In this document: positions 1 to 64,000 of the stretch, piece by piece
How positions within the stretch are numbered: position 1 is the stretch's first letter
How the letters are laid out: every line of letters begins with the position of its first letter
Assembly: GCA_000961765.1 (NCBI GenBank)
Contig: LADT01000019.1
Coordinates: 7,110 to 71,109 of the forward strand
Direction of reading: 5' to 3'
DNA length: 64,000 nt
Source of the DNA: Clostridiaceae bacterium BRH_c20a
Lineage (GTDB): Bacteria > Bacillota > Peptococcia > Peptococcales > BICA1-8
The notes under the pieces: model-generated
Told to the model about the DNA's origin: nothing
The model's input: only the letters and a program-made list of their open reading frames with translations
Databases searched by the model: none
Position numbers and translations under genes: made by a program

Positions 1-72
1 AAGAACTTAAAGCTGAACTTGATGGTGATCACCCGATTATTTTATCCCCGGTATTTGATTGAATAAGTGTCC

Positions 73-1545
73 CTACTTGTTCAATATGCGCTGTAGTAAT
101 CGCTGAAGAAAGGGCTTCTTAGCGGTAGACTTCTGGTTCTGGATGATCTCGGTGCTTCGTTTAGCTTGGGCCACATCGACCTCCGTGGAATGGGGTTGTA
201 CGGATTTAGAGGTTGGGTGGACAGGTTTTGCCTGATCAACAGAATTTACAGCACAGATATTTTTGGATCTTTGATAACTAGGTTTAACCTCGGTTGGTCG
301 GTCCCAGTGCTTTTGATGCTGCTGAGGGGGTTTTGTGTATGAAGGCTTATTCTGAGCTTCTTTTACGGTCTTCAGTGAGTTGGATTGCACCCATTCTTTG
401 GCGCTAGCTCTGTACTCATTGAAAATTGCCTCAGATGGAAATTCCGCTTCTTCAATCATAGCTCCGATATGCTCTTCAATTTCATAGAGGCTCATGATGT
501 CTTCGCCTGTAACCAAACTGATGGCACGGCCTCCGCTTCCAGCTCTACCGGTACGCCCGATCCTATGCACGTAGCTGTCTTTTTCGATAGGAACATCATA
601 GTTTATTACCAGAGACAAGCCGTCGATGTGAATACCACGGGCCGCAACATCTGTGGCTACTAGCAAATGAAACTCTCCCCGCTTGAACTGCTCTATTGTT
701 TTCATCCGTCTACTTTGGGGAATATCTCCATGTAACGCCTGAGAAGCATATCCCTTTCGGAATAAAAAGCTTTGAACCCTATCGACAGCCATTCGTGTGT
801 TGCAGAAAATAATACAGCTTTCCGGTTGTTCAACTAGAAGTAGGCGGCTCAACTGTAAGTTTTTTTCATTATTATTTACACGGTAGTATATTTGTTGAGT
901 CGTATCCACTGTTTTGGTTTGTGACTCAATATCAATAGTTTCTGGATGTTTCATATACTCTTTGCAAATTTTACGGATTTCAGCGGGTATGGTGGCTGAA
1001 AACAGGAGAGTCACCCTGTTTTTGGGGAGGGTTTTGATAATTCTTACCACTTGGTCTAGAAAGCCCATATCTAACATTCTGTCCGCTTCATCAAGTACCA
1101 AGAATCGTATATGTCTAGTTATTAGATTACCGTGACGAATGTGATCATATACTCGACCGGGTGTTCCAGAAACAATGGAAACGCCTTTTTTGAGAGCTTG
1201 AATTTCAACATTCATATTGTGCTGTCCATATACAGCCGTTGTCTTGTGAGGAAGATGCTTTGATATTTGTTTTAGAACGCTATCTACCTGGACTGCCAGT
1301 TCCCTTGTCGGTGTGAGAATCAGACCTTGGGGTCCTGCTGCTTTAGGATCAGTCATTTGCAGCATAGAAACGCCAAAAACTGCAGTTTTTCCACTGCCTG
1401 TTTTAGACATGACGATCAGATCTTTATGATCCAGTATATGGGGAATTGCTTTGCTTTGTACCTCTGTAGGCGTCTCAAAGCCCATCTCTTCTATAGCCTT
1501 TAAAATGGGGGATGAAATACCCAGATCATTAAAATTAGTTTTCAT
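73..1545 (-). CDS. DEAD-box ATP-dependent RNA helicase
   Basis: 490-aa ORF; Q-motif region FNDLGISSPILKAIEEMGFETPTEVQ, Walker A SKTGSGKTAVF, VLDEADRMLDMGF, SAT, HRIGRTGRAG; ~110-aa low-complexity C-terminal tail. Confidence 0.95.
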   Translation of the reverse strand: MKTNFNDLGISSPILKAIEEMGFETPTEVQSKAIPHILDHKDLIVMSKTGSGKTAVFGVSMLQMTDPKAAGPQGLILTPTRELAVQVDSVLKQISKHLPHKTTAVYGQHNMNVEIQALKKGVSIVSGTPGRVYDHIRHGNLITRHIRFLVLDEADRMLDMGFLDQVVRIIKTLPKNRVTLLFSATIPAEIRKICKEYMKHPETIDIESQTKTVDTTQQIYYRVNNNEKNLQLSRLLLVEQPESCIIFCNTRMAVDRVQSFLFRKGYASQALHGDIPQSRRMKTIEQFKRGEFHLLVATDVAARGIHIDGLSLVINYDVPIEKDSYVHRIGRTGRAGSGGRAISLVTGEDIMSLYEIEEHIGAMIEEAEFPSEAIFNEYRASAKEWVQSNSLKTVKEAQNKPSYTKPPQQHQKHWDRPTEVKPSYQRSKNICAVNSVDQAKPVHPTSKSVQPHSTEVDVAQAKRSTEIIQNQKSTAKKPFLQRLLQRILNK

Positions 1546-1849
1546 TATTATCTTCTTTCCTTATTGCAAGATGCTCTAATTATAACATTTATTTTTGCTT
1601 TGTTCTATACGAGAAGGTTCTAGCCCCTCCGATCTTGAAATTTTCTTAAGAATCAAAAAAAAATAAAAATTTATTGTTAGTGGGAGGAGATGTTATAGGG
1701 GACAGTAATAAATAATATTCTGGTAACTGCTAAGTATAGTAATTTTATTAAAAAAAGTTAAATAACTAAATATAAAGAGCAAAATCTTAGTAACCAACAG
1801 CCCTCCTTTAACATAGGATGAAACATCCAAAAGCAAAGGAGGGAAAGAT

Positions 1850-2326
1850 ATGAAATTATCCGTTGAGCTTTATACTGAAAAGCCCTTGTTTATTAAGGAT
1901 GAATCTTATGTAGAGATATCCCTTAGATCCCATGGATTTATCATCCCTGAATCAAGGGGAAGTGACATTTACAAAAATGGTTTTACAGCTTTATCGAGAT
2001 CTAGGATAGCAGGCATAGGGAGAAGTAATAGCTATAAAACTGACGACAGGGTATTAGGCTTGGGGACACTAGAGGCAAGACCTGGGAAGTATTTAGAATT
2101 GAATGAGGGGCAAATTGATGATGTTTATGTAATATTTGAAACAAATATTTTACTTGATCCCGGTACTATTCGAGATATGTTAGGTATAAGGATCGTAGAT
2201 AAATGGGGTAAAGCCTTTGATATTCCTTTTGCAAGACCAGATATAGAAATATATTGGAACGAGAGAGGCAGATTTGTAATATCCATAACTGAATTTGTAA
2301 ATAGTAAAATGCTGATAAAATTATAA
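1850..2326 (+). CDS. hypothetical protein
   Basis: 158-aa ORF with SD AAGGAGGG just upstream and a terminator downstream; no recognisable motif. Confidence 0.6.
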   Translation: MKLSVELYTEKPLFIKDESYVEISLRSHGFIIPESRGSDIYKNGFTALSRSRIAGIGRSNSYKTDDRVLGLGTLEARPGKYLELNEGQIDDVYVIFETNILLDPGTIRDMLGIRIVDKWGKAFDIPFARPDIEIYWNERGRFVISITEFVNSKMLIKL

Positions 2327-2349
2327 ATCGAGAATAGATGGTTTACTTA

Positions 2350-2374
2350 AAGTGTGGTTATGCCACACTTTTTT
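2350..2374 (+). terminator. Rho-independent terminator
   Basis: AAGTGTGG / CCACACTT stem followed by T-run. Confidence 0.7.
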
Positions 2375-2540
2375 AATTGAATGAAGTAATTAAGTGGGGT
2401 TAAGTTTTAAAATTTTTCTTAATAATTATGTATTTTAATTTGTATAAAAAAATAAATAATAAACTCTCAAATAAAAGAAGGAATATGCATTTATTTGTAG
2501 AAAGTTTATTTCCAGTGAAAATATAAGTGGAGTTGTTAAT

Positions 2541-2888
2541 ATGTATTTTCCCTCCAACCTAAGTCAGGAAATTATTAAGATTAACAACCAGGTTAACCAG
2601 GAAGTTATTGGTTATGGGTTGGAACGGCAGAAAGTATTCATAACAGAAAATATTATTGTTATAATTGCAAAAAATAAGAGGATTCCAGCTCTGGCCACAT
2701 TAGATAGCAGGGGTTTTTCTACCCTAGAAGTCAACTATATTCTTTTAACAGCTTTTAAAGCAAGATTAAAAGAATTATTGGAAAAGCAGTTTAATTTTAA
2801 AATCATAACAATTTTAAAAGATTATGATGTCCAGACTGAAAGTGCAGGTACAATAATTATTCTGCAAGAGCCTATTAAAACAATTTAA
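2541..2888 (+). CDS. small protein, DUF2294-like (weak)
   Basis: 115-aa ORF; length and layout resemble DUF2294-type proteins; by-eye only. Confidence 0.45.
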   Translation: MYFPSNLSQEIIKINNQVNQEVIGYGLERQKVFITENIIVIIAKNKRIPALATLDSRGFSTLEVNYILLTAFKARLKELLEKQFNFKIITILKDYDVQTESAGTIIILQEPIKTI

Positions 2889-3147
2889 AAAGTTATAGAT
2901 GGAGAAGGGAACTTTATAAAGTGCCCTAATCTCATTGTTAAGATCATACGACTGGCTGAGGGAGCTTGTAATTTAAGAGCCTGATAGACCGTCCAATGAA
3001 GGAACAATTAAGTTATAACTCCGAAAAGAGTTATGTTCTTATATTTTCTTTTTTGGGCGGTTTTTTGTTTTAGTGCAGAAAAATTTATATCAAAAATAAG
3101 TTTCCTAGTATAATCTTTACAATTAAATTTTCAAGGGAGGAATTTTT

Positions 3148-4164
3148 ATGGAAAAGGTATTAGTTTCAGATTTGGTACAAGCTCTTGACACTATAACGGG
3201 AGGGAGGTTGCCTAAAACTATTAGTGAGATGTACAATTCACAAAATCCTTTTGTTGTGGTGAAATCTTCAAATTTACCTGGTAAAGCTATAACAGAGACC
3301 CCGGGGCTGGTATTTGGAGACCCAGAAATGGAAATCAAAAAGATTGCAGTAATGATGACTATGACTGAGTCGGCAATTGAACTGGCAGGTTCCACAGATG
3401 TTAATGCAATATTAGCACACCATCCTATAGCAGATGCAGCTAATTCTGGTGGAGTTCTAATTAAGACCTACCTTGGCCTGTATAAAATTGCAGCATTGGA
3501 ACTTCACGAAGCATTTCACGGATTACATCCAGGTATTTCCTATATTCATGGACATTCTGCTTATCGTGTAGAAGTTGGCTACGGGGGAGTTTCGGGAAAT
3601 ATACTCTATGTGGGTAAGGCATTGGATGAAGTAAAAACTTTAGGAGATATATTGGATAGAATTAAAGACTTCATGAATATCGATGCTGAAACAGAATTTC
3701 TGAAAGCTGAGAAGGAAATAAGAAGCTGTGTAGAAATTGAAGAAACAAGTGTAGCAGTTCAAGGGGAGATTCTTCTAGGTACTAGGGCGAGTAAAGTGGA
3801 AAATATACTCCATATATTTCCTCATACTGGCTTTAGCCCTCAGCATCTGGAAAATGTAATGCGGGAAAATCCTGAAATTGATACTATCTTGGCATCAATC
3901 AGTAGGGTTAAATCTGATAATCCATTAGTAATTAAAGCTAAGGAATTAGGGCTAAATTTCATTGTCGGTAATCCCCATTCTCTTGAAATATTTGAAAATG
4001 GACTGCCACTAGCAAGGGCTATTAAAACCCTTTTACCTTCACTTGAAGTTGTAATCTTTAGGGAAAGAATGTGTTCAGTTCCTATTGATAAATTTGGAAG
4101 TGAGAGTATCCAGAAATATGCAGATATGATTACAGAAAAGTTCTTACTTAAAACAAAAAAATAG
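3148..4164 (+). CDS. NIF3-like metal-binding protein (tentative)
   Basis: 338-aa ORF with SD AAGGGAGG; AILAHHPIAD and HEAFHGLHPG histidine motifs resemble the NIF3 dinuclear-metal family. Confidence 0.5.
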   Translation: MEKVLVSDLVQALDTITGGRLPKTISEMYNSQNPFVVVKSSNLPGKAITETPGLVFGDPEMEIKKIAVMMTMTESAIELAGSTDVNAILAHHPIADAANSGGVLIKTYLGLYKIAALELHEAFHGLHPGISYIHGHSAYRVEVGYGGVSGNILYVGKALDEVKTLGDILDRIKDFMNIDAETEFLKAEKEIRSCVEIEETSVAVQGEILLGTRASKVENILHIFPHTGFSPQHLENVMRENPEIDTILASISRVKSDNPLVIKAKELGLNFIVGNPHSLEIFENGLPLARAIKTLLPSLEVVIFRERMCSVPIDKFGSESIQKYADMITEKFLLKTKK

Positions 4165-4250
4165 AAGGGAGGTATTAATTAGGTATTAAGTTATAAATTT
4201 ATTTTTCATAACTTTCGTATCTTAGTAAAAAAATTAAAGGAGGAATTCAA

Positions 4251-5342
4251 ATGTCGAAAATTGAAACTGAAGTAACGACAACTAGCAGAAAAACCATATC
4301 AGGTATTGAGTATGTTGGCTTAAGTCTAGTAGGATTATCACTAATAGGTTTGTTTTTCGGATCTAATCATATAGCTGGAATGTTCGATGCAATGGTAAAC
4401 AAAGCATTTGGTATCTTTAATGTTTTTATCTTTGGTAAGAACATTGGGGCCGCTATTATAGTCAGCGTAATGACTGGCCGAATTCTTGAAAGGTTAGGAT
4501 TTACAGATGCTTTAATGAGATTATTTGTTCCAATATTAAAGTTCATAGGTATTAACTCTGCTGTTGTGGTCCCAGGTGTTTACAATATATTAGGAGACGT
4601 AAATGCAGCAGGCCGTATTGCAGGACCTGTTCTCATAAAAGCGGGAGCTACTAAAGATGAACAAAAGATAGCTATTGCCACAATGGTACAGGCTCCAGCA
4701 TCATTTTCTATTTTCATGTTAGGTATGCTGGCTCTAAGTATGGCAGGTATTAGTGTATTTCCTGTTGTTATTATTACCTTATTTCTTCCCTTGGTTTTAG
4801 TACCTTTCATATTAAAATTTATCTGGAGAGATACAAAAGCAATTACACTAGATAATTTGCCAAGGTTCACTCCAACTACTCCTGCTCTTCCTACAATCTT
4901 TAATGCAGCAAGGGAAGGTGCAGAACTTCTCTTCCTATTAATAATTCCTGCAGCTGTTGTAATATTCGCAATCATAGGTGCATTAGAATACATTGGCATC
5001 TGGCAATATGCACAAGGCTTTCTAAATAGTGTTATGGGAGTTTTGAAAATTGAACCTATAACCGGTGCTTTGACAATATTGGTTTCTAACACCCTAGCAA
5101 TGGGAACTCTGGTTGCAAATTTAAAAGAAGCAGCAATTGCTCCGGCACTTGTTCTTGGTTCCTTTGTTTTGGCTAACTCAGGTTTCCCCCTTCAGGTTCC
5201 CTTTGGTCAGATTCCTGCAGTATGGGCAAATGTTACAGATCTTAATGAAAAAGAAGCTATGCAAGCAGCCGTTGTAGGTGTGCTGATAAGATTATTGACT
5301 GCAACACTTTGTGCATATTTATTGACTCCGCTGGTAAGTTAG
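4251..5342 (+). CDS. multi-pass membrane protein, family not recognised
   Basis: 363-aa ORF with SD AAAGGAGG; about 9-10 hydrophobic segments. Confidence 0.7.
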   Translation: MSKIETEVTTTSRKTISGIEYVGLSLVGLSLIGLFFGSNHIAGMFDAMVNKAFGIFNVFIFGKNIGAAIIVSVMTGRILERLGFTDALMRLFVPILKFIGINSAVVVPGVYNILGDVNAAGRIAGPVLIKAGATKDEQKIAIATMVQAPASFSIFMLGMLALSMAGISVFPVVIITLFLPLVLVPFILKFIWRDTKAITLDNLPRFTPTTPALPTIFNAAREGAELLFLLIIPAAVVIFAIIGALEYIGIWQYAQGFLNSVMGVLKIEPITGALTILVSNTLAMGTLVANLKEAAIAPALVLGSFVLANSGFPLQVPFGQIPAVWANVTDLNEKEAMQAAVVGVLIRLLTATLCAYLLTPLVS

Positions 5343-5347
5343 TTAAT

Positions 5348-5383
5348 AAAGGATGCCGACAAATTAAATTGTCGGCGTCCTTT
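5348..5383. terminator. bidirectional terminator between convergent genes
   Basis: AAAGGATGCCGACAA / TTGTCGGCGTCCTTT 15-bp stem (one mismatch) flanked by A/T runs. Confidence 0.8.
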
Positions 5384-5410
5384 ATTTATGTGGTATCCGA
5401 AGCAGGATGC

Positions 5411-6106
5411 CTAAGACATAAAGAATTTATAACCAGCACCTTTAATAGTCTTTATATAGATAGGGTGGGGGGGGTCTTTTTCGATTTTCCTCCGGATATT
5501 GCTGATGTGAACCATTACGGTTCGGTGATCTCCAAGACTTTCCATACCCCAAAGTGATTGAAACAGCTGCTCGCTGCTAAATACGGTATTAGGGTTTTGA
5601 GCTAATAATGCCAGAAGTTGAAATTCCTTAGGGGATAAAGTGACAGGTTTTTCATTTACCATAACTGATAAACTTATTAAGTCTATAGTTAAGCCCGGAT
5701 ATGTTAAGAGCTTATCGGAACTATTTGTTCTTTTTAACATTCGGCTTCTGCGTAAATGAGCTTTTACCCTTGCCAAGAGTTCCAATGCATCAAATGGTTT
5801 ACTTATGTAGTCATCTCCGCCGGCTGTCAGACCCATGGATTTTTCTATTGGTGTCCCTTTACAACTGAGGAAAATAATAGGTGTTGTTAGCTGTTTGCGA
5901 ATTTCTTGGCAAACCTCAATTCCGTCTAGCCCTGGCAGCATCATATCCAGGATAATTAAATCTGGATTGGCGGTGAGGGCATTTGCTATTGCTTGGTGTC
6001 CGTCCGAAGCTATAATTACTTGATAGCTTTCCTTTTCTAAATATAGAGTAAGTATTTCTCTGATATCCTCATCATCATCAACTATTAGTATTGTTTCCCC
6101 TGCCAA
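5411..6106 (-). CDS. OmpR/PhoB-family response regulator
   Basis: 231 aa; TTG start 7 nt after GAGGAGG; receiver domain (ILIVDDDEDI, DLIILDMMLPGLDG) plus winged-helix output domain (TVMVHISNIRRKIE, IKTIKGAGYKF). Confidence 0.93.
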   Translation of the reverse strand: MAGETILIVDDDEDIREILTLYLEKESYQVIIASDGHQAIANALTANPDLIILDMMLPGLDGIEVCQEIRKQLTTPIIFLSCKGTPIEKSMGLTAGGDDYISKPFDALELLARVKAHLRRSRMLKRTNSSDKLLTYPGLTIDLISLSVMVNEKPVTLSPKEFQLLALLAQNPNTVFSSEQLFQSLWGMESLGDHRTVMVHISNIRRKIEKDPPHPIYIKTIKGAGYKFFMS

Positions 6107-6148
6107 AGTACGTCCTCCTCTAAAGTTATGATGCTCAGCAAAGTGAGC

Positions 6149-6318
6149 TTACCTTTCAACCCATATTTGCCTACCCTGGTATTCTACAATTTCCTTGGCG
6201 GTAGCTAAGCCTAGACCGCTGCTTTTGTGACTAGAAGTCTTACTTTAGACACTTTATAGAAAAGATCAAATATATGAGGTAAATCTTTTTCGGGAATTCC
6301 TATTCCTGTATCTTGGCA
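6149..6318 (-). pseudogene. histidine kinase remnant (C-terminal HATPase_c fragment only)
   Basis: Minus-strand translation gives DTGIGIPEKDLPHIFDLFYKV. After a frame change it gives GLGLATAKEIVEYQGRQIWVER-stop. There is a stop 3 codons upstream of DTGIG and no HisKA or sensor coding upstream. Confidence 0.8.
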
Positions 6319-6510
6319 TCTTTAACTTTTAAAGAATATTTAAGGTTTACTTAAGGTTGTGTTGAAGCTCTAAGCTATCATTTAAGAGTAAAATATTTAT
6401 ATATAAAACATTTCGCTATTGTCGTCATAATTCCTTTTGTTTTGGTGTTTAATATCAAAATTTGTCGCATTTAAAGAATTCTTAAACAATAAAGGAAAGG
6501 AGCATATATT

Positions 6511-6696
6511 ATGTTAGTACTAGGTAGAAGACCGGGTGAGTATATTGTAATTAACGATTCTATTATCGTAAAAGTAGTTAAAAGTGAAAATGGTGATTTA
6601 AGGCTGGCAATCGAAGCACCTCAGGAAATAAATATAGTCCGAGGAGAAATTTATGAAGAGCAAGAAGATGAAAGAGGGAAGAAAGAGGCGTGTTAA
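6511..6696 (+). CDS. csrA: carbon storage regulator CsrA (copy 1)
   Basis: 61 aa MLVLGRRPGEYIVI..VKVV..LAIEAPQEINIVRGEIYE, canonical CsrA signature; SD AAAGGAAAGGAG. Confidence 0.93.
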   Translation: MLVLGRRPGEYIVINDSIIVKVVKSENGDLRLAIEAPQEINIVRGEIYEEQEDERGKKEAC

Positions 6697-6837
6697 TTTT
6701 AATTAAAAAATACGGTCTCTAATATAAGTTGAGTTTTTATTTTTGAACTATTAACGAGAAAACCTGTTCTTCGGAAGGTCTTGAAAGAGATGACAGGTTG
6801 CTTGTGAAAATAGTTCTATTTTTTTAAAAAAATACTC

Positions 6838-6864
6838 TAAAGTTTTTCAAAAAACTAACGATAT
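6838..6864 (+). promoter_or_regulatory. sigma-D/sigma-28-type promoter candidate
   Basis: TAAA-N15-AACGATAT versus consensus TAAA-N15-GCCGATAT (10 of 12 positions, exact 15-nt spacer). Confidence 0.55.
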
Positions 6865-6915
6865 AATTAGTAACGGATTATACTATCAATTAGAATTAAA
6901 TACTTAGTACCCAAG

Positions 6916-6986
6916 GACGATTTTGTTAGGTCTTACTTTCTTTGCAGGAGGCAAAGAGGTAGGTAATAGCAAATCGTCTTTTTTTT
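6916..6986 (+). promoter_or_regulatory. terminator-like long hairpin carrying a GGA-loop hairpin (CsrA-site-like)
   Basis: Outer stem GACGATTT (6916-6923) / AAATCGTC (6971-6978) followed by T8; nested CTTTGC-AGGAG-GCAAAG (6940-6956). Confidence 0.6.
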
Positions 6987-7043
6987 ATTCCAGAGAAAGC
7001 TAAAAATACTCAAACAAAAATAACTTCAAGGGGGAAAGACAAA

Positions 7044-7217
7044 ATGTTGGTACTTGGTAGAAAGCCTGGGGAGTATGTAATGATAGGAGAAAATATTAAG
7101 GTTAAGGTAGTGAAAAGTGATAAGGGAGCCTTGCGTTTTGCCATTGAAGCTCCCAAAGATGTAAGCATTGTCAGGGGTGAGGTTTATGAGGCCAAAAGAC
7201 TAGCTGAAGAAGCCTAG
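7044..7217 (+). CDS. csrA: carbon storage regulator CsrA (copy 2; below the ORF-track length cutoff)
   Basis: 57 aa MLVLGRKPGEYVMIGENIKVKVVKSDKGALRFAIEAPKDVSIVRGEVYEAKRLAEEA; SD AAGGGGGA. Confidence 0.9.
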   Translation: MLVLGRKPGEYVMIGENIKVKVVKSDKGALRFAIEAPKDVSIVRGEVYEAKRLAEEA

Positions 7218-7258
7218 GAAGAAATTTGAGACATTAGAATAAATTGATGTGATTTCAG

Positions 7259-7318
7259 GGACGAGTAATTATCTTATTCAGCAGGATGCTGTAAAAGGGA
7301 TAATTTACTCGTCCTTTT
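7259..7318 (+). promoter_or_regulatory. second terminator-like hairpin with nested GGA-loop hairpin
   Basis: GGACGAGTAATTATC / GATAATTTACTCGTCC outer stem then TTTT; nested CAGC-AGGAT-GCTG (7279-7291). Confidence 0.55.
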
Positions 7319-7372
7319 AAATCTATATTTCCCCATATAAGTCAAGGTGGCCATAGGCTTATTGAGGAACAA

Positions 7373-7422
7373 TTTTTGCGAAAAAGGATGTTCGCAAAAA
7401 AAAACAAAAAAAACAGGGAGGA
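7373..7422 (+). promoter_or_regulatory. flagellin mRNA leader with two CsrA-type sites
   Basis: Hairpin TTTTTGCGAA-AAAGGATG-TTCGCAAAAA (7373-7400, GGA in loop) plus SD AGGGAGGA (7415-7422); same two-site layout as the B. subtilis hag leader. Confidence 0.6.
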
Positions 7423-7429
7423 ATTATTA

Positions 7430-10400
7430 ATGAGAATTAACAACAACTTAATGGCAATGAATACCCATCGTCAGTTGGGTATGAACCAAGCAGGTGGTGC
7501 CAAATCTTTAGAAAAGCTTTCATCAGGCTTAAGGATTAACAGAGCTGGTGATGATGCGGCAGGCTTGGCAATCAGTGAAAAAATGAGAGGTCAGATTCGG
7601 GGCTTGAACCAGGCTACAAGAAATGCCCAAGATGGTATTTCTCTAATTCAAACTGCAGAAGGTGCTTTACAAGAAACCCATGCTATTTTACAGAGAATGA
7701 GAGAATTGGGAGTGCAGGCAGGTACAGATGTAGTTACTGATTCTGACAGGCAAAATATTCAATCTGAGATTGATCAGCTAACTAATGAAATCTCAAGGAT
7801 TTCAAACACTACCGAGTTTAACCAGAATAATTTATTAGCCGGTGGATTTAATGACAAAAGTGTTCTGATTGGTGCAAACCAGGGTCAAAACGTTTCTTTT
7901 TCTATTGGCAAGATGGATGCTAAGAGTTTAGGTGTAACTAGCGATGTAATTACCGCAAATATCGCAAATGATTCAGCAGGAATTAGTGCTGCCGTTCTTC
8001 GTGATGGCACTGGAGCAGCTCAATATGCAGGTCAAACTATAGGAATCACAAGTACACTCTTGCAAGCTGATAGCGCTGGTCAACTACAGGGTTCTAGTGC
8101 CGCCCAAACTATCAATGATGCTCAAGCAGCAGAAGCCGTTGCAACAGCTGTTTTTGGTGCAGGTGCGGATGCAACTTCAGCGAGCATTAATGCATATAAG
8201 GCAATGAATACAGCTGCCACCTATGCAACTGGAACAATTGATGCTAGCAGTAATGGTACTTTGACTGCGGCTAGTCAAGCTACTTATGTGACTGGAGCTA
8301 TTGATGCAAATGCTTTAACAGATGCTACAGATCAAGTATTTACATTTACCATGGAAGGTGTAAACGGTGGAAATGGCGTAGGAGTTGCCTTTGATATTAC
8401 TGTTACTGCTGGTACTGATTGGACTCAAGGCGTTGACCAGGATACAGATGGTGCAAGTTTAGCAGCTGCGCTACAACTTAAACTTTCTGGTAAGGTGGGT
8501 GAGTCTGTAACGGTTGACTACGATAGTGGCAATGACACATTAACTTTTACTAGAGGTGTAACAGGCGACAATAATTTAATAACATTAACAAATGTTACAG
8601 ATAATGGAGCCGGAGTTGCAGCTTTTACTACAGATGGTGTAGCTGCGGACGGTACCAACGGGACAACAACATTTAACTTCACCATGGCAGGCGTAAACGG
8701 TGGAAATGGCGTAGGTGCTGCTTTTAATGTTACTCTTACTGAAGGTGTCGATTGGACCCAGAATGGTGTTCAAGATGATTCTGGCACCTCCCTAGCTGCT
8801 GCCCTATCAACTAAACTTTCTGCAATTGCGGGTCAGGCTATAACTGCCAATTATGATACTGCTACTGATGCTATGACTTTCACTACAGCCCAAAAAGGCA
8901 GCGACCAGTCAATTGTACTAAACTCAGTTACTAATGAAGCAACTGCTACTGTAGCAGGATTTACTGAAGGTGTAGCAGCTACTGCTGGTACAGGTACAGG
9001 CTCTGTTGATGGTACCGGCTACGGCGTGGTCAGAATGAGCATTGATGATACCGCCTTTAATGTTACTATTAATGAAAGTTCGACACTAGCCAATGTGTTA
9101 GATAATATCAATTCTGCAGCTAATACTGCTTTAGGAACTACTGGCGTAACCTATGCTAGTGAGGACACGGGTAGTATAGTTATTACTTCAAATACCGACA
9201 GCACTGGTTCTTCAGTTAAAATTATCGGCGACTTTGAGTCTGATGGTACAACTTCCGCTAACGGTGCCCTTTTGCAAAACTTAGGTCTTTCTCTTAGTGC
9301 TACTAGTCAGACAGGGATGTCCGATGTAGGAGCAAGTGGAACAGCAGGAACATTTAGCTTAACTGTAAATGGTACTTCCTTTGATGTTACACTCCAAGAT
9401 GGTGATGATATTGACGCTGTGACAACAGCTATAAATGCTGCTGCTGAAACTGCCGGCGTTATCGATAATGGTGATGCGTTGGCTGCTAATGATGGTACAA
9501 TAATTACTTTAACTTCTTCTGATGTAAAAACCGGAGCTGGGACTGGCTCAAATGCCAATATCATTATTGGAGAAGACGATAATGGGGGTAAAACTTTAGC
9601 AGCACTAGGACTTACTTCAGGAACATATGGGGGTGCAGATGCTACTTCCGGTTCTTTAAGGATAGCTATCGATGGTACTGAATTTTCAGTAGGGTTAACT
9701 GATGGAAGTGATGCAACTGCTGTAGCCAATGCTATTAATGCTTCTGCTAATACCGCCCTTGGAACCTCAAGTCAGAACTATGCCTCAGTTAGTCAAGGAA
9801 AATTAGTTATTGAATCTCTTACTTCTGGAAGTAATTCTTCAGTAGGAATTTTAAATGATAATACCTCCGGTAGGACTATTGAAGCCTTAGGCTTACAAGT
9901 GGGAACAGTCTCAGGAGCAAACACGGGGCAATTACAGGTTGTTGCTTCTGTAGGTGGGGCTTCAGAAAGTGTAGCAATTGATACGAATGCAGATATAATT
10001 AAATTTAGTCAGGCTTTTGCAGGCTTAACCTTAACAAAAGATGCTGCCCATAATACAGCTGGAACTGCTGATATTGCAACTTCTGTTTTAAAGTCAGAAG
10101 CAGCTGCTATGACTACTGACGGACGTATTAAATCAGAAGCTAGTGTACAAAAGGGTATACTAGTGGATACAGCAGACGCTGCCAACAAAGCGGTTACAGC
10201 GATAAATAATGCAATAGCTAGTGTGTCTGATCAACGCTCAGCTTTAGGTGCTTTACAAAATAGATTAGAGCATACTATTAGCAACTTGGGTGCATCAGCT
10301 GAAAACTTACAAGCTGCTGAATCTCGAGTCAGAGATGTGGACATGGCTGCCGAAATGATGCAGTTCACTAAGAATAATATCCTGCAACAAGCAGCAACTG

Positions 10401-10456
10401 CAATGCTGGCTCAAGCAAACCAAGCACCACAAGGAGTACTGCAGCTTCTTAGATAA
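7430..10456 (+). CDS. fliC: giant flagellin (1008 aa)
   Basis: ATG 7430 with a good SD; the ORF-track TTG 7376 lies inside the leader hairpin. N-terminal MRINNNLMAMNTHRQL..LRINRAGDDAAGLAISEKMR. C-terminal LGALQNRLEHTISNL..MAAEMMQFTKNNILQQAATAMLAQANQAPQGVLQLLR. About 730-aa Thr/Ala/Gly-rich insert. Confidence 0.95.
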   Translation: MRINNNLMAMNTHRQLGMNQAGGAKSLEKLSSGLRINRAGDDAAGLAISEKMRGQIRGLNQATRNAQDGISLIQTAEGALQETHAILQRMRELGVQAGTDVVTDSDRQNIQSEIDQLTNEISRISNTTEFNQNNLLAGGFNDKSVLIGANQGQNVSFSIGKMDAKSLGVTSDVITANIANDSAGISAAVLRDGTGAAQYAGQTIGITSTLLQADSAGQLQGSSAAQTINDAQAAEAVATAVFGAGADATSASINAYKAMNTAATYATGTIDASSNGTLTAASQATYVTGAIDANALTDATDQVFTFTMEGVNGGNGVGVAFDITVTAGTDWTQGVDQDTDGASLAAALQLKLSGKVGESVTVDYDSGNDTLTFTRGVTGDNNLITLTNVTDNGAGVAAFTTDGVAADGTNGTTTFNFTMAGVNGGNGVGAAFNVTLTEGVDWTQNGVQDDSGTSLAAALSTKLSAIAGQAITANYDTATDAMTFTTAQKGSDQSIVLNSVTNEATATVAGFTEGVAATAGTGTGSVDGTGYGVVRMSIDDTAFNVTINESSTLANVLDNINSAANTALGTTGVTYASEDTGSIVITSNTDSTGSSVKIIGDFESDGTTSANGALLQNLGLSLSATSQTGMSDVGASGTAGTFSLTVNGTSFDVTLQDGDDIDAVTTAINAAAETAGVIDNGDALAANDGTIITLTSSDVKTGAGTGSNANIIIGEDDNGGKTLAALGLTSGTYGGADATSGSLRIAIDGTEFSVGLTDGSDATAVANAINASANTALGTSSQNYASVSQGKLVIESLTSGSNSSVGILNDNTSGRTIEALGLQVGTVSGANTGQLQVVASVGGASESVAIDTNADIIKFSQAFAGLTLTKDAAHNTAGTADIATSVLKSEAAAMTTDGRIKSEASVQKGILVDTADAANKAVTAINNAIASVSDQRSALGALQNRLEHTISNLGASAENLQAAESRVRDVDMAAEMMQFTKNNILQQAATAMLAQANQAPQGVLQLLR
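8336..9001 (+). repeat. intragenic tandem duplication, two ~111-aa units in the flagellin variable region
   Basis: FTMEGVNGGNGVGVAFDITVTAGTDWTQ versus FTMAGVNGGNGVGAAFNVTLTEGVDWTQ; period 333 nt. Confidence 0.85.
9026..10040 (+). repeat. three to four ~90-aa flagellin-IN-motif-like units
   Basis: MSIDDTAFNVTI.., LTVNGTSFDVTL.., IAIDGTEFSVGL.., VAIDTNADIIKF.. Each is followed by ..A..IN..A.. and ..LGL.. patterns. Confidence 0.65.
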
Positions 10457-10465
10457 TAAACTAAA

Positions 10466-10507
10466 TTAATGAAAGGGTCAGGGAGTGTTCTCTGACCCTT
10501 TCATTAA
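10466..10507. terminator. bidirectional terminator
   Basis: Perfect 16-bp stem TTAATGAAAGGGTCAG / CTGACCCTTTCATTAA between convergent genes. Confidence 0.85.
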
Positions 10508-10510
10508 TTA

Positions 10511-11590
10511 TTAAAGATTATATTTTTCTTTAATAGCCTTGCTTACTTCGACAATAGTTTTATATACTAAAGTAGCCAACTCTTCAGAGAGACTACCGGT
10601 ACCACAGCTTGGAGTAATTAGAACTTGCTGTAATAATTTTTCTCTATTAACACCCTTTTGCTCTAATATATCCACTTGCTGCTCAAATAAAGCCACTAAG
10701 CTGGCAGTAGTCTCTTGAAGCAGCTTTTCAGATGTTGGCACAATGCCAAAGGATAAGATGCCACCTTTAGCCAAATACTCATTAATTTCCTTTATGTAAA
10801 CACTCATTGAAGAAAAATACTCATAAGCATCAAAATTAACAACTGCTAAGTCTAAAGAAAATAACAACGGCCATTCGGTACCGGCACAAGTATGACTGCC
10901 TGCTAGTGCACCTGTTGAATTTATTGCCTCAATTACCTGATTCAGCTCATTAATGATTCCTTCCTTTGTTAAAGTAATATAGGTTGAAGAACCTAAAGAG
11001 TAAAGACCGGGGTCATCAATAAATATTATTACCGGCAAACCTAGTTCGAGCAGTTTTTTACTCTGCCATTTTCCAGCCAAGGCGAGGGTTTTGGTTAAAA
11101 CGTCCCGCAGCTGGTCATCATAAAAACTGGCTTTTTTATTACTATCGGTTACCTGTAAGCCTAAGGTAAGTGGACCGCTAACCTGGCCTTTTATAATTTC
11201 TGCCTCGGCATAAAAGCTATCTTGAACCCTTTGAGTGAATGAATAGAACCCTTTGGCAGAGCCATCTGCAAAGCCAAACCTGGCCAATGCAGCTTCATTC
11301 CCTTCAACGGCTTCTAAATAAAGTGAATAAAATTCCGTCAGCAAATCAGTAAAGTCTGCTCTCGTTGTATCAAAGTAAGGGGTTTTTCCTTCCACTACTC
11401 TCACCAAGCCTATATCTATCAGCGGAGTTAAGTATTGATTGATAAACCCCTCAGATTCACCAAGCTTGGGTAATTGTGGCCAGTGGGGAATCAATGGAAA
11501 GGTCTCTTTTATTAAATTGTGGCTGGCTGAAACATCATTTAGCGGCAAGCTGCCTATCCCGGTTATATTGCAATTACCTAACACTTTCAT
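10511..11590 (-). CDS. MetE C-terminal-like (cobalamin-independent methionine synthase family) zinc methyltransferase, tentative
   Basis: 359 aa; GSHTCAG and ITPSCGTG match the His-x-Cys and Cys zinc-ligand positions of that fold. Confidence 0.5.
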   Translation of the reverse strand: MKVLGNCNITGIGSLPLNDVSASHNLIKETFPLIPHWPQLPKLGESEGFINQYLTPLIDIGLVRVVEGKTPYFDTTRADFTDLLTEFYSLYLEAVEGNEAALARFGFADGSAKGFYSFTQRVQDSFYAEAEIIKGQVSGPLTLGLQVTDSNKKASFYDDQLRDVLTKTLALAGKWQSKKLLELGLPVIIFIDDPGLYSLGSSTYITLTKEGIINELNQVIEAINSTGALAGSHTCAGTEWPLLFSLDLAVVNFDAYEYFSSMSVYIKEINEYLAKGGILSFGIVPTSEKLLQETTASLVALFEQQVDILEQKGVNREKLLQQVLITPSCGTGSLSEELATLVYKTIVEVSKAIKEKYNL

Positions 11591-11710
11591 TATTTTATAA
11601 CTCCTTTTTTATTCAGAATATCTAAGCTATTCGCTATTATTACCATATTTCCTTTTCAACATGCCGTGCCGATTTGAAACATATAATCTATTATTTTGAG
11701 GAGAGATAGC

Positions 11711-12466
11711 ATGAAAATAGTATCCTGGAATGTTAACGGATTTAGAGCCTGTTTAGGAAAAGGCTTGGCAAATTATTTTGACAAGGTAGATGCTGATATC
11801 TTCTGTGTACAGGAGATAAAACTGCAGGAAGACCGGCTCAGCTTTGATTCGCCGGGATATTTTCAATATTGGAATTATGCCCTAAAAAAGGGCTACTCTG
11901 GGACTGGGGTTTTTTCAAAGCTTAAACCCCTTAGAGTAACCTATGGTTTAGGTTTGGACAGACATGACCAGGAAGGGCGGGTAATAACCTTGGAGTATAA
12001 AGATTTTTATCTGGTAAACGTTTATACTCCCAATTCCCAAAGGGGACTAGCAAGGCTGGACTATAGAATGGAATGGGAGGATGCTTTTAGACATTACTTG
12101 ATAAGTTTAGATAAAGAAAAGCCTGTGATATTCTGTGGTGATTTAAATGTCGCCCACCAGGAGATAGATTTGAAAAATCCCAAAACAAATAAAAAGAATG
12201 CAGGGTTTACTGAGGAAGAAAGGGGAAAAATGACAGAAATATTAAATACAGGATTTATTGATACCTTCCGTTATTTATATCCGGAGCAAGAAGGTGCCTA
12301 TACCTGGTGGTCTTATATGAATAATGCCAGAGAGAGAAATATTGGTTGGCGGATAGATTATTTTATTGCTTCGGAACGGCTTAAAGCAAAAATCAAAGAC
12401 TTTGAAATACATTCGGATGTTTTAGGGAGTGATCACTGCCCCATAGCATTAGAAATAGAAGTTTAA
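11711..12466 (+). CDS. xth: exodeoxyribonuclease III / AP endonuclease
   Basis: 251 aa from ATG 11711; MKIVSWNVNGFRA, VQEIK, GDLNVAH, SDHCPI. Confidence 0.93.
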   Translation: MKIVSWNVNGFRACLGKGLANYFDKVDADIFCVQEIKLQEDRLSFDSPGYFQYWNYALKKGYSGTGVFSKLKPLRVTYGLGLDRHDQEGRVITLEYKDFYLVNVYTPNSQRGLARLDYRMEWEDAFRHYLISLDKEKPVIFCGDLNVAHQEIDLKNPKTNKKNAGFTEEERGKMTEILNTGFIDTFRYLYPEQEGAYTWWSYMNNARERNIGWRIDYFIASERLKAKIKDFEIHSDVLGSDHCPIALEIEV

Positions 12467-12599
12467 AAGTCGCGTAAATATTTAGATCCTTCGCTATTGC
12501 TCAGGATGACAAGCTTGACATGAATTTATTAATTAAAGAGTATATAGGTTTTAGGTGGGGATTAATTGATGAACATGGTTAAAGGGAGTGATAAAATGC

Positions 12600-13202
12600 A
12601 TGGATATTATTAAATATGGTCAAGAGGAAATAGAATACCTGAAAAAAAGAGACAAAAAGCTTGGTGCAGCTATTGATAAAATAGGCATAATAAAGCGAAA
12701 GATCAATCCTGAACCTTTTGCCGCTATTATTTCTTCCGTTATCAGTCAGCAGATTTCAACTAAGGCTGCAGAAACTGTATGTAATAGACTATATAAATTG
12801 CTTGAAAACATTACACCAGAGAATATTGCTCAAAAAGACCTGTCTGAAATTCAGGGCTGTGGTATGTCTGAGCGAAAAGCCAGATACATCAAAGGTATTG
12901 CAGAAGCTAATATATCCGGTAAGGTGGATTTTAATTCACTTCATACTCTAACTGATGGTGAGGTAATAGAAAAGCTTTCCTCACTAAATGGAGTTGGTGT
13001 TTGGACTGCTGAGATGCTGCTTATTTTTTCACTCCGCCGCCCCGATGTAGTAAGCTATAATGATTTGGCTATACGCAGAGGAATGATGAATTTATATGGT
13101 CTTAAAAAACTCTCCAAGGAAGACTTTGCACGATATCGAAAAAGGTATTCTCCTTATGGCTCAATCGCTTCATTGTATCTTTGGGAAATTTCTGTCCAAT
13201 AG
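12600..13202 (+). CDS. HhH-GPD DNA glycosylase (AlkA-like 3-methyladenine glycosylase II)
   Basis: ISQQISTKAAETV, helix-hairpin-helix LNGVGVWTAEMLLIF, Asp in SYNDLAIRRG; ATG 12600 preferred over GTG 12588 because of SD AAGGGAG. Confidence 0.85.
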   Translation: MDIIKYGQEEIEYLKKRDKKLGAAIDKIGIIKRKINPEPFAAIISSVISQQISTKAAETVCNRLYKLLENITPENIAQKDLSEIQGCGMSERKARYIKGIAEANISGKVDFNSLHTLTDGEVIEKLSSLNGVGVWTAEMLLIFSLRRPDVVSYNDLAIRRGMMNLYGLKKLSKEDFARYRKRYSPYGSIASLYLWEISVQ

Positions 13203-13248
13203 ACTAAAAAAGTTAGGGGTATCCCTAACTTTTAAATATTTTGTCAAA

Positions 13249-14253
13249 CTAATATCTTGTCGCTAAAATTTTTCTTTCTATTTGGCTGATTTCATCTATT
13301 TGATTTTTATCAAGCTTTACAAATATTTGCTGACGGTATTTTTTACTAATACTAGATTTGTCCTTGAGTTTTTCTTCTCGAACATCAGACCAGTATATTT
13401 TTTTCCGCTTATAAAAAACGTCATAATCGACAACCCTTGTCCCATCTTCGAGATACTCGAGTCCTATTAATAATTTTTTTATGGTTTCAGGTTCATAAAA
13501 TGTAAAGAAACGAATGCGGTAGATGCCTACTGTCTTAAAGATTAGGGCATTATCTTGACCCCAGGACTCTCCTAATATAATTCCCAGCTCTAGAAATTCG
13601 ATAACTTTTAATAAACGCTGATAGTGGAGCATATATTCTTCAAATTTATCATAAATTTTGATTTCTAGTTCAAACCAATCCTTGTTGCCTAAACCTTCAT
13701 TTAGATACTTTAAGCCATGTATTCGAATACTTCTCCTTAAGGTCGAATATTTTTCCTCAATGAAAAGGGTTTTTTCATATAGATCACTGATACTTAATTT
13801 TTTATTCAAGGGTTGCTCTGTAAATGCTAATATAGTCCCTCTACTGTTATTATTATCAAGCAATTCAAGGAAAGAACCCGAGGTAGCAGCATGATCTTTA
13901 TTAATTTCTTCAATTATTTTTTCAATGTCTCCTAAAGCCCTCATAATGAGTATTCTAGGAGCTATCCTAGTTTGGCTTACTAGATTGCATTTTCGGTCAT
14001 TATGGAGCGAGCATAAGAACATGTCAGAATCTTCTTCAACTAAAAATAAATATTTAATATCATCAATATGGACAATATCCTTTAATGTTTCTACAACAAG
14101 GATAATAGTATATTCTTCTGAAGATTCTTCAAAAGCTTGGTCAAAGGTACAGGCTAAGGTGGCAAAGTACTCCTCAAGATATTGTTTTAATCTTTCGATA
14201 GCTCCACTTTCCATTATTAGTATTTTAGGGCCACTTCTAATTAATGATAACAT
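13249..14253 (-). CDS. hypothetical protein
   Basis: 334-aa AT-rich ORF; no firm motif (C-terminal DGTRVVDYDV is only faintly CitX-like). Confidence 0.6.
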   Translation of the reverse strand: MLSLIRSGPKILIMESGAIERLKQYLEEYFATLACTFDQAFEESSEEYTIILVVETLKDIVHIDDIKYLFLVEEDSDMFLCSLHNDRKCNLVSQTRIAPRILIMRALGDIEKIIEEINKDHAATSGSFLELLDNNNSRGTILAFTEQPLNKKLSISDLYEKTLFIEEKYSTLRRSIRIHGLKYLNEGLGNKDWFELEIKIYDKFEEYMLHYQRLLKVIEFLELGIILGESWGQDNALIFKTVGIYRIRFFTFYEPETIKKLLIGLEYLEDGTRVVDYDVFYKRKKIYWSDVREEKLKDKSSISKKYRQQIFVKLDKNQIDEISQIERKILATRY

Positions 14254-14338
14254 AGACTATCATTCCTTTCCCTATATTCAAGGCACAGAAAATCATGAAA
14301 AATTCTATTCTCAACTCCCCATTTTCAATTATTTCACG

Positions 14339-14956
14339 CTACATTCCTATTTTAAATTTACCTAAGCGGCTTTCATTTGTACCTATTGGATAAGGTAAAG
14401 AAAAGACCTTTTTACTGTTAAGAGCAATAATATTTATGTTTTGGATACCATTTAAGAAAACCTTACCATTTATAACTTGGCTCCCTAAGGATATATCATG
14501 ACCAAATAAGTTGAAATTACTAGGGGAGATAATAAAGTCATTACTATAATGGCTAATTTTAAGGCTGATATTTCCAATGTTTATCACTGCATTCTTTTCA
14601 TAAACAGTACTTCTATTAGTGAAGTTGCGGACAATATTTTTATTGTCATGATTACCCAAAGTAATATGTATTTCTTTAGCTGATGAACTTTCGAGAATTT
14701 CTATTAATTCGTCGACTCCATTTGAATATTCATCTATTCTGGAGGGATATATACTAAGCTTAATATTATCAACAAGGTCACCGGTATGGATAATATATTC
14801 AGGCTGAATTTTAGTTATTATTCTTTTTAGCTGGGAATAAAGAACAGTAGGTGTATCAGATATATGTAATATTTTTGGTTCGGGATTGTCCAGCAAGTTT
14901 TTGGATAAATATATACTACCTAAAGAGTAGAACAGTCCAGCTTTTAATTTCTCCAC
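14339..14956 (-). CDS. metallophosphoesterase
   Basis: 205 aa; HTGDLVD, TLGNHDN and FGHD motifs of calcineurin-like phosphoesterases. Confidence 0.75.
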   Translation of the reverse strand: MEKLKAGLFYSLGSIYLSKNLLDNPEPKILHISDTPTVLYSQLKRIITKIQPEYIIHTGDLVDNIKLSIYPSRIDEYSNGVDELIEILESSSAKEIHITLGNHDNKNIVRNFTNRSTVYEKNAVINIGNISLKISHYSNDFIISPSNFNLFGHDISLGSQVINGKVFLNGIQNINIIALNSKKVFSLPYPIGTNESRLGKFKIGM

Positions 14957-15161
14957 ATCTATTTCCTTTCCTATAAAAACAGTAGATTTTGGATAATATT
15001 GAGTTAATTATTAAAAGAAAGGGTCTTGCATGGGAATAATTCTGTTAATTACCTTTAATTCCTCTAAACTATCAATAAAACTTTGAGTGCTTATACTTGA
15101 ATTCCCTTTTTGTAGCATTTACATATAAAAGCTTTTTTAATTGCTGCCTCTTTTTGTGTTA

Positions 15162-15176
15162 ACTTGTTTAACAAGT
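15162..15176. promoter_or_regulatory. 15-bp palindrome, candidate TetR operator of the ABC operon
   Basis: ACTTGTT-T-AACAAGT about 125 nt upstream of the HlyD-family gene. Confidence 0.35.
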
Positions 15177-15302
15177 CAGAAAATTTTTCATTGTATATTT
15201 AATAAATTAATGCTAATCTAAAACCAAGTAAACTATAAAGGTGACATTAGTATACTTGTACATTTATATATTAAACACTTTTCGCGTTGAGGAGGAAGGT
15301 TA

Positions 15303-16301
15303 ATGGAGAAGAAAAAGAGAGCTGCGGTTTTTATCGTAGTATTAGCTGTTTTAGCAGGTTCCTTATGGGCCTGGCAGACATATTTTAAGGGCGGGCCCGA
15401 AGAAATCCAGGCTTCAGGAACAATTGAAGCAACTAGTGTAGACCTCCATGCTAAGCTGGCTGGGTCAATAAAAGTTCTTGATATAAAATCAGGGGATCCG
15501 GTAAAAAAAGGTCAGCCGGTAGCTGAATTAAGCCGCAATGATCTAGTTGCCCAGCGTGAAAGAGATAAATTAAGCGTACTGAAAGCTGAGGCTAGTTTGG
15601 CTGATCTGCAGTCAGGTGCAAGGATTCAAGAGATTAAAGAGGCAGAGGCTAACGTGAATATTGCTAAGACTAATCTTCAAAGGGCAATTGATGATTTAGC
15701 AAGGTTGGAAAATCTATTTGAGGCTGGGGCCATAACCCAGGTAGAGTATGAGAAGGCTCAGATGACCCTGGAAATCACTAAGAATCAGGTACAGGCCGCT
15801 GAAGCTCGTTTTAGTCTTTTGCAAGCTGGTAGTCGCCAGGAACTCATTAATTCTGCTCAGGTCGAAATAGACAGGAACAAGGCTATCCTTAAAGCCACAG
15901 ATGCCATGTTGGAAGATTTGACAATTCACTCACCCCTTGATGGCGTGGTTTTGTCAAAAAATTATGAATTAGGAGAGTATGTTACACCAGGTACTTCTAT
16001 AGCTACTGTTGTTAATCTAGATGACCTTTGGATTAGGATATATATACCTACCGATGATCTGCCCCAAGTAACCCTAGGGCAGAAGGTTTACTTCACAGTG
16101 AGTGGATTAGCTAAAAGCTTTGAAGGTGTTGTTGAGGAAATAGCTACCAAGGGTGAGTTCACACCCAAAACCATCCAGACCAAAAAAGAACGTACAAATG
16201 TGGTATTTGCTGTGAAAATTAGGATTAAGAGCGAAAATGGTATCTTAAAGCCTGGTATGCCTGCTGATGTGATTTTTCCCGGAGGCGGCCAAGATGATTA
16301 A
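15303..16301 (+). CDS. HlyD-family membrane fusion protein (YbhG-like)
   Basis: 332 aa; N-terminal TM helix, central coiled-coil, barrel-sandwich ends; overlaps the next gene by 8 nt. Confidence 0.88.
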
Positions 16302-17196
16302 TGCCACCGGAGTAAGCAAATCCTTTGGCCATATTCAAGCTGTCAAAGCAGTGGATCTGCACGTAACCAAACAGGAAATTTGTGGTTTAGTTGGTCCAGA
16401 TGGAGCTGGGAAGACTACCTTAATACGTATGATCTGTGGCCTTATTACACCTGATAAAGGACAGGTCGCCATTTTAGGTGTTGCACCTGATATACTGGCC
16501 GAAAGGGAAAATCTAGGCTATATGCCTCAAAGGTTCAGCCTTTATGGAGACCTGACAGTAATAGAAAATATCAATTTTTTTGGTGCTATGTATAAACTAG
16601 ATAAGAAAGTCATAATTCAACGGGCTGATGAAATATTGGCGATTACTAATCTTATCGAATTCAAAGACCGTTTTGCCGACAATCTCTCAGGAGGGATGAA
16701 ACAAAAACTGGCCCTCACTTGCGCCCTGGTGACCCGTCCGAAAATTTTGGTCTTGGATGAGCCCACCTATGGTGTAGACCCCGAGTCCCGCAAAGAATTT
16801 TGGAGAATTTTGTATCATCTTAATAAAGAGGGTATGACCATTTTGACCTCTACCCCCTATATGGATGAAGCTGAACTCTGTACTAAGGTAGCTTTTATAG
16901 ATAGGGGCAGGGTAGTGAAAATTGATTCACCCCAGGGACTTAAAGAAAAATTCCCCTTTACAATCCTGGAGCTGCAGGCCCAGACAAAAAATAAAACTAT
17001 TCTCCAAAAGCTGGCTGGAGTGCAGGATTTCTACTTTTTCGGAGATCGTTATCACCTGGTATTAGAGGAGACTACCACACTAGATGATGTTCGGCAGGCT
17101 CTGGAACAGCAAGGGATTCTTATTAGATCCCTTAAGATAATCGGGCCCTCTATGGACGATATCTTTGTTTCCTTGGCAGAGAAAGAGGTGGTCTAA
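16294..17196 (+). CDS. ABC transporter ATP-binding protein
   Basis: [24 protein letters not shown]. Confidence 0.95.
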
Positions 17197-18119
17197 TGGA
17201 ATATGTTATAGAAACTCGGGATTTGACCCGGGATTTTGGTAAGTTCACAGCGGTAGACAAACTTAATATTAAAATTAAGCCTGGTGAGATTTATGGTTTT
17301 CTTGGGCCAAATGGTGCTGGAAAATCTACTGTCATTAGAATGCTGTGTGGTATTTTGGAACCCACTGAAGGGTCAGCCACTATACTCGGTTATGATCTCT
17401 TGCGGGAAACAGAAAAAATTAAAAGTTACATTGGCTATATGTCCCAAAAGTTCAGTCTCTATGATGACCTTACAGTTTTGGAAAATTTAAATTTTTATGC
17501 CGGTATTTATAGCATAACTAGGGAGGTGCGACAGGAGCGTATCGGGGAGATGTTAGCAATGGCTGGTTTAAGGGGTCGTGAAAAGGAACTGGTTGCTAAT
17601 CTCAGTGGGGGCTGGAAGCAGCGGCTAGCTCTAGGCTGTGCCATAATTGCCCGTCCCGCTATTATCTTTTTGGATGAACCCACCAGCGGTGTTAGTCCCA
17701 CCAGCCGAAGGATGTTTTTTAATATTATTCAGGAATTAGCAAATCAAGGTACAACTATTATGGTTACTACTCATTTTATGGACGAAGCGGAGCGCTGTCA
17801 TAAAATTGCTTTTATTTCAGCCGGAAGGTTAATGGCTGTGAATACTCCTGACTATCTAAAAAGGAATACCCTTGAGGGCTTCTTGGTGGAGTTAGCCATA
17901 CCCCAGGCTATGGAGAAAATTAGCGCTTTTGAAAACTTACCCTATGTTAAGGATTGTACTATTCATGGCCCTTTGCTCCATGTTTTGTTGGATGATGAAA
18001 AACATATTGGAGCTTTGCGGGATTTTTCCGGAGTAGAACCCAGACCCATAGTTCCGTCCTTAGAGGATGTATTTATAGCATTAGCAAAACGTCAGAGGGC
18101 AGGTGAAAGTTATGCATAG
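17196..18119 (+). CDS. ABC transporter ATP-binding protein (second NBD)
   Basis: GPNGAGKST, LSGGWKQR, IFLDEPT; start overlaps the previous stop. Confidence 0.95.
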   Translation: MEYVIETRDLTRDFGKFTAVDKLNIKIKPGEIYGFLGPNGAGKSTVIRMLCGILEPTEGSATILGYDLLRETEKIKSYIGYMSQKFSLYDDLTVLENLNFYAGIYSITREVRQERIGEMLAMAGLRGREKELVANLSGGWKQRLALGCAIIARPAIIFLDEPTSGVSPTSRRMFFNIIQELANQGTTIMVTTHFMDEAERCHKIAFISAGRLMAVNTPDYLKRNTLEGFLVELAIPQAMEKISAFENLPYVKDCTIHGPLLHVLLDDEKHIGALRDFSGVEPRPIVPSLEDVFIALAKRQRAGESYA

Positions 18120-19221
18120 AATAATAGCAGTGTTACACAAGGAATTTTTACAAATGCGTCGCGATAAAATGACCCTAGGCCTAATATTTATGATTCCTTT
18201 AGTCCAGCTTTTGCTCTTTGGTTTTGCCATCCAGACGGAAGTTAAACATATTTCTACAGTGGTTTTTGACCAGTCCCTAACCAGTGAAAGCCGGGCCTTA
18301 TTGGAATCCTTCAGTGCTTCGGGCTATTTTGACATTAAGTATGTAGTTGATGAATATAGTGATGTGAATAAAATGATAGATAGCGGGAAGGCAAAGGTAG
18401 GGATCGTTTTCCCTCCCAACTTTGCTACTAGTGTAAACCGGGGTGTTCCAGCACCGGTGCAGGTTTTAGTGGATGCTAGTGACAACATGGTTGCCAATCA
18501 GGCTATTGCTATAGCCAATTCTATTGGGCTCATCAAGTCCCAGGAGATGCTCGCCAAAAAGGTAAAACTCTCTGGTCCACCTTATGATATAAGGGTTCGC
18601 CCCTTGTATAACCCGGACGGAATAACGGCCTATTATATGGTTCCGGCTATCTTAGGTATTGTTGTAACAATGACTATGGTTTTAATTACATCTATGGGTA
18701 TTGTCAGGGAAAGGGAAAGGGGTACACTAGAACAGCTAATGGTAACACCAATCAAACCCTTAGAGCTAATGATCGGGAAAATATTACCTTATATCGTCCT
18801 GGGGTATTTGCAAATTACTGTGGCCCTGATTATAGGTGTTACCGTTTTTGGCGTCCCTATTAGGGGCAGCCTCTTGGAGCTGTATTTATTAACCCTCTTT
18901 TTCATTACAGCTTCCCTGGGGTTGGGCATCCTGATTTCCAATGTAGCCAAGACTCAGATGCAGGCCATGCAGATGGGCTTTTTCGTTATGCTGCCCAGTA
19001 TCCTGTTATCAGGCTTTATGTTTCCTAGGGATGCCATGCCCCCCTTTATTTATTATCTTAGCAATGTGATTCCCCTTACTTACTACCTGGATATCATTAG
19101 GGGCATAGTATTAAAAGGGATTGGCTTCCCCTACCTGGTAGGGCAGGTTGTATCCCTGCTAGTTTTTTCCGTGGTACTACTAATTGCAAGTACCCTGAAG
19201 TTTAAGAAAAAAATCGCTTAA
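18103..19221 (+). CDS. ABC-2 type permease
   Basis: 372 aa; one N-terminal TM, large loop, C-terminal TM bundle; start GTG 18103 or ATG 18112. Confidence 0.88.
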   Translation: MKVMHRIIAVLHKEFLQMRRDKMTLGLIFMIPLVQLLLFGFAIQTEVKHISTVVFDQSLTSESRALLESFSASGYFDIKYVVDEYSDVNKMIDSGKAKVGIVFPPNFATSVNRGVPAPVQVLVDASDNMVANQAIAIANSIGLIKSQEMLAKKVKLSGPPYDIRVRPLYNPDGITAYYMVPAILGIVVTMTMVLITSMGIVRERERGTLEQLMVTPIKPLELMIGKILPYIVLGYLQITVALIIGVTVFGVPIRGSLLELYLLTLFFITASLGLGILISNVAKTQMQAMQMGFFVMLPSILLSGFMFPRDAMPPFIYYLSNVIPLTYYLDIIRGIVLKGIGFPYLVGQVVSLLVFSVVLLIASTLKFKKKIA

Positions 19222-19230
19222 TAAGCCACA

Positions 19231-19458
19231 GAGGCTGAGGCTGAGGCTGAGGCTGAGGTTAAGGTTAAGGTTAAGGTTAAGGCTAAGGCTAAGGCTAAGG
19301 CTAAGACTAAGATTAAGATTAAGATTAAGATTAAGCTTCGCTAGAATATACTTTAAAAAATCTAACGGAATGAAATGCAGTGAAATCTTAATCTAACGAA
19401 GTGAAATCTTATTTTCTTTTCTTCTCAACCTCAACCTTAGCCTTAACCTAGCGAAGCG
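19231..19458. repeat. composite hexamer-array element with inverted arms
   Basis: 18 hexamers (19231-19338): GAGGCT x4, GAGGTT, AAGGTT x3, AAGGCT x4, AAGACT, AAGATT x4, AAGCTT. A spacer follows with AATCTAACGRARTGAAAT duplicated. The inverted arm is CTCAACCTCAACCTTAGCCTTAACCTAGCGAAGCG (19424-19458). Confidence 0.95.
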
Positions 19459-19535
19459 GAGGTGTTACTATCAAAGAGAGAATTCTTTCTGCCTTTCTGG
19501 AGATTTCCAGGACCAAAGGCTTTTATAGGCTGACC

Positions 19536-20042
19536 ATGGATGAACTAGCGGCTGAGGCTGGCTTGAGCAAACGTACTCTTTATCGGTATTTCCGCAGCAA
19601 GGATGAAATAATTGAAGCTGCACTGGATAAGTTTATGGGGGAAGTGGCTTTAAAGATCGAAGAATTTGTTTCCACCCAGCACAGGCCAGATGAAATCATG
19701 GCCCACATGTTGCACAACATATTACTTCATGTAGGGCGGATAATTAACAATCCTCTGGTACTGGAGGATTTACGCAAGCATTATCCCCATTATTGGAAAA
19801 AGATTGATGACTTTCGCATGGAAAAGGCCCAGCACATCATCAAGAGTAAATTTTTTATGGATGACAAAAATAAGGCTTATATTAGGGATATTGATCCCCG
19901 CATTGTGACAACTGCAGTATTAGCCGCTGTCCAGGCAGTAGCCAATCCCGAATTTATCATTACCAATGGCTTGACCTTCGAAGTAACTATCAAGCAGCTA
20001 ATGGAGTTTTTACAATACGGTTTCATGAAAGAAGAAAAATAA
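19536..20042 (+). CDS. TetR-family transcriptional regulator (annotated from first ATG; homology extends upstream)
   Basis: ELAAEAGLSKRTLYRYF HTH. The in-frame upstream codons IKERILSAFLEISRTKGFYRLT (19470-19535) encode helix 1 but no ATG/GTG/TTG precedes them. Confidence 0.85.
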   Translation: MDELAAEAGLSKRTLYRYFRSKDEIIEAALDKFMGEVALKIEEFVSTQHRPDEIMAHMLHNILLHVGRIINNPLVLEDLRKHYPHYWKKIDDFRMEKAQHIIKSKFFMDDKNKAYIRDIDPRIVTTAVLAAVQAVANPEFIITNGLTFEVTIKQLMEFLQYGFMKEEK

Positions 20043-20066
20043 AAAGGATGACTTATTATTTCGGTA

Positions 20067-22193
20067 TTATTTATACTTGCACAATACTGCTTTAATGGCA
20101 AAGTAGTCTACTTCTGCCGGTAGACTTTCTTTAATGGGCTTTAAATACTCTCCACCTACTGTCTTTATAGCTTGCAAAATTAGATTTTCATATTCTTGCG
20201 GGATAAGGGCATCAAGGTTTACCGCCAGTCCTTCTAGAGCGCATTGAATAATATGATTTTGAGTAGTAATCAAGGTTAGCTCTCTTTGCCGGGCGATTTC
20301 CTCTAAAGGTAACCCTGTTTGATACAATTCTAAAGTTAATAAATGGCTTGGTGTTTTATCAATTTTCTTCTTGATCTTAGTGGTTTCGTTAGCCTCTTTT
20401 GTTATATTTCGTGATATATTGTTTTCCTCAGCATACTTTCTGATTTGGGCTAAAAACACATCCCCATATTTTTGCAGTTTATTTTCTCCTACGCCTTTAA
20501 TCTTTAATAAAGCATGGGCATCTTGTGGGTAAAATTTACTCATTTCCTTCAAAGTACTATCAGGGAAGATAATGTAGGGAGGTACGTTTTCCTTATTAGA
20601 GATATCTTTACGTAATTGTCTAAGTAGTTCGAATAAGGAATTATCCTCTGGTAGCCTTTCTCTTTTCTTTTGCACCTTTTGGTAGACCTTTTGATCATTT
20701 TTAAGAACCGCTAAGGCTTTTTCTTCAATTTTTACGACAGGGTACTGCCCTTCAGTCAAACTAAGATAACCATCAGCTACTAAGAGGTTGATTATATCCC
20801 TAATTTCCTTTTCTGTAGCTTCAGTCATAATTCCATAAGTAGATAGGCGGTCACAGTTTAATTCTAGGACTTTTTTATTTTTTGATCCTTTAAGAACCTG
20901 GGCAATAAAGGTGCTGCCATATCTTTGTTTGAGGCGAATAATACAAGAGAAAATTTTCTGTGCATCAACGGTGATATCTACTAAATCGCTATCATCAGTA
21001 CATGTAGAGCAATTTCCACAATCTCCCGGCACATCCTCTTCGCCAAAGTATTCCAGAATAAATTTACGAAGGCAGCTTGGGGTATAACAATAATCTATAA
21101 TTTCTTGCAGCTTTTTATATTCATTACTCTTTCTTTCCGGGGAGGTGACCGATTGTTCAATCATGAATTTTTGCAGCAGGATGTCTTGGGGACCAAATAG
21201 GAGAATACATTGACTAGGCTCACCATCTCTGCCAGCCCGCCCTGCTTCTTGATAATAAGCCTCCACATTTTTTGGCAGATTATAATGAATTACAAATCTG
21301 ACATTGGATTTATCAATGCCCATTCCAAAGGCGTTTGTTGCCACAATTATATTATTATTATCAAAAAGGAAAGCTTCCTGATTTTGTTTTCTCTCTTCTG
21401 TACTAAGTCCTGCATGGTATTTTGTAGGATTAAAGCCGGCAAGGGACAATTCTTTATAGATGCTTTCTACTTCTTTCCGGGTTGCAGCATAAATAATCCC
21501 TACCTGGTCTCTATTGTTTCTGACATAGTCTAAAACGTAATCCCTTTTATTTTCCCCTCTAACTACGGATAAAAAAAGGTTTTCACGGTTAAAGCCGGTA
21601 ATATAAATATTGGGTTTATTAAGTGTTAATAAATTAACCACATCTTTTTTTACTTCCTCAGTTGCGGTTGCAGTAAAAGCACCAATTATTGGCTTTGTGG
21701 GCAATTCTTTAATAAAGTCAGGAATGTGGCGATAGCTGGGTCTAAAATCATGACCCCATTGGGATACACAATGGGCTTCATCCACAGCTACAAAATCTAT
21801 TTGTAAATTGCTGATAAGGGAAGCAAAGCCTGCAGATTCTAATCTTTCAGGAGCAATATATAATAATTTATACTTTCCTTGCTTTACTTGATAAATTCTT
21901 TTTTCTGTTTCTGCAAAGCTTAAGGAACTATTTATAAAAGTAGCGGGTATTCCCATATTTTCAAGGGTATCTACCTGGTCCTTCATTAGGGAAATCAAGG
22001 GGGAGATGACCAGTGTTACTCCTTCTAATAATAGAGCCGGTATTTGATAGCACAGTGACTTACCAGCACCTGTAGGCATAATCACAAAGGTATCCTGCTT
22101 TTTTAGGATACTCATTATAATTTCCTCTTGCCCTTTCTTAAAATTATGATAGCCAAAATATTTCTTTAATATATCCAGTACTTTTGTATGCAT
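20067..22193 (-). CDS. recQ: ATP-dependent DNA helicase RecQ
   Basis: 708 aa; MPTGAGKSLCYQIPALL, VAVDEAHCVSQWGHDFRPSY, Zn-binding Cys cluster, C-terminal HRDC-like region. Confidence 0.96.
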   Translation of the reverse strand: MHTKVLDILKKYFGYHNFKKGQEEIIMSILKKQDTFVIMPTGAGKSLCYQIPALLLEGVTLVISPLISLMKDQVDTLENMGIPATFINSSLSFAETEKRIYQVKQGKYKLLYIAPERLESAGFASLISNLQIDFVAVDEAHCVSQWGHDFRPSYRHIPDFIKELPTKPIIGAFTATATEEVKKDVVNLLTLNKPNIYITGFNRENLFLSVVRGENKRDYVLDYVRNNRDQVGIIYAATRKEVESIYKELSLAGFNPTKYHAGLSTEERKQNQEAFLFDNNNIIVATNAFGMGIDKSNVRFVIHYNLPKNVEAYYQEAGRAGRDGEPSQCILLFGPQDILLQKFMIEQSVTSPERKSNEYKKLQEIIDYCYTPSCLRKFILEYFGEEDVPGDCGNCSTCTDDSDLVDITVDAQKIFSCIIRLKQRYGSTFIAQVLKGSKNKKVLELNCDRLSTYGIMTEATEKEIRDIINLLVADGYLSLTEGQYPVVKIEEKALAVLKNDQKVYQKVQKKRERLPEDNSLFELLRQLRKDISNKENVPPYIIFPDSTLKEMSKFYPQDAHALLKIKGVGENKLQKYGDVFLAQIRKYAEENNISRNITKEANETTKIKKKIDKTPSHLLTLELYQTGLPLEEIARQRELTLITTQNHIIQCALEGLAVNLDALIPQEYENLILQAIKTVGGEYLKPIKESLPAEVDYFAIKAVLCKYK

Positions 22194-22383
22194 AAATTTA
22201 CTCCTTTAAAAGATAATTAAATAACAATGTTAGACAAAGATACCATTAATGCCTCTTTTTTTTGTGATATATATTAAGTTAATTTACACATTTACTTTGA
22301 CATTGGCGAAAGGTGGGAGTTTAATGTTAAAGTAGAGAAAATAGAATAATATTTACAGATAAGCTTAAGGGAAGGGATGTTTT

Positions 22384-23253
22384 ATGAAAATAATTGATGC
22401 CCATCTTCATTTTTCTAACAGAGAGGGCTTGAAGAAAACTTCTAGGGAAATTTCCCAAATAGATTATAGTGCTAAAGGGCTAGGAAAGGAGTTTAGAGAA
22501 GGAAATGTAGTTGCCGGAGTTGTTATGAATACACCTGGACGAGACCCTTATGAATCCTTCGATCATTCAATGGAATTAGCTCTGGAGGATGGAACTCTAG
22601 ATTGCTTGCTCTCTTGCGTTGGAGTTAATCCGATAGAGCTGCAAAAGGGTAGTCGAGAATTGTTTATTATTGAAGAAGAACTTACAAAGATTTGGACAAC
22701 AGGTATTAAAATATATGCAGGATACTTTCATTATTACGTTTATGATCCAATCTATGACCCTATATACGAGCTTGCAAAAAAATACAAGGTTCCTGTTGCC
22801 ATCCATTGTGGGGATACCCAATCAGCGCAAGGTCTATTAAAATATTCCCACCCTCTAACTATAGATGAGCTGGCAGTAAATCATCCGGATCTAAATTTTA
22901 TTATTTGTCACTTGGGGGTTCCCTGGGTTATGGACACAGCTGAACTAATCCTAAAAAATCCCAATGTTTATGCAGATGTATCAGGGCTTATTGCAGGAAA
23001 CAAAGAACAAGTGCTACGGATGAAGGATACAAGGTTATATGTTGAGTTAATCCAGCAGGGCTTAGTATACGCCAATCGATATGACAAAATTCTATTCGGA
23101 TCAGACTGGCCCCTTGTGCCCATTGCCCCCTATGTTGAATTTATTAAAGATATAATTCCTGTAGAATACCATGAGGATGTATTTTTTAATAATGCCCTTA
23201 ATGTCTTTCCCAAAATGAAGTACATTATCAAATCGCTAGATGAACAAAAATAA
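22384..23253 (+). CDS. amidohydrolase-family (TIM-barrel metal-dependent) hydrolase
   Basis: 289 aa; MKIIDAHLHF start and later HCG / FGSDWP motifs. Confidence 0.75.
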   Translation: MKIIDAHLHFSNREGLKKTSREISQIDYSAKGLGKEFREGNVVAGVVMNTPGRDPYESFDHSMELALEDGTLDCLLSCVGVNPIELQKGSRELFIIEEELTKIWTTGIKIYAGYFHYYVYDPIYDPIYELAKKYKVPVAIHCGDTQSAQGLLKYSHPLTIDELAVNHPDLNFIICHLGVPWVMDTAELILKNPNVYADVSGLIAGNKEQVLRMKDTRLYVELIQQGLVYANRYDKILFGSDWPLVPIAPYVEFIKDIIPVEYHEDVFFNNALNVFPKMKYIIKSLDEQK

Positions 23254-23328
23254 GCCCCTCTTAAAACAGGGCTTATTTTTTTATAAATCAAAACCATAAA
23301 ATTAGTTTAAAAAAGTTCTTAATTAATA

Positions 23329-23381
23329 TTGACAAATAATCAATTAGGTAACATATTACTTATAAAGGTAATATATTACCT
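23329..23381 (+). promoter_or_regulatory. promoter with two tandem palindromic boxes (MarR operator candidate)
   Basis: TTGACA (23329-23334, mistaken for a TTG start in the ORF track); near-palindrome GGTAACATATTACT (23347-23360); perfect 14-bp palindrome GGTAATATATTACC (23367-23380). Confidence 0.6.
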
Positions 23382-23397
23382 AATCAGGGGGGATTTT

Positions 23398-23862
23398 ATG
23401 GATAGAGATGATATTCTTGAAAAACAAAAGCTTATATTTGGCAGCATTTTTTTACTATCAAATAAATTACAGGTAATAATGGACCGTGATTTAGCAAGAT
23501 ATGATTTGACTGCAAAACAATGGTTTTTGACAGCAATAATGGAGGAGTTCTTTAATAGCCCGCCTACTCTAAGTGAATTAGCAGAGGCAATGGGTAGTAC
23601 CCATCAAAATGTGAAACAAATTGCCCTTAAACTTCAAAAAAGGGATCTATTAGAAATGCAAAAAGACGAAAAGGACCGTAGAGCAACTCGATTGAAGCTA
23701 ACAGAGAAAAGTTATGCCTTTTGGGATAAAAGGCAGGAGCAAAGTAAAAGTTTTCTAAATGAGTTTTTTGAAGACCTAAGCGAAGAAGAATTAAATATAA
23801 TGTGTTATGGATTAAATAAGCTATATGAAAAGTTGCTAAAATTGGGAGAAACGCAGAAATAA
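23398..23862 (+). CDS. MarR-family transcriptional regulator
   Basis: 154 aa from ATG 23398 (SD GGGGGG); LTAKQWFLTAIM, PPTLSELAEAMGSTHQNVKQIALKL, DRRATRLKLTEKS. Confidence 0.88.
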   Translation: MDRDDILEKQKLIFGSIFLLSNKLQVIMDRDLARYDLTAKQWFLTAIMEEFFNSPPTLSELAEAMGSTHQNVKQIALKLQKRDLLEMQKDEKDRRATRLKLTEKSYAFWDKRQEQSKSFLNEFFEDLSEEELNIMCYGLNKLYEKLLKLGETQK

Positions 23863-23897
23863 TCTCATTAGAAAAAAACATATTTAGGGGGGTTGGG

Positions 23898-24374
23898 ATG
23901 AGTACGTTAATTGTTTATTCAACCAAGTACGGCTGTGCTCAGAAGTGTGCGCAAATGCTTTCGGAAAAATTAAACGGCAAAGTTGATTTATGTAATTTGA
24001 AAACTTCCAAGGCTTTAGATCCTGCAGCATATGATAAAGTGGTTATTGGTGGCTCAATATACATAGGTAAGGTTCAAAAAGAAGTAAGCCGTTTTTGTTC
24101 AGATAATAGGAGTATCTTAAAAGATAAAACCATAGGACTATTCATCTGCGGAATGTTTAAAGATCAAGCTGAGAAGGAATTAAAGGATTCTTTTCCTTTA
24201 GAAATTTTGAATAATGCTGTTGCCAAGGAATTCTTGGGAGGAGAATTTGTTTTTAAAAAAATGAATCCTGTTGAAAGGCTCATGGTCAAGAGGATAGCTA
24301 AGGTAGATAAAGACTTAACAGATATTTCGGAGGAAAATATTAATAGGATCGTACAGTCCATGAATAATATATAA
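23898..24374 (+). CDS. flavodoxin-like protein
   Basis: 158 aa; LIVYSTKYGCAQKCAQ N-terminus typical of flavodoxin/HemG-like proteins. Confidence 0.7.
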   Translation: MSTLIVYSTKYGCAQKCAQMLSEKLNGKVDLCNLKTSKALDPAAYDKVVIGGSIYIGKVQKEVSRFCSDNRSILKDKTIGLFICGMFKDQAEKELKDSFPLEILNNAVAKEFLGGEFVFKKMNPVERLMVKRIAKVDKDLTDISEENINRIVQSMNNI

Positions 24375-24412
24375 AAAATTAAAGATTAAAGATATGAGGG
24401 GAAGGATTTATC

Positions 24413-25294
24413 ATGAAAACTCAAAGAATAATTACGTTACTAGTTTTATGTATTGTAGTATTTTCATTAGTTGCAACTGCAGCCGGCATATTCTCCAATG
24501 AGGGTCCGGGGCCATATGAGCATACATCTGTTCGCGGTGAAACAGTATTAATTTATGGAAACGGCATTTATCAGCATATGTCTGCAGAAGTAGCTCCCCA
24601 AGGAATTGCTCAGGATGTTATCACAATGTTTTTAGGTATACCCTTACTTTTAATAGGGCTTTACTTTTCACAAAAAGGATCACTTCGAGGCAGAATACTT
24701 TTGGCAGGGACTTTGGGGTATTTTTTGGTTACATACCTTTTTTACTTGGTTATGGGTATGTTTAATAAAATGTTCCTGGTTTATGTAATTCTCCTTTCAA
24801 CTAGTTTCTTTGCTTTTTTTCTAACAATATTCTCATTTAATATAGGGAATTTAAGTACCCGCTTTCATGAAAAAACACCTGTCAGATTTGTGGGGGGGGT
24901 TCTCATCTTTAATACAATTTCTATTGCCCTACTGTGGCTGCAAGTAGTTGTACCACCACTGTTAAAAGGAGAGATTCCTAAAGATGTTGAACATTATACA
25001 ACTTTGATTGTTCAGGGCCTCGATTTGTCAATTCTTTTACCTCTAGCATTTTTATCTGGGGTGCTTTTAATCAAGAAAAGACCCTTGGGATATTTAATGG
25101 CACCGGTTTATATCGTCTTTTTATCAATTTTAATGACTGCACTTACAGCAAAAGTCATTGCCATGAATGGAGGTTTTCCGGTGTTGATTATAATTCCTTT
25201 AATTAATTCAATAACAATCTGGTGCTCGGTGCTGGTTATAAAAAATATCAAGGGGCAAATCCATAACGATATTGGTAATTCCCGTTGGGTTTAA
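24413..25294 (+). CDS. membrane protein, unknown function
   Basis: 293 aa, about 8 hydrophobic segments, SD GAGGGGAAGG. Confidence 0.7.
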   Translation: MKTQRIITLLVLCIVVFSLVATAAGIFSNEGPGPYEHTSVRGETVLIYGNGIYQHMSAEVAPQGIAQDVITMFLGIPLLLIGLYFSQKGSLRGRILLAGTLGYFLVTYLFYLVMGMFNKMFLVYVILLSTSFFAFFLTIFSFNIGNLSTRFHEKTPVRFVGGVLIFNTISIALLWLQVVVPPLLKGEIPKDVEHYTTLIVQGLDLSILLPLAFLSGVLLIKKRPLGYLMAPVYIVFLSILMTALTAKVIAMNGGFPVLIIIPLINSITIWCSVLVIKNIKGQIHNDIGNSRWV

Positions 25295-25300
25295 AGTAAA

Positions 25301-25346
25301 AGCGACAAGAGGTAGGTCCACAGGTCCACCCTCTGTCGCTTTTTTC
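25301..25346 (+). terminator. Rho-independent terminator
   Basis: AGCGACAAGAGG / CCCTCTGTCGCT stem followed by T6. Confidence 0.7.
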
Positions 25347-25406
25347 TTTCTCTTTTTGTTGTATAATATATTGGTAAAGAATAGAAATAGCCAAAGGAGC
25401 TTAAGG

Positions 25407-26222
25407 ATGATTAGCTTAAAGGGTAATTTAAGGATGTACCTGGAATTTAGCAGGAAATCATTTCAACGGGCTGCTGCTTACCGTTTTGAAGCCTGGATGC
25501 GGGTGCTATCTAATGTAATATTTTTATTTATGTGGGGATTTATTTGGTATGGATTGTACCAGGGTAAAGAAAGCGTTTCCGGGGTTACCTTTCAGACTGT
25601 TTTCAGCTATATATTAATCAGCCAGATGCTTCAGGGTCTGCACAGTGCTGGTACCCCCTTATGGGATATACAAGAGAAGGTTAGAACAGGAGATATTGTT
25701 TCTGAAATGATACGGCCCTATGATTACCCATTTAGGCTTTTATTTGCAGATTTCGGGAGTATAGCCTTTTATTTTATTACAGCAATACTTCCCTTGTATA
25801 GCGTGATTTTTATTTTATTAAAACTTGTAATACCAGCTTCGCCAGGTCAGTGGCTGTTGTTTTTATTTTCGGCCCTATTAGGCTATTTAATCCGTTACTG
25901 TCTGGAGCTTACTTTCGGTTTATTTACCTTTTGGCTGGTAGAGACTGGTGGAGTTGAGGATATTTTTTACTTTGCAATTTCTCTTTTTTCAGGAGCCATG
26001 ATACCCTTGTGGTTTTTCCCCGGCTGGTTAAACACCTTGGCCCGATTTCTTCCTTTTCAGGGTATTTTCTTCGTGCCCAATTCCATTTTTGTGGGACAAT
26101 TAAGCGGTAAGGAAATATTGCCTGCATTGGGCGTGCAGTTTCTTTGGCTGGTGATTTCTTTTCTAATTCTAAGGTTTGTCTGGTCGCGGGCAGCTAACAA
26201 AATTATAGTACAAGGGGGGTAG
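25407..26222 (+). CDS. ABC-2 family permease (DUF990-like)
   Basis: Start ATG 25407 with SD AAGGAG. The ORF-track start 25272 runs through the upstream terminator. About 6 TM segments. Confidence 0.8.
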   Translation: MISLKGNLRMYLEFSRKSFQRAAAYRFEAWMRVLSNVIFLFMWGFIWYGLYQGKESVSGVTFQTVFSYILISQMLQGLHSAGTPLWDIQEKVRTGDIVSEMIRPYDYPFRLLFADFGSIAFYFITAILPLYSVIFILLKLVIPASPGQWLLFLFSALLGYLIRYCLELTFGLFTFWLVETGGVEDIFYFAISLFSGAMIPLWFFPGWLNTLARFLPFQGIFFVPNSIFVGQLSGKEILPALGVQFLWLVISFLILRFVWSRAANKIIVQGG

Positions 26223-26224
26223 GG

Positions 26225-27037
26225 ATGATGCAGTCTTTCTTGAAAGCAGTCCATATTTATTGGTATATGGTAGAGGCAAGCATCCGGGCTCAAATGCAGT
26301 ATCGCTATGCCTTTGTTATGAATATTGTGGGTTGGATGATGCATTATACTGGGATGGGTATAACAATATGGGTCTTGCTATACTCCTTTCAAACATTAGA
26401 GGGCTGGGTTTTCTGGGAGCTGATTTTTCTGTTTGCGCTGTCTGTTCTTTCCTGGAGTATTTCTATTATTTTTTTCTTTCATTTTCGTACTTTAGATCAA
26501 TATATTGTTAAAGGAACCTTTGACCGTTTCCTAGTTAGACCCATACATCCTTTTTTCCATTTTATGGCGATGAAATTTGATATAGGGGCTATTGGACAAC
26601 TTTTATTCAGTATCTTAGCCTTTATCCTAGCGTATTCTAAGCTATCTCTCCATTGGTCATTTTGGAAATGGACGGTTTTTTCCGGTGCTTTATTGGGAGG
26701 TGCTTTAATCCAAGGTGGAATCATGGTTTTGATTTCGGCTATAGCCTTTTGGACAACCCGTTCCGAAAGGGTCTTTTGGGTAATAATGTTTCCATTAAGG
26801 AATTTAATAAACTATCCTTTATCAATCTTCCCTAGGGCAATTCAGATGGTCATTACTTTTATCCTTCCTTTTGCTTTTGTTAATTATTTACCGTCACTGT
26901 TACTATTAAATAAGACTGATTCCATTTTCCCTCCCTTTTGGGGGAGTTTAAGTTTACTAGTCGGTATTATTTTTTTCTGGCTCAGCCTTCAAGTTTGGCT
27001 AAAAGGTGTCAACAAGTATAACAGTACAGGTTCATAA
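26225..27037 (+). CDS. ABC-2 family permease (second subunit)
   Basis: 270 aa, about 6 TM segments, 2-nt gap from the preceding permease. Confidence 0.8.
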   Translation: MMQSFLKAVHIYWYMVEASIRAQMQYRYAFVMNIVGWMMHYTGMGITIWVLLYSFQTLEGWVFWELIFLFALSVLSWSISIIFFFHFRTLDQYIVKGTFDRFLVRPIHPFFHFMAMKFDIGAIGQLLFSILAFILAYSKLSLHWSFWKWTVFSGALLGGALIQGGIMVLISAIAFWTTRSERVFWVIMFPLRNLINYPLSIFPRAIQMVITFILPFAFVNYLPSLLLLNKTDSIFPPFWGSLSLLVGIIFFWLSLQVWLKGVNKYNSTGS

Positions 27038-27056
27038 TGGTTGAAAGGGGTTTACT

Positions 27057-28037
27057 ATGATTACTGTAAAAAATTTAAGTAAAACATTTAATGTTAATAA
27101 GCGGCAGGAAGGTATGCTGGGAGCTGTTCGCAGTCTCTTTTGGCGTGAATACATCAGTAAAAAAGCTGTTGATGATATCTCTTTTAATATCTCCCCTGGG
27201 GAAATAGTGGGTTACATCGGCCCTAATGGGGCGGGTAAATCCACAACAATCAAAATGCTGACCGGAATACTTGTCCCAACCTCCGGAGAGATTTTAGTAA
27301 ACGGAATTGTTCCCTTTCAGAATAGACAAAAAAATGCCCGACAGATTGGGGTCGTTTTTGGACAAAGGACTCAGCTCTGGTGGGATTTGCCTACCCAGGA
27401 TTCCTTTGAGCTTTTAAAGCATATTTACCAGATTCCTGAACAAACTTACCGGCAAAACATGGCTGATTTTATCGATATCTTAGCAATGGAAGAATTTTTA
27501 GATACACCCGTCCGACAATTATCCCTGGGTCAGAGAATGCGAGCGGATATAGCTGCTTCTCTGCTTCATGATCCCTCAATTCTTTTCCTTGATGAACCGA
27601 CTATCGGTCTTGATGTTGTGGCTAAGGACAGGATGAGGAAATTTATTCAGAAAATTAATAGAGAGCGGGGGGTAACGGTTATTCTTACCACCCATGATAT
27701 GGCAGATATTGAAAAGCTCTGCCAACGGATGATTTTGATTGATCAAGGGAAGATAATGTACGATGGGGAACTCTCTAAGGTTAAGGAGGTTTTTGGCGCG
27801 GCCCGTATTCTGATTATCGACTTAGAAGGGGATGCCCCCTTTGAGGAAAAGGGTGTAGAGCTGATTCGAGAAGAAGGGCAGAGGAAATGGCTGAAATTTA
27901 ACAGGGATGAAATAAGTTCGGCACAACTGTTGGCTGAAATAGCCAAAAAATATGAGATAAAGGACCTCATTATTCAAGAGCCGGAGATTGATTATATAAT
28001 CCGAAAAGTTTATGAACGGGGACTTAATATCTCCTAA
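27057..28037 (+). CDS. ABC transporter ATP-binding protein
   Basis: GPNGAGKST, LSLGQRMR, LFLDEPTIGLD. Confidence 0.95.
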   Translation: MITVKNLSKTFNVNKRQEGMLGAVRSLFWREYISKKAVDDISFNISPGEIVGYIGPNGAGKSTTIKMLTGILVPTSGEILVNGIVPFQNRQKNARQIGVVFGQRTQLWWDLPTQDSFELLKHIYQIPEQTYRQNMADFIDILAMEEFLDTPVRQLSLGQRMRADIAASLLHDPSILFLDEPTIGLDVVAKDRMRKFIQKINRERGVTVILTTHDMADIEKLCQRMILIDQGKIMYDGELSKVKEVFGAARILIIDLEGDAPFEEKGVELIREEGQRKWLKFNRDEISSAQLLAEIAKKYEIKDLIIQEPEIDYIIRKVYERGLNIS

Positions 28038-28099
28038 AAGCCACCCTTGCGGTGGTTTTTGGTTTTTATATTAAATTTAGATAAAAATAGAAAAACAGT

Positions 28100-28588
28100 A
28101 TGGGTATAGCAATATTCCCCGATGATGGGGATAATATTGATGAATTATTGAAAAATGCTGATACTGCAATGTATAAGGCTAAAGAACTAGGTAAAAATAA
28201 CATTCAGTTTTTTAATAAAGCAATGAAAGAAGAAATTTTAAGAAAGATTGACATTGAAAATAGTTTAAGAACTGCTATGGAAAATCAGGAGCTGTTCTTG
28301 GAGTATCAATCCTTATCGACTCTGTGGCTGCCTCTAAATACGATGAAAATTGATAAATCTTTTATCGCCGATATCTGTCTAGAAGCAAATAATTCTAATT
28401 TAGTTGAAGCTATTATTACAATTGCTCATTTGATGGGTTTGGAAATTACTGCTGAGGGTGTAGAAACTAAAGAACAGTTGGATTGCCTACTCCAAGCTGA
28501 TTGTGATGGGGTTCAGGGATATTTATTTAGTAAGCCCATTAGTGCCATAGAAGTACCTTTGTTTTTGAGTGCAAAGGGTAAGCTTTAA
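28100..28588 (+). pseudogene. GGDEF-EAL protein remnant (5' truncated and internally deleted)
   Basis: GIAIFPDDG..LLKNADTAMYKAKELGKNN is the end of a GGDEF domain. ELFLEYQ is the start of an EAL domain and joins directly to SLSTLWLPLNTMKIDKSF..AEGVETKEQ..QGYLFSKP, the EAL C-terminus. The EAL and DDFGTG core is missing. Confidence 0.85.
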
Positions 28589-28598
28589 GGAAGTAGGC

Positions 28599-30071
28599 TT
28601 AATTTTTAAGTACAGCACGCTGGTTTTTAAAAGTGCTTGTATTACTGTTTCCGTCCATGAGTAAAGACAGTAGGGCGGAACCAACCATAAAAAATGTTAA
28701 ATAAAGAAAATCATCATTGACAGCCTGGACAGCAGCAATAGCGTAGCTGGCAGTGCCCTGGATAATTTCACCGCTATAGCCCGCCTCGGCATAATAACGG
28801 GCGGTGTTAATGCTCAACACTACTGTTAGAATATTGATAGATATGACTGATACTATTTGCTTGCCCCAGTTAAACATGGATGAGGCATGGCCGGTCAAAG
28901 AGCTTGGTACATTTCCCAAACCGTAATCAGTCAGAGGCATCTTAACTATACCCATGCCCAGAAGACGGATACTCATATATATGGTAATAGCAACAACACC
29001 AGTGGAAAGTCCTGCCCGGCTCAGGGCATAATTACCTATGGCGGCAATCATAAGCCCGGAAAAAACTAAAATTTTGCTAGAGACCTTGTTGAAGAGGTAA
29101 TTTGAGGCTACATTTCCCATTACCATGGCTACTGAGGGCAGGATAAGAATCAGTCCGGATACCATAGGTGAATAGCCTAAAATGGTCTGGACATACACTG
29201 CCACCAGGATACCGTTTATGCCTAAGGTCATTGCTATTACACAATTTATTAGCAGAGCGATGGCAAAAGGACGGTATTTTAGGACCTTGAAGTTTAAAAT
29301 GGGCTGATTGCTATTGGTCTCCCTGATGATGAATAACAGGCTAAGCAGTAATCCCACTGCTAGAAAAAAGATGAATTTGGGGCTAGTTGCGCCCCAGACC
29401 TGTACATTGGTAAAGCCAATGAGCACCAGACCGGTGCCTACAGCCACCATGAGGATACCGGCAAAATCCATCGGTTCCCTATTTTGTCCAAGGTCTACGG
29501 GTAGGCTACGCCAGCTCAGGTATAGAGCCAAAGCCACCATAGGGACATTAATGAGAAAAAGGATATGCCAACTGGAAAATTCCAGTAGCATTCCGGCAAT
29601 GGAGGGGCCTATCGCTACTCCTAAGGAGTGAGACATAACGGTGACGCCCAGGTAATAGGGCTGTTTTTCCTTGGGAATATTACGGTATAACAGGGTCATG
29701 GTACAGGGTATAAGTACCCCGGAAACAGCACCTTTTACTATGCGGAAAAACACCAGGCTGTAAAGTCCCCAGGCGCTGGCGCAGGCTAAAGAGGACAATC
29801 CCATAGCAGCCAGCGCGGTCAAAAATAGTTTGCGGTAGCTGTACCGCTCACCAAAGTAGCTGGCTAAAGGCATTGCCATACCTAAAGATAGCATATAGCC
29901 CACCACTATCCACTGTGCCATGCGGATGTCGGTGTTAAATATAGTTATAAAGCTGGGCAGGGCAATGCTCACAGTCGTGTTATTCAGCATGATTGTAATT
30001 CCTGTCACCACCACCGCCGCTAAGAGCGCCTGCTGCTTTTTCTCGTCCTTTAAATATCCGGCGTTCTCCAT
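28599..30071 (-). CDS. MFS transporter, 14-TM DHA2/EmrB-like
   Basis: Second ATG (30071) preferred because GGGAGGG lies 6 nt upstream; about 14 hydrophobic segments. Confidence 0.88.
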   Translation of the reverse strand: MENAGYLKDEKKQQALLAAVVVTGITIMLNNTTVSIALPSFITIFNTDIRMAQWIVVGYMLSLGMAMPLASYFGERYSYRKLFLTALAAMGLSSLACASAWGLYSLVFFRIVKGAVSGVLIPCTMTLLYRNIPKEKQPYYLGVTVMSHSLGVAIGPSIAGMLLEFSSWHILFLINVPMVALALYLSWRSLPVDLGQNREPMDFAGILMVAVGTGLVLIGFTNVQVWGATSPKFIFFLAVGLLLSLLFIIRETNSNQPILNFKVLKYRPFAIALLINCVIAMTLGINGILVAVYVQTILGYSPMVSGLILILPSVAMVMGNVASNYLFNKVSSKILVFSGLMIAAIGNYALSRAGLSTGVVAITIYMSIRLLGMGIVKMPLTDYGLGNVPSSLTGHASSMFNWGKQIVSVISINILTVVLSINTARYYAEAGYSGEIIQGTASYAIAAVQAVNDDFLYLTFFMVGSALLSLLMDGNSNTSTFKNQRAVLKN

Positions 30072-30165
30072 TTTTTGCCCTCCCATGATTACTCGTGCTT
30101 AGAACTATCTCTATCTATTATAAAAGAGTTTACTAAATTTACAAATTAATTTTTTTATTACAATT

Positions 30166-30177
30166 CTAGTTAACTAG
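30166..30177. promoter_or_regulatory. perfect 12-bp palindrome in the divergent intergenic region
   Basis: CTAGTTAACTAG between the MFS and helicase genes. Confidence 0.3.
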
Positions 30178-30359
30178 TGGATAATACGCGCTGGAGTAGT
30201 TTCTCCCAGTGCACTTTTTGGTGTATGATATAATTACAGAGCTTAGATAACTCACTATTGAGAATAATAAGGTTTTGTTTTTTAGGCTTAAATTATGTAG
30301 AAATGGAAAAAACTAAAAAATATGAAAATGATTTTTAAAAGAGGTGCTGATAAATAAAC

Positions 30360-31517
30360 ATGGAAAATTTATTTCAACAATTGGGGTTAAATGAAAAAAT
30401 AATTAAAGGGCTAGAAAAAGGCGGCATTTTAAAGCCTACCAAAATACAAGAACAATCTATACCTGAAATACTATTAAACAGTGACATAATAGCGGAATCA
30501 GAAACAGGCAGCGGAAAAACCTTAGCATATCTGCTCCCATTATTTCAAAAAATACAATGGGCAAAAAGGGATATACAGGCAGTTATCCTGCTACCAACTC
30601 ATGAACTTGCAATACAAGTAAATTCAGAAATTAAGAAACTTGCCCAGAACTCAGACATCCCCATAATCTCAACCCCGATAATTGGAAATGTTAATATAAA
30701 GAGACAAATGGAAAATATAAAAAAAGACAAACCCCATATCATAGTAGGTTCTCCGGGGAGAATACTGGAACTTATTCAAATGAAAGTAATTAGAGCACAT
30801 ACAGCCGAAACAATTATCGTTGATGAGGCCGATAGACTTTTAGATAAAAATAATCTTGAGGAAATAAAAGCAATTATAAAGACCACATTAAAAGAACGAC
30901 AATTAATGTTTTTTTCAGCCACTATTACCAATAGTGCTTTGGAAACGGCTAAAGAAATGATGAAAAGTTATAAATTTATAAAAATTAAGGATAAGACAGT
31001 CCTGCATGAAAATATTAAGCATATGTTTTTTACTTGTGAGCGCAGGGAAAAAGTAGCTGTTTTAAGAAAACTATTATTTATACTAAAGCCTAAAAGAGCT
31101 ATTGCTTTTATTAATATTGCATATGAAATAGAAAATGCCATTGAAAGTCTGAAATATCATGGAGAAAAGGTAGAAGCAATATACGGAAAAACAAATAAAG
31201 AAGAGCGCAAAAATGCTATGCATAATTTTCAAACAGGAAAAGTAAATCTGCTTATAGCATCTGATATAGCTGCTAGGGGGCTTGATATAAAAGATGTAGA
31301 TTACATATTTAGTATTGATATTCCCGAAGAGGCCGAAAAGTATCTGCATAGAGCAGGTAGAACCGCGAGAGCAGGTAAAGAAGGAATATCTATTTGTATT
31401 ATCTTAGAAGAAGAGAGACAATTGTTGGAAAACTATGAGAAGAAACTTAAAATAAAAATGGAAGCCAAGGATATGTATAAAGGAAAAATAATAGAAGTGA
31501 AAAGTAAGGCAAGATAA
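30360..31517 (+). CDS. DEAD-box ATP-dependent RNA helicase (short form)
   Basis: 385 aa; ESETGSGKTLAYLLP, VDEADRLLD, SAT, HRAGRTARAGKEG. Confidence 0.93.
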   Translation: MENLFQQLGLNEKIIKGLEKGGILKPTKIQEQSIPEILLNSDIIAESETGSGKTLAYLLPLFQKIQWAKRDIQAVILLPTHELAIQVNSEIKKLAQNSDIPIISTPIIGNVNIKRQMENIKKDKPHIIVGSPGRILELIQMKVIRAHTAETIIVDEADRLLDKNNLEEIKAIIKTTLKERQLMFFSATITNSALETAKEMMKSYKFIKIKDKTVLHENIKHMFFTCERREKVAVLRKLLFILKPKRAIAFINIAYEIENAIESLKYHGEKVEAIYGKTNKEERKNAMHNFQTGKVNLLIASDIAARGLDIKDVDYIFSIDIPEEAEKYLHRAGRTARAGKEGISICIILEEERQLLENYEKKLKIKMEAKDMYKGKIIEVKSKAR

Positions 31518-31563
31518 AGTTTCTCTTAGCGGAACAAGTTAAAAAAAAATGAGGGCATTAATA

Positions 31564-31827
31564 ATGTATTTTATTTATATTCTAGAGTGTAAAGATGGTA
31601 CTCTTTACACTGGATGGACAACTAATATTAAAGCTAGAATAGAAAAACATAACCAAGGCAAAGGTGCTAAGTATACCCGACCACGACTTCCGGTTACTCT
31701 AAGATATTATGAAGTATTTGAAACAAAGACGGAAGCTATGCAAAGAGAGGCATTAATTAAAAAAATGACAAGGATAGCAAAATATACATTAATAGAAAGT
31801 AAACCCTTAAAAGATGACATCTCTTAA
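31564..31827 (+). CDS. GIY-YIG nuclease family protein
   Basis: [39 protein letters not shown]; ATG 31564 has SD GAGGG 7 nt upstream. Confidence 0.88.
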
Positions 31828-31920
31828 TTTAAGGGAATTATTTTTTAAAATGATAAAAAACGGTGGTTAAAATTAGTACTAATGGTATAAAATAGAGGTG
31901 GAAATTATTTATGGTGAGGG

Positions 31921-32589
31921 ATGTCCATGACGGCTAATGAGAATAGAGAATATGAAAAATTAGTAAACAGATATACTATAGGTGAAGAAATTTTTAATGG
32001 CATAACCCATGGTATCGGGGCCCTGCTTAGTATTGTTGCATTGGTGATACTTGTTGCTTTTGCTAGCATTAAAGGTGATGTCTGGCGTATAGTTAGTTTC
32101 AGCATCTACGGGTTTACCCTTTTTTTCTTGTATTTATCATCTACCCTTTATCACAGTATTTTTCATGAGAAAGCCAAAAGGGTACTACGATTATTTGATC
32201 ATATTTCTATATATTTACTGATTGCCGGGAGTTATACCCCGATAACCTTAATTGCAATGCGAGGGGTATGGGGCTGGACAATTTTCGGTATTATTTGGGG
32301 TTTGGCTTTTACGGGAATAATATTAAAAATAATGGGGATGAAAAGGTTTAAAATTGTATCTTTATTATTGTATCTTCTTATGGGTTGGTTAATAATAATT
32401 GCTTTCAAGCCCATGATGGCTATGATTCCAAACGGACTTTTTTCTTGGCTTCTGGCTGCAGGGTTAATCTATACTATTGGTATTGGTTTTTATATTTGGC
32501 GCAGGCCTTTTAGTCATGGAATTTGGCATCTTTTTGTCTTGGGTGGTAGTACGGTGCACTTTTTAGGTATGCTGTTGTATCTTGCTTAA
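31921..32589 (+). CDS. hemolysin III / PAQR family membrane protein
   Basis: 222 aa, 7 TM; EEIFNGITHGIGALLSI and HxxxH-type motifs; start 31921 or 31927. Confidence 0.85.
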   Translation: MSMTANENREYEKLVNRYTIGEEIFNGITHGIGALLSIVALVILVAFASIKGDVWRIVSFSIYGFTLFFLYLSSTLYHSIFHEKAKRVLRLFDHISIYLLIAGSYTPITLIAMRGVWGWTIFGIIWGLAFTGIILKIMGMKRFKIVSLLLYLLMGWLIIIAFKPMMAMIPNGLFSWLLAAGLIYTIGIGFYIWRRPFSHGIWHLFVLGGSTVHFLGMLLYLA

Positions 32590-32755
32590 TACTACCCTTA
32601 TTCAATGAATAAAGTGGAAAAATATCGTATGAAGACACTAAAATCGCCTGCTAGGCGATTTTTTGCTCTTGAAATGTAAATACTAGTTTTATTCATGGGA
32701 ACCCTAGAGCAAAAGGATATTTCTCTGGGTCCAACCCAAATAATGAAAAAGAGGT

Positions 32756-33310
32756 GTGCCTCCTTTCCTTATGTTGAAATTAATTAAAGTACCTTTTACC
32801 TATCAAGCTACTACCTTTAGCTGTGGAGCAGCTGCTTTGCAATCAGTCTTATTTTATTACGGTTTAGCAATGCGGGAAAAAGAAATGGCAGAGAAATTAC
32901 ATACAAATCCCGAAATCGGGACTAAGTATAAAAGTATAATTGAGCTAGCTAGAACCTTTGGTTTTAATGCAGAGGGTCATTTAAATATGACAATAGGTCA
33001 ATTGGAAGATAAAATCAACGAAAACATACCTGTTATCGTGTTAATCCAAGCTTGGGCAAAACAGTCCACAAACTATCATAATAACTCGGGTAATGAGCAT
33101 TATGTGGTAGCCATTGGTTTTGATCGGGAAAATTTTTATTTTATGGATCCCTATACCTTAGGAAATTACACTTATATCCCTAGGGCGGATTATAGTCAGC
33201 GTTGGCATGGCAGAGAAGGGGAGATAGTTCTAGAGCATTTAGGAATTATTATTACTGGGAAAAAGGGAAGAGCAGCATTTAACCCAGCGGAAATATTAAA
33301 ATTAGAGTAA
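32756..33310 (+). CDS. papain-like C39-type cysteine peptidase domain protein
   Basis: 184 aa; YQATTFSCGAAALQSVLFYYG (catalytic Cys context) and a later HYVVAIGFD His context. Confidence 0.6.
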   Translation: MPPFLMLKLIKVPFTYQATTFSCGAAALQSVLFYYGLAMREKEMAEKLHTNPEIGTKYKSIIELARTFGFNAEGHLNMTIGQLEDKINENIPVIVLIQAWAKQSTNYHNNSGNEHYVVAIGFDRENFYFMDPYTLGNYTYIPRADYSQRWHGREGEIVLEHLGIIITGKKGRAAFNPAEILKLE

Positions 33311-33333
33311 AATAGTAGTAAAAAAATGAAAGA

Positions 33334-34050
33334 GTGAAGGATATGGACGGATATACCTTGAGCTTTGAAAAGGAAATACACAGAATTAGAAGTGGAGAAT
33401 CTGTTTTGGCTGTTATTTTAACAGGAGCAGCGGCTGAGTTGCTTGATTTTACAAAACTAAGGGATATAGACATTTTTGTTATTTTGTCAAAAGGCCAATT
33501 TTTGGAACGGGAAGTAGCAGATAAAGACGGTATTATCTGGGATATAACTTATCTGCCGGTAAGTGTTTTAAAACAGGGAATAAAGGAAAAATGGCCTTTT
33601 CTGATCCACGGATTGTATAAAAGTAAACCCATAAGTTTAGATATGCAAGTAAGTTCTCTATTGGCGCAAATCCAAAGTCTCTATCTTCAGGGACCGGGAG
33701 CATTACCCGAGGAAGAATTAAAGTATTTAAGGTTTAAGCTAACCCAGGATTATGAAGATTTATTTAATCGGAGAGGAGATGCTTTAAATGCAAAGTTCCT
33801 TGCCTATTATTTATTTAAGGAAATTTTGACTGCGTATTTTAGGCTTAATAATAAATGGGTACCCCGGGAAAAGAAAATATTATCTTCAATTAAACAGGAG
33901 AAGGAATTATATAAATTATGCTTAAATTTTTTGGAAGAAAATAATGTGGAAAAAAATCTTTCTTACCTGCAAAATATGATAAAATATGTATTAAATCCTT
34001 GGGGAGGAAAACTAATAAATTGGCCTAAAGGGAAATTCCCTTTAAAATAG
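33334..34050 (+). CDS. nucleotidyltransferase-domain protein (tentative)
   Basis: 238 aa; LTGAAAELLDFTKLRDIDIFVI resembles the G-S/x..DxD minimal NTase motif. Confidence 0.45.
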   Translation: MKDMDGYTLSFEKEIHRIRSGESVLAVILTGAAAELLDFTKLRDIDIFVILSKGQFLEREVADKDGIIWDITYLPVSVLKQGIKEKWPFLIHGLYKSKPISLDMQVSSLLAQIQSLYLQGPGALPEEELKYLRFKLTQDYEDLFNRRGDALNAKFLAYYLFKEILTAYFRLNNKWVPREKKILSSIKQEKELYKLCLNFLEENNVEKNLSYLQNMIKYVLNPWGGKLINWPKGKFPLK

Positions 34051-34071
34051 CCGAAGAGAAGAGGTTTTTAC

Positions 34072-34638
34072 GTGGATAAGGAAAGAATTGAGAAGGCTGT
34101 AAAGGAAATATTACTGGCCATTGGAGAAGACCCAAATAGAGAAGGATTGTTAAATACACCTAAAAGGATCGCTAGTATGTATGAAGAAATATTTGCGGGA
34201 TTAGAAGACGACCCAGGAAAACATCTGGAGATATATTTTGAGGAAGAAAACCATGAGGAACTAGTCTTAGTTAAAGACATCCCTTTCCATAGTATGTGTG
34301 AGCATCACCTTGTTCCCTTTTTTGGTAAATGCCATGTAGGCTATATTCCTAAAGGAGGCAAATTAACCGGTTTAAGTAAATTGGCCAGGGTAGTTGAAAT
34401 GGTAGCTCGCAGACCACAGCTCCAGGAACGATTAACTTGTACAATTGCCGATACCATTGTGGACAAGCTTGCACCTCATGGTGTAATTGTAGTTGTTGAG
34501 GCAGAGCATATGTGCATGACTATGCGGGGTGTTAAAAAACCTGGGTCTAAGACACTGACCTCAGCAGTACGGGGAATATTTAAAAAAGATGCAAAATCCA
34601 GAGCGGAAGCACTGGCGTTGATTAATTTTGGAAGATAG
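34072..34638 (+). CDS. folE: GTP cyclohydrolase I
   Basis: 188 aa, GTG start; [32 protein letters not shown]. Confidence 0.95.
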
Positions 34639-34649
34639 TAACCCCTGCA

Positions 34650-34682
34650 GGTTAAGGTTAAGGCTGAGGCTGAGGTTAAGAA
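34650..34682. repeat. short hexamer array between folE and folP
   Basis: GGTTAAGGTTAAGGCTGAGGCTGAGGTTAAGAA; followed by TGTCAGACGCA / TGTCAAGACAC words (34722-34764). Confidence 0.9.
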
Positions 34683-34764
34683 GAAAACAATATAGATTTC
34701 GCTGTGATGACACCAAAGGATTGTCAGACGCATAATTTTTACCCTTAAGGAGTTGTCAAGACAC

Positions 34765-35601
34765 ATGTATTTCAATAGATTTGTCAATATGAAGTGTGGA
34801 AATACTACGCTAAATTTGGGATCTAAAACCTATATCATGGGTATCTTAAATGTTACTCCTGATTCTTTTTCTGATGGCGGTGACTTCGCTGATGTAGAGA
34901 AGGCTGTAGCCCATGCTCATATAATGGTTCGGGAAGGGGCGGACATTATTGACATCGGCGGTGAATCGACCAGGCCGGGGTTTGAGGAAATTAGCGCTGA
35001 GGAAGAGCTGGAAAGGGTTTTGCCAGTACTAAAAAGGCTGATAAAGGAGATTGATGTGCCTATATCTGTTGACACCTATAAAGCAGAGGTGGCTAGAGAG
35101 GTTTTGTCGATAGGTGCTAATATAGTCAATGATCAATGGGGTTTAAAAAAAGACCCCAGTCTAGCTGAGGTAATAGCCCAATGGCAGGTTCCGGCCATAT
35201 TTATGCACAATCAGGCTGGAATTGAATATCAAAATGATATTTTAGAAGAAATTAAACTTTCCTTGCAAGAATCAATAGATATTGCTTTAGATGCAGGTGT
35301 CAGGAAGGAAAATATTATCCTAGATCCGGGGATTGGTTTTGGAAAAAACCCGGAGCAGAATATGGTTGTGATGGCCAGGCTCCATGAGCTAAATGAGTTA
35401 GGTTATCCAATACTCTTGGGTACTTCCCGCAAGTCTATGCTAGGAAAAATTTTAGATTTGCCTCCAAAAGATAGAATTGAGGGAACTGTGGCTACTACTG
35501 TGATGGGAATTATGCAGGGAATAGATATTGTGCGGGTACATGACATAAAAGAGAATTGGCGGGCAGCTAAGGTTACTGACGCCATAATAAGAAAGCATTG
35601 A
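34765..35601 (+). CDS. folP: dihydropteroate synthase
   Basis: MGILNVTPDSFSDGG, DIGGESTRPG, DPGIGFGK; start ambiguous (TTG 34753, ATG 34765 or ATG 34789). Confidence 0.93.
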   Translation: MYFNRFVNMKCGNTTLNLGSKTYIMGILNVTPDSFSDGGDFADVEKAVAHAHIMVREGADIIDIGGESTRPGFEEISAEEELERVLPVLKRLIKEIDVPISVDTYKAEVAREVLSIGANIVNDQWGLKKDPSLAEVIAQWQVPAIFMHNQAGIEYQNDILEEIKLSLQESIDIALDAGVRKENIILDPGIGFGKNPEQNMVVMARLHELNELGYPILLGTSRKSMLGKILDLPPKDRIEGTVATTVMGIMQGIDIVRVHDIKENWRAAKVTDAIIRKH

Positions 35602-35610
35602 GGTAAAAAT

Positions 35611-35973
35611 ATGGATAAGATTTTTCTGAAAAATTTAGCTTTTTTTGGATTCCATGGAGTCTTGCAGGAAGAAAAAAATCTTGGGCAAAAATTTTTTGTT
35701 GATGTTGAATTAAGCTTGGACTTAAAAGAGGCCGGAGAAAGTGATAATGTCCAAGATACTGTAAGCTATGCTGATATATATCAATTAGTTAAAGATGTAG
35801 TATCAGACAATCGATTTAATTTGATTGAAGCTTTAGCGGAAAACATTGCCTTTGAAATTTTAAAATATGAAGAAATAACGGAAACAGTTGTCAGGGTACG
35901 CAAACCGGAGGCGCCTGTTGCTGGTATATTTGATTATTTTGGTGTGGAAATAAGGAGAAAAAGAAATGGCTAA
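35611..35973 (+). CDS. folB: dihydroneopterin aldolase
   Basis: 120 aa; LAFFGFHGVLQEEKNLGQKFFVDVEL, VSYADIY. Confidence 0.9.
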   Translation: MDKIFLKNLAFFGFHGVLQEEKNLGQKFFVDVELSLDLKEAGESDNVQDTVSYADIYQLVKDVVSDNRFNLIEALAENIAFEILKYEEITETVVRVRKPEAPVAGIFDYFGVEIRRKRNG

Positions 35974-36442
35974 GGCTTATTTAGGACTTGGCAGCAATCT
36001 AGGTGATAAAAAAACCAATGTAACAACTGCTTTAGAAATGCTTTATAAGAACCCGTTAATAGAAGTACTCAAAATTTCCTCCTTTTATGAAACGGAGCCT
36101 ATAGGCTTTAAGGAACAGGACTGGTTTTTAAATGTTGTTGTGAAGGTAGAGACTTTAGTAGAGCCATATAAGCTGCTTTCCTTTTGTCAGGCTATTGAAG
36201 ATCACCTTCAAAGAAAAAGACTTATAAGATGGGGCCCTAGAACTATGGATGTTGATGTCTTGCTTTATGAAAATTTTTCTTCTGAAGACCCCATATTAAC
36301 GATACCCCACCCGAGAATGACAGAACGGGCCTTTGTTTTAGTGCCCTTAGAGGAAATTGAACCAGATTTAGAAATAAAAGGGCAAAGAATTGGAGAGTTT
36401 TTAAATAAGTTAGAAGATGCTCATATAAAAAGAGTTGATTAA
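35966..36442 (+). CDS. folK: 2-amino-4-hydroxy-6-hydroxymethyldihydropteridine pyrophosphokinase
   Basis: 158 aa; YLGLGSNLGD, RWGPRTMDVDVLLY, HPRMTERAFVLVPL; overlaps folB by 8 nt. Confidence 0.93.
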   Translation: MAKAYLGLGSNLGDKKTNVTTALEMLYKNPLIEVLKISSFYETEPIGFKEQDWFLNVVVKVETLVEPYKLLSFCQAIEDHLQRKRLIRWGPRTMDVDVLLYENFSSEDPILTIPHPRMTERAFVLVPLEEIEPDLEIKGQRIGEFLNKLEDAHIKRVD

Positions 36443-36505
36443 AAAATTGCTAAATATGATATTATTATACTTGTTTGAACAGAAATTTGCTTAGGAAGTG
36501 ATATA

Positions 36506-37678
36506 TTGACCAGCGGCAATGTACATCGGTTAGAAATAAACGGTAGAGAAATTATCCTTATTGGGACAGCCCATGTTTCCAGAAAAAGTGTTGAAGAAGT
36601 TAAAGAGATAATTCAGGAAGAAAAACCTGATGCAGTTTGCGTAGAACTGTGTCAGTCCCGTTACCAATCAATCTCTGATGCTGATAAATGGAAAAATATG
36701 GACATCGTTAAGATTATTAAAGAAGGCAAAGCCTTGATGTTATTAATTAACTTAATTTTGTCCTCTTATCAAAAAAGATTAGCACGGCAGTTTGGTATTC
36801 AACCCGGTCAGGAGATGATTCAGGGTATTGAATCGGCAAATGAACTAGGAGCTACTCTTTGTTTAGCTGACCGGGATATTCAGACGACAATGCTCAGGTT
36901 ATGGAGGGGCATAGGTCTCTGGGGGAAATTCAAGCTGTTTTTCCAACTGATTTTAAGTATGTTTGTTGATGAAGAAGTAAGTGAGGAAGAACTGGAAAAA
37001 ATGAAAAGCCAGGATATGTTAACTGCAGCTTTAGATGAATTATCCCAGTCATTTCCTCTTTTTAAGGCTATCCTAATTGATGAAAGGGATAAATATTTAG
37101 CTCAGAAAATAAAAGAAGCACCGGGAAATAAGGTTATTGCCGTTTTAGGTGCCGGTCATGTTCCGGGGATAAAGAATGAACTATTCCATGACCATGACCT
37201 AGCTGAACTTTCGCGGGTACCACCTGCATCTAAAACAGCGAAGATAATAGGATGGAGTATTCCGGTAGTAATACTAATAATCATTGCTTCTACCTTCTCA
37301 GTTAGTAAGGCTGCAGGTATAGACCAAATGGTAAGCTGGGTTCTTTGGAATGGTTCTTTAGCAGCTCTTGGTACATTACTGGCTCTTGGCCATCCTCTTT
37401 CTATATTGACAGCATTTTTAGCTGCACCGATAAGCTCGTTAAGTCCTCTTCTAGCGGCGGGTTGGTTTGCTGGTCTTACTGAGGCTTTGATAAGAAAGCC
37501 AAATGTTCAGGATTTCGAGAACATGTCTGAGGATATTTATTCTTTCAAAGGTTTTTGGCGTAATAAGGTTACTCATATTCTTTTGGTAGTTGTATTTGCT
37601 AATTTAGGCAGCACCGTAGGTACCTTAGTAGGAGGAGCAGAAGTAGTAAGGCAGTTTATTAATACAGTTTTTGGATAA
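36506..37678 (+). CDS. TraB/GumN family protein
   Basis: 390 aa; GREIILIGTAHVSRKSVEEV, PDAVCVELC, GAGHVPG, C-terminal TM segments. Confidence 0.85.
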   Translation: MTSGNVHRLEINGREIILIGTAHVSRKSVEEVKEIIQEEKPDAVCVELCQSRYQSISDADKWKNMDIVKIIKEGKALMLLINLILSSYQKRLARQFGIQPGQEMIQGIESANELGATLCLADRDIQTTMLRLWRGIGLWGKFKLFFQLILSMFVDEEVSEEELEKMKSQDMLTAALDELSQSFPLFKAILIDERDKYLAQKIKEAPGNKVIAVLGAGHVPGIKNELFHDHDLAELSRVPPASKTAKIIGWSIPVVILIIIASTFSVSKAAGIDQMVSWVLWNGSLAALGTLLALGHPLSILTAFLAAPISSLSPLLAAGWFAGLTEALIRKPNVQDFENMSEDIYSFKGFWRNKVTHILLVVVFANLGSTVGTLVGGAEVVRQFINTVFG

Positions 37679-37700
37679 AGGACGATAGAGCATAGATGCG

Positions 37701-37838
37701 AATTTAGAAATGTAGAATGTAGAATGTAGAAATTTAGAATTTAGAATTTAGAATGTAGAATGAAAAATTTAAAATGAAGAAAACACGAACCCTTTAGGGA
37801 CACATTCATAGACCATAGACCATAGATTATAGAGATAG
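37701..37838. repeat. composite heptamer-array element (TAGAATK array - unique core - CATAGAC array)
   Basis: 8 TAGAAT(G/T) units (37705-37762), core GAAGAAAACACGAACCCTTTAGGGACACAT (37776-37805), CATAGAC-type units (37807-37838). Confidence 0.95.
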
Positions 37839-37847
37839 TCATTTACT

Positions 37848-37873
37848 AAAAGCCTGCAGAAGCAGGTTTTTTT
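37848..37873 (+). terminator. Rho-independent terminator
   Basis: AAAGCCTGC-AGAA-GCAGGTTTT followed by a T-run. Confidence 0.75.
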
Positions 37874-37909
37874 AATTTTTATACAATTGCAAAACTTCTG
37901 AATTTGATA

Positions 37910-37969
37910 TTGCAAATTCATAGAAAATGTCGTAAAATGGCATTATAGGTAAAACTACTCATCAGTGAG
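37910..37969 (+). promoter_or_regulatory. promoter plus conserved CTCATCAGTGAG box upstream of the permease
   Basis: TTGCAA-N17-TAAAAT with spacer ..AAATGTCG; CTCA-TCAG-TGAG inverted repeat 20 nt after the -10. Confidence 0.6.
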
Positions 37970-38027
37970 GAGGAGGGTAGCTGTTAACTGGGAATACCTT
38001 ACACATAAAAAATAAGGGGGTTTCAAT

Positions 38028-39419
38028 GTGGATACTCAAGTTACTTTAGGATCATTGCACTTTATTTATTTTTCAGTAGTAATTTTAGTTATTGGTGTTA
38101 TGGTAGCCAGAAGAGATACTGTGCTGCCCTGTATTATTGGTTTATTTGTTATTGGCCTTGCCGCCAAAGGTTCATTGGTGGGTGCAGTCCAGGTTATGTT
38201 TAATGCTTTAATGGCCGCCGGTGGAGAATTTTTAGGACTTATTGTTGTTATTTCCCTTGTAGTTGGAATGAGTAAAGCCATGGCTGATTCAGGAACCGAT
38301 TACCTTATTATGCGCCCTGCAGCCAAAATTATGGTTAATAGAAATATTGCCTTTTTCGTGACGGGTATTGCGATGCTTATTGTTTCTTGGTTTGTATGGC
38401 CTTCTCCTGCAGTTGCACTGATAGGTGCATTATTACTGCCTGTTGCTCTTAGAGCTGGTTTACCTGCTATTGGTGCGGCAGTTGCAATGAACATTTTTGG
38501 TCATGGAATTGGTTTATCCAGTGACTGGATTATCCAAGGTGCTCCTGGAATTACGGCAAGTGCAGCTGGCCTCGCCGATGCCACTAAGGTAACCTATCCA
38601 GGTGCTCCCCTTTACTTAGTTATGGCTGTTGTAACTGTTGCAGTTGCCTTCTATATGTTAAGAAAAGATTTAAATACAAATGCCCATCTTTATCAAACTG
38701 AACTGGCCGGTGCTACTAAGGATGATGAGAATGAAAAACGTAAATTTAGCACTAGTTCTTATATATTTGCCGTATTAATACCACTTGTTTTTGCCATCGA
38801 TGTGGTAGCAATGTTAATGTTAGACCTCAAAGGCGGAGATGCTACAGCTTTAATTGGTGGTACTGCCCTAGCAATAACAGCAGTTTTAGCTATAGCTCAG
38901 TTTAAAGGTGAATCTTTAGAGAAGGTTACTGACTATGTCCGAGACGGCTTTATGTTTGGTATCAAGATATTTGCCCCTGTTATTGTTATTGGTGCCTTCT
39001 TCTTCTTAGGTAGTGAAGGAACAGCAAAGGCAATACTTGGGGAAAATGCAACTGGACTGTTAACAGATTTAGGAAGCTATTTAGCTCAGAATGCTCCACT
39101 AAGTAAAGCGCCAGTGGCATTTATAACCATAATAATTGGCGGTATTACTGGTCTTGATGGATCCGGATTTTCCGGTTTGCCATTAGTGGGCTCTCTAGCT
39201 CAAACCTTTGGTACTGCTATCGATGGTAATGTAGGAGTTCTAGCTGCCCTTGGACAAATTAGTTCCGTTTGGGTAGGCGGAGGTACTATTATTCCTTGGG
39301 GCTTAATCCCTGTAGCTGCTATTTGTGGTGTTGAGCCTATGGAATTAGCCCGTCGAAACTTTATCCCGGTTATGATTGGTTTTCTAGTCACAACCATATT
39401 TGCAATCTTCTTAATCTAA
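38028..39419 (+). CDS. multi-pass permease (ion-transporter-superfamily-like), substrate unknown
   Basis: 463 aa, GTG start with SD AAGGGGG; about 12 hydrophobic segments and one central hydrophilic loop. Confidence 0.8.
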   Translation: MDTQVTLGSLHFIYFSVVILVIGVMVARRDTVLPCIIGLFVIGLAAKGSLVGAVQVMFNALMAAGGEFLGLIVVISLVVGMSKAMADSGTDYLIMRPAAKIMVNRNIAFFVTGIAMLIVSWFVWPSPAVALIGALLLPVALRAGLPAIGAAVAMNIFGHGIGLSSDWIIQGAPGITASAAGLADATKVTYPGAPLYLVMAVVTVAVAFYMLRKDLNTNAHLYQTELAGATKDDENEKRKFSTSSYIFAVLIPLVFAIDVVAMLMLDLKGGDATALIGGTALAITAVLAIAQFKGESLEKVTDYVRDGFMFGIKIFAPVIVIGAFFFLGSEGTAKAILGENATGLLTDLGSYLAQNAPLSKAPVAFITIIIGGITGLDGSGFSGLPLVGSLAQTFGTAIDGNVGVLAALGQISSVWVGGGTIIPWGLIPVAAICGVEPMELARRNFIPVMIGFLVTTIFAIFLI

Positions 39420-39482
39420 CTTCAGTTGCGATGACTTGATCAGTATTGTATAATTATCTTGTTTTAAATTTAAAAATTATTT

Positions 39483-40217
39483 ATGTGGAGAGTGGGTGTT
39501 TTGCAAACACCACGGGAAAGTCATAGATTTCATATTCTAGAAGTAATTGAAAAAAGTGAAGCGCCCTTAGGTGCCAACCAGATAAAAAAGGAACTGTCCA
39601 GTTTAGGGTTAAATATTAGTGAAGCAACTGTTGGCAGGGTTTTATTCGGTCTGGATCAGGAGACCCTAACTAAAAAAGAGGGCTTTAAAGGCAGGATTTT
39701 AACAGAACAAGGGCAAAATGCTTTACGGGAAATGCGTATTCAGCGGGAAAGAAAAGAATATGGTGAAGAGTTTTTTAAAGTTTTAGATAGTACCTCTGAA
39801 GCCGAATTAGTCGAGATTCTAGTTGCCAGGAGAGTTATTGAGAGTCAATTAGCTAGGATGGCAGCATTGCATATTACACCAGAAATTGCCCAGGAAATGC
39901 AAGATACCATCGATCGACAGGCAAAGTATAGTAAAAAGGGTATTGCGGCCGAATATGATGTCCAGTTTCATAAGCTTATTTCCCGGTCAGCAGGTAATAA
40001 AGTTCTTGATGCTATGCTGGATCTAATCAGGCAAGATGGGCAACTCACTCCTGCTTTAGAGTATATTCGCAAAAAGGTTAAAAGTAGTATAATTGTGGAC
40101 CATAAGAAGATTATGGAGGCCATTATTAATAAAGATCCTAATACCGCTGAAAAGGCAATGATTGAGCATATGGATAATTTAATTCGAGATGTAAATAAAT
40201 ACTGGGGTAAGATGTAA
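39483..40217 (+). CDS. winged-helix plus FCD (FadR C-terminal type) domain transcriptional regulator
   Basis: 244 aa; the C-terminal half (LVARRVIESQLARMAAL..FHKLISRSAGNKVL..DHKKIMEAI) fits the FCD domain; start may be TTG 39501. Confidence 0.7.
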   Translation: MWRVGVLQTPRESHRFHILEVIEKSEAPLGANQIKKELSSLGLNISEATVGRVLFGLDQETLTKKEGFKGRILTEQGQNALREMRIQRERKEYGEEFFKVLDSTSEAELVEILVARRVIESQLARMAALHITPEIAQEMQDTIDRQAKYSKKGIAAEYDVQFHKLISRSAGNKVLDAMLDLIRQDGQLTPALEYIRKKVKSSIIVDHKKIMEAIINKDPNTAEKAMIEHMDNLIRDVNKYWGKM

Positions 40218-40344
40218 GAACCCCGAGAAATGATTAGTGTCTAATTAAAAATTAAAGATTTATTTTTTAGAACCCTGCAGTTTTGCGGGGTTCTTTAGGT
40301 TTTAAAAAAATATGGTTTATTATAATTATTTTTGAAAATTATGA

Positions 40345-40403
40345 CTTGAAAAATGTTGGTAAATGTCATAAAATGATAGTAGAAAAATCTGCTCATCAGT
40401 GAG
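40345..40403 (+). promoter_or_regulatory. paralogous promoter plus CTCATCAGTGAG box upstream of the catabolic operon
   Basis: TTGAAA-N17-TAAAAT with spacer ..AAATGTCA; identical 12-nt CTCATCAGTGAG box 19 nt after the -10. Confidence 0.6.
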
Positions 40404-40424
40404 TAGCGAAATTGAGGTGTATAC

Positions 40425-40865
40425 ATGGTAGCAATAGATCCTTATAAAGCAGGAATGTTTAAAACTGATCCTTATGTGGTTAAAAGAAGTATAAAGGGTG
40501 AATTGGTAGTTGTTTTGGATGGTTATATGGAAAATAGAGGGCTTAAGCTTATCGCACCTATTTCCCGCTGTATTTTAAAAAATGAAATCCATGAATTGCT
40601 TTTTACCGATGAAATTGATGCAGGTCCAGGAATGAGCGTTGACAAAATTTCCTACCTAGGTTTTTTTGAAGTTGAACAGGGTAGTGTGATGGTGTCTGGT
40701 GATGAAGTATTCTTAAACAATCAACTTATCGGTCATATTGCCGGTTTTGATGAAACCCATATGCCAAATCATCTTAATATTATTATGAAGCGCCAAAATA
40801 GGTTAACGGGAGTAGAATTGGGTTGTAGTATTGGTGATACAATTACATTTCAAAAGCCTAAATAA
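40425..40865 (+). CDS. small protein of unknown function (faint glucitol-IIA-like beta-barrel pattern)
   Basis: 146 aa; GHIAGFDETHMPNHLNIIM..IGDTITF loosely recalls SrlB-type GHxTLxFDG..PG..L.F. Confidence 0.55.
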   Translation: MVAIDPYKAGMFKTDPYVVKRSIKGELVVVLDGYMENRGLKLIAPISRCILKNEIHELLFTDEIDAGPGMSVDKISYLGFFEVEQGSVMVSGDEVFLNNQLIGHIAGFDETHMPNHLNIIMKRQNRLTGVELGCSIGDTITFQKPK

Positions 40866-40966
40866 TAAAGTATATATTTTTTACTAGTTCATTGATAATA
40901 ATTATCGTTATCATTGTTCAGTATTTAAAAGTTGAATATTTAAATATTCTGAAAGGAGGTGTAATA

Positions 40967-41428
40967 GTGAGTTTTGAGGAACGAATTAAAGAATTGGGAC
41001 TTGAGTTGCCGGAAGCACCTAAACCGGTAGCAGCATATGTACCTGCTGTTTTAGTTGATAAATATATCTATACTTCTGGGCAAATTCCTTTTGTTAATGG
41101 TGAATTAAAGTTTAAAGGAAAAATAGGCCAAGAGCTAAACGAGCAAGAAGGATATGAAGCTGCAAAGGTTTGTGCTTTAAACTGTTTAAGTGTAATAAAA
41201 AGTGTTATAGGTGATTTAGACAAAATAGACCGGGTTATAAAAGTAAATGGCTTTGTAGCCAGTGCGGCAGGTTTTAATATGCAGCCTAAGGTAATAAATG
41301 GTGCATCAGAGTTAATAGGTCAAATATTTGGTGATCAAGGACAGCATGCCCGCGCAGCGGTAGGAGTAAATGAGCTGCCTTTAGATTCTGCCTGTGAGGT
41401 TGAGATGATAGTAAAGATTAAAGGTTAA
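40967..41428 (+). CDS. RidA/YjgF-family enamine/imine deaminase
   Basis: 154 aa from GTG 40967 (SD AAGGAGG 7 nt upstream); YTSGQIPF, ARAAVGVNELPLDSACEVEMIV. Confidence 0.85.
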   Translation: MSFEERIKELGLELPEAPKPVAAYVPAVLVDKYIYTSGQIPFVNGELKFKGKIGQELNEQEGYEAAKVCALNCLSVIKSVIGDLDKIDRVIKVNGFVASAAGFNMQPKVINGASELIGQIFGDQGQHARAAVGVNELPLDSACEVEMIVKIKG

Positions 41429-41590
41429 GGTTAAGGTTGAGGTTGAGATTAAGGTTGTCTATAGTCTATAGTCTATAGTCCATAGTCCATAGTCCATAGT
41501 CAGGACCACTAATAGTAATAAATAAATGATTAGTCACTAGCCACGGTACTGTAATTCACCAGTCACCAGTCACTAGTAACTAGTCACTAA
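41421..41590. repeat. composite array element upstream of the PLP gene
   Basis: AAGGTT-type hexamers x6 (41421-41456), GTCTATA x3 + GTCCATA x3 (41457-41498), TCACCAG TCACCAG TCACTAG TAACTAG TCACTAA (41556-41590). Confidence 0.95.
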
Positions 41591-41611
41591 AATAAAAGGA
41601 GGAAATGAAAA

Positions 41612-43072
41612 ATGAGTCCAAAATATAAATTTCAAATGTATAAAGAGCTGCATGCCAAAACTGGGGAGATATATGCCGATGCTGCTAAAGCTGCAGACGA
41701 AATAGGTATACCTAAAGATATTAGAGGAACTTTTGGTTTAACTGGTGCTATCTCAGGTTGTCCCGCACCTTTAAGAAGGGATATTTTAGAGGCAGGGGAA
41801 AAAGGTGCTGTTGAAGTAATACCTCTTGCTAAGTTAATGGACGAGATTAGGGAAGTTGTAAAAGATGTCTATGGCGATGAGTGGGAAGCTGCTGCTACAA
41901 GTACTTGTGAAGCTACTCTTTGGACTTCCTTTGATGCGTTGTTTACACCTCCCATGCAGGGCAGGGGTGATAATTACAGAGCCAGGTACATAGCTCCCTA
42001 TGAAAAGCATTTACATCACCAGGGTGGTTATGGTCGACCATTTCCCGGAAAATATAAGGATATGTTTGCTGACAGAGGCTCAACAGCTGGAGAACTAGGC
42101 TTCCACGGCAAAAGGCAAAATAATCTTGATGCGGTATTTGTTCCTTTAGAAGGAGCTAAATATGAAGTTCACGGTATTAAGCAGTGGCCAGTACCTTTGC
42201 TGTCTGAAGTTGATCCCGAAGCTTCCATTGAAAGTATTGCTTTACATGCGGAGATTCACGAAGCTATGCTTACAGGCTTCACCTCCTTAGGCTATCCATC
42301 CCCAGGTTATGGATATAGTGCTCAGGATGAAGAGGGTACTCCTTTACTGTGCAAATATATTGCTGAGTTAGCTCATTCCTACAATGTTCCTTATGTTATA
42401 GATAATGCTTGGGGATTGCCCTTTGTTGGTATTAATCCTGCTAAAATTGGCTGTGATGTAATTACATATAGTATGGATAAGGCTACAGGCGCTGCCACTA
42501 GCGGTTTGATTATTGGTAAAGAAGAACCAATGGTACAAATTCGCAGAGCTTTAGGCATGCATGGTGACCGTTGGGGAACCCCATCCTCCTATGGCAAAGC
42601 TGCTTATGTAACCTTTGACCCAGGTAAAGAGGCTCTCTTAACTCAGCTCCAGGCTCTGAAGGTATTAAGAGATACACCAGAAGTATTGACAAAACCCGTT
42701 GATGACCTATATGAAATAGTTGTAGAGGAATTTAACAATATTCCGGCGAAGTTTAAAGACGGAATTAAAATTACTAAGGTTTATAATTCTACTGCAATTG
42801 AAGTTAACTATGAAGGTACTTGGAAAAATGGACAAATGGGTATTCCTATTTTCTCTATTGAAGATATGTATTCAGGAACAAACCTCTTACAGACTGGTAT
42901 GACTAAATTCGGTGTTATACCAACAATTGCCTATGATGCAAACATCTATATTTCACCTGGTTTAGGTACCTGTGATGAAGAAGGACAGTTAATTCCTGAA
43001 AAGACTCGTTATGCTGTTAAAGCTTTAGTTAAGCTAATTGAAATAGTTTGCAAACATGCAGGAGTACTTTAA
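41612..43072 (+). CDS. SelA-like fold-type-I PLP-dependent enzyme
   Basis: 486 aa; VIDNAWG then ITYSMDKATGAATSGLIIGKEE (Lys290, nt 42479-42481) parallels the SelA SGDKLLGGPQAGIIVGKKE Schiff-base region. Confidence 0.7.
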   Translation: MSPKYKFQMYKELHAKTGEIYADAAKAADEIGIPKDIRGTFGLTGAISGCPAPLRRDILEAGEKGAVEVIPLAKLMDEIREVVKDVYGDEWEAAATSTCEATLWTSFDALFTPPMQGRGDNYRARYIAPYEKHLHHQGGYGRPFPGKYKDMFADRGSTAGELGFHGKRQNNLDAVFVPLEGAKYEVHGIKQWPVPLLSEVDPEASIESIALHAEIHEAMLTGFTSLGYPSPGYGYSAQDEEGTPLLCKYIAELAHSYNVPYVIDNAWGLPFVGINPAKIGCDVITYSMDKATGAATSGLIIGKEEPMVQIRRALGMHGDRWGTPSSYGKAAYVTFDPGKEALLTQLQALKVLRDTPEVLTKPVDDLYEIVVEEFNNIPAKFKDGIKITKVYNSTAIEVNYEGTWKNGQMGIPIFSIEDMYSGTNLLQTGMTKFGVIPTIAYDANIYISPGLGTCDEEGQLIPEKTRYAVKALVKLIEIVCKHAGVL

Positions 43073-43078
43073 TTAATA

Positions 43079-43281
43079 ACTGGTGACTAGTTGCTAGTTG
43101 CCAGTTGCTAGGTAAACATAGTGCTGCAGTGCTACAGGTAAACCTAGGTTGAGGATTTGCTTCGCTAGGCTAAGGTTTCGCTTCGCTAGGTTAAGGTTGA
43201 GAAAAAGGCTTTAATATTTATCTTTTTAACCTTAACCTTAACCTTAACCTTAACCTTATTTATAAATTTAACCTTAGCCTT
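43079..43281. repeat. composite array element downstream of the PLP gene (mirror order)
   Basis: ACTGGTG ACTAGTT GCTAGTT GCCAGTT GCTAGG (43079-43113, reverse orientation of the TCACYAG family); GCTTCGCTAGG + AAGG words; AACCTT x5 (43228-43257); AACCTTAGCCTT (43270-43281). Confidence 0.95.
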
Positions 43282-43356
43282 GGGGCAAGCTTGGGCACTG
43301 TCACACTTGCTCATTTAAATTAAGTTTTCAAAATATTTCCACAAGGAGGAGAAAAG

Positions 43357-44637
43357 ATGCCGAGAGTTGTGATTGTAGGTGGCGGTTGGTCCGGTGTTGC
43401 TGCTGGTCTAGCTGCTAGGAAAGCAGGTGCTGAAGTATTAGTTTTGGAAAGGGCAGATATGCTTTTAGGGACCGGCTTAGTCGGTGGAATAATGAGAAAT
43501 AATGGCCGTTTCGTGGCTACTGAAGAATCAATTGCTATGGGTGCCCATGAACTTTTTGATGCTACAGAAGAAACAGCTCGCCACAAAAACATGGAATTTC
43601 CGGGGCATAAACATGCTACTCTTTATGATGTAGCAAAAATAGAACCGGCTGTAAGAAAAAAACTTACTGAAGCTGGCGTGGAATTTAAACTTAAGCAAAG
43701 AGTAAAAGATGTAAAAATGAATGGTACTGCCATTACTGCTGTGATTGATGAACAAGGCAGAGAATATGAGGCAGATGTATTTGTTGAAACTACTGGTACT
43801 GCCGGACCTCAAGGTAACTGCTTGAAATACGGCAATGGTTGTGCTATGTGTATATTGCGCTGTCCAACCTTTGGTCCTAGAATTGCTTTAGCTACTAAGT
43901 GTGGAGTAGAAGAATTCATGGGCAAAAAGGCTGATGGTACCTTTGGAGCCATGAGTGGTTCCTGCAAATTGCATATGGAATCCCTTTCTGAAGAGATTCA
44001 AAAACAGCTGTACACTAAGGGTGTTGCAGTAGTGCCTATTCCTAGGGAGCTGCAAAAGGAAGGGGCCTTAGAGTCTAAAGCCTGCCAGCAGTATGCTTTA
44101 GCTGAATTTAAAGAAAATGTTATTCTTTTAGATACAGGTCATGCAAAATTAATGTCTCCTTATTATCCTTTGGATACTCTACGGAGAATTCCCGGTTTTG
44201 AAAACGCCCGTTATGAGGATCCTTATTCCGGCGGTATAGGTAATTCCATGCGTTATTTGGCGTTATCCCCACGGGATAATTTCCTGAAGACTAAAGGCTT
44301 AGATAATCTTTTCTGTGGTGGAGAAAAGGCTGGTCTCTTAGTAGGTCACACCGAGGCTATTGTTACCGGTAGCTTAGCCGGTCATAATGCAGTACGTTAT
44401 GCTTCAAAAAAAGAGTTAGTAGAGATTCCGACTTCTTTAGCTATTGGTGATGCTATTAATTATGTCAAAGAGCAAATGACCACGGAAGAAGGCCTTACTA
44501 AGAAATATACCTTCTCCGGTTCAGTATACTTTGAGCGCATGAGGGAGCTAGGTCTTTATACAACTGATGTGGATGCTATTCATAAGCGGGTAGCTGAAGC
44601 TGGTATGACTGGACTATATAACAAAAAAGTGAACTAA
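43357..44637 (+). CDS. FAD-dependent oxidoreductase, GidA/TrmFO-like
   Basis: 426 aa; VVIVGGGWSGVAAGLAARKAG dinucleotide fold; C-terminal FCGGEKAGLLVGHTEAIVTGSLAGHNA resembles the GidA-type AGQ..G..GY.EA..G..AG. Confidence 0.75.
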   Translation: MPRVVIVGGGWSGVAAGLAARKAGAEVLVLERADMLLGTGLVGGIMRNNGRFVATEESIAMGAHELFDATEETARHKNMEFPGHKHATLYDVAKIEPAVRKKLTEAGVEFKLKQRVKDVKMNGTAITAVIDEQGREYEADVFVETTGTAGPQGNCLKYGNGCAMCILRCPTFGPRIALATKCGVEEFMGKKADGTFGAMSGSCKLHMESLSEEIQKQLYTKGVAVVPIPRELQKEGALESKACQQYALAEFKENVILLDTGHAKLMSPYYPLDTLRRIPGFENARYEDPYSGGIGNSMRYLALSPRDNFLKTKGLDNLFCGGEKAGLLVGHTEAIVTGSLAGHNAVRYASKKELVEIPTSLAIGDAINYVKEQMTTEEGLTKKYTFSGSVYFERMRELGLYTTDVDAIHKRVAEAGMTGLYNKKVN

Positions 44638-44677
44638 TTGTAAAAAAAATTATAATCTGTAGGTACTGTAGCTACAG

Positions 44678-44705
44678 AAAGACCTGCGGAGCAGGTCTTT
44701 CTTAT
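44678..44705 (+). terminator. Rho-independent terminator
   Basis: AGACCTGC-GGA-GCAGGTCT followed by TTTCTT. Confidence 0.7.
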
Positions 44706-44763
44706 AATTAATAGGGACTTTATCTTAATTAAATTTTTAATATAAATTTCCGTTTTTAATTTA

Positions 44764-44800
44764 AACAAAATATTCTTATTCTTCCGTAGGATATTTTGTT
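44764..44800. promoter_or_regulatory. 10-bp perfect inverted repeat upstream of the mutase operon
   Basis: AACAAAATAT-N17-ATATTTTGTT ending 11 nt before ATG 44812. Confidence 0.5.
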
Positions 44801-44811
44801 CATATGGGGGT

Positions 44812-45063
44812 ATGACTGTGACTGATGCTTTAAAGAGAGTAATAGATGCTTTAGACGTAGAAACTTTCTTAGTCTGTGAGAGTGAAGAAGAGGGTAAAAA
44901 GTTAGCATTAGCTATGATGAAAAACCTGGGCTTTAAGGATGTAGATCTGGTATTTATTGAATTTATTGGTTCGGGAGCAAGAATTAGGGCTAGGGCCTAT
45001 ATGCACCGACCAGGGGATCAATATGGGTGGTTATTTGCTGAGGAGGTAAAAGGTAATGACTAA
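44812..45063 (+). CDS. 83-aa protein of unknown function, translationally coupled to the mutase
   Basis: ORF with SD TGGGGG; its stop overlaps the next start in ATGACTAA (8-nt overlap). Confidence 0.65.
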   Translation: MTVTDALKRVIDALDVETFLVCESEEEGKKLALAMMKNLGFKDVDLVFIEFIGSGARIRARAYMHRPGDQYGWLFAEEVKGND

Positions 45064-46873
45064 AAAGGTTTTGTTATCCCCTTTAGACCCCGTTCATGAT
45101 ATAGGATTAAAAATGATAAAGAGGGGTCTTAATGAAGCCGGTCTAGAAACAAAATTACTGCCTCCTGATACTCCGGCGGAAGAAATTATTCGTATTTGTA
45201 TGGAAGGAAGCTTTGATACCCTGCTTTTAAGCCGCACTTTAGGTTATGGAGTTGCTGAATTGTTAGCCCGCTTTGTAGATTTGGCGGATGCCGCAGGCTT
45301 GAGAGATAATGTCCGTATAGGTATTGGTGGTATGGCTGTTCGGCCGGAAATTGCAGCAGAATTAGGCTTTGATGCTGGATTTGGCCCGGGAACTACAGTG
45401 GAGGAAGCGGTTGCTTTTGTGGAGGGGAGGGAATATAGTCCCCAAGAAAATGAAATAAAAAAGGAAAAGGTGGATATTGCCTCCCCTTATACGTACCACT
45501 ATAAGAATCAAAAGATAGGTAGTTTATTAGAAAAAATAACCATGCAGATTATAGCCTGGGCTGCTAATAAAACATCTCCGGGGGTAGAAAGGGCTAAACT
45601 TAGAGAAAATGATTGGGATTATCAGGCCTTTCTAAAGAAAGAGGATGACAGTAAGTTTTATAAACACTATGCCCAATTATGTGATCAAATTCCAAAGGAT
45701 TTTTATCTCAAGGGAGTAATGCATCCTAAAACTAGAGAGCTCTCTAAGGATGAACTTATCAGTCTAAATACCTATATTAGTAATATGCAAAAACAGATGA
45801 AGGTTAAAAAGCTGCAGCATACTAAGAAGCTGCCTATAGTTTGGAACCAGTATGGCACGGGATGTCCCTTTATGGATATTGCTCATGTTAAGGCTAGTGA
45901 AGGATGGGGTGCTGACGGTGTAGTTCATTTTGACCCTTCATGGGGGGCTAGAACCGAAGGCTTTTTAAACGGTAACCTCACTCATCAGGAGGATGGTACA
46001 GTTATCACTCCTAATAATTTATATAGAATTCATAGGATGTTGGAAAAATCCACTTTATGGCAGGTAAGGGCTCACCGAGGTTTAAATACAGCTGAAACCG
46101 TTGTTTTGGCCGGTAAAATAGGTGCAGACTTAACTAAGATTAATATCTGTTATGGGTCGTTGGCGGCCGGTACAGATCCTGCCCGTTTAACTATAGATGC
46201 TTTTCATGCCATCAAATATGCTGCTAAATATAAAATGCCCTTTGATGTTGTTACAAATGAGGAATTAACCGGAGTTCCAGCTTATAAAGCTTTTGCCGGG
46301 ATGCTGATAGTAGCAGATCTGGCGGTAAGATTAGGAGCTAAGCCTATACTGCAGCCTTTATTTGCCTTCTCACCGGAGGTAATGGTAAGTGGACAGATGG
46401 ATGATAACTATATTGATTTTAATGCCGCCAAAATATATGCATTGAGAAGTATAGTTGATGCTCCAATTTGGCCAGGTGCACCTATCGGGTTTTTAACCCA
46501 GACCGAAGATAGGGTGCAATCCTCTCTATCTACAGCTCTGCATGCACTTTTAGCGACAAGCTTAGGTGTTGATGCAATATCCATTGCTTCTGCTGATGAA
46601 GCATACTCAGGAGGACCTATAAGTATACCTTCTAAAATTGATACCTTAAGAGGTGTGGAGGAAAGCTTCAGATTCTTAGGTCTTGCAGGAATAAAACCTA
46701 CAGAAAAGGCTCAAATCTGGCAGGAACAGATGGTTATAGGGATTGAAAATGTTCTTTCTCAGATTGCAGAACAGGGGGACTTCGTTCAATCATTATATGA
46801 TGGTGTCTTAGGAAGCAAAGAAGAAGGGGCCTTCCCTGGTAGGGCCGGATATAATACCGTTCGGGAAGAATAA
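45056..46873 (+). CDS. cobalamin-binding-domain fusion protein, putative B12-dependent mutase
   Basis: 605 aa. Residues 1-125 parallel glutamate mutase S (KKVLLSPLDPVHDIGLKMI; LLLSRTLGYG; GIGGMAV; GFGPGTTVEEAVAFV). In the ~470-aa C-terminal domain, WGADGVVHFDPSWGAR, WQVRAHRGLNT and SADEAYSGGPISIPS faintly parallel MutE segments. Confidence 0.65.
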   Translation: MTKKVLLSPLDPVHDIGLKMIKRGLNEAGLETKLLPPDTPAEEIIRICMEGSFDTLLLSRTLGYGVAELLARFVDLADAAGLRDNVRIGIGGMAVRPEIAAELGFDAGFGPGTTVEEAVAFVEGREYSPQENEIKKEKVDIASPYTYHYKNQKIGSLLEKITMQIIAWAANKTSPGVERAKLRENDWDYQAFLKKEDDSKFYKHYAQLCDQIPKDFYLKGVMHPKTRELSKDELISLNTYISNMQKQMKVKKLQHTKKLPIVWNQYGTGCPFMDIAHVKASEGWGADGVVHFDPSWGARTEGFLNGNLTHQEDGTVITPNNLYRIHRMLEKSTLWQVRAHRGLNTAETVVLAGKIGADLTKINICYGSLAAGTDPARLTIDAFHAIKYAAKYKMPFDVVTNEELTGVPAYKAFAGMLIVADLAVRLGAKPILQPLFAFSPEVMVSGQMDDNYIDFNAAKIYALRSIVDAPIWPGAPIGFLTQTEDRVQSSLSTALHALLATSLGVDAISIASADEAYSGGPISIPSKIDTLRGVEESFRFLGLAGIKPTEKAQIWQEQMVIGIENVLSQIAEQGDFVQSLYDGVLGSKEEGAFPGRAGYNTVREE

Positions 46874-46874
46874 T

Positions 46875-47894
46875 ATGGCCGTTATACTAGGTATTGCGGG
46901 AACAGCTAAAAATACAGGCAAAACCACTACTACCAAAGCGATTATGGACCAAGTACAACAGGATAAGAACAGGTTATTGGGCTTAACTAGCATTGGGTAT
47001 GACGGTGAGGATATGGATAATATTACCGGATTACCCAAGCCAAAAATTGAGGTCTGGCCCGGGGCACTTGTAGCTGTAGCTGAGCGAAGTCTTGAGGTTA
47101 GTTCAGCTCAAATTCAATTGCTGGAAAAAACCGATATAGCTACACCCTTGGGTAAAATAATTCTGGGAAAAGTTATTAAAAGTGGCACACTTCTTATCGC
47201 TGGACCAAATAAGAGTAAGGAACTGCGCCGGATTTTACCTCTCTTACAGCATTATGGGGCCAATTTTATAATTGTTGACGGAGCTTTAAACCGGATAGCG
47301 CCCATGGTTGAGGTAAATAGTTTAATACTAGCTACTGGAGCGGCTAAAACATCTAACCTAACTGATCTTGCTTGGGAAACAAAACATCTTGTGGAAATCC
47401 TCCAATACCCAGTTTTCCCTAAAACTGAGAATATGGTCAATGTGGATTCGATACTGGACATCCAAGCTGCTCAAAGGCTAACTGCTATTCTATTAAATAA
47501 TCAAGGAGTAGTAATTAATGGTGTAATCAGCTCACAGGGCCTTGAGTACTTAATTCAGGCAGGGGAAGAGCTAAAGGGAAAAATGCTGATTTTACCTGAT
47601 GCCATAAAGCTTTTAGTCTGTGGTGAGGTTAGACATATTTATAACCTTCTTACTCGCTTAAAAAATTTTGGTCTGGAAATAGGGGTAAAAAAAGAAGTTC
47701 GGGTGACGGCTCTTACAGTAAACCCCTATTACCCCCAATTCCGCTTTTCCTCTAATGATTATCAAGCAGCATATGTGGACCAGGGACTACTCTATGAAAG
47801 CATCACGAACAGTGTCAATATCCCCGTATTTGATATAGTTGAAGAAGGGGGCCATAAACTCTACGAAGTAATAGTGGAAAAAGAAATATATTGA
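46875..47894 (+). CDS. BioD/CobQ/CbiA-type P-loop ATPase-like protein
   Basis: 339 aa; starts 1 nt after the mutase stop; GIAGTAKNTGKTTT fits GTxxxxGK[ST] of dethiobiotin synthetase/CobQ; FIIVDGALN parallels the EGAGG strand. Confidence 0.55.
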   Translation: MAVILGIAGTAKNTGKTTTTKAIMDQVQQDKNRLLGLTSIGYDGEDMDNITGLPKPKIEVWPGALVAVAERSLEVSSAQIQLLEKTDIATPLGKIILGKVIKSGTLLIAGPNKSKELRRILPLLQHYGANFIIVDGALNRIAPMVEVNSLILATGAAKTSNLTDLAWETKHLVEILQYPVFPKTENMVNVDSILDIQAAQRLTAILLNNQGVVINGVISSQGLEYLIQAGEELKGKMLILPDAIKLLVCGEVRHIYNLLTRLKNFGLEIGVKKEVRVTALTVNPYYPQFRFSSNDYQAAYVDQGLLYESITNSVNIPVFDIVEEGGHKLYEVIVEKEIY

Positions 47895-47913
47895 TATTGA
47901 GCAATGAAAACTT

Positions 47914-47937
47914 AAAAAACGCCCTAGGGCGTTTTTT
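47914..47937. terminator. bidirectional terminator
   Basis: AAAAAACGCCC-TA-GGGCGTTTTTT between convergent genes; overlaps the minus-strand stop codon. Confidence 0.85.
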
Positions 47938-48751
47938 AAGTTGCATCATTATTTACGCAAATAAAGGTTTTACGGTTTTTCTCCTGCCAGACATAAGAAA
48001 GAAGTTTTTTCTGAAGTGCCGGTGTATTTATACTGATTATAGTATCATAATGGAGTTCTTTAATCTCGGTTAGCTTTTCGAAAGAAATTACTTTATCGGC
48101 AGCGGTAGACAATAACTGATTAACGATTTTATGAGAAAAAGGGCCTATTACTTTAACTGTTTTACCTTTTGCTTTCAACTCATCAATTAAGGATTTTACC
48201 ATCCCCAGCCAAAAACCATCAACACAGACAATTACATCCTGCATCTTACCCCAAGGCAGCTCTGGTAATGCTGGTCCTTGAGGTTTTAATTCAAGTATTG
48301 TTCCTTTTGCTACCAGAGGGCCGTATTTCAAAGGAATCTCATAATTAGTATCCATAATGATAAGAGAAATCAAGTTTTGCTCTGGTACAACTTTTGAAAT
48401 TACACCGGACATAGCAATGGTTTTATTAAAATTTTGGGTAGTAATTTTGACAAATTGAAAGGCTTGAATATTTTGCAAATGACTAGGAATAAAGCAGACA
48501 AGCTTGAGAAAATCCTTTTCACTTATTTTCTGCAGTACTTCAATCTTATCGTTAGAAGTTTTGGATAATTGAGAACCATTGGTTAGATAGGACTGATAAA
48601 TACACATTCCTGCCCAGTTTAGGCTGCAATCACAGCTTTGGCCATGATTTAGAATATTGCATACGGGGCAGTCCCCAGTAACAGCAGCAGCACAGGGGCA
48701 TTTCTCAGTTGCTGCATCCAGGCAGGCCTTTTCTACAGGTAAAGTATTCAT
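47936..48751 (-). CDS. Cys-rich protein with possible ferredoxin-reductase-like C-terminal part
   Basis: 271 aa; 8 Cys within residues 10-50 (CLDAATEKCPCAAAVTGDCPVCNILNHGQSCDCSLNWAGMC); remainder weakly PyrK/FNR-like. Confidence 0.5.
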   Translation of the reverse strand: MNTLPVEKACLDAATEKCPCAAAVTGDCPVCNILNHGQSCDCSLNWAGMCIYQSYLTNGSQLSKTSNDKIEVLQKISEKDFLKLVCFIPSHLQNIQAFQFVKITTQNFNKTIAMSGVISKVVPEQNLISLIIMDTNYEIPLKYGPLVAKGTILELKPQGPALPELPWGKMQDVIVCVDGFWLGMVKSLIDELKAKGKTVKVIGPFSHKIVNQLLSTAADKVISFEKLTEIKELHYDTIISINTPALQKKLLSYVWQEKNRKTFICVNNDAT

Positions 48752-48841
48752 AGATTATCACCTTTCTTTTTAATGAATCTGCAATTCATGATATGCTTCT
48801 ATAGAAAAAAAGGTGATAAATATTATTGAAGGTGTGTCCCC

Positions 48842-49270
48842 TTACCTTAACAGCACCTGTTTAGAGAGCCTTTGGCCTGTGGCGCACCAGTTAGCGAAGT
48901 GTTCGCAGTTATTAAAAATAAAATTATATCCGTCAAAATTCCCACCTACTTGACTCAAAGCTCTATTTCTAACATCTTCTCGTGTAAATGCATATTTTAC
49001 ATTTTCTTCAATACACAAGTCATCATTTAGTAAGAAGCTTTGGAGGGAAGTTCTTTGAATCCAAGCTGATTTTTGGATAAGGAATCTATCGCCCCGAAAA
49101 TGAACAGCAGTACCGTCACCTATATCTATTCCATAGTGTCTGTAGCTTGGGAATCCATCCTCAAACTGCTGCCAAAAAATCCTTTTGTGACAACTCTTAT
49201 AATAATTTAATACCAGTTGCTGCTCTGGCTTTCGGAGATGCCTGACTACATAAATTACGTCCCCCTTCAT
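48842..49270 (-). CDS. LRAT/NlpC-P60-like thiol acyltransferase/hydrolase domain protein
   Basis: 142 aa; HYGIDIGDGTAVHF and NNCEHFANWCATG (His / NCEHF Cys motifs). Confidence 0.75.
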   Translation of the reverse strand: MKGDVIYVVRHLRKPEQQLVLNYYKSCHKRIFWQQFEDGFPSYRHYGIDIGDGTAVHFRGDRFLIQKSAWIQRTSLQSFLLNDDLCIEENVKYAFTREDVRNRALSQVGGNFDGYNFIFNNCEHFANWCATGQRLSKQVLLR

Positions 49271-49285
49271 TATTTTTTCGCCCCT

Positions 49286-49780
49286 TTAAAATAAAATATT
49301 ATTGATGACTCCGCAGGATAGCCTTTTTCCTGCATCTCCGGCAGGCTGAGTGCGGTAATCATCGGGATTTTGATGAACGATTACTGCTTTGCCAATGATA
49401 TCACGGACGCTAAATTTGTTGGTATAAAAGCTAATAAAAGCATAGCCATTATTAGAAAATAAAACAGGAAAGTCTCCGGCATGATTTCCATGGGGTTGAT
49501 TAAACGGGTTCCAGTGCCCGCCGGCAGCCTGAAAGGGATTATCCGGGTCGCCTATTAAGCAGATCCCGTTTTCATGAATATGAAAACCGTGGGGACCTAC
49601 AGGGTCACCATTGTTTTGGGCAGGTTGGTATGGGGGAAGGCCGAATACCTCTGTATAAACCAAAACTCCGCCTATTACATCCTGAAAGATTACTGTGCCT
49701 CTAATCTGAGGAGCAAGGGGCCCTCCCCTGAGATTTGCTCTTGCTATATTTGTTAAGTATATAATTATTCCTCCTTTCAC
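49286..49780 (-). CDS. sodC: Cu/Zn superoxide dismutase family protein
   Basis: GPHGFHIHENGIC, GGHWNP, HGNHAGDFP, VIVHQNPDDY..GDAGKRLSCGVI; start codon uncertain (see findings). Confidence 0.9.
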   Translation of the reverse strand: MKGGIIIYLTNIARANLRGGPLAPQIRGTVIFQDVIGGVLVYTEVFGLPPYQPAQNNGDPVGPHGFHIHENGICLIGDPDNPFQAAGGHWNPFNQPHGNHAGDFPVLFSNNGYAFISFYTNKFSVRDIIGKAVIVHQNPDDYRTQPAGDAGKRLSCGVINNILF

Positions 49781-49800
49781 TCAGAATCATGTCAATAGTT

Positions 49801-49839
49801 AATAGACCATAGACAATAGACCATAGACCATAGGCTATG
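49801..49839. repeat. CCATAGA-type heptamer array
   Basis: AATAGACCATAGACAATAGACCATAGACCATAGGCTATG between two minus-strand genes. Confidence 0.9.
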
Positions 49840-49843
49840 ATTG

Positions 49844-50458
49844 TTATACAAATCGAAGTATAGCTAAAGTTATTAAAATGATTCCCGGCAATAAGGCAAA
49901 CTTTTCTCCTAAACGGTTTATGATATTTTTGCGGGCAATTATATTTCCTAAGCCTATGAGGATAAAATGAGTTAGACCAAATAAAAATGGTGTCAAGTAA
50001 GGGCTAAAACCGAAAAATGATAAGGTGAAGGCGGCAATAGACGCATCCATAGCTACTGCAATGCCTAAGAGAGTACCCTCAAAGGGTTTAATATCATTTT
50101 CGTGGTCAATATCAGCCAAAAGGGGATTATGAATTATTTTAAGTAAATCTTTAAAGCCAATTTTATTCTTTTGTTCTTTTTTCATTTCCTTTCTTTGTTT
50201 CAGACCTTCCTTTAAGGTAAAAATTCCTAAAAGTAGTAAAAGAAACCCACCCAGATATTTCCCGGTTTCAACCGATATATAACGCTGTAGACTGTATCCC
50301 AGCAACATAGTTGGCATTGTACAAATGATGGACCAGGAAGATATTATTAATAAGGAAGGCAGTGATATTCTAATTTTTCTTAATCCAAAGGAAAAACCGC
50401 CCCAAAAACCGTCAATTGCAACTGCGGTCGCAACTAAAATCAAGCCAAATATACTCAT
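49844..50458 (-). CDS. YtaF/MntP-like (DUF204) membrane protein
   Basis: 204 aa; two TM bundles separated by a charged loop, N-terminal AIDGFWGGFSFG. Confidence 0.6.
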   Translation of the reverse strand: MSIFGLILVATAVAIDGFWGGFSFGLRKIRISLPSLLIISSWSIICTMPTMLLGYSLQRYISVETGKYLGGFLLLLLGIFTLKEGLKQRKEMKKEQKNKIGFKDLLKIIHNPLLADIDHENDIKPFEGTLLGIAVAMDASIAAFTLSFFGFSPYLTPFLFGLTHFILIGLGNIIARKNIINRLGEKFALLPGIILITLAILRFV

Positions 50459-50643
50459 TGAACATCACCTTGTTTAGTTTAGTAGAAATCTATAATACAA
50501 TATGTAATAAATACTTTTTACGTCACAAAAAATGGATTCTCTTTTATACTTTAAGCTAAGTTTATTCACCACCAGGCAAGTCAAGAACCGTCCCTAATTG
50601 CGCCTAAACTCGCCCACTTGCCCACTTTTAGACTCCCTAGACT

Positions 50644-51474
50644 TTATACAATTATTCCAATTACCCCAAAACCGCCATGGGTTCCAAATACAGGACCTAG
50701 ATCTGTGATAATTAATTCTTTTGGGTTTAGATTAGTAGTTATCTCTTTTATAATGTGATTTATTTCGTCCTCTTCAGAGGAATGGGCAATACCAATTACC
50801 GTGGAGGAAAAATCCATTTTGGTATTCTTAACTAACTCTAAGAGTCTTTTAATTGCTTTTTTTCGTCCTCTTATTTTCTCAGAGTTCCCCAGGGTACCGT
50901 CAGGCAGGGTACTCATAACCGGTTTGATACTTAAGAACTGGGCAATACCTCCCTCCCAGGGTTTAACCCGTCCACCTTTTACTGCATTTTCCAGAGTATT
51001 TAGGGTAAAGTAGGCTATCATTTCTGAACGATATTTAAGTATGGCTTCTTTAATTTCTTGAAGTGACTTGCCCCTCTCAGCTAAACGGCAGGCCTCTATA
51101 ACTTGCATGCCTATACCTATGCTGATATTTAGCGAGTCGATTACTTCTACTTCAAAATCTACCATAGCTTTGGCTAAAACAGCGCTCTGATAAGTACCAC
51201 TAAGGCCGGAGGATAGTGTAATGCAAAGGACGGGACCACGACTATGTGCCCTTTGGAAAGCTTCAACAAAGGCCTGAGGTGTTGGCTGTGAAGTTTTAGG
51301 CAGCCCTTTGGTAGCTGCCATTTTTTCATAAAAGTCGGGGGTAGTTATTTCAATTCCATCTAAATAAACTTCATTACCAAAAATAATGCTGAGTGGTACA
51401 ATTTCAATGTTGTATTCATCTATTATATGTTGCGGGATATCTGCGGCAGTATCGGTTACTAACTGCACTCTCAT
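50644..51474 (-). CDS. DegV-family fatty-acid-binding protein
   Basis: MRVQLVTDTAADIP..; ATG 51474 has SD GGGGTG 6 nt upstream. Confidence 0.88.
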   Translation of the reverse strand: MRVQLVTDTAADIPQHIIDEYNIEIVPLSIIFGNEVYLDGIEITTPDFYEKMAATKGLPKTSQPTPQAFVEAFQRAHSRGPVLCITLSSGLSGTYQSAVLAKAMVDFEVEVIDSLNISIGIGMQVIEACRLAERGKSLQEIKEAILKYRSEMIAYFTLNTLENAVKGGRVKPWEGGIAQFLSIKPVMSTLPDGTLGNSEKIRGRKKAIKRLLELVKNTKMDFSSTVIGIAHSSEEDEINHIIKEITTNLNPKELIITDLGPVFGTHGGFGVIGIIV

Positions 51475-51627
51475 AAAAATCACCCCTTGAAAATATTTGC
51501 TTGTAACAGTTTATCTCTTATATTTGCTAACTTTTCTTAAAATCCTGCCTAGAAATAAATCAAACGGTATTAAAAAGGATATAGGATAGTGATATAATAG
51601 AGCAAAATCTATACTAGGAGGGTTTTT

Positions 51628-51918
51628 ATGGAAATCTTACTTAACGATAAATTAAAAGATTATTTAAAGGATAAAAAAAGTAAACAAATCATTATCAATA
51701 GCATTTCCACAAAAGTATGCTGTGGAGGTGTATCTCTGCCTGTTGCTAAAATAGGCCAACCGGATAGTAATAGAGGTTATTACCATTTTCATTTAGCTGA
51801 TAATGTTGAGGTCTATGTTCAAAAAGGAATAGAAGCTAAGAATAATAAGCTTTTTTTAAATTTAAAAAATTTTCTAATTTTTAAGGATATTGAGGTTGAG
51901 GGTGTAAAGCTTCTTTAG
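51628..51918 (+). CDS. small CC-motif protein (HesB-like layout), tentative
   Basis: 96 aa; adjacent cysteines in STKVCCGGVSLP; SD AGGAGG. Confidence 0.5.
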   Translation: MEILLNDKLKDYLKDKKSKQIIINSISTKVCCGGVSLPVAKIGQPDSNRGYYHFHLADNVEVYVQKGIEAKNNKLFLNLKNFLIFKDIEVEGVKLL

Positions 51919-51957
51919 AGAAGTTAGAAGGATCATATATTTAGGAGGTGTGATTAT

Positions 51958-52289
51958 ATGAAGAATATTATTAAAGCAAACTCAAGAATGGGGAAACAGT
52001 AGTAGGTTCAATCATATCTGTTAATTCTCCTGATATTGTGGAAGTATATGACTTATCACAATCTTTAGGAATTCCCGGTCAAATGGGTCATCCTTTGTTG
52101 GAAGAAAAAATAGTATGGTCATTAGATGTTATAAAGGAGGCAGGATTAATAGCGGGGATTTTTACCAGTAGTTTTGTTGAGGATGCACAACAAAGAATTA
52201 AACAGGGTTTTCGATATATTTTATATAGTATGGATACTATTATGCTTAGTAAAATAGCCCGATCTGAACTGAGTCGGCTTAGAAATTAA
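51958..52289 (+). pseudogene. HpcH/HpaI-family aldolase remnant (frameshift plus internal deletion)
   Basis: ATG 51958 with SD AGGAGG reads MKNIIKANSRMGKQ-stop. A shifted frame gives SKLKNGETVVGSIISVNSPDIVEVY joined directly to DLSQSLGIPGQMGHPLLEEKI..., the C-terminal third of the fold. About 150 aa of the barrel are missing. Confidence 0.75.
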
Positions 52290-52384
52290 AGAATTGATTT
52301 ATTAATCCAATAAACAGGATTAATAAAAAAAATGTCGAATTTTATTTAGGATAATTTTAGTAAATTTTTAGGAGGAGTTAATTT

Positions 52385-53809
52385 GTGAAAAGGATCCAGA
52401 AAAATATGAATTTGTTTTTCCTTTTAGGCACAAGTATTTTGGCAATAGTAGGTTTGATATTTTTAAGTATTGCCAGCCAATTGATATGGTTAAAATATGC
52501 CAGTTTGGTAGGGGTCGTATTTGTAGTTATCTATAATTTATACCTGTATAAGTTCCTTTTTCACCCAGTAAAACTTATGACTGATACATTGGAAGAGGTG
52601 GAAAATGGTAAGGTTGGTACACGCAATAGGAATACAAACCTAATAAAGTGTTGGCAGGAATTAAATTGTCAGAAAAATGACTGTGTAGGCTATGAAAATG
52701 AAAATTTACGATGCTGGGAGTTAACTGGAACTCGATGTAAAGACCAAACTAAAGACCAAACTCAGGGAACCATTGTGGAAAAACTAAAGGAATGTAAAGA
52801 CTGTGTTGTTTATAATAAATCAGCTAAAGGTGAAATTGGAAATATGGCAAGGCTTTTGGATAATATATTGGCTATTACTGGCGGAGTATTGGCCCAGATA
52901 AAATTCTCCTCCCAGGAGCTGGGTCAAGTAAATCAGGCTTTAGGTGTGAGCTCTAAGGCTTCTCTTTCTGCAACTAAAGAAATAAACAGTTCTTTGGGGG
53001 AAACTGCAAAAATGACAACTAATCAGGTTTCCGCTGCGGAAGATATGCATCATTTTGCAAATAAACTTGCGGAGATTGTTTATAATCTGGACGTTAACTC
53101 TCAAGATATTACAAATTTTTGCCAAGAAACAAGTAAGGATAATGCTAAGGTAGCCTCGTCTGTTAATAATTTGTTGGTTAATGCTGGTGAAACCAAAAAA
53201 TATGCTGATCATACAGTGGAAAAGATGACGGCGTTACGGGATAAATCAGGTGCTATTAATACTATAGTATCTACAATAAATAATATTGCAGATCAAACCA
53301 ATCTTTTAGCTCTAAATGCCAGTATTGAGGCTGCTCGGGCTGGAGAGCATGGGCGGGGTTTTAGTGTAGTTGCTGAGGAAATACGAAAGTTATCGGAAGA
53401 GACAGCAAAGTCTGTTACTGAGATAAAGGGTATAGTCATCGGTATGGGTAATGAAATGGATGAGACGATAAAAGTAGTAAATTCTACTATGGGTATTATT
53501 GAGGTGCAAAATAATAAGATAAATGAGACCGGAACATATTTTAGAACAATGGAAGCAAAGGTGAACCAAGTTGTAAATAACATTAATAATTTACGTAACA
53601 GTATAGAATTGATAGAAAAGGAGCAGAAGGGTTTTTTAGTAAAAATAGAAGAAGTAGTATCGGTTTCCGAAGAAATAACTGCGGCTACTCAGGAAATTCT
53701 AGGTAGTACCCAAGATCAGGAAGATGGCCTAACTGTTGTTGGAGAGCAGATTGGTAGACTGGATAAAGTAATTAAAGAATTGGATACATATGCTCGTTTT
53801 TTTAAATAA
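52385..53809 (+). CDS. methyl-accepting chemotaxis protein with Cys-rich (two CW) module
   Basis: 474 aa, GTG start; two N-terminal TM helices; [34 protein letters not shown]; signalling domain [37 protein letters not shown]. Confidence 0.9.
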
Positions 53810-53888
53810 ACATTAAATAATTGTTAACTTTTAATTAAAAGCGGAATTAAACGTTTGAATTACATCTTATTATCTCCATATAATGATA

Positions 53889-53938
53889 TTGACAGTACTA
53901 CAGAACATATGGTATATTTACATTACCCCTGGGGGGTA
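53889..53938 (+). promoter_or_regulatory. promoter with GC-tract palindrome (CsoR/RcnR-type operator architecture)
   Basis: TTGACA-N18-TATATT, then TACCCC-T-GGGGGGTA (53924-53938) over the predicted transcription start. Confidence 0.5.
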
Positions 53939-53964
53939 TAATAAATATAAGAGGTGTCCAGGTA

Positions 53965-54150
53965 ATGAAAATTAATATTAATAAAAACAGATGCCCGCAG
54001 AATCATAGATGTCCTTCCGTGAAAGTTTGTCCCACGGGTGCTATTATCCAAAAGGGCAATAATTGTCCAGAAATTGATGAAGAAAAATGTATCAGTTGTA
54101 CTAAATGTGTTAGCTATTGCCCTATGCAAGTTTTTAAACTTGCTATTTAA
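53965..54150 (+). CDS. small 4Fe-4S ferredoxin-domain protein
   Basis: 61 aa; CPQNHRCPSVKVCP and CISCTKCVSYCP cysteine clusters. Confidence 0.75.
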   Translation: MKININKNRCPQNHRCPSVKVCPTGAIIQKGNNCPEIDEEKCISCTKCVSYCPMQVFKLAI

Positions 54151-54193
54151 TATGATGGGGACACCATTGTCCCAGGTATAACACCCTCTTCCC

Positions 54194-54221
54194 AGACCTG
54201 TTGAGTGCAGGTCTTTTTTTT
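54194..54221 (+). terminator. Rho-independent terminator
   Basis: AGACCTG-TTGAGTG-CAGGTCT followed by T8. Confidence 0.85.
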
Positions 54222-54265
54222 ATCTAAAAACTCTGATAAGCTAACAATAGTCTAAAAACATAACT

Positions 54266-54329
54266 AAGGTTAAGGTTGAGGTTAAGAAATATTTAACCTT
54301 AACCTAGCGAAGCGAAACCTTAACCTTAT
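54266..54329. repeat. hexamer-array hairpin element
   Basis: AAGGTT AAGGTT GAGGTT AAG - AAATAT - TTAACCTTAACCTAGCGAAGCGAAACCTTAACCTTA. Confidence 0.95.
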
Positions 54330-54336
54330 ATTTGGG

Positions 54337-56235
54337 GTGGATAGCTTGATTGTATTGCAAGGAAAAAACTTAACCAAGTCCTATGGGGTTGAAACAGTTT
54401 TTGAAGACGTAAGCTTTATTATCACCGAAGGGGAAAAAATAGGCTTAGTGGGACCAAACGGGGCTGGTAAAACAACTTTGTTTCGCTGTTTAACAGGAGA
54501 AGAGCATTTGGGCGGAGGAGAAGTTACCATAGGTAACAAATACACCATGGGCTATCTCGAACAAATTCCTAATTACCCTCTAGGGACCGCTCTTATGGAT
54601 TGTGTTTTGGATAGCTTTGCCGACGTTTTCCAAATGCGGGATCATTTACGGAGCCTAGAAAAAGAAATGGGAGAAAGGTCAGGCAAGGACCTGGATAAGC
54701 TATTAGATAAATATAGTCTGTTAACCCATGAATATGAAGAAGCTGGCGGCTTCAGCTGTGAGGCAATTGCCCGTCGTATTATAAAGGGGCTAGGGTTTAA
54801 AGATGAGGATTTGAATAGGGATGTCAATACCTTTAGCGGCGGGGAAAAAACCAGAGCGGGCTTAGCCCGACTTTTAGTACGGGAGCCGGATCTCCTGCTT
54901 TTAGATGAACCTACAAATCACTTGGATTTACAAGCTTTAGAATGGCTGGAGTCATTTCTCAAGACCTATCGGGGTGCGGTATTTTTAATATCCCATGATC
55001 GTTATTTTCTTGATGAGGTAGTGAACAAAGTCTTTGAGCTTGATAATAAACAACTAAAAACTTTCTCTGGTAACTACAGTAAATATTTAGTATTAAAAAA
55101 AGAACAGGAACTGGCCCAAGCAAAGGCTTATGAAAAACAGCAGAAGGAAATACAAAAAATAGAAGAGTATATATTGAAATATAAGGCAGGTATAAAGTCC
55201 AAACAAGCCCGGGGAAGGGCCAGCCAATTATCAAGACTTGAGAGAATTGAAAAGCTCCCTGGGCAAAATTCTTTTGAACTTAAAGCTGGTGCACCAGGAG
55301 AAACAGGAGATATTGTTCTGCAGGCAATAGAGTTAGAGATGGCTTATGATGGGACGAAACTTTTTTCCGGGCTTAACGTCAATATATATAAAGGAGAAAA
55401 GGTGGCTTTAATTGGCGGTAATGGCACAGGCAAATCAACAATTTTAAAGCTAGCAACAGGTAGCCTTTTACCTAAACAAGGACTAGTTACTCTAGGTTCC
55501 CGGGTAAAAGTGGGATATTTTGACCAAGAGCATAAAAACCTGGATAAAAATAAAAGGGTTATCGATGAAATTATGGATAATTACGCCTTGAATGAAGGGC
55601 AAGCCCGAAACAAACTGGCTCAAGTTCTTTTTCAGGATGAGGATGTTTTTAAAAAAGTGGCTGATTTAAGTGGGGGCGAGAAAGGTCGATTATCTATCTT
55701 AAAGATTATTCTTGATGAGCCAAACTTTTTGATCTTAGATGAGCCTACTAATCACTTAGATATTTCTTCCCAAGAAGCTGTTGAGGATTTTTTAAGCGAT
55801 TTTCCCGGTACACTCTTGATTGTCTCCCATGATAGATTTTTGTTAGAAAAGATTACCCAGCGAACCTTAGAGTTAGAAAAGGGAGTACTGAATAATTACT
55901 TAGGCAGCTATTCCTATTACAAAGAAAAAAAGGATGAACTTCAGCGGCTTAAGGATGAGGAACAAAATCAGAAAGTAAAGGTGACTGTTAAAGTCCAGGA
56001 GAAACCAAAAGTCAATAAATCCAAGCTTAGGGAAGAAATTAAGAACTTGGAGGTAAAAATTCAAAGCTTAGAACAGTTTAAAGAAACTCTAAGTGGAGAA
56101 TTAGCTGATCCTAATACCTATCAAGATGAAGAAAAAAGCAGACTAAAAGTAGCAGAGTTTAAAAGAACAGAAGAAGAACTGCCAATGTTATATGAAGAAT
56201 GGGAAAGACTATGTATTATACTGGAAGAAGCATGA
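54337..56235 (+). CDS. ABC-F family ATPase (two NBDs, no TM domain)
   Basis: 632 aa; GPNGAGKTT and GGNGTGKST, two LSGGE signatures, charged linker and C-terminal coiled coil. Confidence 0.93.
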   Translation: MDSLIVLQGKNLTKSYGVETVFEDVSFIITEGEKIGLVGPNGAGKTTLFRCLTGEEHLGGGEVTIGNKYTMGYLEQIPNYPLGTALMDCVLDSFADVFQMRDHLRSLEKEMGERSGKDLDKLLDKYSLLTHEYEEAGGFSCEAIARRIIKGLGFKDEDLNRDVNTFSGGEKTRAGLARLLVREPDLLLLDEPTNHLDLQALEWLESFLKTYRGAVFLISHDRYFLDEVVNKVFELDNKQLKTFSGNYSKYLVLKKEQELAQAKAYEKQQKEIQKIEEYILKYKAGIKSKQARGRASQLSRLERIEKLPGQNSFELKAGAPGETGDIVLQAIELEMAYDGTKLFSGLNVNIYKGEKVALIGGNGTGKSTILKLATGSLLPKQGLVTLGSRVKVGYFDQEHKNLDKNKRVIDEIMDNYALNEGQARNKLAQVLFQDEDVFKKVADLSGGEKGRLSILKIILDEPNFLILDEPTNHLDISSQEAVEDFLSDFPGTLLIVSHDRFLLEKITQRTLELEKGVLNNYLGSYSYYKEKKDELQRLKDEEQNQKVKVTVKVQEKPKVNKSKLREEIKNLEVKIQSLEQFKETLSGELADPNTYQDEEKSRLKVAEFKRTEEELPMLYEEWERLCIILEEA

Positions 56236-56269
56236 TTTTACATTCAGAGCAGCGGGATGTAAAAAGAGT

Positions 56270-56588
56270 GTGTCCAGTGCCCAGTGCTCAGTGCTCAGGA
56301 AATGACAGTACTTCAGGGATAGAATTTTGCGTCTGACATACACAACGGTAATATTATTGGTCTGACAATACTTCCGGATGAATATCGTGCGTCTGACACA
56401 AGCATTGCATGTCTATTCTGTAGACGATAGACGATGGACACGAAATTAAAATGTAGAATTGTAGAATTTAGAATTTAGAATGGAGAAAACACGGACCATT
56501 AGGGTTACATGAATAATAAGAAATAAGATTAGAGACCATAGACCATAGACCATAGACCATAGACCATAGACCATAGACCATAGACTAG
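56270..56588. repeat. large composite repeat element
   Basis: CAGTGCY x3 (56275-56295); TG(C)GTCTGACA x3 at about 30-nt spacing (56328, 56358, 56388); TAGACGA x2; TAGAATK x4 (56454-56482); core GAGAAAACACGGACCATTAGGGTTACAT (56483-56510); GACCATA x7 (56534-56582). Confidence 0.95.
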
Positions 56589-56611
56589 CCACTAACACGA
56601 GGAGGATTATT

Positions 56612-56929
56612 ATGGAGTATACTTTTCCCCGAGTAAATGATGGGAATTTTTTCGAAGTCATTTCCTTGAACCAGAAAGTATTAATAGTTTTTTCTTCTCC
56701 AAGCTGTGGGAGATGCATCATTGCTAAGCAACATCTAAAAGACATACTTCCTAATTTTAAGGATATGGTAGTATTTGAATGCAAAGTTGAAGATGCGCCA
56801 AATACTGTAGAAAAATATAAAGTTACCAGTGTGCCGCAAATAAAGCTTTTTCAAAAGGGTGAACCGACATACACAGCTTTTGGTATATTGAACTCTCAAC
56901 ACTTATATTACGATTTGAAAATGACTTAG
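56612..56929 (+). CDS. thioredoxin-fold protein
   Basis: 105 aa; CGRC active-site-like motif in VFSSPSCGRCIIAK; VPQIKLF. Confidence 0.75.
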   Translation: MEYTFPRVNDGNFFEVISLNQKVLIVFSSPSCGRCIIAKQHLKDILPNFKDMVVFECKVEDAPNTVEKYKVTSVPQIKLFQKGEPTYTAFGILNSQHLYYDLKMT

Positions 56930-56962
56930 GTGGCTTATTGCATACAGAAGGAGGCAGAAGAA

Positions 56963-57409
56963 ATGAAAAAGAATGTATTTCTTGCACTATTATTTTTAAT
57001 AATTATTGGTCTTATCATAGGATGTACAAGCCCTAAAGAAGAGCCCAAAACTCCGGAGCAAATTGCTGAGGAGGAGTACCAGGACTTTGAAAACCACGCT
57101 ATAAAGATAGCTAAAGAGTTTGTCGTGGCAACTCAAGGGGATAAAGAGAAAATAAAAGAGTTGAGCTTCCCTGCCTTACTTAAAGATATAGAAGAGAAAA
57201 ATTGGAGCATTATGCTTGTTGAGGAAATAAAAATAAAACCGGAGACCTTTGAGGCTGCTACGGAAAAGCTGGGGCAGAAGCAGGTTTTAATTCGCCTTTT
57301 CTACGAAGGAGATATGAATATGGAGGGCGAAATCATTTCTGTTAAATTATCCAGTAAACTTGGTGTTATTGAAATAGATGGTAAGCCTGTAATCTTTTCG
57401 GTAGAATAG
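56963..57409 (+). CDS. lipoprotein, unknown function
   Basis: ATG 56963 with SD AAGGAGG; signal peptide MKKNVFLALLFLIIIGLIIGC with lipobox. Confidence 0.75.
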   Translation: MKKNVFLALLFLIIIGLIIGCTSPKEEPKTPEQIAEEEYQDFENHAIKIAKEFVVATQGDKEKIKELSFPALLKDIEEKNWSIMLVEEIKIKPETFEAATEKLGQKQVLIRLFYEGDMNMEGEIISVKLSSKLGVIEIDGKPVIFSVE

Positions 57410-57422
57410 CAAGACATCAGCA

Positions 57423-57452
57423 AAAAAACCTGCAGAAAGTGCAGGTTTTTTT
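57423..57452 (+). terminator. Rho-independent terminator
   Basis: AAAAAACCTGCA-GAAAG-TGCAGGTTTTTT. Confidence 0.88.
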
Positions 57453-57513
57453 GCAACCTTTTTTCCATTTTGGTAGTCAAACTAGTAGAGGAAGAGATCA
57501 GGGGGGCCTAATA

Positions 57514-58056
57514 TTGGCTGAAGATATATTAATAAAAGGCTTAAAGAAGGGTCAGGAGGAGGCTTTTTCCCGGCTTCTTGATACATATGGAAATAAAGTC
57601 TTGCAGACTGCATTTTTTTATTTAAAAAGTAGGGAATTAGCCCAGGATATTTGCCAGGAAGTTTTACTAACTGTTTTTAAGGAAATAAAAAACTTCAAGG
57701 GGGAATCCTCCCTATATACTTGGATTTATAGGATTACCGTCAATAAGTGTTATGACTTTTCTAAGCAAAAGAAAAACCAGCACGAAATATTAATTGATAT
57801 GGAGACTGTTGCAGAAAAGGATTTAGGTCAACCAACTGATGAACAGGTATTAAAAAAACTTGAACAAGAGAGTATCCGTAAGGCTCTTCAAAAACTGGAC
57901 TTTACATACCGGGAAGTAATATTTCTCTTTTACTATCAGCGCTTAAAGATTGAGGAAATGGCTGAAATTCTTAATTGTCAACCAGGTACAGTAAAAAGCA
58001 GGTTATCTAGGGGCCGGGAAAGATTAAAACAAATTCTGGTTGAGGAGGTTTTATAG
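57514..58056 (+). CDS. ECF-type sigma-70 family sigma factor
   Basis: TTG 57514 after SD GGGGGG (the ORF-track start 57439 lies in the terminator); region 2 YRITVNKCYDF, region 4 MAEILNCQPGTVKSRLSRGRERL. Confidence 0.85.
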   Translation: MAEDILIKGLKKGQEEAFSRLLDTYGNKVLQTAFFYLKSRELAQDICQEVLLTVFKEIKNFKGESSLYTWIYRITVNKCYDFSKQKKNQHEILIDMETVAEKDLGQPTDEQVLKKLEQESIRKALQKLDFTYREVIFLFYYQRLKIEEMAEILNCQPGTVKSRLSRGRERLKQILVEEVL

Positions 58057-58057
58057 T

Positions 58058-58393
58058 ATGGCAGAAAGACTTGAGCAGAATAAGAATCTTGATGAGCTTA
58101 TTGAGGATTGTTTAATAGCCGATTTTTCTAAGATTAAGCTAAGTGAGTCAGAAATTAAACAGATTAAATCAAAGCTGCCTAAAAAGTGGTGGCAGAAAAC
58201 AATAGAATTATCCAAGAGTAAGGCTCTGACCGCTGGGGTTATGGGTGCAATTATATATGGCTATGTACTGGCTCAATTTGTCTGGGTATCACCTCAAGAC
58301 CTAGAGGCTAATAAGCTTAATGACTTTTATATTGAACAAAAGATTGGTGAACAGGTTGTTCGGATTAGTCTTAATTCTAGTGGAGGTAAATAG
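58058..58393 (+). CDS. putative single-pass anti-sigma factor
   Basis: 111 aa from ATG 58058 (SD GAGGAGG), immediately after the sigma gene; one TM helix ALTAGVMGAIIYGYVLAQFVWV. Confidence 0.55.
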   Translation: MAERLEQNKNLDELIEDCLIADFSKIKLSESEIKQIKSKLPKKWWQKTIELSKSKALTAGVMGAIIYGYVLAQFVWVSPQDLEANKLNDFYIEQKIGEQVVRISLNSSGGK

Positions 58394-58395
58394 CT

Positions 58396-60576
58396 ATGGC
58401 TAAATATAAAGTGAAAATAATTAACATGGTAGTAATAATAATACTGGTTCTGGTGGGGACATATTTTTTATTGCCCAACCTGCTCTTCGGTATGGCCAGA
58501 TCCTATGCTGAGGAGCCGGAACAAAAAGAAAGAGCTCAAATTCTCTACCAGAGAATTGTGGAATATTTCCCCAAAAGTTATACTGCACCAGAGGCGTTGT
58601 ACTGGCTGGCGTTGAGTATTGAACCCCCTTCCTATGGAAGTTTTAGTGGGGGGGGAGTGATTATTACCAAACATATGACAACATCCTCCATGGATCAGAT
58701 GGAAGGGGTAGGTATTGATGTTGCCATTAATTCCTATAAGAAATTATTAGAAAGCTATCCAAAATCCCAATATGCAGAATTTGTACCTTTGCGTTTAGGT
58801 GAGCTGTATTATAACCTGGGGCGGTTTACAGAAGCTGAAAAATATTTATTGCAGGGGCTAAAAAATGATAATAAGCGAAAATTTATCTCTTCTGAGTGCA
58901 ATTATAAGCTGATTGAATTATATCTTAAAATGCATCAGCCAAAAAAAGCTCTAGAGATGATTGGCGTATATCGGACAAACAACCCTACTAGTATGGTCTC
59001 TAATCTATATTTGTTAGAAGGGGATGCCTATAGGCAGTTAGGAGAATATAAAAAGGCCGAAGATACTTATAAAAAGGTATTTGATAATCTACCCAAAGAT
59101 TTACCCGAAGAAGATTTGAAGGCTAATCAGGACTTCCTTAAAGAAGAAGTAGATGCAAGATTAATTAAGAATAAGCTTGCAGAGGAAAATAATGATAACG
59201 AAAAAGGTGTTATAAAAGGGACTGTAACTAGAGAAGGTGCTCCTTTAGAGAGAGTACAAATTTTCCTAATAGATGAAAACAGGACTAGAGAAGGATTTTC
59301 TTCCCATGAAATTAAGGAGGCCCCTTATGTTTTCACTGATTTATGGGGCAACTTTGAATTCACCGGAATTATACCGGGCAGCTACAGCTTAGGATTAGGC
59401 CTTCCGAGTGCATATTTAGACGGTTATACACTAGTCCCTCGTCCCGATGCTCAGTTTGAAATTGGCGTAGGAAAGGAGATAACAACTAGCTACCAATTAG
59501 TACCATTAATTAAGACCTTAGAGCCACAAAGGGCTAGTTATCAAAAATTAGACTCTTTGACCTTTAGCTGGGAGCCGGTAATGGACGCTGCATATTATCA
59601 GCTGGAAATGGGCAGTGTTCAAAGGCGTGAAAATGGCGTAGGTTATGGCAGCAGTGTAGTAAAAGATAAAATCCCCTCAAATAAAATTACCCTAACTCAA
59701 GCCGACCTTGCCCAATCTAAAGGTATCAGCCTTGATGATGAAGGGGTTATCCCCTCATCCCTGTTTGGCATAGTATTTCCCGGAGGAGAGTTTGTCTGGA
59801 ATATTAAAGCCTTTGATCGGGATGATAATTTTTTAGCTGAAAGCTCCGGATATCAATTCCACATTGATAAAGAAAAGTTATCAACATTTTTCACTTCCGA
59901 TGAAGGGCTAATTGATGGTGACAGGCTGGTTTTAGAGAGGAAATATGATGAAGCAATCACATGGTATGAAAAATATCTCCAAGAAGATTCTTCAAATTTC
60001 CATGTTCTAAACATGTTAAGCAATCTTTATAACTATCATAAAAAAGATTGGAAGAAAACAAAGGATTATTATGAGCTGCTGTATAATTTAACTAATTCCC
60101 AAGTATATTTGGAGAAATTAGCTTTAAGTCTTTATTCTGCAGGGCAGTATCAAGAGGCCCTTCCGTATTTGAAGAAAGTAGTTGAAGATCATCAAGGTAA
60201 TTGGTATTTTCTAAATAGCTTAGGGCGAAGTTATATAATTGATGGTGATTTAAAGCAAGGGGAAAAATATTTAGCGGAGTCAGTGGCAACGGGACAATGC
60301 TCTAGAATTGATTTTGTTATATTAAAAGCAGCACAAGGAAAATGGCAGGAAGCCTATAGTATATTGCATAAACTCGATAAGAAGTATCTCAATAATTTTG
60401 CTCCACTGGAATTGATTCTCAAGGATTTAATCCAAGAAAAGCCTACAATGCCAATCGGTTGGAATCAGTATCTTTTGGAATTAATTAAAAACCCTAAGGA
60501 AACAAAAAAAATAGAAAAACATTGGGATAATGTTAAATTAAATGAGTTGGTACAAGTTTTTATCAAAAGTATTTAA
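58396..60576 (+). CDS. membrane-anchored TPR-repeat protein with carboxypeptidase-regulatory-like beta-sandwich
   Basis: 726 aa; N-terminal TM helix; TPR-like helical repeats at both ends; GVIKGTVTREGAPLERVQIFLID..FEFTGIIPGSYSL. Confidence 0.75.
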   Translation: MAKYKVKIINMVVIIILVLVGTYFLLPNLLFGMARSYAEEPEQKERAQILYQRIVEYFPKSYTAPEALYWLALSIEPPSYGSFSGGGVIITKHMTTSSMDQMEGVGIDVAINSYKKLLESYPKSQYAEFVPLRLGELYYNLGRFTEAEKYLLQGLKNDNKRKFISSECNYKLIELYLKMHQPKKALEMIGVYRTNNPTSMVSNLYLLEGDAYRQLGEYKKAEDTYKKVFDNLPKDLPEEDLKANQDFLKEEVDARLIKNKLAEENNDNEKGVIKGTVTREGAPLERVQIFLIDENRTREGFSSHEIKEAPYVFTDLWGNFEFTGIIPGSYSLGLGLPSAYLDGYTLVPRPDAQFEIGVGKEITTSYQLVPLIKTLEPQRASYQKLDSLTFSWEPVMDAAYYQLEMGSVQRRENGVGYGSSVVKDKIPSNKITLTQADLAQSKGISLDDEGVIPSSLFGIVFPGGEFVWNIKAFDRDDNFLAESSGYQFHIDKEKLSTFFTSDEGLIDGDRLVLERKYDEAITWYEKYLQEDSSNFHVLNMLSNLYNYHKKDWKKTKDYYELLYNLTNSQVYLEKLALSLYSAGQYQEALPYLKKVVEDHQGNWYFLNSLGRSYIIDGDLKQGEKYLAESVATGQCSRIDFVILKAAQGKWQEAYSILHKLDKKYLNNFAPLELILKDLIQEKPTMPIGWNQYLLELIKNPKETKKIEKHWDNVKLNELVQVFIKSI

Positions 60577-60633
60577 AATAGTAACTAAGCGCTACAGAAT
60601 CTACAGGAACTAGAGTTATACCCCATTAATAGT

Positions 60634-60705
60634 AACGTATCGCAAAAAAAGCGACAGAAGTTAGGCGGCTTCCTTTTTGTATAAAATTTGAGCCATAGGT
60701 ACAAC
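60634..60705. repeat. partial copy (C) of the TA-cassette boundary repeat
   Basis: AACGTATCG.. and GTTAGGCGGCTTCCTTTTTGT..AATTTGAGCCATAGGTACAA match copy A at 61568-61662. Confidence 0.7.
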
Positions 60706-60711
60706 TGCAAC

Positions 60712-60760
60712 ATAAAAAGAGGAATGTATCTTCGTGATACTATCCTCTATTACTTTTTTT
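60712..60760. terminator. hairpin terminator downstream of the antitoxin gene
   Basis: AGAGGAATGTATC-TTCGT-GATACTATCCTCT flanked by A-run/T-run on both sides. Confidence 0.7.
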
Positions 60761-60779
60761 GCATAGCAATCTATACTTC

Positions 60780-61064
60780 TCAGTTAATCGTAATATGGAT
60801 TTCCTTGCCGAGGCTTCGGGCAACTTTGATGACAAAATCCAGTGAGGGGTTGTAGGCACCGCTTTCGAAACGGGATATATTGGATTTTTGTGTCCCAACA
60901 CGTAATGCAAGCTCTTCCTGAGTAATGTTCAGTTGATTCCGAGCATCAATGATTTGTGCGATCAAATCATAACGAGGTTTTAATTTCTCATATTCTGCCT
61001 TAAATTCCTCGTCTTTCATCAACCTTGTTTTAATATCTTCAAATTTCACTCCTGCTTTACTCAT
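60780..61064 (-). CDS. higA: XRE-family HTH antitoxin (HigA-like)
   Basis: LNITQEELALRVGTQKSNISRFESG; ATG 61064 overlaps the toxin stop by 8 nt (alternative ATG 61082). Confidence 0.85.
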   Translation of the reverse strand: MSKAGVKFEDIKTRLMKDEEFKAEYEKLKPRYDLIAQIIDARNQLNITQEELALRVGTQKSNISRFESGAYNPSLDFVIKVARSLGKEIHITIN

Positions 61065-61422
61065 CTTGACACCTTCTTTCATAATCTAATTTATAGCTCA
61101 ATGCTTTTTCAAGCTGTCGTTGGGTTGTTTTATTGGTTTTCTTTACAAAACCATGCAACAATATAAAGGTATTTTTTTCATATAGAAAGTAAAATATTCT
61201 TGTAATATCGGATGAAAACTTAACCCGCAGCTCAAACAATCCTTTATAGCGTTCACCCTTGATTGCGGTTGAAAAGGGTTCGCGGATATTGATACCCAGC
61301 TTTTTAAGCAGCAATATATCGCTGTATGCTTTGGCGCGCAGCTTTGGATTCAGCGACAACAAAAAATCTTCAACAGGGATTTCACCGTTTTCCTTTTGAT
61401 AGAATTCTATTTGCCAATCCAA
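61057..61422 (-). CDS. higB: Gp49/HigB-like RelE-superfamily toxin
   Basis: 121 aa; WQIEFYQKENGEIPVEDFL..GLFELRV..RIFYFLYEKNTFILLHGFVKKT; toxin-first gene order. Confidence 0.85.
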   Translation of the reverse strand: MDWQIEFYQKENGEIPVEDFLLSLNPKLRAKAYSDILLLKKLGINIREPFSTAIKGERYKGLFELRVKFSSDITRIFYFLYEKNTFILLHGFVKKTNKTTQRQLEKALSYKLDYERRCQDE

Positions 61423-61463
61423 ACCGCCGCCTCCTTTAATAATATATGCCTGTTATAATAATT

Positions 61464-61485
61464 ATGTTATCATATATGATAACAT
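61464..61485. promoter_or_regulatory. perfect 22-bp palindrome, likely TA autoregulatory operator
   Basis: ATGTTATCATATATGATAACAT, 42 nt upstream of the toxin start. Confidence 0.6.
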
Positions 61486-61523
61486 ATGTCAATAAATATT
61501 CACGACCTTTAAGTTCTACTAAA

Positions 61524-61662
61524 AGAGGCGCTATCCCTTTGCGGGACAACGCCTCTCTCTTGCATTTACGTATCGGTCTAGGGCATGGTTCAATAAGTTT
61601 CCCTATTGAAACGTGCCTTTAGGCGGCTTCCTTTTGTTTTTTAATTGAACCATGGGTAAGAG
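61524..61662. repeat. copy A of the ~110-bp structured boundary repeat
   Basis: AGAGGCGCTATCCCTTTGCGGGACAACGCCTCT hairpin, ..CGTATCGG.., GGTTCAATAAGTTTCCCTATTGAAAC hairpin, TTTAGGCGGCTTCC.. Confidence 0.85.
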
Positions 61663-61765
61663 TAAAGATGGTATCTATATTATCTAATATAAATATGCAC
61701 GAAAGGGCTTAGCTTCAAACGAGGCCAAGCCCTTTTAACGATAAAAACCTTTAATTTGCAGTATT

Positions 61766-62104
61766 TTACTCCATATCTATCTTCGAAAGCTGTTTTAGCT
61801 GTTCCCGCTTGCCGTAAATAACGGCGGTAACTTGCACCTTACTATTTTCTTCGTCAACCCAGAAATAAATAAGAAAGTTTTTCACAGGCATTTTACGAAC
61901 GCCACAGGTTCGCCACGGTTCTTCCTCGGTCAACGCAACCCGCTGCGGAAACTGTGAAAGCGACGAAATCAAACGTTCCATTTCGTTGAGCAACCGCAAG
62001 GCGGCTTTCGGTGCTTTTAACTCGGAAGCAATGTATTTTACGATTTCCTGCAGTTGTTCCTCCGCCTGTGTGGTGATTTTAACCGTATACGTATTGTCTG
62101 CCAT
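61766..62104 (-). CDS. parE: ParE/RelE-family toxin
   Basis: 112 aa; Y.V.IT..AE.QL.EI..YI, FPQR, FLIYFWVDEENSKVQVTAVIYGKR. Confidence 0.85.
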   Translation of the reverse strand: MADNTYTVKITTQAEEQLQEIVKYIASELKAPKAALRLLNEMERLISSLSQFPQRVALTEEEPWRTCGVRKMPVKNFLIYFWVDEENSKVQVTAVIYGKREQLKQLSKIDME

Positions 62105-62107
62105 AAG

Positions 62108-62407
62108 CTATAATCCTCGTCTTAAATCAACTAACACCTCAGAAGCTGGACGAGAATGGTCAGCTTTTGCTTCATCCAAACCATTCTGCATGATTGCATT
62201 GAACGTGTCGGCATCCATTTCATCCCGTGCCATTGGATCGGCAGGAAGCGACAGGGAAAACGGAATGCTTTTCGTCATGATAATTTGCTTGTAGAGCATA
62301 TTGATAACAACGGAAGCCGGAATCCCCAGTTTTGACATGATCGCTTCCGCTTTTTCCTTTATTTCTGGCTCGACACGAGCGAGGACATTTGCTGTTTTAG
62401 CAGCCAT
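62108..62407 (-). CDS. relB: RelB/DinJ-family antitoxin
   Basis: 99 aa; ANVLARVEPEIKEKAEAIMSKLGIPASVVINMLYKQI ribbon-helix-helix; 3-nt gap to the toxin gene. Confidence 0.85.
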   Translation of the reverse strand: MAAKTANVLARVEPEIKEKAEAIMSKLGIPASVVINMLYKQIIMTKSIPFSLSLPADPMARDEMDADTFNAIMQNGLDEAKADHSRPASEVLVDLRRGL

Positions 62408-62586
62408 AATAGCACCACCTTTCTTTTTAAATATTATATTTTATTGTATAACGTTTAGCAATACATTATTCAGCCTTATTTCTTACTCCGAATTTCAACG
62501 TTTCGAATCTTCTAACACAAAGTATTGAAATTTTAATTTTTATGCATTAAGTAATAATGGTTTAGAACTTCGCAAATAACAATAAT

Positions 62587-62700
62587 AGAGAGGCGCTATC
62601 CCTTATGGGACAATGCCTCTCTCTTACTTTTCCGTATCGGTTTTGGGTATGGTTCAATAAGTTTCTCTATTGAACCGCGCCTCTCTCTGCCGCTTTTTTT
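62587..62700. repeat. copy B of the boundary repeat
   Basis: AGAGAGGCGCTATCCCTTATGGGACAATGCCTCTCT, ..CCGTATCGG.., GGTTCAATAAGTTTCTCTATTGAACC; roughly 85 percent identical to copy A by eye. Confidence 0.85.
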
Positions 62701-62849
62701 CTTCTGTTTCTTAAAAAAACTAATAAAACATAAAAAAATAATAAAATAAATGAAACTAATGGAGGATTATTTTAGACTTCGGAGAATAAAGATAATAAAC
62801 AGTATCTTAAACTAACGTTCAGTACTCTGAACGATAAGGGAGGAAAACT

Positions 62850-63305
62850 ATGTCGGGTAAATATTTTGATGAATGGGTAATTGGTGAAGAATACTTTACT
62901 CCAACCCGTACGATAACGGAAACTGATGTTGTTATGTTTGCGGCATTAAGTGGTGACTATAATGAGCTTCATACCAGCGAGGAGTTTGGTAAGAACACTC
63001 CTTTTGGCAAAAGAATAGTACATGGACTTTTAGGTTTAGCCATATCACATGGTCTGCTTTTTAGACTTGGTATTCTAGAAGGAACAGCTATTGCTTTTCT
63101 AAATGTTGAATCCTGGCAGTTTAAGGCTCCTATTTTCTTTGGTGATACAATTCACGTTAAGGTTATGGTTGAGGATAAAAAAGCTAGTTCATCTAAACCG
63201 GATCGGGGTGTAATAAAACTATACATACAAATCGTTAAACAAGATGGTACGGTATGTCAGGAGGGCTTCAAAACATTAATGATGAAGCGAAAAGTGGAAA
63301 TCTAA
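62850..63305 (+). CDS. MaoC-like (R)-specific enoyl-CoA hydratase/dehydratase
   Basis: 151 aa; FAALSGDYNELHTSEEF, GKRIVHGLLGL hot-dog fold motifs. Confidence 0.85.
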   Translation: MSGKYFDEWVIGEEYFTPTRTITETDVVMFAALSGDYNELHTSEEFGKNTPFGKRIVHGLLGLAISHGLLFRLGILEGTAIAFLNVESWQFKAPIFFGDTIHVKVMVEDKKASSSKPDRGVIKLYIQIVKQDGTVCQEGFKTLMMKRKVEI

Positions 63306-63334
63306 AAAATTAACTGAATGTGGTGATAGCAGTC

Positions 63335-64000
63335 ATGAATGAGAAAAAAAACTATCTGGTACCAGCAATTGAAAAAGCTTTGGATATTTTGGAATACCTT
63401 AAAGAAAAGCCACAGTCTGCCTTAACCCAAATTTACCAGGACCTTGATCTGCCTAAAAGCAGCACCTATGGTATTCTTCAAACCCTAGAGACGAGAGGAT
63501 ATATTCGTAAAGATCTTGCAAATGGGTATTCCCTGGGATTAAAACTATTTGAGCTGGGTGTAATCTCAGTAGAAGGTACAGACCTGATTAAGGAAGCTTT
63601 GCCTGTTATGGAGGAATTAGCCCATAAAATTGGCTTTGTCTGTAATTTGGGAGTTTTAGAAGGGGATCTGGGAGTATATATTGAGAAGGTTGAGCCATCA
63701 AGTCCTGTTCGCCTAAATTCCTGGAAAGGTAAAACTATTCCTCTGCACTGCACGTCACTAGGTAAGGTTTTATTAGCCTATAAAGGGTTAGACCAGATTT
63801 TAGAAGTATTAAACCGTTTAAAGCTATCTAAAAATACGGAAAAAAGCATAACTGATAAGGAACTGCTTCTAGGAGAAATTCTCCAGGTCAAACAAAAGGG
63901 CTATGCTATAGATGCTGAGGAGCATGAACACGATATTACCTGTTTTGCTGCACCTATTTTTGATCATAAAGGCCAGGTAGTAGCCGCCATCAGCTTATCT
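63335..64000 (+). CDS. IclR-family transcriptional regulator (3' end beyond the window)
   Basis: Open to the window end; VPAIEKALDILEYL, LPKSSTYGILQTLETRGYI, LHCTSLGKVLLAY, GYAIDAEEHEHDITCFAAPIFD. Confidence 0.85.
   Translation, partial: MNEKKNYLVPAIEKALDILEYLKEKPQSALTQIYQDLDLPKSSTYGILQTLETRGYIRKDLANGYSLGLKLFELGVISVEGTDLIKEALPVMEELAHKIGFVCNLGVLEGDLGVYIEKVEPSSPVRLNSWKGKTIPLHCTSLGKVLLAYKGLDQILEVLNRLKLSKNTEKSITDKELLLGEILQVKQKGYAIDAEEHEHDITCFAAPIFDHKGQVVAAISLS

Follow-up and report, generated by a model that had tools for sequence, protein, structure and literature searches.

CsrA controls flagellin in Gram-positive bacteria through a protein partner switch (Hag-FliW-CsrA) that acts on translation, and most knowledge of RNAs that antagonise CsrA, and of its part in transcription, comes from Proteobacteria. 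In the RAT/terminator antiterminator systems (BglG/SacY/LicT), the protein binds a leader site that shares sequence with the 5' strand of an intrinsic terminator, and binding prevents the terminator from forming. Effects of CsrA on transcription termination have been described in E. coli, at pgaA, and in Legionella, at the gap operon and thi leader (PMC5338858). The C-terminal extension beyond the CsrA core is the region that contacts FliW (PMC7652899). A recent preprint describes csrA-tldR-fliC loci, several of which may occur in one genome, and CsrA RIP-seq from another Clostridia system in which a CAAGGAUG loop ~50 nt upstream of fliC was enriched (bioRxiv 10.1101/2025.07.22.666180).

Here we analyzed a 64-kb stretch of DNA (the window) in which two csrA genes, csrA1 and csrA2, precede a gene for a giant flagellin. 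The features of this locus are listed in the Table. For comparison, we used 80 related loci of Clostridia, Bacilli and Negativicutes.

Table. Features of the csrA-flagellin locus (window coordinates; promoter and RNA elements are predictions)
Feature	Position	Strand	Description
csrA1	6511..6696	+	short CsrA paralogue, 61 aa; Pfam CsrA PF02599, E 4.5e-20
csrA1 terminator	6745..6825	+	ordinary hairpin and U-run, loop without GGA (fold)
sigma-28 (SigD/FliA)-like promoter	6838..6864	+	TAAA-N15-AACGATAT, pattern match; predicted
M1a	6912..6987	+	terminator-shaped RNA motif; covariance model R1 63.7 bits, E 8e-15
M1a base site	6912-6920	+	CAAGGACGA at 5' base of stem
M1a apical hairpin	6940-6956	+	CUUUGC-AGGAG-GCAAAG, then 3' arm and U8
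csrA2 Shine-Dalgarno	7030-7035	+	GGGGGA
csrA2	ORF 7044-7217 (feature 7030..7217)	+	57 aa; Pfam CsrA, E 1.9e-21
M1b	7256..7322	+	second motif copy; R1 58.7 bits, E 2e-13
M1b apical hairpin	7279-7291	+	CAGC-AGGAU-GCUG; 5' base site CAGGGACGAG
M2 leader hairpin	7337..7362	+	AUAAGUC-AAGGUGGCCAUA-GGCUUAU, loop with GGCC palindrome
GGA after M2	7366-7368	+	sequence
hag BS1-like hairpin	7373..7400	+	TTTTTGCGAA-AAAGGATG-TTCGCAAAAA, loop AAAGGAUG; z = -3.7 vs shuffles
Flagellin Shine-Dalgarno	7415..7422	+	AGGGAGGA; second CsrA-type site of the leader
Giant flagellin	7430..10456	+	1008 aa; Pfam Flagellin_N and Flagellin_C

A first-pass annotation of this DNA had described two csrA paralogues that are about two-thirds identical. 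Indeed, both proteins belong to the CsrA family (71.8 bits for csrA1 and 76.2 bits for csrA2 against a PF02599 cut-off of 27, with the domain matched over its whole length), and 33 of 51 aligned residues (65%) are the same. The csrA2 product matches a 'Clostridiaceae bacterium BRH_c20a' protein at 100% identity. Residues 1-50 of E. coli CsrA (1y00) align to csrA2 from MLVLGRK... to ...SIVRGEVY, and the RNA-binding residues of regions 1 and 2 that csrA2 retains (L2, L4, R6, R44) are invariant in alignment A2. Both window proteins score below the cut-off of 70.1 of the NCBIfam CsrA equivalog (TIGR00202/NF002469; csrA1 58.9, csrA2 60.6), which a long CsrA from related locus L042 passes with 94.5-97. 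Short homologues have a median length of 57 aa (n = 116). csrA1, a unit of its own with M1 on neither side, is kept in two related loci (L001 and L003), as is its terminator hairpin. We also considered whether the short csrA cassette came from a phage or another mobile element, and rejected this after finding no relative in IMG/VR viral contigs.

The annotation had also found no FliW-like ORF, and we confirm this for the 64-kb window: its 140-170 aa ORFs belong to other Pfam families, and tblastn with seven FliW sequences gave a best E value of 0.26. When fliW was present in related loci, it adjoined only a long csrA, upstream of it (10/10 loci). The FliW-linked CsrAs are 74-81 aa long, compared with 57 and 61 aa in the window. 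We class csrA1 and csrA2 as a divergent short CsrA subfamily, devoid of the C-terminal extension that FliW uses. Because they lack it, the short CsrAs are probably FliW-insensitive, tied instead to the cis-acting M1 RNAs described below, and an antagonism by FliW of the B. subtilis kind appears doubtful for them.

Sequence and folds agree with the three GGA-loop hairpins, and with the Shine-Dalgarno site, as previously annotated. The first two hairpins had been placed inside terminator-like stems of parallel design, and these proved to be copies of one motif, which we call M1. The long stem of M1a (6913-6981) encloses its apical hairpin with a dG of -29.7 kcal/mol (z = -6.4 vs shuffles), and that of M1b (7257-7316) does so with a dG of -27.8 (z = -6.5). 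In both long stems, the 5' base holds a further CsrA-type site that is likewise invariant (CAAGGACGA / CAGGGACGA). M1a is a stable stem-loop with a U-run following at once, the form of an intrinsic terminator. M1b has this form in part; its U tract is weak (UUUUAAAU), with merely UUUU after the stem, and given these four U's it may act as a weak terminator. The hairpin region folds better on the plus than on the minus strand, and the covariance model R1 has exactly two strong matches in the 64-kb window, the minus-strand echo of M1b reaching just 21.9 bits. M1a carries compensatory changes relative to L001. Rfam 15 gave no gathering-level matches across the window, and at permissive E-values only chance-level matches (E ~1 or higher) were seen in 6100-7500. 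A mini-ORF (AUG GAC GAG UAA) at the M1 base was considered and rejected; most copies read CAA or CAG there, not CAU. Compared with shuffled sequence, the window alone shows no strong excess of GGA (6697-7043, P 0.26; 7218-7429, P 0.02), and the significance of these sites rests on their conservation in other genomes.

That conservation is extensive. M1 is a ~70-nt RNA motif in which a long, covarying stem is combined with two CsrA-consensus sites that do not vary, usually followed by a U-run; the base site reads CA-N-GGA-Y-GA at the 5' stem base and the apical-loop site GCAGGA-N-GC. A strict search yielded 131 instances in the 80 loci, 127 of them adjoining a short csrA on its upstream or downstream side. 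R1 gave ~146 plus-strand matches in the loci, all flanking csrA, and far lower scores on the minus strand. For 69 non-redundant copies (MAFFT alignment A3), RNAalifold predicted 18 pairs, 15 of them with compensatory changes. Paired cells amounted to 89.5%, compared with 37-52% when partners were slid, and the covariation score was 0.66 vs 0.11-0.18 for slid partners, a value reached by 0/500 shuffles. Upstream copies had a U-run of at least 5 in 84/90 cases, with a median dG of -33. To pass the screen that supplied these instances, a copy had to have its base GGA paired to the 3' end and to end in a T-rich tail, so the paired percentage and U-run figures are partly circular; arm covariation and model matches are less affected. 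The GGA is 100% invariant at both positions, 25-35 nt apart. Around the base GGA (YCA-N-GGA-Y-G-A), G at +4 is found in 100% and A at +5 in 93% of copies, and the apical consensus is GC-A-GGA-N-G-C. The partner of the base GG is C or U, and base G's that stay fixed while their partners drift argue for a constraint beyond pairing. M1 was never free-standing in the 633 kb searched, being always in cis to csrA, and two copies per unit are usual. In 44/90 cases the gap between M1 and the csrA ATG is 21-40 nt, leaving no room for a promoter. Literature searches returned no description of short CsrAs, of an M1-like motif or of CsrA-controlled intrinsic terminators in Firmicutes. M1 is apparently a previously undescribed conserved RNA element.

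A scan of the plus strand of 6100-7500 with sigma-70 and terminator consensus patterns gave nothing useful. When we looked for sigma-28 promoters (properly spaced boxes resembling TAAA-N15-GCCGATAA), a match was found just upstream of M1a, with a predicted transcription start near 6872-6875. Its -35 and -10 boxes are retained in L001 and L003 with a variable spacer. In 41/67 loci an M1 has a sigma-28-like motif 27-85 nt ahead of it, compared with 82/4314 background windows; the strict motif is absent from the other 26/67. Of the related spacers between csrA and flagellin, 61/62 contain no sigma-28-like promoter, and none lies between csrA2 and 7430. Flagellin genes unlinked to a short csrA have such a promoter directly upstream. 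This placement suggests that csrA2 forms part of the transcription unit of the flagellin, in the order promoter, M1a, csrA2, M1b, leader, giant flagellin; an unrecognised internal promoter of the flagellin gene may be an alternative start. A TATAAAT box after the M2 hairpin was rejected as a -10 element because the hairpin and box lie inside the 5'UTR where flagellins have a clear upstream sigma-28 promoter, and because the window's own M2 copy is without the box.

The leader in front of the flagellin gene is of the hag type, as the annotation had proposed: a GGA-loop hairpin is combined with a second GGA overlapping the Shine-Dalgarno sequence, both predicted CsrA sites, and the arrangement recurs in most related flagellin genes. 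In these, the GGA hairpin lies 43-57 nt upstream of the start codon, and AAGGAGG or AGGGAGG is kept as the Shine-Dalgarno sequence in all related intergenic regions. The M2 hairpin is identical in L001, and most genes for related flagellins have an equivalent with a covarying stem at -75 to -105. Linked flagellins have a median size of 730 aa with a short csrA vs 410 aa with a long one.

Taken together, these observations suggest that M1 most likely makes transcription of the csrA-flagellin unit respond to CsrA. In the reading that we prefer, to which we give roughly even odds (about 0.5), M1a and M1b would be CsrA-responsive conditional intrinsic terminators, with the flagellin also under classical translational repression. 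CsrA would probably act as an antiterminator at M1. A CsrA dimer, of the short or the canonical form, would capture both sites, the 5' strand of the lower stem and the apical loop, on nascent RNA; since folding of the terminator pairs the base GGA, binding there would require kinetic capture. The captured 5' strand would stay single-stranded, formation of the stem beside the U-run would be blocked, and RNA polymerase would read through. Consistently, when M1 was folded with both sites forced single-stranded, the remaining hairpin no longer abutted the U-run, and dG changed (M1a, -30.2 to -20.1; M1b, -27.8 to -10.8). Without CsrA, M1 would terminate transcription, and a short RNA (~110 nt) would be released. 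The flagellin mRNA would in addition be repressed in the classical way at the loop GGA hairpin and the Shine-Dalgarno sequence. Since the linked flagellin leader has CsrA-type sites of its own, repression of this mRNA at the level of translation is at odds with a simple scheme in which CsrA switches the operon on. More tentatively, M1 could be a dedicated CsrA-dependent antiterminator that, with a FliW-insensitive short CsrA, forms a self-reinforcing switch for an alternative, often giant, flagellin. The earlier interpretation holds for the paralogues, the hairpins and the hag-type leader, and had missed the base GGA sites, the sigma-28-like promoter, the embedding of csrA2 and the short subfamily. 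Its suggestion that the long stems couple CsrA to termination or read-through is strengthened, because both stems belong to one conserved, covarying motif that has U-runs and in which the GGA sites do not vary.

M1 could instead consist of constitutive terminators whose released RNAs titrate CsrA, with basal read-through supplying csrA and flagellin mRNA. The RNAs concerned would be a sigma-28-driven one of ~110 nt ending at M1a (6872-6986) and the 3' end of csrA2 mRNA at M1b, a small cis-encoded Gram-positive counterpart of CsrB/RsmZ. Promoter, GGA sites and terminator together are indeed what a small RNA gene consists of, folded M1 RNA exposes its apical GGA loop, the usual unit has two M1 copies, and an RNA antagonist would fill a gap where the short CsrA is without its FliW-binding tail. 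Each such RNA has just 2-3 GGA sites, one of which is paired upon folding (three, one paired, between 6875 and 6986, where promoter and terminator are also present), and the Rfam Csr/Rsm families gave no match. M1 is moreover always in cis, 21-40 nt before csrA, and never free-standing in 633 kb; a strong terminator right before the sole gene it precedes argues for regulated read-through. We consider CsrA titration rather unlikely as the main role of M1, though it is compatible with an attenuator. Far less probable is that the stems are ordinary terminators or stabilising stem-loops, their GGA motifs incidental or serving another factor, and that the sole CsrA control is B. subtilis-type flagellin repression with fliW elsewhere. 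A hag-like leader is clearly present and conserved, related genomes also carry a canonical fliW-csrA(long)-flagellin module, and window-only GGA counts barely exceed chance. Such stems would not be expected to have, in 131 copies from three Bacillota classes, a covarying structure with GGA 100% invariant at each of two fixed places, to match the CsrA consensus beyond GGA at both sites, to occur only beside short csrA, or to lie inside leaders, directly upstream of csrA start codons.

A different possibility, which we regard as doubtful but not far-fetched, concerns the protein: a short CsrA co-expressed with an alternative giant flagellin would repress translation of the cell's other flagellin genes, a role already suggested at csrA-tldR-fliC loci, and M1 would insulate or autoregulate the cassette. 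Short-csrA-linked flagellins are indeed much larger than canonical ones, and several loci contain both module types side by side. The preprint reports csrA paralogues by alternative fliC genes behind FliA promoters in Oscillibacter and Flavonifractor, with CsrA enriched on the CAAGGAUG hairpin of another fliC 5'UTR (bioRxiv 10.1101/2025.07.22.666180). Against this, no TldR is present here, the linked flagellin has the same kind of CsrA sites as other flagellins, and the genome's other flagellin genes lie outside the window. Such a switch describes a trans role of the protein, which alone does not explain M1.

If the more tentative reading of M1 as a dedicated CsrA-dependent antiterminator is true, intrinsic terminators under CsrA control would have their first class in M1, and FliW-type Gram-positives their first RNA-level Csr circuit. 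A CsrA-site terminator module around a FliW-independent CsrA would add a transcription-level, RNA-based layer to the Hag-FliW-CsrA paradigm, and would help explain the choice among several flagellin genes, giant ones included. M1 is compact (~70 nt) and open to clear mutational tests, and its carriers include cultivable and in part genetically tractable bacteria (Clostridium ljungdahlii, C. tetanomorphum, Paenibacillus, Sporomusa, Desulfosporosinus), which opens the hypothesis to direct tests.

The csrA-tldR-fliC loci of Oscillibacter and Flavonifractor resemble this locus in tying an extra csrA to alternative flagellins behind FliA-dependent promoters; here there is neither TldR nor a guide RNA, and the passages of the preprint that were consulted do not mention M1 elements. 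B. subtilis Hag-FliW-CsrA shares with it a csrA immediately upstream of the flagellin gene, a leader with a GGA-loop hairpin ~45 nt before the start and a GGA-containing Shine-Dalgarno sequence, and a sigma-D/sigma-28 type promoter. Unlike in B. subtilis, the CsrAs are 57-61 aa long, without the FliW-contacting C-terminal extension, no fliW is adjacent, the promoter is upstream of csrA and not between csrA and flagellin, and csrA is bracketed by two terminator-shaped CsrA-site elements. Csr/Rsm sponges (CsrB, CsrC, RsmX/Y/Z) are likewise short transcripts with loop GGA motifs and an intrinsic terminator end, whereas M1 has just 2-3 GGA per RNA, is always cis-linked to csrA and is hosted by FliW-type Gram-positives, where no such RNAs are described. 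As in RAT-type systems, the predicted M1 site lies on the 5' strand of a terminator whose formation binding would block, but here a CsrA dimer is predicted to bind and to bridge a pair of GGA sites, and M1 has no sequence relation to RAT. In the proteobacterial cases (pgaA, gap, thi), too, A(N)GGA sites are alternately paired and exposed, and RNA is remodelled and termination changed (PMC5338858). Those are single loci, mostly Rho-dependent; M1 is a predicted, conserved modular intrinsic-terminator motif with two fixed sites, which occurs in ~146 copies across the 80 loci and is specific to the csrA-flagellin units of Bacillota.

Both long stems of the window represent a single conserved RNA motif, M1, an approximately 70-nt terminator-shaped structure with two GGA sites. 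The first-pass annotation had placed two csrA paralogues, about two-thirds identical, head-to-tail before a flagellin gene, with three GGA-loop hairpins and no FliW-like ORF in the window. Each of these points held: csrA1 and csrA2 lie head-to-tail upstream of the flagellin gene and share 33 of 51 residues (65%), all three hairpins were present at their positions when the sequence was checked, and no FliW is encoded anywhere in the 64 kb. The stem at 6913-6981 (dG -29.7, z -6.4) is followed by U8, and that at 7257-7316 (dG -27.8, z -6.5) by UUUU; the hairpin at 7373-7400 has a z of -3.7, and the + strand gives the better folding of the three hairpins. Within the window alone, GGA counts in the two spacers exceed chance only slightly (P 0.26 and P 0.02), so the case for CsrA sites rests on other genomes. 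csrA1 is its own unit, ending in an ordinary terminator (6745-6825) with no GGA loop. A sigma-28/SigD-like promoter that had gone unmentioned follows, and the first long stem begins 48 nt downstream of it; its boxes are retained, with a changed spacer, in syntenic loci of Peptococcaceae BICA1-8 (L001) and a Peptococcales MAG (L003).

Features of the csrA-flagellin region of the window
Feature	Position	Strand	Remarks
csrA1	6511-6696	+	61 aa; Pfam PF02599 match
Sigma-28/SigD-like promoter	6838-6864	+	TAAA-N15-AACGATAT; consensus fit
csrA2	7044-7217	+	57 aa; Pfam PF02599 match; 100% identity with a protein from the MAG 'Clostridiaceae bacterium BRH_c20a'
M2 (flagellin-leader hairpin)	7337-7362	+	related loci have counterparts at roughly -75 to -105 relative to the flagellin start codon
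Flagellin gene	7430-10456	+	1008 aa; Flagellin_N + Flagellin_C

The ribosome-binding regions of csrA1 (around 6507-6510, AAAGGAAAGGAGC) and csrA2 (7030-7035, AAGGGGGAAAG) both contain GGA, which, by analogy with E. coli csrA, would allow translational autorepression. Upstream, a frameshifted histidine kinase remnant comprising only the last ~67 codons occupies 6122-6321 (- strand), next to a response regulator (5411-6106). The syntenic BICA1-8 locus carries a 724-aa kinase between response regulator and csrA1, which indicates a deletion of ~1.95 kb in the window that orphaned the response regulator.

An alignment of short CsrAs, searched against one genome per GTDB species, brought up 178 relatives that were confirmed; 80 loci from among them were retained for comparison. 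These belong to Clostridia (Clostridium, Desulfosporosinus, Vallitalea, Tepidanaerobacteraceae and others), Bacilli (Paenibacillus, Cohnella, Brevibacillus, Sporosarcina, Peribacillus and others) and Negativicutes (Sporomusa, Pelosinus). A flagellin gene lies downstream on the same strand in 78/80, and about half carry two tandem short csrA copies; the median length of the short CsrAs is 57 aa. They retain the RNA-binding residues (L2, L4, R6 and R44 are invariant in the CsrA protein alignment), and alignment to E. coli CsrA 1y00 spans residues 1-50. Ten of the loci also encode a distant long CsrA (74-81 aa, 38-52% identity). All ten long csrA genes have a FliW ORF upstream, as detected by tblastn and NCBIfam, and another flagellin downstream; FliW was never found adjoining a short csrA in the loci examined. 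Short CsrAs score below the NCBI CsrA equivalog cut-offs, whereas long CsrAs pass. The flagellins downstream of short csrA are unusually long: 1008 aa in the window and up to 1190 aa elsewhere, with a median of 730 aa and 33/56 of at least 600 aa. For flagellins linked to long csrA, the median is 410 aa.

A thermodynamic screen of the 80 loci yielded 131 strict M1 instances: 90 directly upstream of a short csrA, 37 between short csrA and flagellin, three after a short csrA for which the next 700 nt showed no flagellin, and one not adjoining csrA. From a MAFFT alignment of 69 non-redundant copies (A3), RNAalifold predicted 18 pairs, with compensatory changes in 15. The proportion of paired cells in A3 was 89.5%, compared with 37-52% when partners were slid by 1-3 columns, although this percentage, like the U-run statistics, is partly circular because the screen selected for pairing between the base and the 3' end and for a tail rich in T. 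The covariation score was 0.66 (0.11-0.18 with slid partners), a value reached by 0/500 shuffles. A covariance model of M1 found exactly two strong matches in the 64-kb window, at 6912-6987 (63.7 bits) and 7256-7322 (58.7 bits), and ~146 plus-strand matches in the 80 loci, with far weaker minus-strand echoes. All of the ~146 flank a short csrA except one downstream of a flagellin gene (L046, 5817-5889). A further copy follows csrA with no flagellin nearby (L041, 4225-4294); hence, M1 is not strictly a csrA leader. Rfam holds nothing comparable to M1.

M1 has two invariant sites. The first, at the 5' base, is YCA-N-GGA-Y-G-A (GGA 100%, +4 G 100%, +5 A 93%), and the second is the apical loop, GC-A-GGA-N-G-C. 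On the 3' arm, the base GG pairs with either C or U, so the G's stay constant as the bases opposite them vary. SELEX work reportedly gave CA-R-GGA-U-G as the CsrA consensus, and both M1 sites resemble it. The GGA-to-GGA distance is 25-35 nt (median 31), and one CsrA dimer is able to bridge sites at such distances. In RIP-seq, a Clostridia CsrA was enriched at the motif CAAGGAUG (bioRxiv 10.1101/2025.07.22.666180), which the M1 base site matches.

In 44/90 cases, the gap from the end of the upstream M1 to the csrA start codon is 21-40 nt, so transcription of csrA must pass through the motif. Of 67 loci, 41 have a strict sigma-28 motif at 27-85 nt before an M1, against 82/4314 background windows, whereas 61 of the 62 csrA-to-flagellin spacers searched lack it; short csrA and M1 are thus located downstream of the flagellar promoter and ahead of the flagellin leader. 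Where a flagellin gene stands alone or comes after a long csrA, its leader has a sigma-28 promoter directly upstream. Units usually contain two M1 copies, one on each side of csrA or both ahead of it. The flagellin leader itself consists, in order, of M2, a GGA-loop hairpin at -43 to -57 and the Shine-Dalgarno sequence.

Many Bacillota have the conserved hairpin M2 in their flagellin 5'UTRs, in canonical fliW-csrA-flagellin and short-csrA units alike, and its stems covary. Its apical loop very often contains a GC-rich palindrome (GUGGCCAU, CGGCCG, CCCGGG; AGCGCGCA in Paenibacillus-type loci), which suggests either that mRNAs pair with one another through kissing loops or that a dimeric protein binds there. 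In loci of Paenibacillus/Bacillaceae type (L013, L016, L017, L023, L025, L029, L031 and similar), the csrA-to-flagellin spacer lacks a long M1; it is instead a near-identical ~160-nt leader with 5-6 GGA motifs (CCACUUAAGGACGAGUGG, GUCAAGGAAGAU, GGAUGCAAACGGAUAGGCAUCC, CAUGGAGGUAAUG), while csrA is preceded by two copies of M1.

M1 places a strong terminator within a leader and has two invariant CsrA-type sites, one of which lies on the 5' strand of its lower stem; together these features suggest that termination there is under protein control. Upstream copies have a median dG of -33 and a U-run of at least 5 in 84/90, the screen having selected T-rich tails. When both sites were forced to be single-stranded during folding, the residual hairpin no longer abutted the U-run; capture of both by a CsrA dimer on nascent RNA should thus leave no terminator next to the U-run and cause read-through. 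The main rival explanation, that the terminated RNA of ~110 nt serves as a cis-encoded CsrA decoy, is less likely, and is compatible with termination control. With its poor U tract, the second M1 of the window may be less a terminator than a structure for binding. In trans, the short CsrA may influence which flagellin isoform is chosen; such a role has been proposed for csrA-tldR-fliC loci (bioRxiv 10.1101/2025.07.22.666180).

Searches of Rfam and the literature did not find a conserved intrinsic-terminator module with CsrA-type sites bracketing a probably FliW-independent short CsrA. CsrA paralogues adjoining flagellin genes and hag-type leaders are already known, and CsrA alters termination at pgaA, the Legionella gap operon and the thi leader (PMC5338858).

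Follow-up and report, generated by a model that had tools for sequence, protein, structure and literature searches.

A covarying hairpin with two GGA motifs and a U-run in the leader of a short csrA gene: a candidate CsrA-responsive terminator

In the window (the whole 64-kb stretch of DNA that was analysed), the segment 6838–6986 contains the promoter of a sigma-D-type transcription unit together with its initial ∼115 nt; the unit runs into csrA2 and, very probably, extends on into the flagellin gene. Its principal feature is a long hairpin that carries two GGA motifs and ends in a U-run, and this hairpin is a widespread, strongly covarying RNA family. The reading that we prefer, to which the sequence evidence leads us to give an even chance, is that the segment serves as the leader of the csrA2 unit and acts as a CsrA-responsive conditional terminator, with read-through on CsrA binding. 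CsrA binding, termination and, above all, this direction of the response are what we infer from the analyses below.

CsrA is among the most widespread post-transcriptional regulators. To our knowledge, FliW is the sole established input to CsrA in the Firmicutes and the flagellin leader its sole well-studied target. The element points to a second, RNA-level layer of CsrA control: it is a hairpin absent from Rfam 15, with two predicted CsrA sites in an intrinsic terminator, it is present in many genera of Bacilli, Clostridia and Negativicutes, and it precedes a separate subfamily of short csrA genes in sigma-D flagellin cassettes. If CsrA does control the terminator, it would be the first instance known to us of a direct action of CsrA on intrinsic termination, and the resulting autoregulatory loop could lock in or balance one flagellin among several.

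Organization of the csrA2 locus and its promoter

All features of the locus given here lie on the + strand. The upstream gene csrA1 (6511–6696) belongs to a unit that closes with a long terminator-like hairpin and U-run (6745–6827); in a fold of 6697–6840 the hairpin itself spans 6745–6816 and is followed by UAUUUUUUU. As modelled, this hairpin would insulate csrA1 from the sigma-D/sigma-28-type promoter at 6838–6864, which consists of a −35 element TAAA (6838–6841), a 15-nt spacer and the −10 element AACGATAT (6857–6864). When compared with the consensus TAAA-N15-GCCGATAT, the promoter matches at 4/4 positions of the −35 element and at 6/8 positions of the −10 element, CGATAT core included, and transcription is predicted to start near 6871.

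The promoter pattern by itself is not significant in the window (2 matches against 1.5 expected), so that the significance of the site comes from a comparative PWM, trained on 32 homologous promoters, and not from the pattern count. The PWM score at 6838 (29.0) is the highest of the 64 kb on both strands, and the next-best site (16.2) lies upstream of a chemotaxis-receptor gene. Moreover, the promoter is conserved in an alignment with the homologous loci L001, L002 and L005, and with a loose pattern 52 homologous loci show a promoter match that precedes the first hairpin copy by a fixed distance, 34 of them with canonical spacing. The close match to a sigma-D/sigma-28 promoter that the initial annotation of this DNA had proposed is thus borne out, both in its sequence and in its conserved position.

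The promoter is followed by an AU-rich 5′ leader segment (6871–6911) that is unconserved beyond the nearest relatives; in most other loci the promoter-to-hairpin distance is only ∼25 nt. The dual-GGA terminator hairpin (copy 1) occupies 6909–6986. Downstream of it lies csrA2 (7044–7217), which encodes a protein of 57 aa with R44 present (Pfam CsrA, 1.9e-21) and is preceded by the ribosome-binding region UUCAAGGGGGAA (7025–7036). A second copy of the hairpin (copy 2, 7253–7318) lies between csrA2 and the flagellin gene (7430–10456; 1008 aa; Pfam Flagellin_N and Flagellin_C), which is probably the last gene of the sigma-D unit of csrA2. The flagellin leader (7337–7422), identified by alignment and by comparison with other flagellin leaders and with Bacillus subtilis hag, comprises a small 5′ stem-loop (7337–7362), a BS1-like hairpin GCGAAAAAGGAUGUUCGC (7378–7395) and a BS2-like Shine-Dalgarno sequence CAGGGAGGA (7414–7422). 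Small ORFs found within copy 1 (22–26 aa, TTG starts) were not credible.

A covarying hairpin family with two fixed GGA motifs

Copy 1 has an interrupted stem of ∼25–30 bp. The long hairpin (6913–6981) has an 8-bp outer stem, GACGATTT paired to AAATCGTC, and directly 3′ of the stem stands a U8 tract (T8 in the DNA, 6979–6986). Site 1, CAAGGACGA (6912–6920), is a CsrA-type motif whose GGA (6915–6917, within AAGGAC at 6913–6918) lies at the base of the stem, where the site supplies the first six stem pairs of the terminator hairpin. Site 2 is the apical stem-loop CUUUGC-AGGAG-GCAAAG (CTTTGC-AGGAG-GCAAAG in the DNA, 6940–6956), with the loop AGGAG at 6946–6950 and its GGA at 6947–6949, so that the two GGAs are 32 nt apart. 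The fold of 6870–6990 has a free energy of −31.4 kcal/mol (z = −3.85; 0/200 shuffles as stable), and the element alone folds at −30.2 kcal/mol. The built-in terminator scan, whose rules exclude long interrupted stems, missed the hairpin, and its identification rests on folding and covariation. Indeed, the strong intrinsic terminator described in the initial annotation, with its 8-bp outer stem and T8, was recovered by these approaches as a terminator-like hairpin. The same annotation counted three GGA motifs in the RNA. All three are present in the sequence, but only those at 6915–6917 and 6947–6949 are conserved in the family; the 5′ GGA (6875–6877, within ACGGAT at 6873–6878) occurs otherwise only in L001 and L002, the nearest relatives, and is missing from L005 and from most other loci.

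The search covered 81 sources, namely the window and 80 csrA loci of Bacilli, Clostridia and Negativicutes, and 71 of them contain the element, with 137 same-strand copies in total. The homologous loci were gathered first through csrA similarity, a bias only partly offset by the metagenome scan described below. Cultured carriers of the cassette include Clostridium ljungdahlii (L025), C. drakei (L010), C. ragsdalei (L004), C. tetanomorphum (L021), Desulfosporosinus, Sporomusa and Paenibacillus. With the covariance model R1 the two copies in the window score 64.4 bits (copy 1) and 59.6 bits (copy 2). A second model, R2, from which the window and its three closest relatives were left out, finds exactly two elements in the window, at 6909–6984 (56.1 bits, E ∼5e-12) and at 7253–7318 (51.1 bits); the third-ranking + strand match reaches only 12.3 bits. 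In the family alignment, which was fitted to the model and from which the covariation counts derive, 95.2% of cells are paired against 75.3% in shuffles, double-change cells number 434 against 128, and the covariation score is 0.609 against 0.243, a value reached by 0/500 shuffles, with slid controls at 0.05–0.15. In the apical stem, all five pairs vary on both sides. The occurrence of G-U pairs, together with far lower scores on the minus strand, indicates that the conserved structure is an RNA on the + strand. A DNA inverted repeat or invertible promoter, with the hin-linked csrA loci (PMC13418256) in mind, was considered and rejected: the repeat does not include the promoter, G-U pairs are common and the models score far lower on the minus strand.

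The two GGA motifs hold fixed positions within this variable stem. The stem-base GGA, set in the motif CA-N-GGA-N-GA, is present in 135/137 copies and is followed by G in 137/137 and A in 129/137, whereas AGGA stands in the apical loop in ∼130/137. The bases of site 1 are paired in 97% of cells, and the 3′ partners of the stem-base GGA are almost always C or U, which suggests strongly that this GGA is paired inside the terminator. The GGA–GGA spacing in the family has a median of 31 nt (range 24–35). A U-rich tail (median 6–7 T per 9 nt) is kept in all positional classes, including upstream tandem copies, each of which has its own U-run. The family hairpin also occurs 3′ of csrA, before the flagellin gene, with no promoter of its own; in the window this position is taken by copy 2, which is conserved in L001, L002 and L005 and carries CAGGGACGA at its base, the apex CAGC-AGGAU-GCUG and a weaker U4 tail. 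Copy 1 shows every family feature that was tested, namely a covarying hairpin of ∼75 nt, both GGAs, a U tract and linkage to csrA.

This linkage also appears in metagenome contigs scanned with a sequence pattern. All 17 matches scoring at least 38 bits have a same-strand csrA within 450 nt, compared with 0/18 of the weaker or non-folding matches. Those 18 of the 35 matches, which were discarded, come close to the chance expectation; ten lack any model match and eight score 14–36 bits, and the best two csrA-less matches (L094 and L111) sit inside an opposite-strand ORF. Searches against Rfam (15) gave nothing at the gathering score in the whole window and only noise, at E up to 10, in 6300–7500. 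At 16 homologous loci the element was likewise uncovered, and only group I introns in two flagellin genes were matched. Full-text searches of the literature outside subscription journals gave no description of the element.

The near-invariance of the GGAs bears on the simplest alternative, that of an ordinary terminator of an unremarkable leader with GGAs by chance. GGA triplets are common and, as described above, a match to the promoter pattern would not by itself be surprising; however, across the 137 copies both GGAs are near-invariant and keep their place in the structure, whereas the surrounding stems covary freely, and the elements are exclusively csrA-linked. We give this alternative almost no credence.

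Transcription of csrA2 through the hairpin

The distance from the U-run to the csrA ATG is 57 nt in the window and 17–62 nt in homologues (57 copies), and no + strand sigma-70-like or sigma-D-like site was found in 6987–7043. This gap is too short for a promoter, which indicates that csrA2 is transcribed through the hairpin. Further downstream, the csrA2–flagellin gap (7218–7429) contains no sigma-D PWM match and no YCGATW core, and among the csrA–flagellin gaps that follow an element-bearing csrA, 43/45 lack any YCGATW core. In contrast, canonical fliW-csrA-hag loci, including that of B. subtilis, have CCGATA in the csrA–hag gap and no element. Taken together, a promoter before copy 1, the lack of room for one after it and the core-less csrA–flagellin gaps identify the segment as the leader of a sigma-D csrA2(–flagellin) operon. 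The initial annotation had offered a leader or attenuator of csrA2 as an alternative to its sponge hypothesis; with the short U-run–ATG gap and no room for a csrA2 promoter, this alternative has become the better supported of the two.

A separate observation concerns a conserved CTATAWAT box 3′ of copy 2 in the clade of the window, and the flagellin gene might have an unrecognized promoter there. The TATAAA-like boxes of other clades were rejected as flagellin promoters, as they are the 3′ arm of the small leader hairpin.

The csrA2 product belongs by length to a short, tail-less CsrA subfamily: element-linked CsrAs have 47–69 aa and no C-terminal tail, whereas fliW-linked CsrAs have 74–78 aa with the tail. 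No fliW adjoins the element-linked csrA genes, and a tblastn search with B. subtilis FliW as query, which covered the 64-kb window and not the whole genome, found none there.

Candidate CsrA sites and the direction of control

In the B. subtilis hag operator, a BS1 hairpin is combined with a BS2 site over the Shine-Dalgarno sequence (Yakhnin et al., 2007, as summarized in PMC7652899 and PMC13443453). The core of hag BS1 (L081 3326–3341), CAAGGACG, is identical to that of site 1, and site 2 presents its GGA in a G-C-closed loop; by these resemblances both are putative CsrA-type sites. The hag leader is also alike in having a sigma-D promoter, a GGA in a hairpin loop and two sites ∼23–32 nt apart. 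It differs in lacking a terminator, in acting at translation only and in preceding flagellin rather than csrA, and R1 finds nothing in the B. subtilis locus (best 11.7 bits). In turn, csrA2 and the flagellin gene both have ribosome-binding sites that resemble BS2 (flagellin BS2 site, UUCAGGGAGGAA). Moreover, a GGA lies within 25 nt of the csrA ATG in 57/57 unique spacers, as part of CA(N)GGA or ANGGAG in 36, and it is likely from sequence that the csrA2 ribosome-binding region constitutes a third CsrA site that serves translational autorepression.

In the mechanism that we propose, the hairpin would fold when CsrA is not bound and RNA polymerase would stop at the U8 tract, releasing an RNA of ∼115 nt. 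If free CsrA is present, one dimer would bridge the apical-loop and 5′ sites of the growing transcript before the polymerase has made the 3′ arm, and so keep the bottom of the stem open, leaving UCGUC between the remaining stem and the U-run; the polymerase would then continue into csrA2. Copy 2 would repeat this decision ahead of the flagellin gene, and through the BS2-like ribosome-binding sites of both genes CsrA could limit translation too. When CA-N-GGA-N-GA was forced to be single-stranded in a constrained fold, the stem end moved from 6981 to 6973 at a cost of ∼10 kcal/mol. One CsrA dimer bridges sites 10–63 nt apart (PMC7652899), a range that the median spacing of 31 nt fits. There is also precedent in the pgaA leader, where dual-site CsrA binding blocks formation of a hairpin (PMC4052769; PMC7652899). 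In that system, which involves Rho and rut sites, CsrA binding causes termination (PMC4052769), whereas here the hairpin itself would be the intrinsic terminator and bound CsrA is predicted to keep the polymerase from stopping.

The layout is that of an attenuation leader, as the promoter is separated from the first ORF by the terminator, with no second promoter in between, and a putative protein site overlaps a terminator arm. LicT/SacY-RAT, HutP, PyrR and TRAP-trp are protein-mediated attenuation or antitermination leaders of Firmicutes. They share with the element a protein site that overlaps the 5′ part of a terminator between promoter and gene, the occupancy of which decides read-through. 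The element differs in the protein involved, in having no RAT-like alternative hairpin or antiterminator and in that the regulator is encoded by the controlled gene. No conserved RNA antiterminator was found in the family, in which the upstream leader is unconserved and only ∼20 nt long in many loci, and this counts against the model, as the switch would need to be driven purely by protein. Binding of CsrA to its own leader, ribosome-binding site included, is also a feature of the Escherichia coli csrA leader. As summarized in PMC7652899, that leader has four sites, translational repression as its only mode and no terminator hairpin (Yakhnin et al., 2011).

The direction of the response is uncertain. 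If, as in the FliW circuit of B. subtilis, these CsrAs are sequestered at times of flagellin demand, read-through that depends on CsrA would reduce flagellin mRNA just then, and, by this analysis, termination promoted by CsrA or a decoy role may suit the physiology no less well than read-through. In the first of these cases, hairpin-bound CsrA would promote or stabilize termination, so that csrA2 would be negatively autoregulated and flagellin coherently repressed at both transcription and translation. Such a scheme matches the homeostasis of flagellin in B. subtilis, in which free CsrA is the signal to make none (PMC13443453; PMC7652899), as well as the usually negative sign of CsrA autoregulation (PMC7652899) and the autorepression implied by the BS2-like csrA2 ribosome-binding site. 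However, site 1 overlaps the terminator stem and not an antiterminator, no competing structure is conserved, and binding of a paired GGA should weaken the stem. In addition, judging from the known size of the dimer, an intact helix of ∼25 bp would set its base and apex too far from each other to be spanned by one dimer. We regard CsrA-promoted termination as unlikely.

The length of the stems, which is much greater than ordinary terminators need, hints at an additional or different role, for example in RNase III processing. The long hairpins flanking csrA2 could be cleavage or protection sites that divide the transcript into a csrA part that is short-lived and a flagellin mRNA that is stable, with the GGAs mainly anchoring repression at the BS2-like ribosome-binding sites. 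The stems of ∼25–30 bp are constant in length, the hairpins bracket csrA, and the 5′ stem-loop retained by the flagellin leader resembles that with which canonical sigma-D flagellin transcripts begin; a link between an RNase III-processed leader and CsrA is known for pnp, according to the reference list of PMC7652899. This proposal leaves unexplained the conserved U-run after every copy and the position of the 5′ GGA in the last pairs beside that U-run. Moreover, the GGA of the csrA2 Shine-Dalgarno sequence (7033–7035) lies 86 nt from the apical GGA, outside the 10–63 nt that can be bridged (PMC7652899), the corresponding distance in Clostridium loci being roughly 55 nt by our own count from the sequences. 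Processing as the main role seems quite improbable to us.

The decoy role is a further possibility, and one that we hold to be doubtful but of some weight: the sigma-D-driven, terminated RNA of ∼115 nt would titrate the short, tail-less CsrA paralogues in trans, and a leaky terminator would set only the ratio of decoy RNA to csrA2 mRNA. It draws support from the RNA having its own promoter and U8 terminator, with a separate terminator insulating it from csrA1, and from its two predicted CsrA sites of high-affinity type and one extra, clade-specific GGA. The linked CsrAs lack the tail of fliW-linked CsrAs and no fliW lies in the window or beside these csrA genes, a gap that an RNA antagonist would fill, and sigma-D timing would free flagellin translation when it is needed. 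Type III toxin-antitoxin operons, e.g. toxIN, combine a protein-binding RNA, a leaky terminator and then the gene of the protein. The likeness is an architectural analogy that concerns the decoy reading alone; there is no protein-processed repeat array here and CsrA is no nuclease toxin.

Several properties of the family count against titration in trans. Only two GGAs are conserved and one of these is base-paired, so that the mature RNA would expose essentially one conserved site; tandem upstream copies retain U-runs, for which a multi-hairpin sponge would have no use; copies of the hairpin that follow csrA have no promoter; csrA relies on read-through; and no copies lie away from csrA. The CsrB/CsrC/RsmX/Y/Z RNAs of Gammaproteobacteria (Rfam clan CL00106) are likewise short and non-coding, with loop GGAs, an intrinsic terminator and, as predicted for the element, CsrA binding. 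They have many exposed GGAs and are encoded by unlinked genes under BarA-UvrY/GacSA, whereas the element has two conserved GGAs, one of them buried, a sigma-D-type promoter and an obligate cis linkage to csrA. The Rfam CsrB model gives 9.4 bits against a gathering score of 71 bits, and this match is at 7146–7321. The element thus has neither the many exposed GGAs nor the similarity to curated models that would mark a decoy sRNA, and its terminator does stand upstream of a dependent ORF. For these reasons the stand-alone Csr/Rsm-type sponge, which had been the primary reading of the initial annotation, is less likely than a conditional terminator. That CsrA in Bacillota has a true RNA antagonist in this terminated, sigma-D-driven leader, paired in cis with short, tail-less CsrAs and held at a fixed decoy:CsrA ratio by a leaky terminator, is a tentative proposition and on balance an unlikely one. 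If it were true, RNA control of CsrA would extend beyond Proteobacteria, beside FliW and in mobile flagellin cassettes, and titration of CsrA by the terminated RNA would answer the old question of Gram-positive RNA antagonists of CsrA.

Under the preferred reading of a conditional terminator and its rivals alike, the element is short and well defined, and can serve as an annotation marker for csrA–flagellin cassettes. Related arrangements include the csrA-tldR-fliC loci of gut Clostridia, with TldR guide RNAs and hin inversions, for which no dual-GGA terminator hairpin is described (PMC13418256). They resemble the locus in the window in having an extra csrA beside flagellin, a FliA-dependent promoter upstream of this csrA and, in the flagellin 5′ UTR, a stem-loop with a CsrA motif.

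The csrA1-csrA2 interval and its hairpin family

The window carries two csrA genes, csrA1 (6511-6696, 61 aa) and csrA2 (7044-7217, 57 aa), with an OmpR-type response regulator encoded on the opposite strand (5411-6106) and a flagellin gene located 3' of csrA2 (7430-10456). With 1008 aa this protein is unusually long for a flagellin (its homologue in the related locus L002 has 1161 aa), and the cassette is isolated, there being no other flagellar gene close by in the 64-kb window. All of the features listed between csrA1 and csrA2 in the initial annotation are present at the sequence level. These comprise a sigma-D-type promoter, TAAA-N15-AACGATAT (6838-6864), the motifs ACGGAT (6873-6878) and AAGGAC (6913-6918), an apical stem-loop CTTTGC-AGGAG-GCAAAG (6940-6956), an outer stem of 8 bp, GACGATTT/AAATCGTC, and a T8 run (6979-6986). 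The 6870-6990 segment folds at -31.4 kcal/mol (z = -3.85), and no credible ORF lies within the element in the window. Folding also gives csrA1 its own long hairpin and U-run (6745-6827), which places the promoter at 6838 between two predicted terminators. The loop region of this csrA1 hairpin contains CGGAAGG, and its structure has no match to the family model.

A search with CsrA2 against one genome per species gave 80 csrA loci, the closest being from Peptococcaceae/Peptococcales assemblies. Alignment showed that both promoter and hairpin are kept in L001, L002 and L005, where the stem changes are compensatory. The pattern GGACG..GCAGGA.GC..TTTT picked out about 50 copies, spread over some 35 loci and every one on the csrA strand; among them is another copy within the window (7253-7318). 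A covariance model trained on 44 pattern-found copies recovered 137 copies on the csrA strand, distributed over 71 of the 81 sources (the window and the 80 loci); most sources have two or three. The hosts include Clostridium, Desulfosporosinus, Paenibacillus, Cohnella, several Bacillaceae, Sporosarcina, Sporomusa and others.

In the aligned model matches, 95.2% of cells were paired compared with 75.3% after shuffling, double-change cells numbered 434 compared with 128, and the covariation score was 0.609 compared with 0.243, a value reached by none of 500 shuffles; the pairing figures are somewhat inflated because the alignment is model-fitted. Slid controls scored 0.05-0.15, and a MAFFT seed alignment displayed the same compensatory changes. 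G-U pairs are frequent in the family and model scores on the reverse strand are far lower, which indicates that the structure is formed by RNA of the csrA strand. A second covariance model, from whose training set the window and its three closest relatives were left out, recognised just two elements in the 64 kb, one at 6909-6984 (56.1 bits) and one at 7253-7318 (51.1 bits); on the plus strand the match ranked after them scored 12.3 bits. The E-values of these models are rough. Rfam 15 has no family for the element, whether searched with the window or with 16 further loci, and no description was found there or in the full texts searched, which take in few subscription journals. The element is a member of a widespread, apparently undescribed class of cis-regulatory RNA.

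The copies fall into three positional classes: 57 end 17-62 nt 5' of a csrA start codon, 42 lie farther upstream, mostly as the first member of a tandem pair, and 36 begin 3-60 nt past a csrA stop codon, some 85-140 nt ahead of the flagellin start. Since the 80 loci were collected via csrA this linkage might be circular, and metagenome contigs were scanned with the RNA pattern only. The scan gave 35 matches, approximately the chance expectation plus true copies. Each of the 17 matches that reached 38 bits or more with the model had a same-strand csrA no more than 450 nt away; none of the remaining 18 had one (10 without a model match, eight at 14-36 bits). Two matches from one sample (L094, 1258-1333; L111, 1188-1253) scored 31-36 bits with no csrA nearby; both lie inside an opposite-strand ORF and are probably due to chance. 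Every copy in the 8-kb loci and in the 64-kb window has a csrA or a flagellin gene as its neighbour.

In L008 the csrA-proximal hairpin (3889-3964) is duplicated exactly after csrA (4306-4381) and followed by a csrA 3'-end fragment, an arrangement that resembles a scar of recombination or duplication. In addition, promoter, tandem hairpins and csrA are near-identical across Domibacillus, Lederbergia, Paenibacillus, Sporosarcina and Cohnella (L008, L011, L015, L016, L022, L028, L037, L038, L044 and L070, at about 3700-4200 in each). This near-identity across genera suggests that the whole flagellin cassette has been transferred horizontally.

Promoter and probable transcription unit

In 52 loci a sigma-D-type match (TAAA, 16-18 nt, CGA[TA]A) is located 51-160 nt upstream of a copy, nearly always before the first copy of the locus and never before a post-csrA copy; the spacing is the canonical TAAA-N17-CGATA in 34 of them. 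With a promoter PWM, trained on the same class of sites as it scores, the site at 6838 scored 29.0. The sole other match in the window (52191-52222, 16.2) lies about 190 nt upstream of a gene for a methyl-accepting chemotaxis protein (52385-53809), a typical member of the flagellar regulon, and is an internal check that the PWM recognises flagellar-regulon promoters in this genome.

Where flagellin directly follows csrA, the intervening gap had no PWM match in 55 of 56 cases; such a match lay 130-290 nt upstream of 8 of the 19 flagellin genes that have no csrA ahead of them. A cruder test, independent of the -35 region, found no YCGATW in 43 of 45 gaps 3' of element-bearing csrA genes. In contrast, canonical fliW-csrA-hag loci (L081 and L082 of B. 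subtilis; L056 and L048) have CCGATA in the gap and no element. The spacers between U-run and csrA ATG are too short to accommodate a promoter, and their ribosome-binding site resembles the flagellin BS2 site, UUCAAGGAGGA, the CsrA site at the Shine-Dalgarno sequence of the hag leader; in the window, 6987-7043 contains no sigma-70-like site. From these sequence patterns we conclude that the sigma-D promoter, hairpin(s), csrA, further hairpin and flagellin leader are likely to form one transcription unit, in which csrA and the hairpins would in effect be inserted between the flagellin promoter and the flagellin leader. No separate, non-sigma-D flagellin promoter was found, and one could still exist.

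Hairpin anatomy, CsrA and a proposed link to termination

Four features are near-invariant across the family, and the stems vary freely. The first is the 5' motif C-A-N-G-G-A-N-G-A, the GGA of which (site 1, in 135 of 137 copies) supplies the first pairs of the stem; the core of BS1, the hairpin CsrA site of the B. subtilis hag leader, is the same (CAAGGACG, read from contig L081, 3326-3341). On the 3' side the two G's face C or U almost exclusively, which indicates that site 1 is paired in the folded hairpin, and the base 3' of this GGA covaries with its partner. The second is an apical loop A-G-G-A-N with G-C closing pairs (site 2, about 130 of 137 copies), the third a constant GGA-to-GGA distance (24-35 nt with a median of 31 nt; 32 nt in the window), and the fourth a U-rich tail directly 3' of the stem, with a median of 6-7 T per 9 nt in all positional classes. 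Binding of CsrA to two GGA stem-loops of the hag leader is established (PMC13443453; PMC7652899).

The CsrA proteins encoded after the element measure 47-69 aa, as do the upstream members of csrA pairs such as csrA1, and together they make up a recognisable subfamily (signature MLVLGRKPGEY...LRLAI.AP...RGE); those that follow fliW are 74-78 aa and have a long C-terminal tail. The short proteins are often encoded as tandem pairs (6511-6696 and 7044-7217 in the window; L001-L080). CsrA2 has R44, the residue cited as key to RNA binding (PMC7652899). No fliW was found in the window or adjoining the short csrA genes. By analogy with published work on B. subtilis and Geobacillus, the absence of the tail may remove control by FliW.

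The joint retention of both GGAs and the U-run, even in the upstream tandem copy, argues that CsrA binding may be coupled to termination. Site 1 lies within the terminator stem where this adjoins the U-run, and holding it single-stranded moves the stem end from 6981 to 6973 and leaves UCGUC before the U-run, at a cost of about 10 kcal/mol. A single CsrA dimer bridges sites 10-63 nt apart (PMC7652899), a range that includes the 31-nt spacing of the family, and in the pgaA leader CsrA bound at two sites prevents hairpin formation (PMC7652899; PMC4052769). Taken together, the stem-base position of site 1, the bridgeable spacing and the pgaA precedent lead us to propose that a CsrA dimer, caught by the apical loop, would bridge to site 1 on the nascent RNA and keep the stem base open, so that polymerase would read into csrA2; with CsrA absent, an RNA of about 115 nt would be released. 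Both the transcription start site and termination are predicted.

We infer from the structure that CsrA binding would favour read-through; the opposite sign fits at least as well on physiological grounds, because free CsrA denotes that flagellin is not wanted. A positive loop would be reasonable if the role of the cassette CsrA were to commit the cell to a single flagellin out of several, an idea put forward for the csrA-linked flagellin loci of gut Clostridia (PMC13418256). The same physiology would suit at least equally well a decoy role for the short RNA, the primary reading of the initial annotation, and the tail-less CsrAs make such a sponge attractive. However, only one conserved GGA is exposed in the folded short RNA, the third GGA is confined to one clade, each tandem copy retains a terminator of its own, and the element was never found away from csrA in the loci, the window or the metagenome scan. 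A stand-alone sponge is considered unlikely, and the leader or attenuator of csrA2, offered originally as the alternative, is the better reading; the initial interpretation is thereby supported in part.

Further features of the flagellin leader and gene

A small hairpin, AUAAGUC-[AAGGUGGCCAUA]-GGCUUAU (7337-7362), is positioned just 5' of the flagellin BS1 hairpin and seems to correspond to the 5' stem-loop in the hag leader of B. subtilis (at about 3285-3308 of L081). Related hairpins precede BS1 in most loci, with the loop GUGGCCAU in those of Desulfosporosinus and Sporomusa. In flagellin genes without csrA, related small hairpins are located downstream of the sigma-D-type promoter, and so would be transcribed. 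Finally, Rfam group I intron matches occur in or next to the flagellin genes of two Bacillaceae loci, L056 (2982-3330, 93 bits) and L073 (5413-5754, 75 bits).

Follow-up and report, generated by a model that had tools for sequence, protein, structure and literature searches.

What fills the gaps between genes in this uncultured bacterium of the deep subsurface, where words of six and seven bases are repeated head to tail at one intergenic site after another, and what process put them there? The stretch of DNA that was analysed (64,000 nucleotides, here called the window) belongs to a Mont Terri Peptococcaceae-like organism whose closest genome is BICA1-8, and the nearest genomes to the window are metagenome-assembled genomes (MAGs) of Peptococcaceae/Bacillota. 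It is confirmed that the gaps of this Gram-positive host carry genuine, fast-evolving runs of 6- and 7-base repeats. Using Tandem Repeats Finder and a period scan, period-6 (RAGRYT) and period-7 arrays were recovered in all eight of the gaps in which a prior, sequence-only reading had placed them, and every word of the vocabulary listed in that reading was found. Their arrangement is as follows.

19229..19338, plus strand: hexamer array of 17-18 units (GAGGCT x4, GAGGTT, AAGGTT x3, AAGGCT x4, AAGACT, AAGATT x4, AAGCTT), the 5' arm of a long hairpin, beginning 7 nt past the stop codon of an ABC-2 permease gene
19335..19345, plus strand: anchor variant GCTTCGCTAGA, closing the hexamer array
19366..19390, plus strand: unique block CGGAATGAAATGCAGTGAAATCTTA
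19424..19457, minus strand: 3' arm TCAACC TCAACC TTAGCC TTAACC and then CTAGCGAAGC, which is the anchor reversed, immediately before the ribosome-binding site of a TetR gene
34649..34680, plus strand: five RAGGYT hexamers immediately 3' of the folE stop codon, at the folE-folP junction
34722..34731, minus strand: lone GCGTCTGACA word
37700..37781, plus strand: about 11 (TAGAATK) units, belonging to a module that is inserted within an (ATAGACN) array in the 3' UTR of a TraB-like gene
37779..37805, plus strand: unique module core GAAAACACGAACCCTTTAGGGACACAT
37807..37838, plus strand: about 3-4 units of (CATAGAC), with an intrinsic terminator downstream at 37848-37871
41421..41456, plus strand: six RAGRYT hexamers over the RidA stop codon, stop-proximal and G-rich
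41457..41501, plus strand: (GTCYATA) array, 6.4 units
41556..41590, plus strand: leader array of 5 units (TCACCAG, TCACTAG, TAACTAG) whose final letters, ...CACTAA, lie 5 nt upstream of the ribosome-binding site of a PLP-enzyme gene, and conserved in sister locus L125
43087..43111, plus strand: trailer array (CTAGTTG), 3.6 units, 14 nt past the stop codon of that PLP gene and complementary to its leader array
43144..43198, plus strand: 5' arm with a 21-nt unit (GCTTCGCTAGGYTAAGGTTnn) in 2.6 copies, including the dispersed anchor block of 28-36 nt
43226..43281, minus strand: 3' arm (TTAACC) x5.5 plus TTAACCTTAGCC
49802..49835, no strand assigned: 4.6 units of (ATAGACC), in the gap that separates the MntP and Sod_Cu genes, both on the minus strand
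54265..54286, plus strand: 5' arm of a hexamer hairpin, (TAAGGTTAAGGTTGAGGTTAAG), between a terminator at 54194-54214 and an ABC-F gene
54295..54329, minus strand: 3' arm AACCTTAACC-TAGCGAAGCGAA-ACCTTAACCTT, the anchor block reversed
56270..56298, plus strand: (CAGTGCY) array, 4 units, past the ABC-F stop codon
56329..56398, plus strand: three spaced GTCTGACA words (GCGTCTGACA at 56329 and 56389, GGTCTGACA between them), compared with two in BICA1-8
56421..56487, plus strand: (TAGACGA) x2.7 and then (TAGAATK), about 5.6 units, the second copy of the module
56485..56510, plus strand: second copy of the module core, GAAAACACGGACCATTAGGGTTACAT
56531..56599, plus strand: (AGACCAT) array of 8 units plus CTAGCCACTAAC, stopping just short of the ribosome-binding site of a thioredoxin gene

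These arrays are far in excess of chance. Those of at least three units number 14 (493 nt), whereas 60 block shuffles averaged 0.87 (16 nt) and never gave more than 3, and the hexamer dimer pattern RAGRYTRAGRYT has 34 matches where 0.99 would be expected, a count that none of 100 shuffles attained. The anchor words recur as had been claimed: GCTTCGCTAGG occurs in four exact copies and two with one mismatch (one of the latter within an array gap) against 0.58 expected, and the three exact copies of GCGTCTGACA are confined to two gaps. All genuine 6- and 7-nt arrays lie outside long open reading frames; a period-6 match at 6065, inside a reading frame, was rejected as an array and is actually a period-3 run. 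Gene callers are confused by the array gaps and call spurious small reading frames within them. Two of the earlier descriptions required trimming, in that the gap at 34650-34764 is an array over only about 31 nt (34649-34680) and not over the rest of its length, and that the 'fixed combinations' ascribed to the words hold for some modules and not for others. Across the relatives searched, arrays were found in about 10 related MAGs and were not found in Sporomusa, heliobacteria, Desulfosporosinus and others. No Rfam family matched at its gathering score anywhere in the window, none at E<=1 between 19 and 57 kb, and none in five sister loci.

Comparisons between strains and sister species show that the arrays arise, lengthen, shorten and give way to others in situ, by slippage-type gain and loss of whole units, and they bear out the suggestion that slippage drives the process. 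The (AGACCAT) array at 56531..56599 exists as alleles of about 8 or about 4 units, differing by exactly 4, in near-identical haplotypes; the shorter allele is unlikely to be an assembly collapse, since the k-mers used (k127/k141) exceed the 56 nt of the array. Copy number also differs between species (4.6 units of (ATAGACC) at 49802 versus about 2.5 in BICA1-8; 2-2.6 copies of the 21-nt anchor unit versus one in the sister-species locus L125), and the 17-18 units at 19229 form a stepwise gradient of variants, with 5 adjacent differences versus 22.6 in shuffles. Four of twelve strain differences fall in array gaps, which make up about 5% of the sequence, and a strain variant at 49802..49835 combines a single-nucleotide change within the array with a 14-nt insertion nearby.

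Replacement is equally evident. At one junction three species differ, with a hexamer hairpin, (CCCACGGG)n or (CTAGTCA)n; the hairpin site at 54265-54329 holds other arrays in sister loci L231 and L234; the RAGRYT hexamers at 41421..41456 are missing in L125; and the folE-folP gap has been swapped wholesale, its content in BICA1-8 being different throughout. The sites themselves are shown to be intergenic spacers, presumably transcribed, and by comparison with outgroups they include what appear to have been tight operon junctions in the ancestor: outgroup junctions, including those of RidA-PLP-GidA, are tight (15-35 nt). Such rapid turnover, together with the polymorphism among strains, argues that individual arrays are dispensable. 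The vocabulary is common to different gaps, to different species and even to unrelated phage contigs, which slippage alone does not explain.

A second regularity, and a new one, is that the arrays are polarised with respect to the mRNA strand. G/T-rich words are found 3' of stop codons, and C/A-rich, G-poor words (YCACYAR, CCATAGA) abut ribosome-binding sites, as shown across 38 arrays (Spearman rho -0.65, p 8e-6), drawn from related genomes, not fully independent, and almost all in plus-strand contexts. Seven of eight further arrays agree, including the one informative minus-strand gap, and the polarity is therefore tied to transcription and not to the plus strand. In about 11 of 12 gaps, leader-type clusters (YMACYAR) stop 4-22 nt short of a ribosome-binding site, and in unrelated IMG/VR contigs sense (TCACTAG)n precedes start codons by 22-42 nt, including that of a phage major capsid gene.

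The claim that inverted arms form long hairpins could be sustained for three of the eight gaps, in which predicted folding is strong, and not for the others. Only hexamer elements with inverted arms fold strongly (z -2.8 to -8.0); heptamer-only gaps are unstructured (z up to +3.4), as is the gap of the hexamers at 34649..34680, which have no inverted partner. The hairpin that includes the 19229..19338 arm reaches -76.7 kcal/mol (z -3.7), the composite at 43144-43281 reaches -89 kcal/mol (z -4.05), and the L125 ortholog of the latter reaches -67 kcal/mol (z -8.0). For the PLP gene, a duplex between leader and trailer is predicted at -50.6 kcal/mol (z -6.7), and at -50 to -60 kcal/mol in three genomes. 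Selection on these hairpins at the RNA level is unproven, because the sense strand of the gaps does not fold consistently more stably than the antisense strand. The arrays do sit within operons, as the sequence-only reading had it: save for true intrinsic terminators that flank arrays at 37848 and 54194, the array gaps are without terminator-like hairpins followed by a T-run, and none of the array hairpins carries a T-run or coincides with a terminator-like site.

The explanation that we consider probable is that the arrays are long simple-sequence repeats, their units 6 or 7 nt in length, that proliferated in one uncultured Peptococcaceae-like clade of Bacillota, were driven by slippage, and acquired their polarity through a filter set by gene expression. 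Beside a ribosome-binding site, only structure-poor words that do not resemble that site would be tolerated or favoured; the C/A-rich words might serve there as standby leaders free of structure, which would also supply stop codons in every frame, and their G-rich complements, which resemble ribosome-binding sites, would be kept to the stop-proximal side. Where both orientations meet, long intercistronic RNA hairpins lacking a U-tail could result, and these may act in the manner of REP/BIME elements, as mRNA stabilisers, processing sites or insulators and not as terminators. Exchange between similar arrays, through ectopic recombination or template switching and without a dedicated transposase, may have spread the unique blocks. 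The functional side of this account is inferred throughout.

A stronger version of the same observations, tentative and in our judgement doubtful, is that the arrays constitute an orientation-specific intergenic 'grammar' that is read by the gene-expression machinery. The C/A-rich heptamers could then act as a portable leader placed directly 5' of ribosome-binding sites; the G/T-rich complements past stop codons could pair with them and create intercistronic or gene-bracketing stems, as for the PLP gene; and a code such as (UCACUAG)n, including its occurrence upstream of major capsid genes, could be convergent or horizontally spread and shared by distant bacteria and phages.

It is unlikely that the arrays are instead a post-transcriptional system, in which a specific protein that binds single-stranded RNA (CsrA-, cold-shock-, S1- or Hfq-like) would use them as multivalent platforms and control the translation or decay of many cistrons. 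The strict orientation of arrays that abut ribosome-binding sites, the tracking of transcription by the polarity, the reappearance of one heptamer, identically placed, in unrelated contigs and ahead of a phage capsid gene, and the presence of two csrA paralogs within the window are all in keeping with such a system. CsrA binds a GGA motif, however, and the array words have none; many different words are used, and sister species differ freely in which of them occupies a given site; the number of units is polymorphic within the species, the downstream genes are functionally unrelated, and the data at hand show no candidate protein whose presence follows that of the arrays. A protein platform was previously put forward for the TAACTGA repeats of Beggiatoaceae (PMC4679880), and experiments hint that heptamer repeats modulate expression in Nostoc (bioRxiv 10.1101/2022.06.06.494920).

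Short unique blocks that adjoin the arrays were demonstrably copied between gaps, which bears on whether the elements are mobile. Blocks of 25-36 nt recur across several gaps in both orientations, among them the 28-36 nt anchor block, which is 97-100% identical in four gaps; CGGAATGAAATGCAGTGAAATCTTA recurs reverse-complemented, and nested in the anchor, in a gap about 1.9 kb past the window end. The (TAGAATK)n-plus-core module occupies two loci, in both cases within an (ATAGACN) array, and is missing from both orthologous sites of BICA1-8 (L125 for the module at 37700, L231 for the core at 56485), which implies a recent gain. These observations, and a module order common to the composite gaps, are what might be expected if a nuclease or transposase encoded elsewhere moved the composite hairpins and the module as a non-autonomous family (MITE-, REPIN- or SDR-like), with the arrays being either parts of the element or its preferred targets. 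We nevertheless regard this as improbable. Alignments of filled with empty sites reveal neither the terminal inverted repeats nor the target-site duplications of a MITE; no gene called in the roughly 70 kb here or in the sister loci encodes a transposase, a RAYT (IS200/IS605-like) or a reverse transcriptase; element lengths differ by whole repeat units; one site holds different arrays in different species; and the module core was not found in sister-genome loci and had only chance matches in a metagenome collection. The mobility that had been suggested is borne out in part.

That the arrays are an artefact of assembly or scaffolding, or an oddity of one window, has next to no chance of being correct and is refuted, since, apart from the general proneness of short tandem repeats to mis-assembly, nothing was found to support it, and five independent assemblies (different samples and pipelines, k-mers longer than the arrays) reproduce the arrays base for base, with 31612-53072 being 100% identical to contigs of four of them and differing at 2 positions from the fifth, and related arrays lie on unlinked contigs of sister genomes and in two more hexamer-hairpin gaps just past the window end (L204).

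The observations lead to several hypotheses that can be tested, such as the unstructured standby leader, the all-frame stop barrier and the intercistronic stem. Handles on the problem of such repeats are provided by (i) unit-number alleles within a species; (ii) full turnover of arrays at fixed junctions of sister species; (iii) a stop/start polarity that is statistically supported and follows transcription; and (iv) the same leader heptamer in unrelated phage contigs. The arrays are also ready markers for strain typing in subsurface metagenomes.

In CRISPR loci, direct repeats of about 24-48 nt alternate with unique spacers of like length, and cas genes usually accompany them. The units here are 6-7 nt, head to tail, and no cas genes occur among the called genes, so that the arrays are rightly held not to be CRISPR. 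Nor are they a REP-type single palindrome, since their arms are variable-number arrays and most heptamer gaps do not fold. The REP/BIME and REPIN elements of Proteobacteria are likewise intergenic, often within operons and dispersed in many copies, with transcript hairpins that are not terminators; a REP, however, is a fixed palindrome of about 20-40 nt moved by a RAYT transposase, whereas the arms here are tandem and variable in length (PMC3116915, which also cites Elhai et al. 2008 for the SDR of Nostoc). The unique blocks adjoining the arrays (about 12-36 nt, in both orientations, sometimes nested, beside tandem heptamers) are unrelated in sequence to those SDR. The small dispersed repeats of Elhai et al. 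2008 (Genome Res 18:1484) are reported to be very short unique blocks at many intergenic sites of Nostoc, lying in both orientations, sometimes nested and associated with tandem heptamers, and by that description the two are alike.

The arrays do belong to a kind already known. Short tandemly repeated repetitive sequences (STRR) were reportedly described in cyanobacteria by Mazel et al. in 1990. Their units are CCCCAGT (STRR1), TTGGTCA (STRR2) and CAACAGT (STRR3). Like STRR, the arrays here comprise several families of tandem heptanucleotides that are intergenic, lineage-specific and abundant; the STRR1-3 units themselves form no tandem dimers in 317 kb of clade loci, the STRR host is a (heterocystous) cyanobacterium and not a member of Bacillota, and we found no description for STRR of a positional polarity or of hexamer hairpins with an embedded anchor. 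Heptamer repeats also lie near promoters and start codons in Nostoc (bioRxiv 10.1101/2022.06.06.494920). If the 'grammar' reading were true, it would supply the functional explanation that STRR-type repeats have lacked since 1990.

The proposal of a distinct element class gives way to precedent, since intergenic arrays of 5-11 nt units had already been described as long simple sequence repeats (LSSR), STRR and TAACTGA repeats. LSSR (Mrazek, Guo and Shah 2007) are outlined as tandem units of 5-11 nt, mostly 7 nt, above chance length, sporadic in phylogeny and attributed to polymerase slippage (summary in PMC4679880). Tandem arrays beyond chance length, with units within the range of 1-11 nt (14 arrays versus 0.87 in shuffles), and whole-unit changes in copy number (alleles of about 8 and about 4 units, and species differences) are likewise found here; as so outlined, LSSR is a statistical category without grammar, whereas these arrays have their words, the order of those words and a rule of orientation in common.

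Tandem heptamers have been known for more than 30 years in cyanobacteria and for about a decade in giant sulfur bacteria, without an established function. The closest parallel in position is offered by the TAACTGA direct repeats of marine Beggiatoaceae, some Cyanobacteria and Bacteroidetes (MacGregor 2015, PMC4679880), which are tandem heptamers, overwhelmingly intergenic, forward in orientation and a few nucleotides upstream of a start codon or ribosome-binding site, occur in operons, are mixed with other heptamers in some genomes and show strain indels in 7-nt steps. The YMACYAR clusters take the same forward position just upstream of the ribosome-binding site in about 11 of 12 gaps, and the unit resembles TAACTAG, TCACTAG and CAACTAA here; TAACTGA itself occurs in the clade loci searched as 33 single copies and in no tandem. 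Unlike those repeats, the arrays of this clade combine a vocabulary of many units with hexamers, complementary stop-proximal arrays and long hairpins, and their hosts, Gram-positive Bacillota that are not reported in PMC4679880, are a third, unrelated lineage to carry heptamer arrays, in the deep subsurface of the Opalinus Clay.

Arrays of tandem hexamers (RAGRYT) and heptamers (TAGAATK, CCATAGA, GTCYATA, TCACYAG, CTAGTTG, CAGTGCY and TAGACGA) were identified, both by Tandem Repeats Finder and by an independent period scan, in all eight intergenic gaps for which the sequence-only reading had reported them, and inspection of the gaps agreed with both scans. Across the window, the hexamer dimer pattern was observed 34 times against 0.99 expected; arrays of at least three units numbered 14 (493 nt), where block shuffles averaged 0.87 (16 nt) and never exceeded 3; and the anchor word GCTTCGCTAGG occurred in four exact copies and two with one mismatch (0.58 expected). 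The assignment of 34650-34764 held for approximately 31 nt only, the remainder of that gap not being array. The arrays are non-coding, as had been proposed, since all genuine examples lie outside the long open reading frames; tRNA and Rfam searches returned no match, even at E<=1. The word GCGTCTGACA is present in three exact copies confined to two gaps.

The arrays are not an assembly artefact, because they are reproduced in independent metagenome assemblies: window positions 31612-53072 are 100% identical to contigs of four other assemblies (ENA, JGI; different samples), and a fifth assembly differs at 2 positions. Nor are they confined to the window, as a contig reaching approximately 6.5 kb beyond its end contains two more hexamer-hairpin gaps of the same architecture, and related metagenome-assembled genomes (MAGs) carry arrays as well. 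The samples were drawn from Mont Terri Opalinus Clay porewater (PMC5067608), and the nearest genome is that of a sister species, the MAG 'Peptococcaceae bacterium BICA1-8' (97% amino-acid and approximately 88% nucleotide identity). In a survey of 79 loci, each carrying a homologue of the same window gene, 6- and 7-nt arrays were enriched only in approximately ten related uncultured MAGs, and none were present in Sporomusa, heliobacteria, Desulfosporosinus or other groups. The vocabulary is only partly held in common by these MAGs: TCACCAG, TCACTAG and CCACTAG are shared, while CAACTAN, TAGTTAY, GACAGKA and AGGAATT are lineage-specific. In some assemblies, spurious small open reading frames (39-42 aa) have been called inside array gaps (11575-11703 of locus L002 and 8672-8791 of L005), and protein databases are thereby polluted with low-complexity peptides.

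A positional grammar of the arrays, evident as a polarity relative to the surrounding genes, is a new result. When 38 arrays from co-directional gaps at 13 loci were scored for composition on the mRNA strand, those proximal to stop codons proved to be G-rich (RAGGYT, CTAGTTG, TAGTTAY, TTGTTGC, GACAGGA) and those proximal to start codons C-rich and G-poor (AACCTY, TCACYAG, CCACTAG, CAACTAA, CCATAGA), with a Spearman rho of -0.65 (p 8e-6). In a second set of eight arrays, taken from additional loci, seven agreed. One gap of this set lies between minus-strand genes, and in mRNA sense (UGGUGAC)n follows its stop codon and (CUUUCAA)n precedes its start; the polarity therefore tracks transcription rather than the plus strand. 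In approximately 11 of 12 gaps, YMACYAR words form clusters whose 3' ends, typically ...CCACTAAC, lie 4-22 nt 5' of a ribosome-binding site, and their reverse complements adjoin the stop codons of upstream genes. The gene for a PLP enzyme (41612-43072) is flanked by complementary leader and trailer arrays, for which a duplex of -50.6 kcal/mol (z -6.7) is predicted in the window, and duplexes of -60.2 and -52.9 kcal/mol at a pair of paralogous loci in another MAG; neither BICA1-8 nor three other clade loci have this bracket.

That enzyme, of 486 aa and with only a weak match to the Pfam aminotransferase class V family, belongs to a cluster that also encodes a RidA-like protein, a GidA-like flavoprotein and a B12-binding protein (window 41612-43072; paralogous loci L128-L130), and that is found in two paralogous copies in each sister genome examined (BICA1-8, Bins.048 and Betzabe_MAG005). 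Elsewhere in the window, two small CsrA paralogs (6511-6696 and 7044-7217; 61 and 57 aa, Pfam E 1e-20) occupy a 1.27-kb 'gap' immediately 5' of a flagellin gene of unusual length (7376-10456; 1026 aa, a huge central region being flanked by terminal Flagellin_N and Flagellin_C domains), an arrangement that suggests a CsrA/flagellin regulatory module. Two toxin-antitoxin pairs, Gp49/HTH_3 and ParE/RelB (Pfam, called genes), lie on the minus strand at 60780-62407.

The proposal that the arrays are driven by slippage was borne out at several levels. Comparison between strains revealed that the (AGACCAT) array at 56531 contains approximately 8 units in five assemblies and approximately 4 in two, with one of the shorter alleles residing in an otherwise identical haplotype; over 8.7 kb, two strains show 12 differences, 4 of which fall in array gaps that represent approximately 5% of the sequence. 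Between sister species, an orthologous (ATAGACC) array has 4.6 units in the window versus approximately 2.5 in BICA1-8, a 21-nt anchor unit is present in two copies versus one, and the uniformity of units in orthologous arrays differs as well. The array at 19231, of 17-18 units, displays a perfect stepwise gradient of unit variants, with 5 differences between adjacent units; 100,000 shuffles averaged 22.6 such differences and never gave fewer than 8. A gradient of this kind is the hallmark of units that acquire a point mutation and are then duplicated locally. Array content turns over to an extreme degree: a hexamer hairpin occupies the junction ahead of an ABC-F gene in the window, its counterpart in BICA1-8 is filled by (CCCACGGG)n and that of a third species by (CTAGTCA)n, and the content of the folE-folP gap is wholly different in BICA1-8. 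The presence of arrays inside operons, also asserted previously, was corroborated by the RidA-PLP-GidA spacers, which span 180-280 nt in the window; outgroup junctions consist of 15-35 nt with a ribosome-binding site alone, and the longer spacers are thus secondary expansions inside the operon.

Additional repeat types accompany the arrays. Sister-species loci L234 (2495-2859 and 7121-7181) and L231 (5944-5969) contain period-8 arrays, (GGAAAGTT)7 and (CCCACGGG)2.5, and a unit of approximately 115 nt, itself made of heptamer arrays, that is tandemly duplicated between the Sod_Cu and MntP genes in a gap of 366 nt versus 63 nt in the window, indicating that arrays give rise to higher-order repeats. 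Words of 8-10 nt, spaced rather than tandem, occur at window positions 56329-56398 and 34722-34731 and at 3080-3260 of the orthologous BICA1-8 locus: GCGTCTGACA/GGTCTGACA is found three times at intervals of approximately 27-34 nt upstream of a thioredoxin gene (two copies in BICA1-8) and once, inverted, upstream of folP, and the BICA1-8 folE-folP gap contains five GATGCATC words spaced approximately 35-60 nt apart. The spaced words may serve as operators or iteron-like sites, or may belong to a different type of repeat.

Long hairpins had been described as a frequent property of the arrays, and strong folding was predicted in three of the eight gaps, the others not being strongly folded. The hexamer elements with inverted arms are those predicted to fold strongly, at 19222 (-76.7 kcal/mol, z -3.7), 43073 (-89 kcal/mol, z -4.05) and 54230 (-27.3 kcal/mol, z -2.8), as are the BICA1-8 orthologue (-67 kcal/mol, z -8.0) and an element just beyond the window end (z -3.1); gaps with heptamers alone are unstructured (z -0.2 to +3.4, against mononucleotide shuffles). 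No T-run follows any array hairpin, and real terminators adjoin arrays at 37848 and 54194. Because sense and antisense folding energies, compared with the same shuffles, displayed no consistent difference, RNA-level selection on the stems is plausible but unproven, and RNA-specific selection via G-U pairs was dropped.

Longer unique sequences are dispersed among the gaps. An anchor block of 28-36 nt, TAAGGTTTCGCTTCGCTAGGTTAAGGTT(GAGAAAAA), is 97-100% identical across three gaps, in both orientations, and its 18-nt core is found in a fourth; a 25-nt block also recurs, one copy being nested within the anchor. A module, CGAAWTT-(TAGAATK)n-GAAAACACGRACCnTTAGGGnnACAT, lies within (ATAGACN) arrays at 37700 and 56440, and is missing at both orthologous BICA1-8 sites, which indicates a recent gain at two loci. 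A search with its core, GAAAACACGRACC..TAGGG, of a metagenome contig collection that evidently lacks the source organism gave 20 chance matches with array-free flanks. The suggestion of mobility thus stood in part, for the dispersal of small blocks and the new gain of the module; no terminal inverted repeat or target-site duplication was seen for the blocks or module, and no transposase in the window, its extension contig or the sister loci. The blocks were probably copied between similar arrays, via ectopic recombination or template switching; a trans-acting nuclease or transposase is a less likely agent. Near each of the two paralogous RidA-PLP-GidA-B12 loci lies a gene for a small, stand-alone protein of 92-94 aa with a GIY-YIG nuclease domain (window 31549-31827; 2571-2855 of sister-genome locus L227). 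A long hairpin, GTCATCCTGAG...(AGCGAAGGATC...GATCCTTCG)...CTCAGGATGAC, is dispersed over several sister-species gaps; it is not present in the window and matches no Rfam family, and its inner motif AGCGAAGG resembles the window anchor (CTAGCGAAGCGAA).

Sister-species dispersed long hairpin
L231, 8063-8139
L234, 7329-7405
L130/L227, 2457-2467

Viral contigs also contain such arrays: 10 from IMG/VR have exact (CTAGTCA)3 and 2 have (CCATAGA)3, and several of these harbour many other heptamer arrays (GC 32-57%). Two are genuine phage, encoding a prohead protease and major capsid protein E (Pfam), and in one of these the start of the capsid gene is preceded, at a distance of 42 nt, by (UCACUAG)n.

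Heptamer arrays flanking the major capsid gene in phage contigs
L238, 1282-2366 and 12963-13027
L241, 3020-3135 and 4384-4410

These two contigs share TCACTAG, AATTAGG, TAGAATA and TAAGAAK with the clade arrays. In co-directional IMG/VR cases the array was in sense orientation in 8 of 9, six of these being 22-42 nt from the next start. A protein search for the host of L238 matched solely unnamed metagenome proteins, and tblastn against phages gave one weak Burkholderia phage match. A degenerate scan of viral contigs for four RAGGYT units was too unspecific (>119 unrelated matches, probably coding repeats) and was rejected.

It is judged most likely, and fairly probable as a whole, that slippage generates the arrays, that an expression-related filter would set which orientation survives near stop codons and ribosome-binding sites, and that the by-products (structure-free C/A-rich leaders and intercistronic hairpins) are perhaps functional. 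There is high confidence in what the arrays are and how they change, and little in what they do. Several specific roles were dropped: Rho utilisation sites (C-rich, yet of the wrong periodicity), TRAP-like NAG-triplet arrays (the 6-7 nt period mismatches a 5-6 nt spacing), promoter phase variation (the arrays lie within operons or 3' UTRs) and CsrA binding (the words lack GGA). A read-through peptide was likewise discarded. The array at 19231 is in frame with an ABC-2 permease gene, and hypothetical read-through (19219-19338) would add (EA)4 EV (KV)3 (KA)4 KT (KI)4 KLR; it lies behind a double stop, TAATAA, and contains no start codon, and the frame is probably a coincidence, with a 1 in 3 chance.

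The arrays do not belong to REP/REPIN, MITE or CRISPR elements, to terminators or to any Rfam family. Literature searches brought up no account of comparable arrays from Firmicutes or Peptococcaceae. The idea of a distinct element class had to be abandoned, as the arrays fit the known class of long simple sequence repeats (LSSR), with tandem units of 5-11 nt (Mrazek 2007, as summarised in PMC4679880). Their closest known counterparts are the TAACTGA repeats, which in Beggiatoaceae, cyanobacteria and Bacteroidetes lie immediately 5' of start codons (PMC4679880), and the cyanobacterial STRR/heptamer repeats, the latter with a possible regulatory role suggested by experiment (bioRxiv 10.1101/2022.06.06.494920). 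Canonical TAACTGA and STRR1-3 units have no tandem copies in the clade loci, and the arrays described here are thus of the same kind as those repeats, while falling outside their sequence families.
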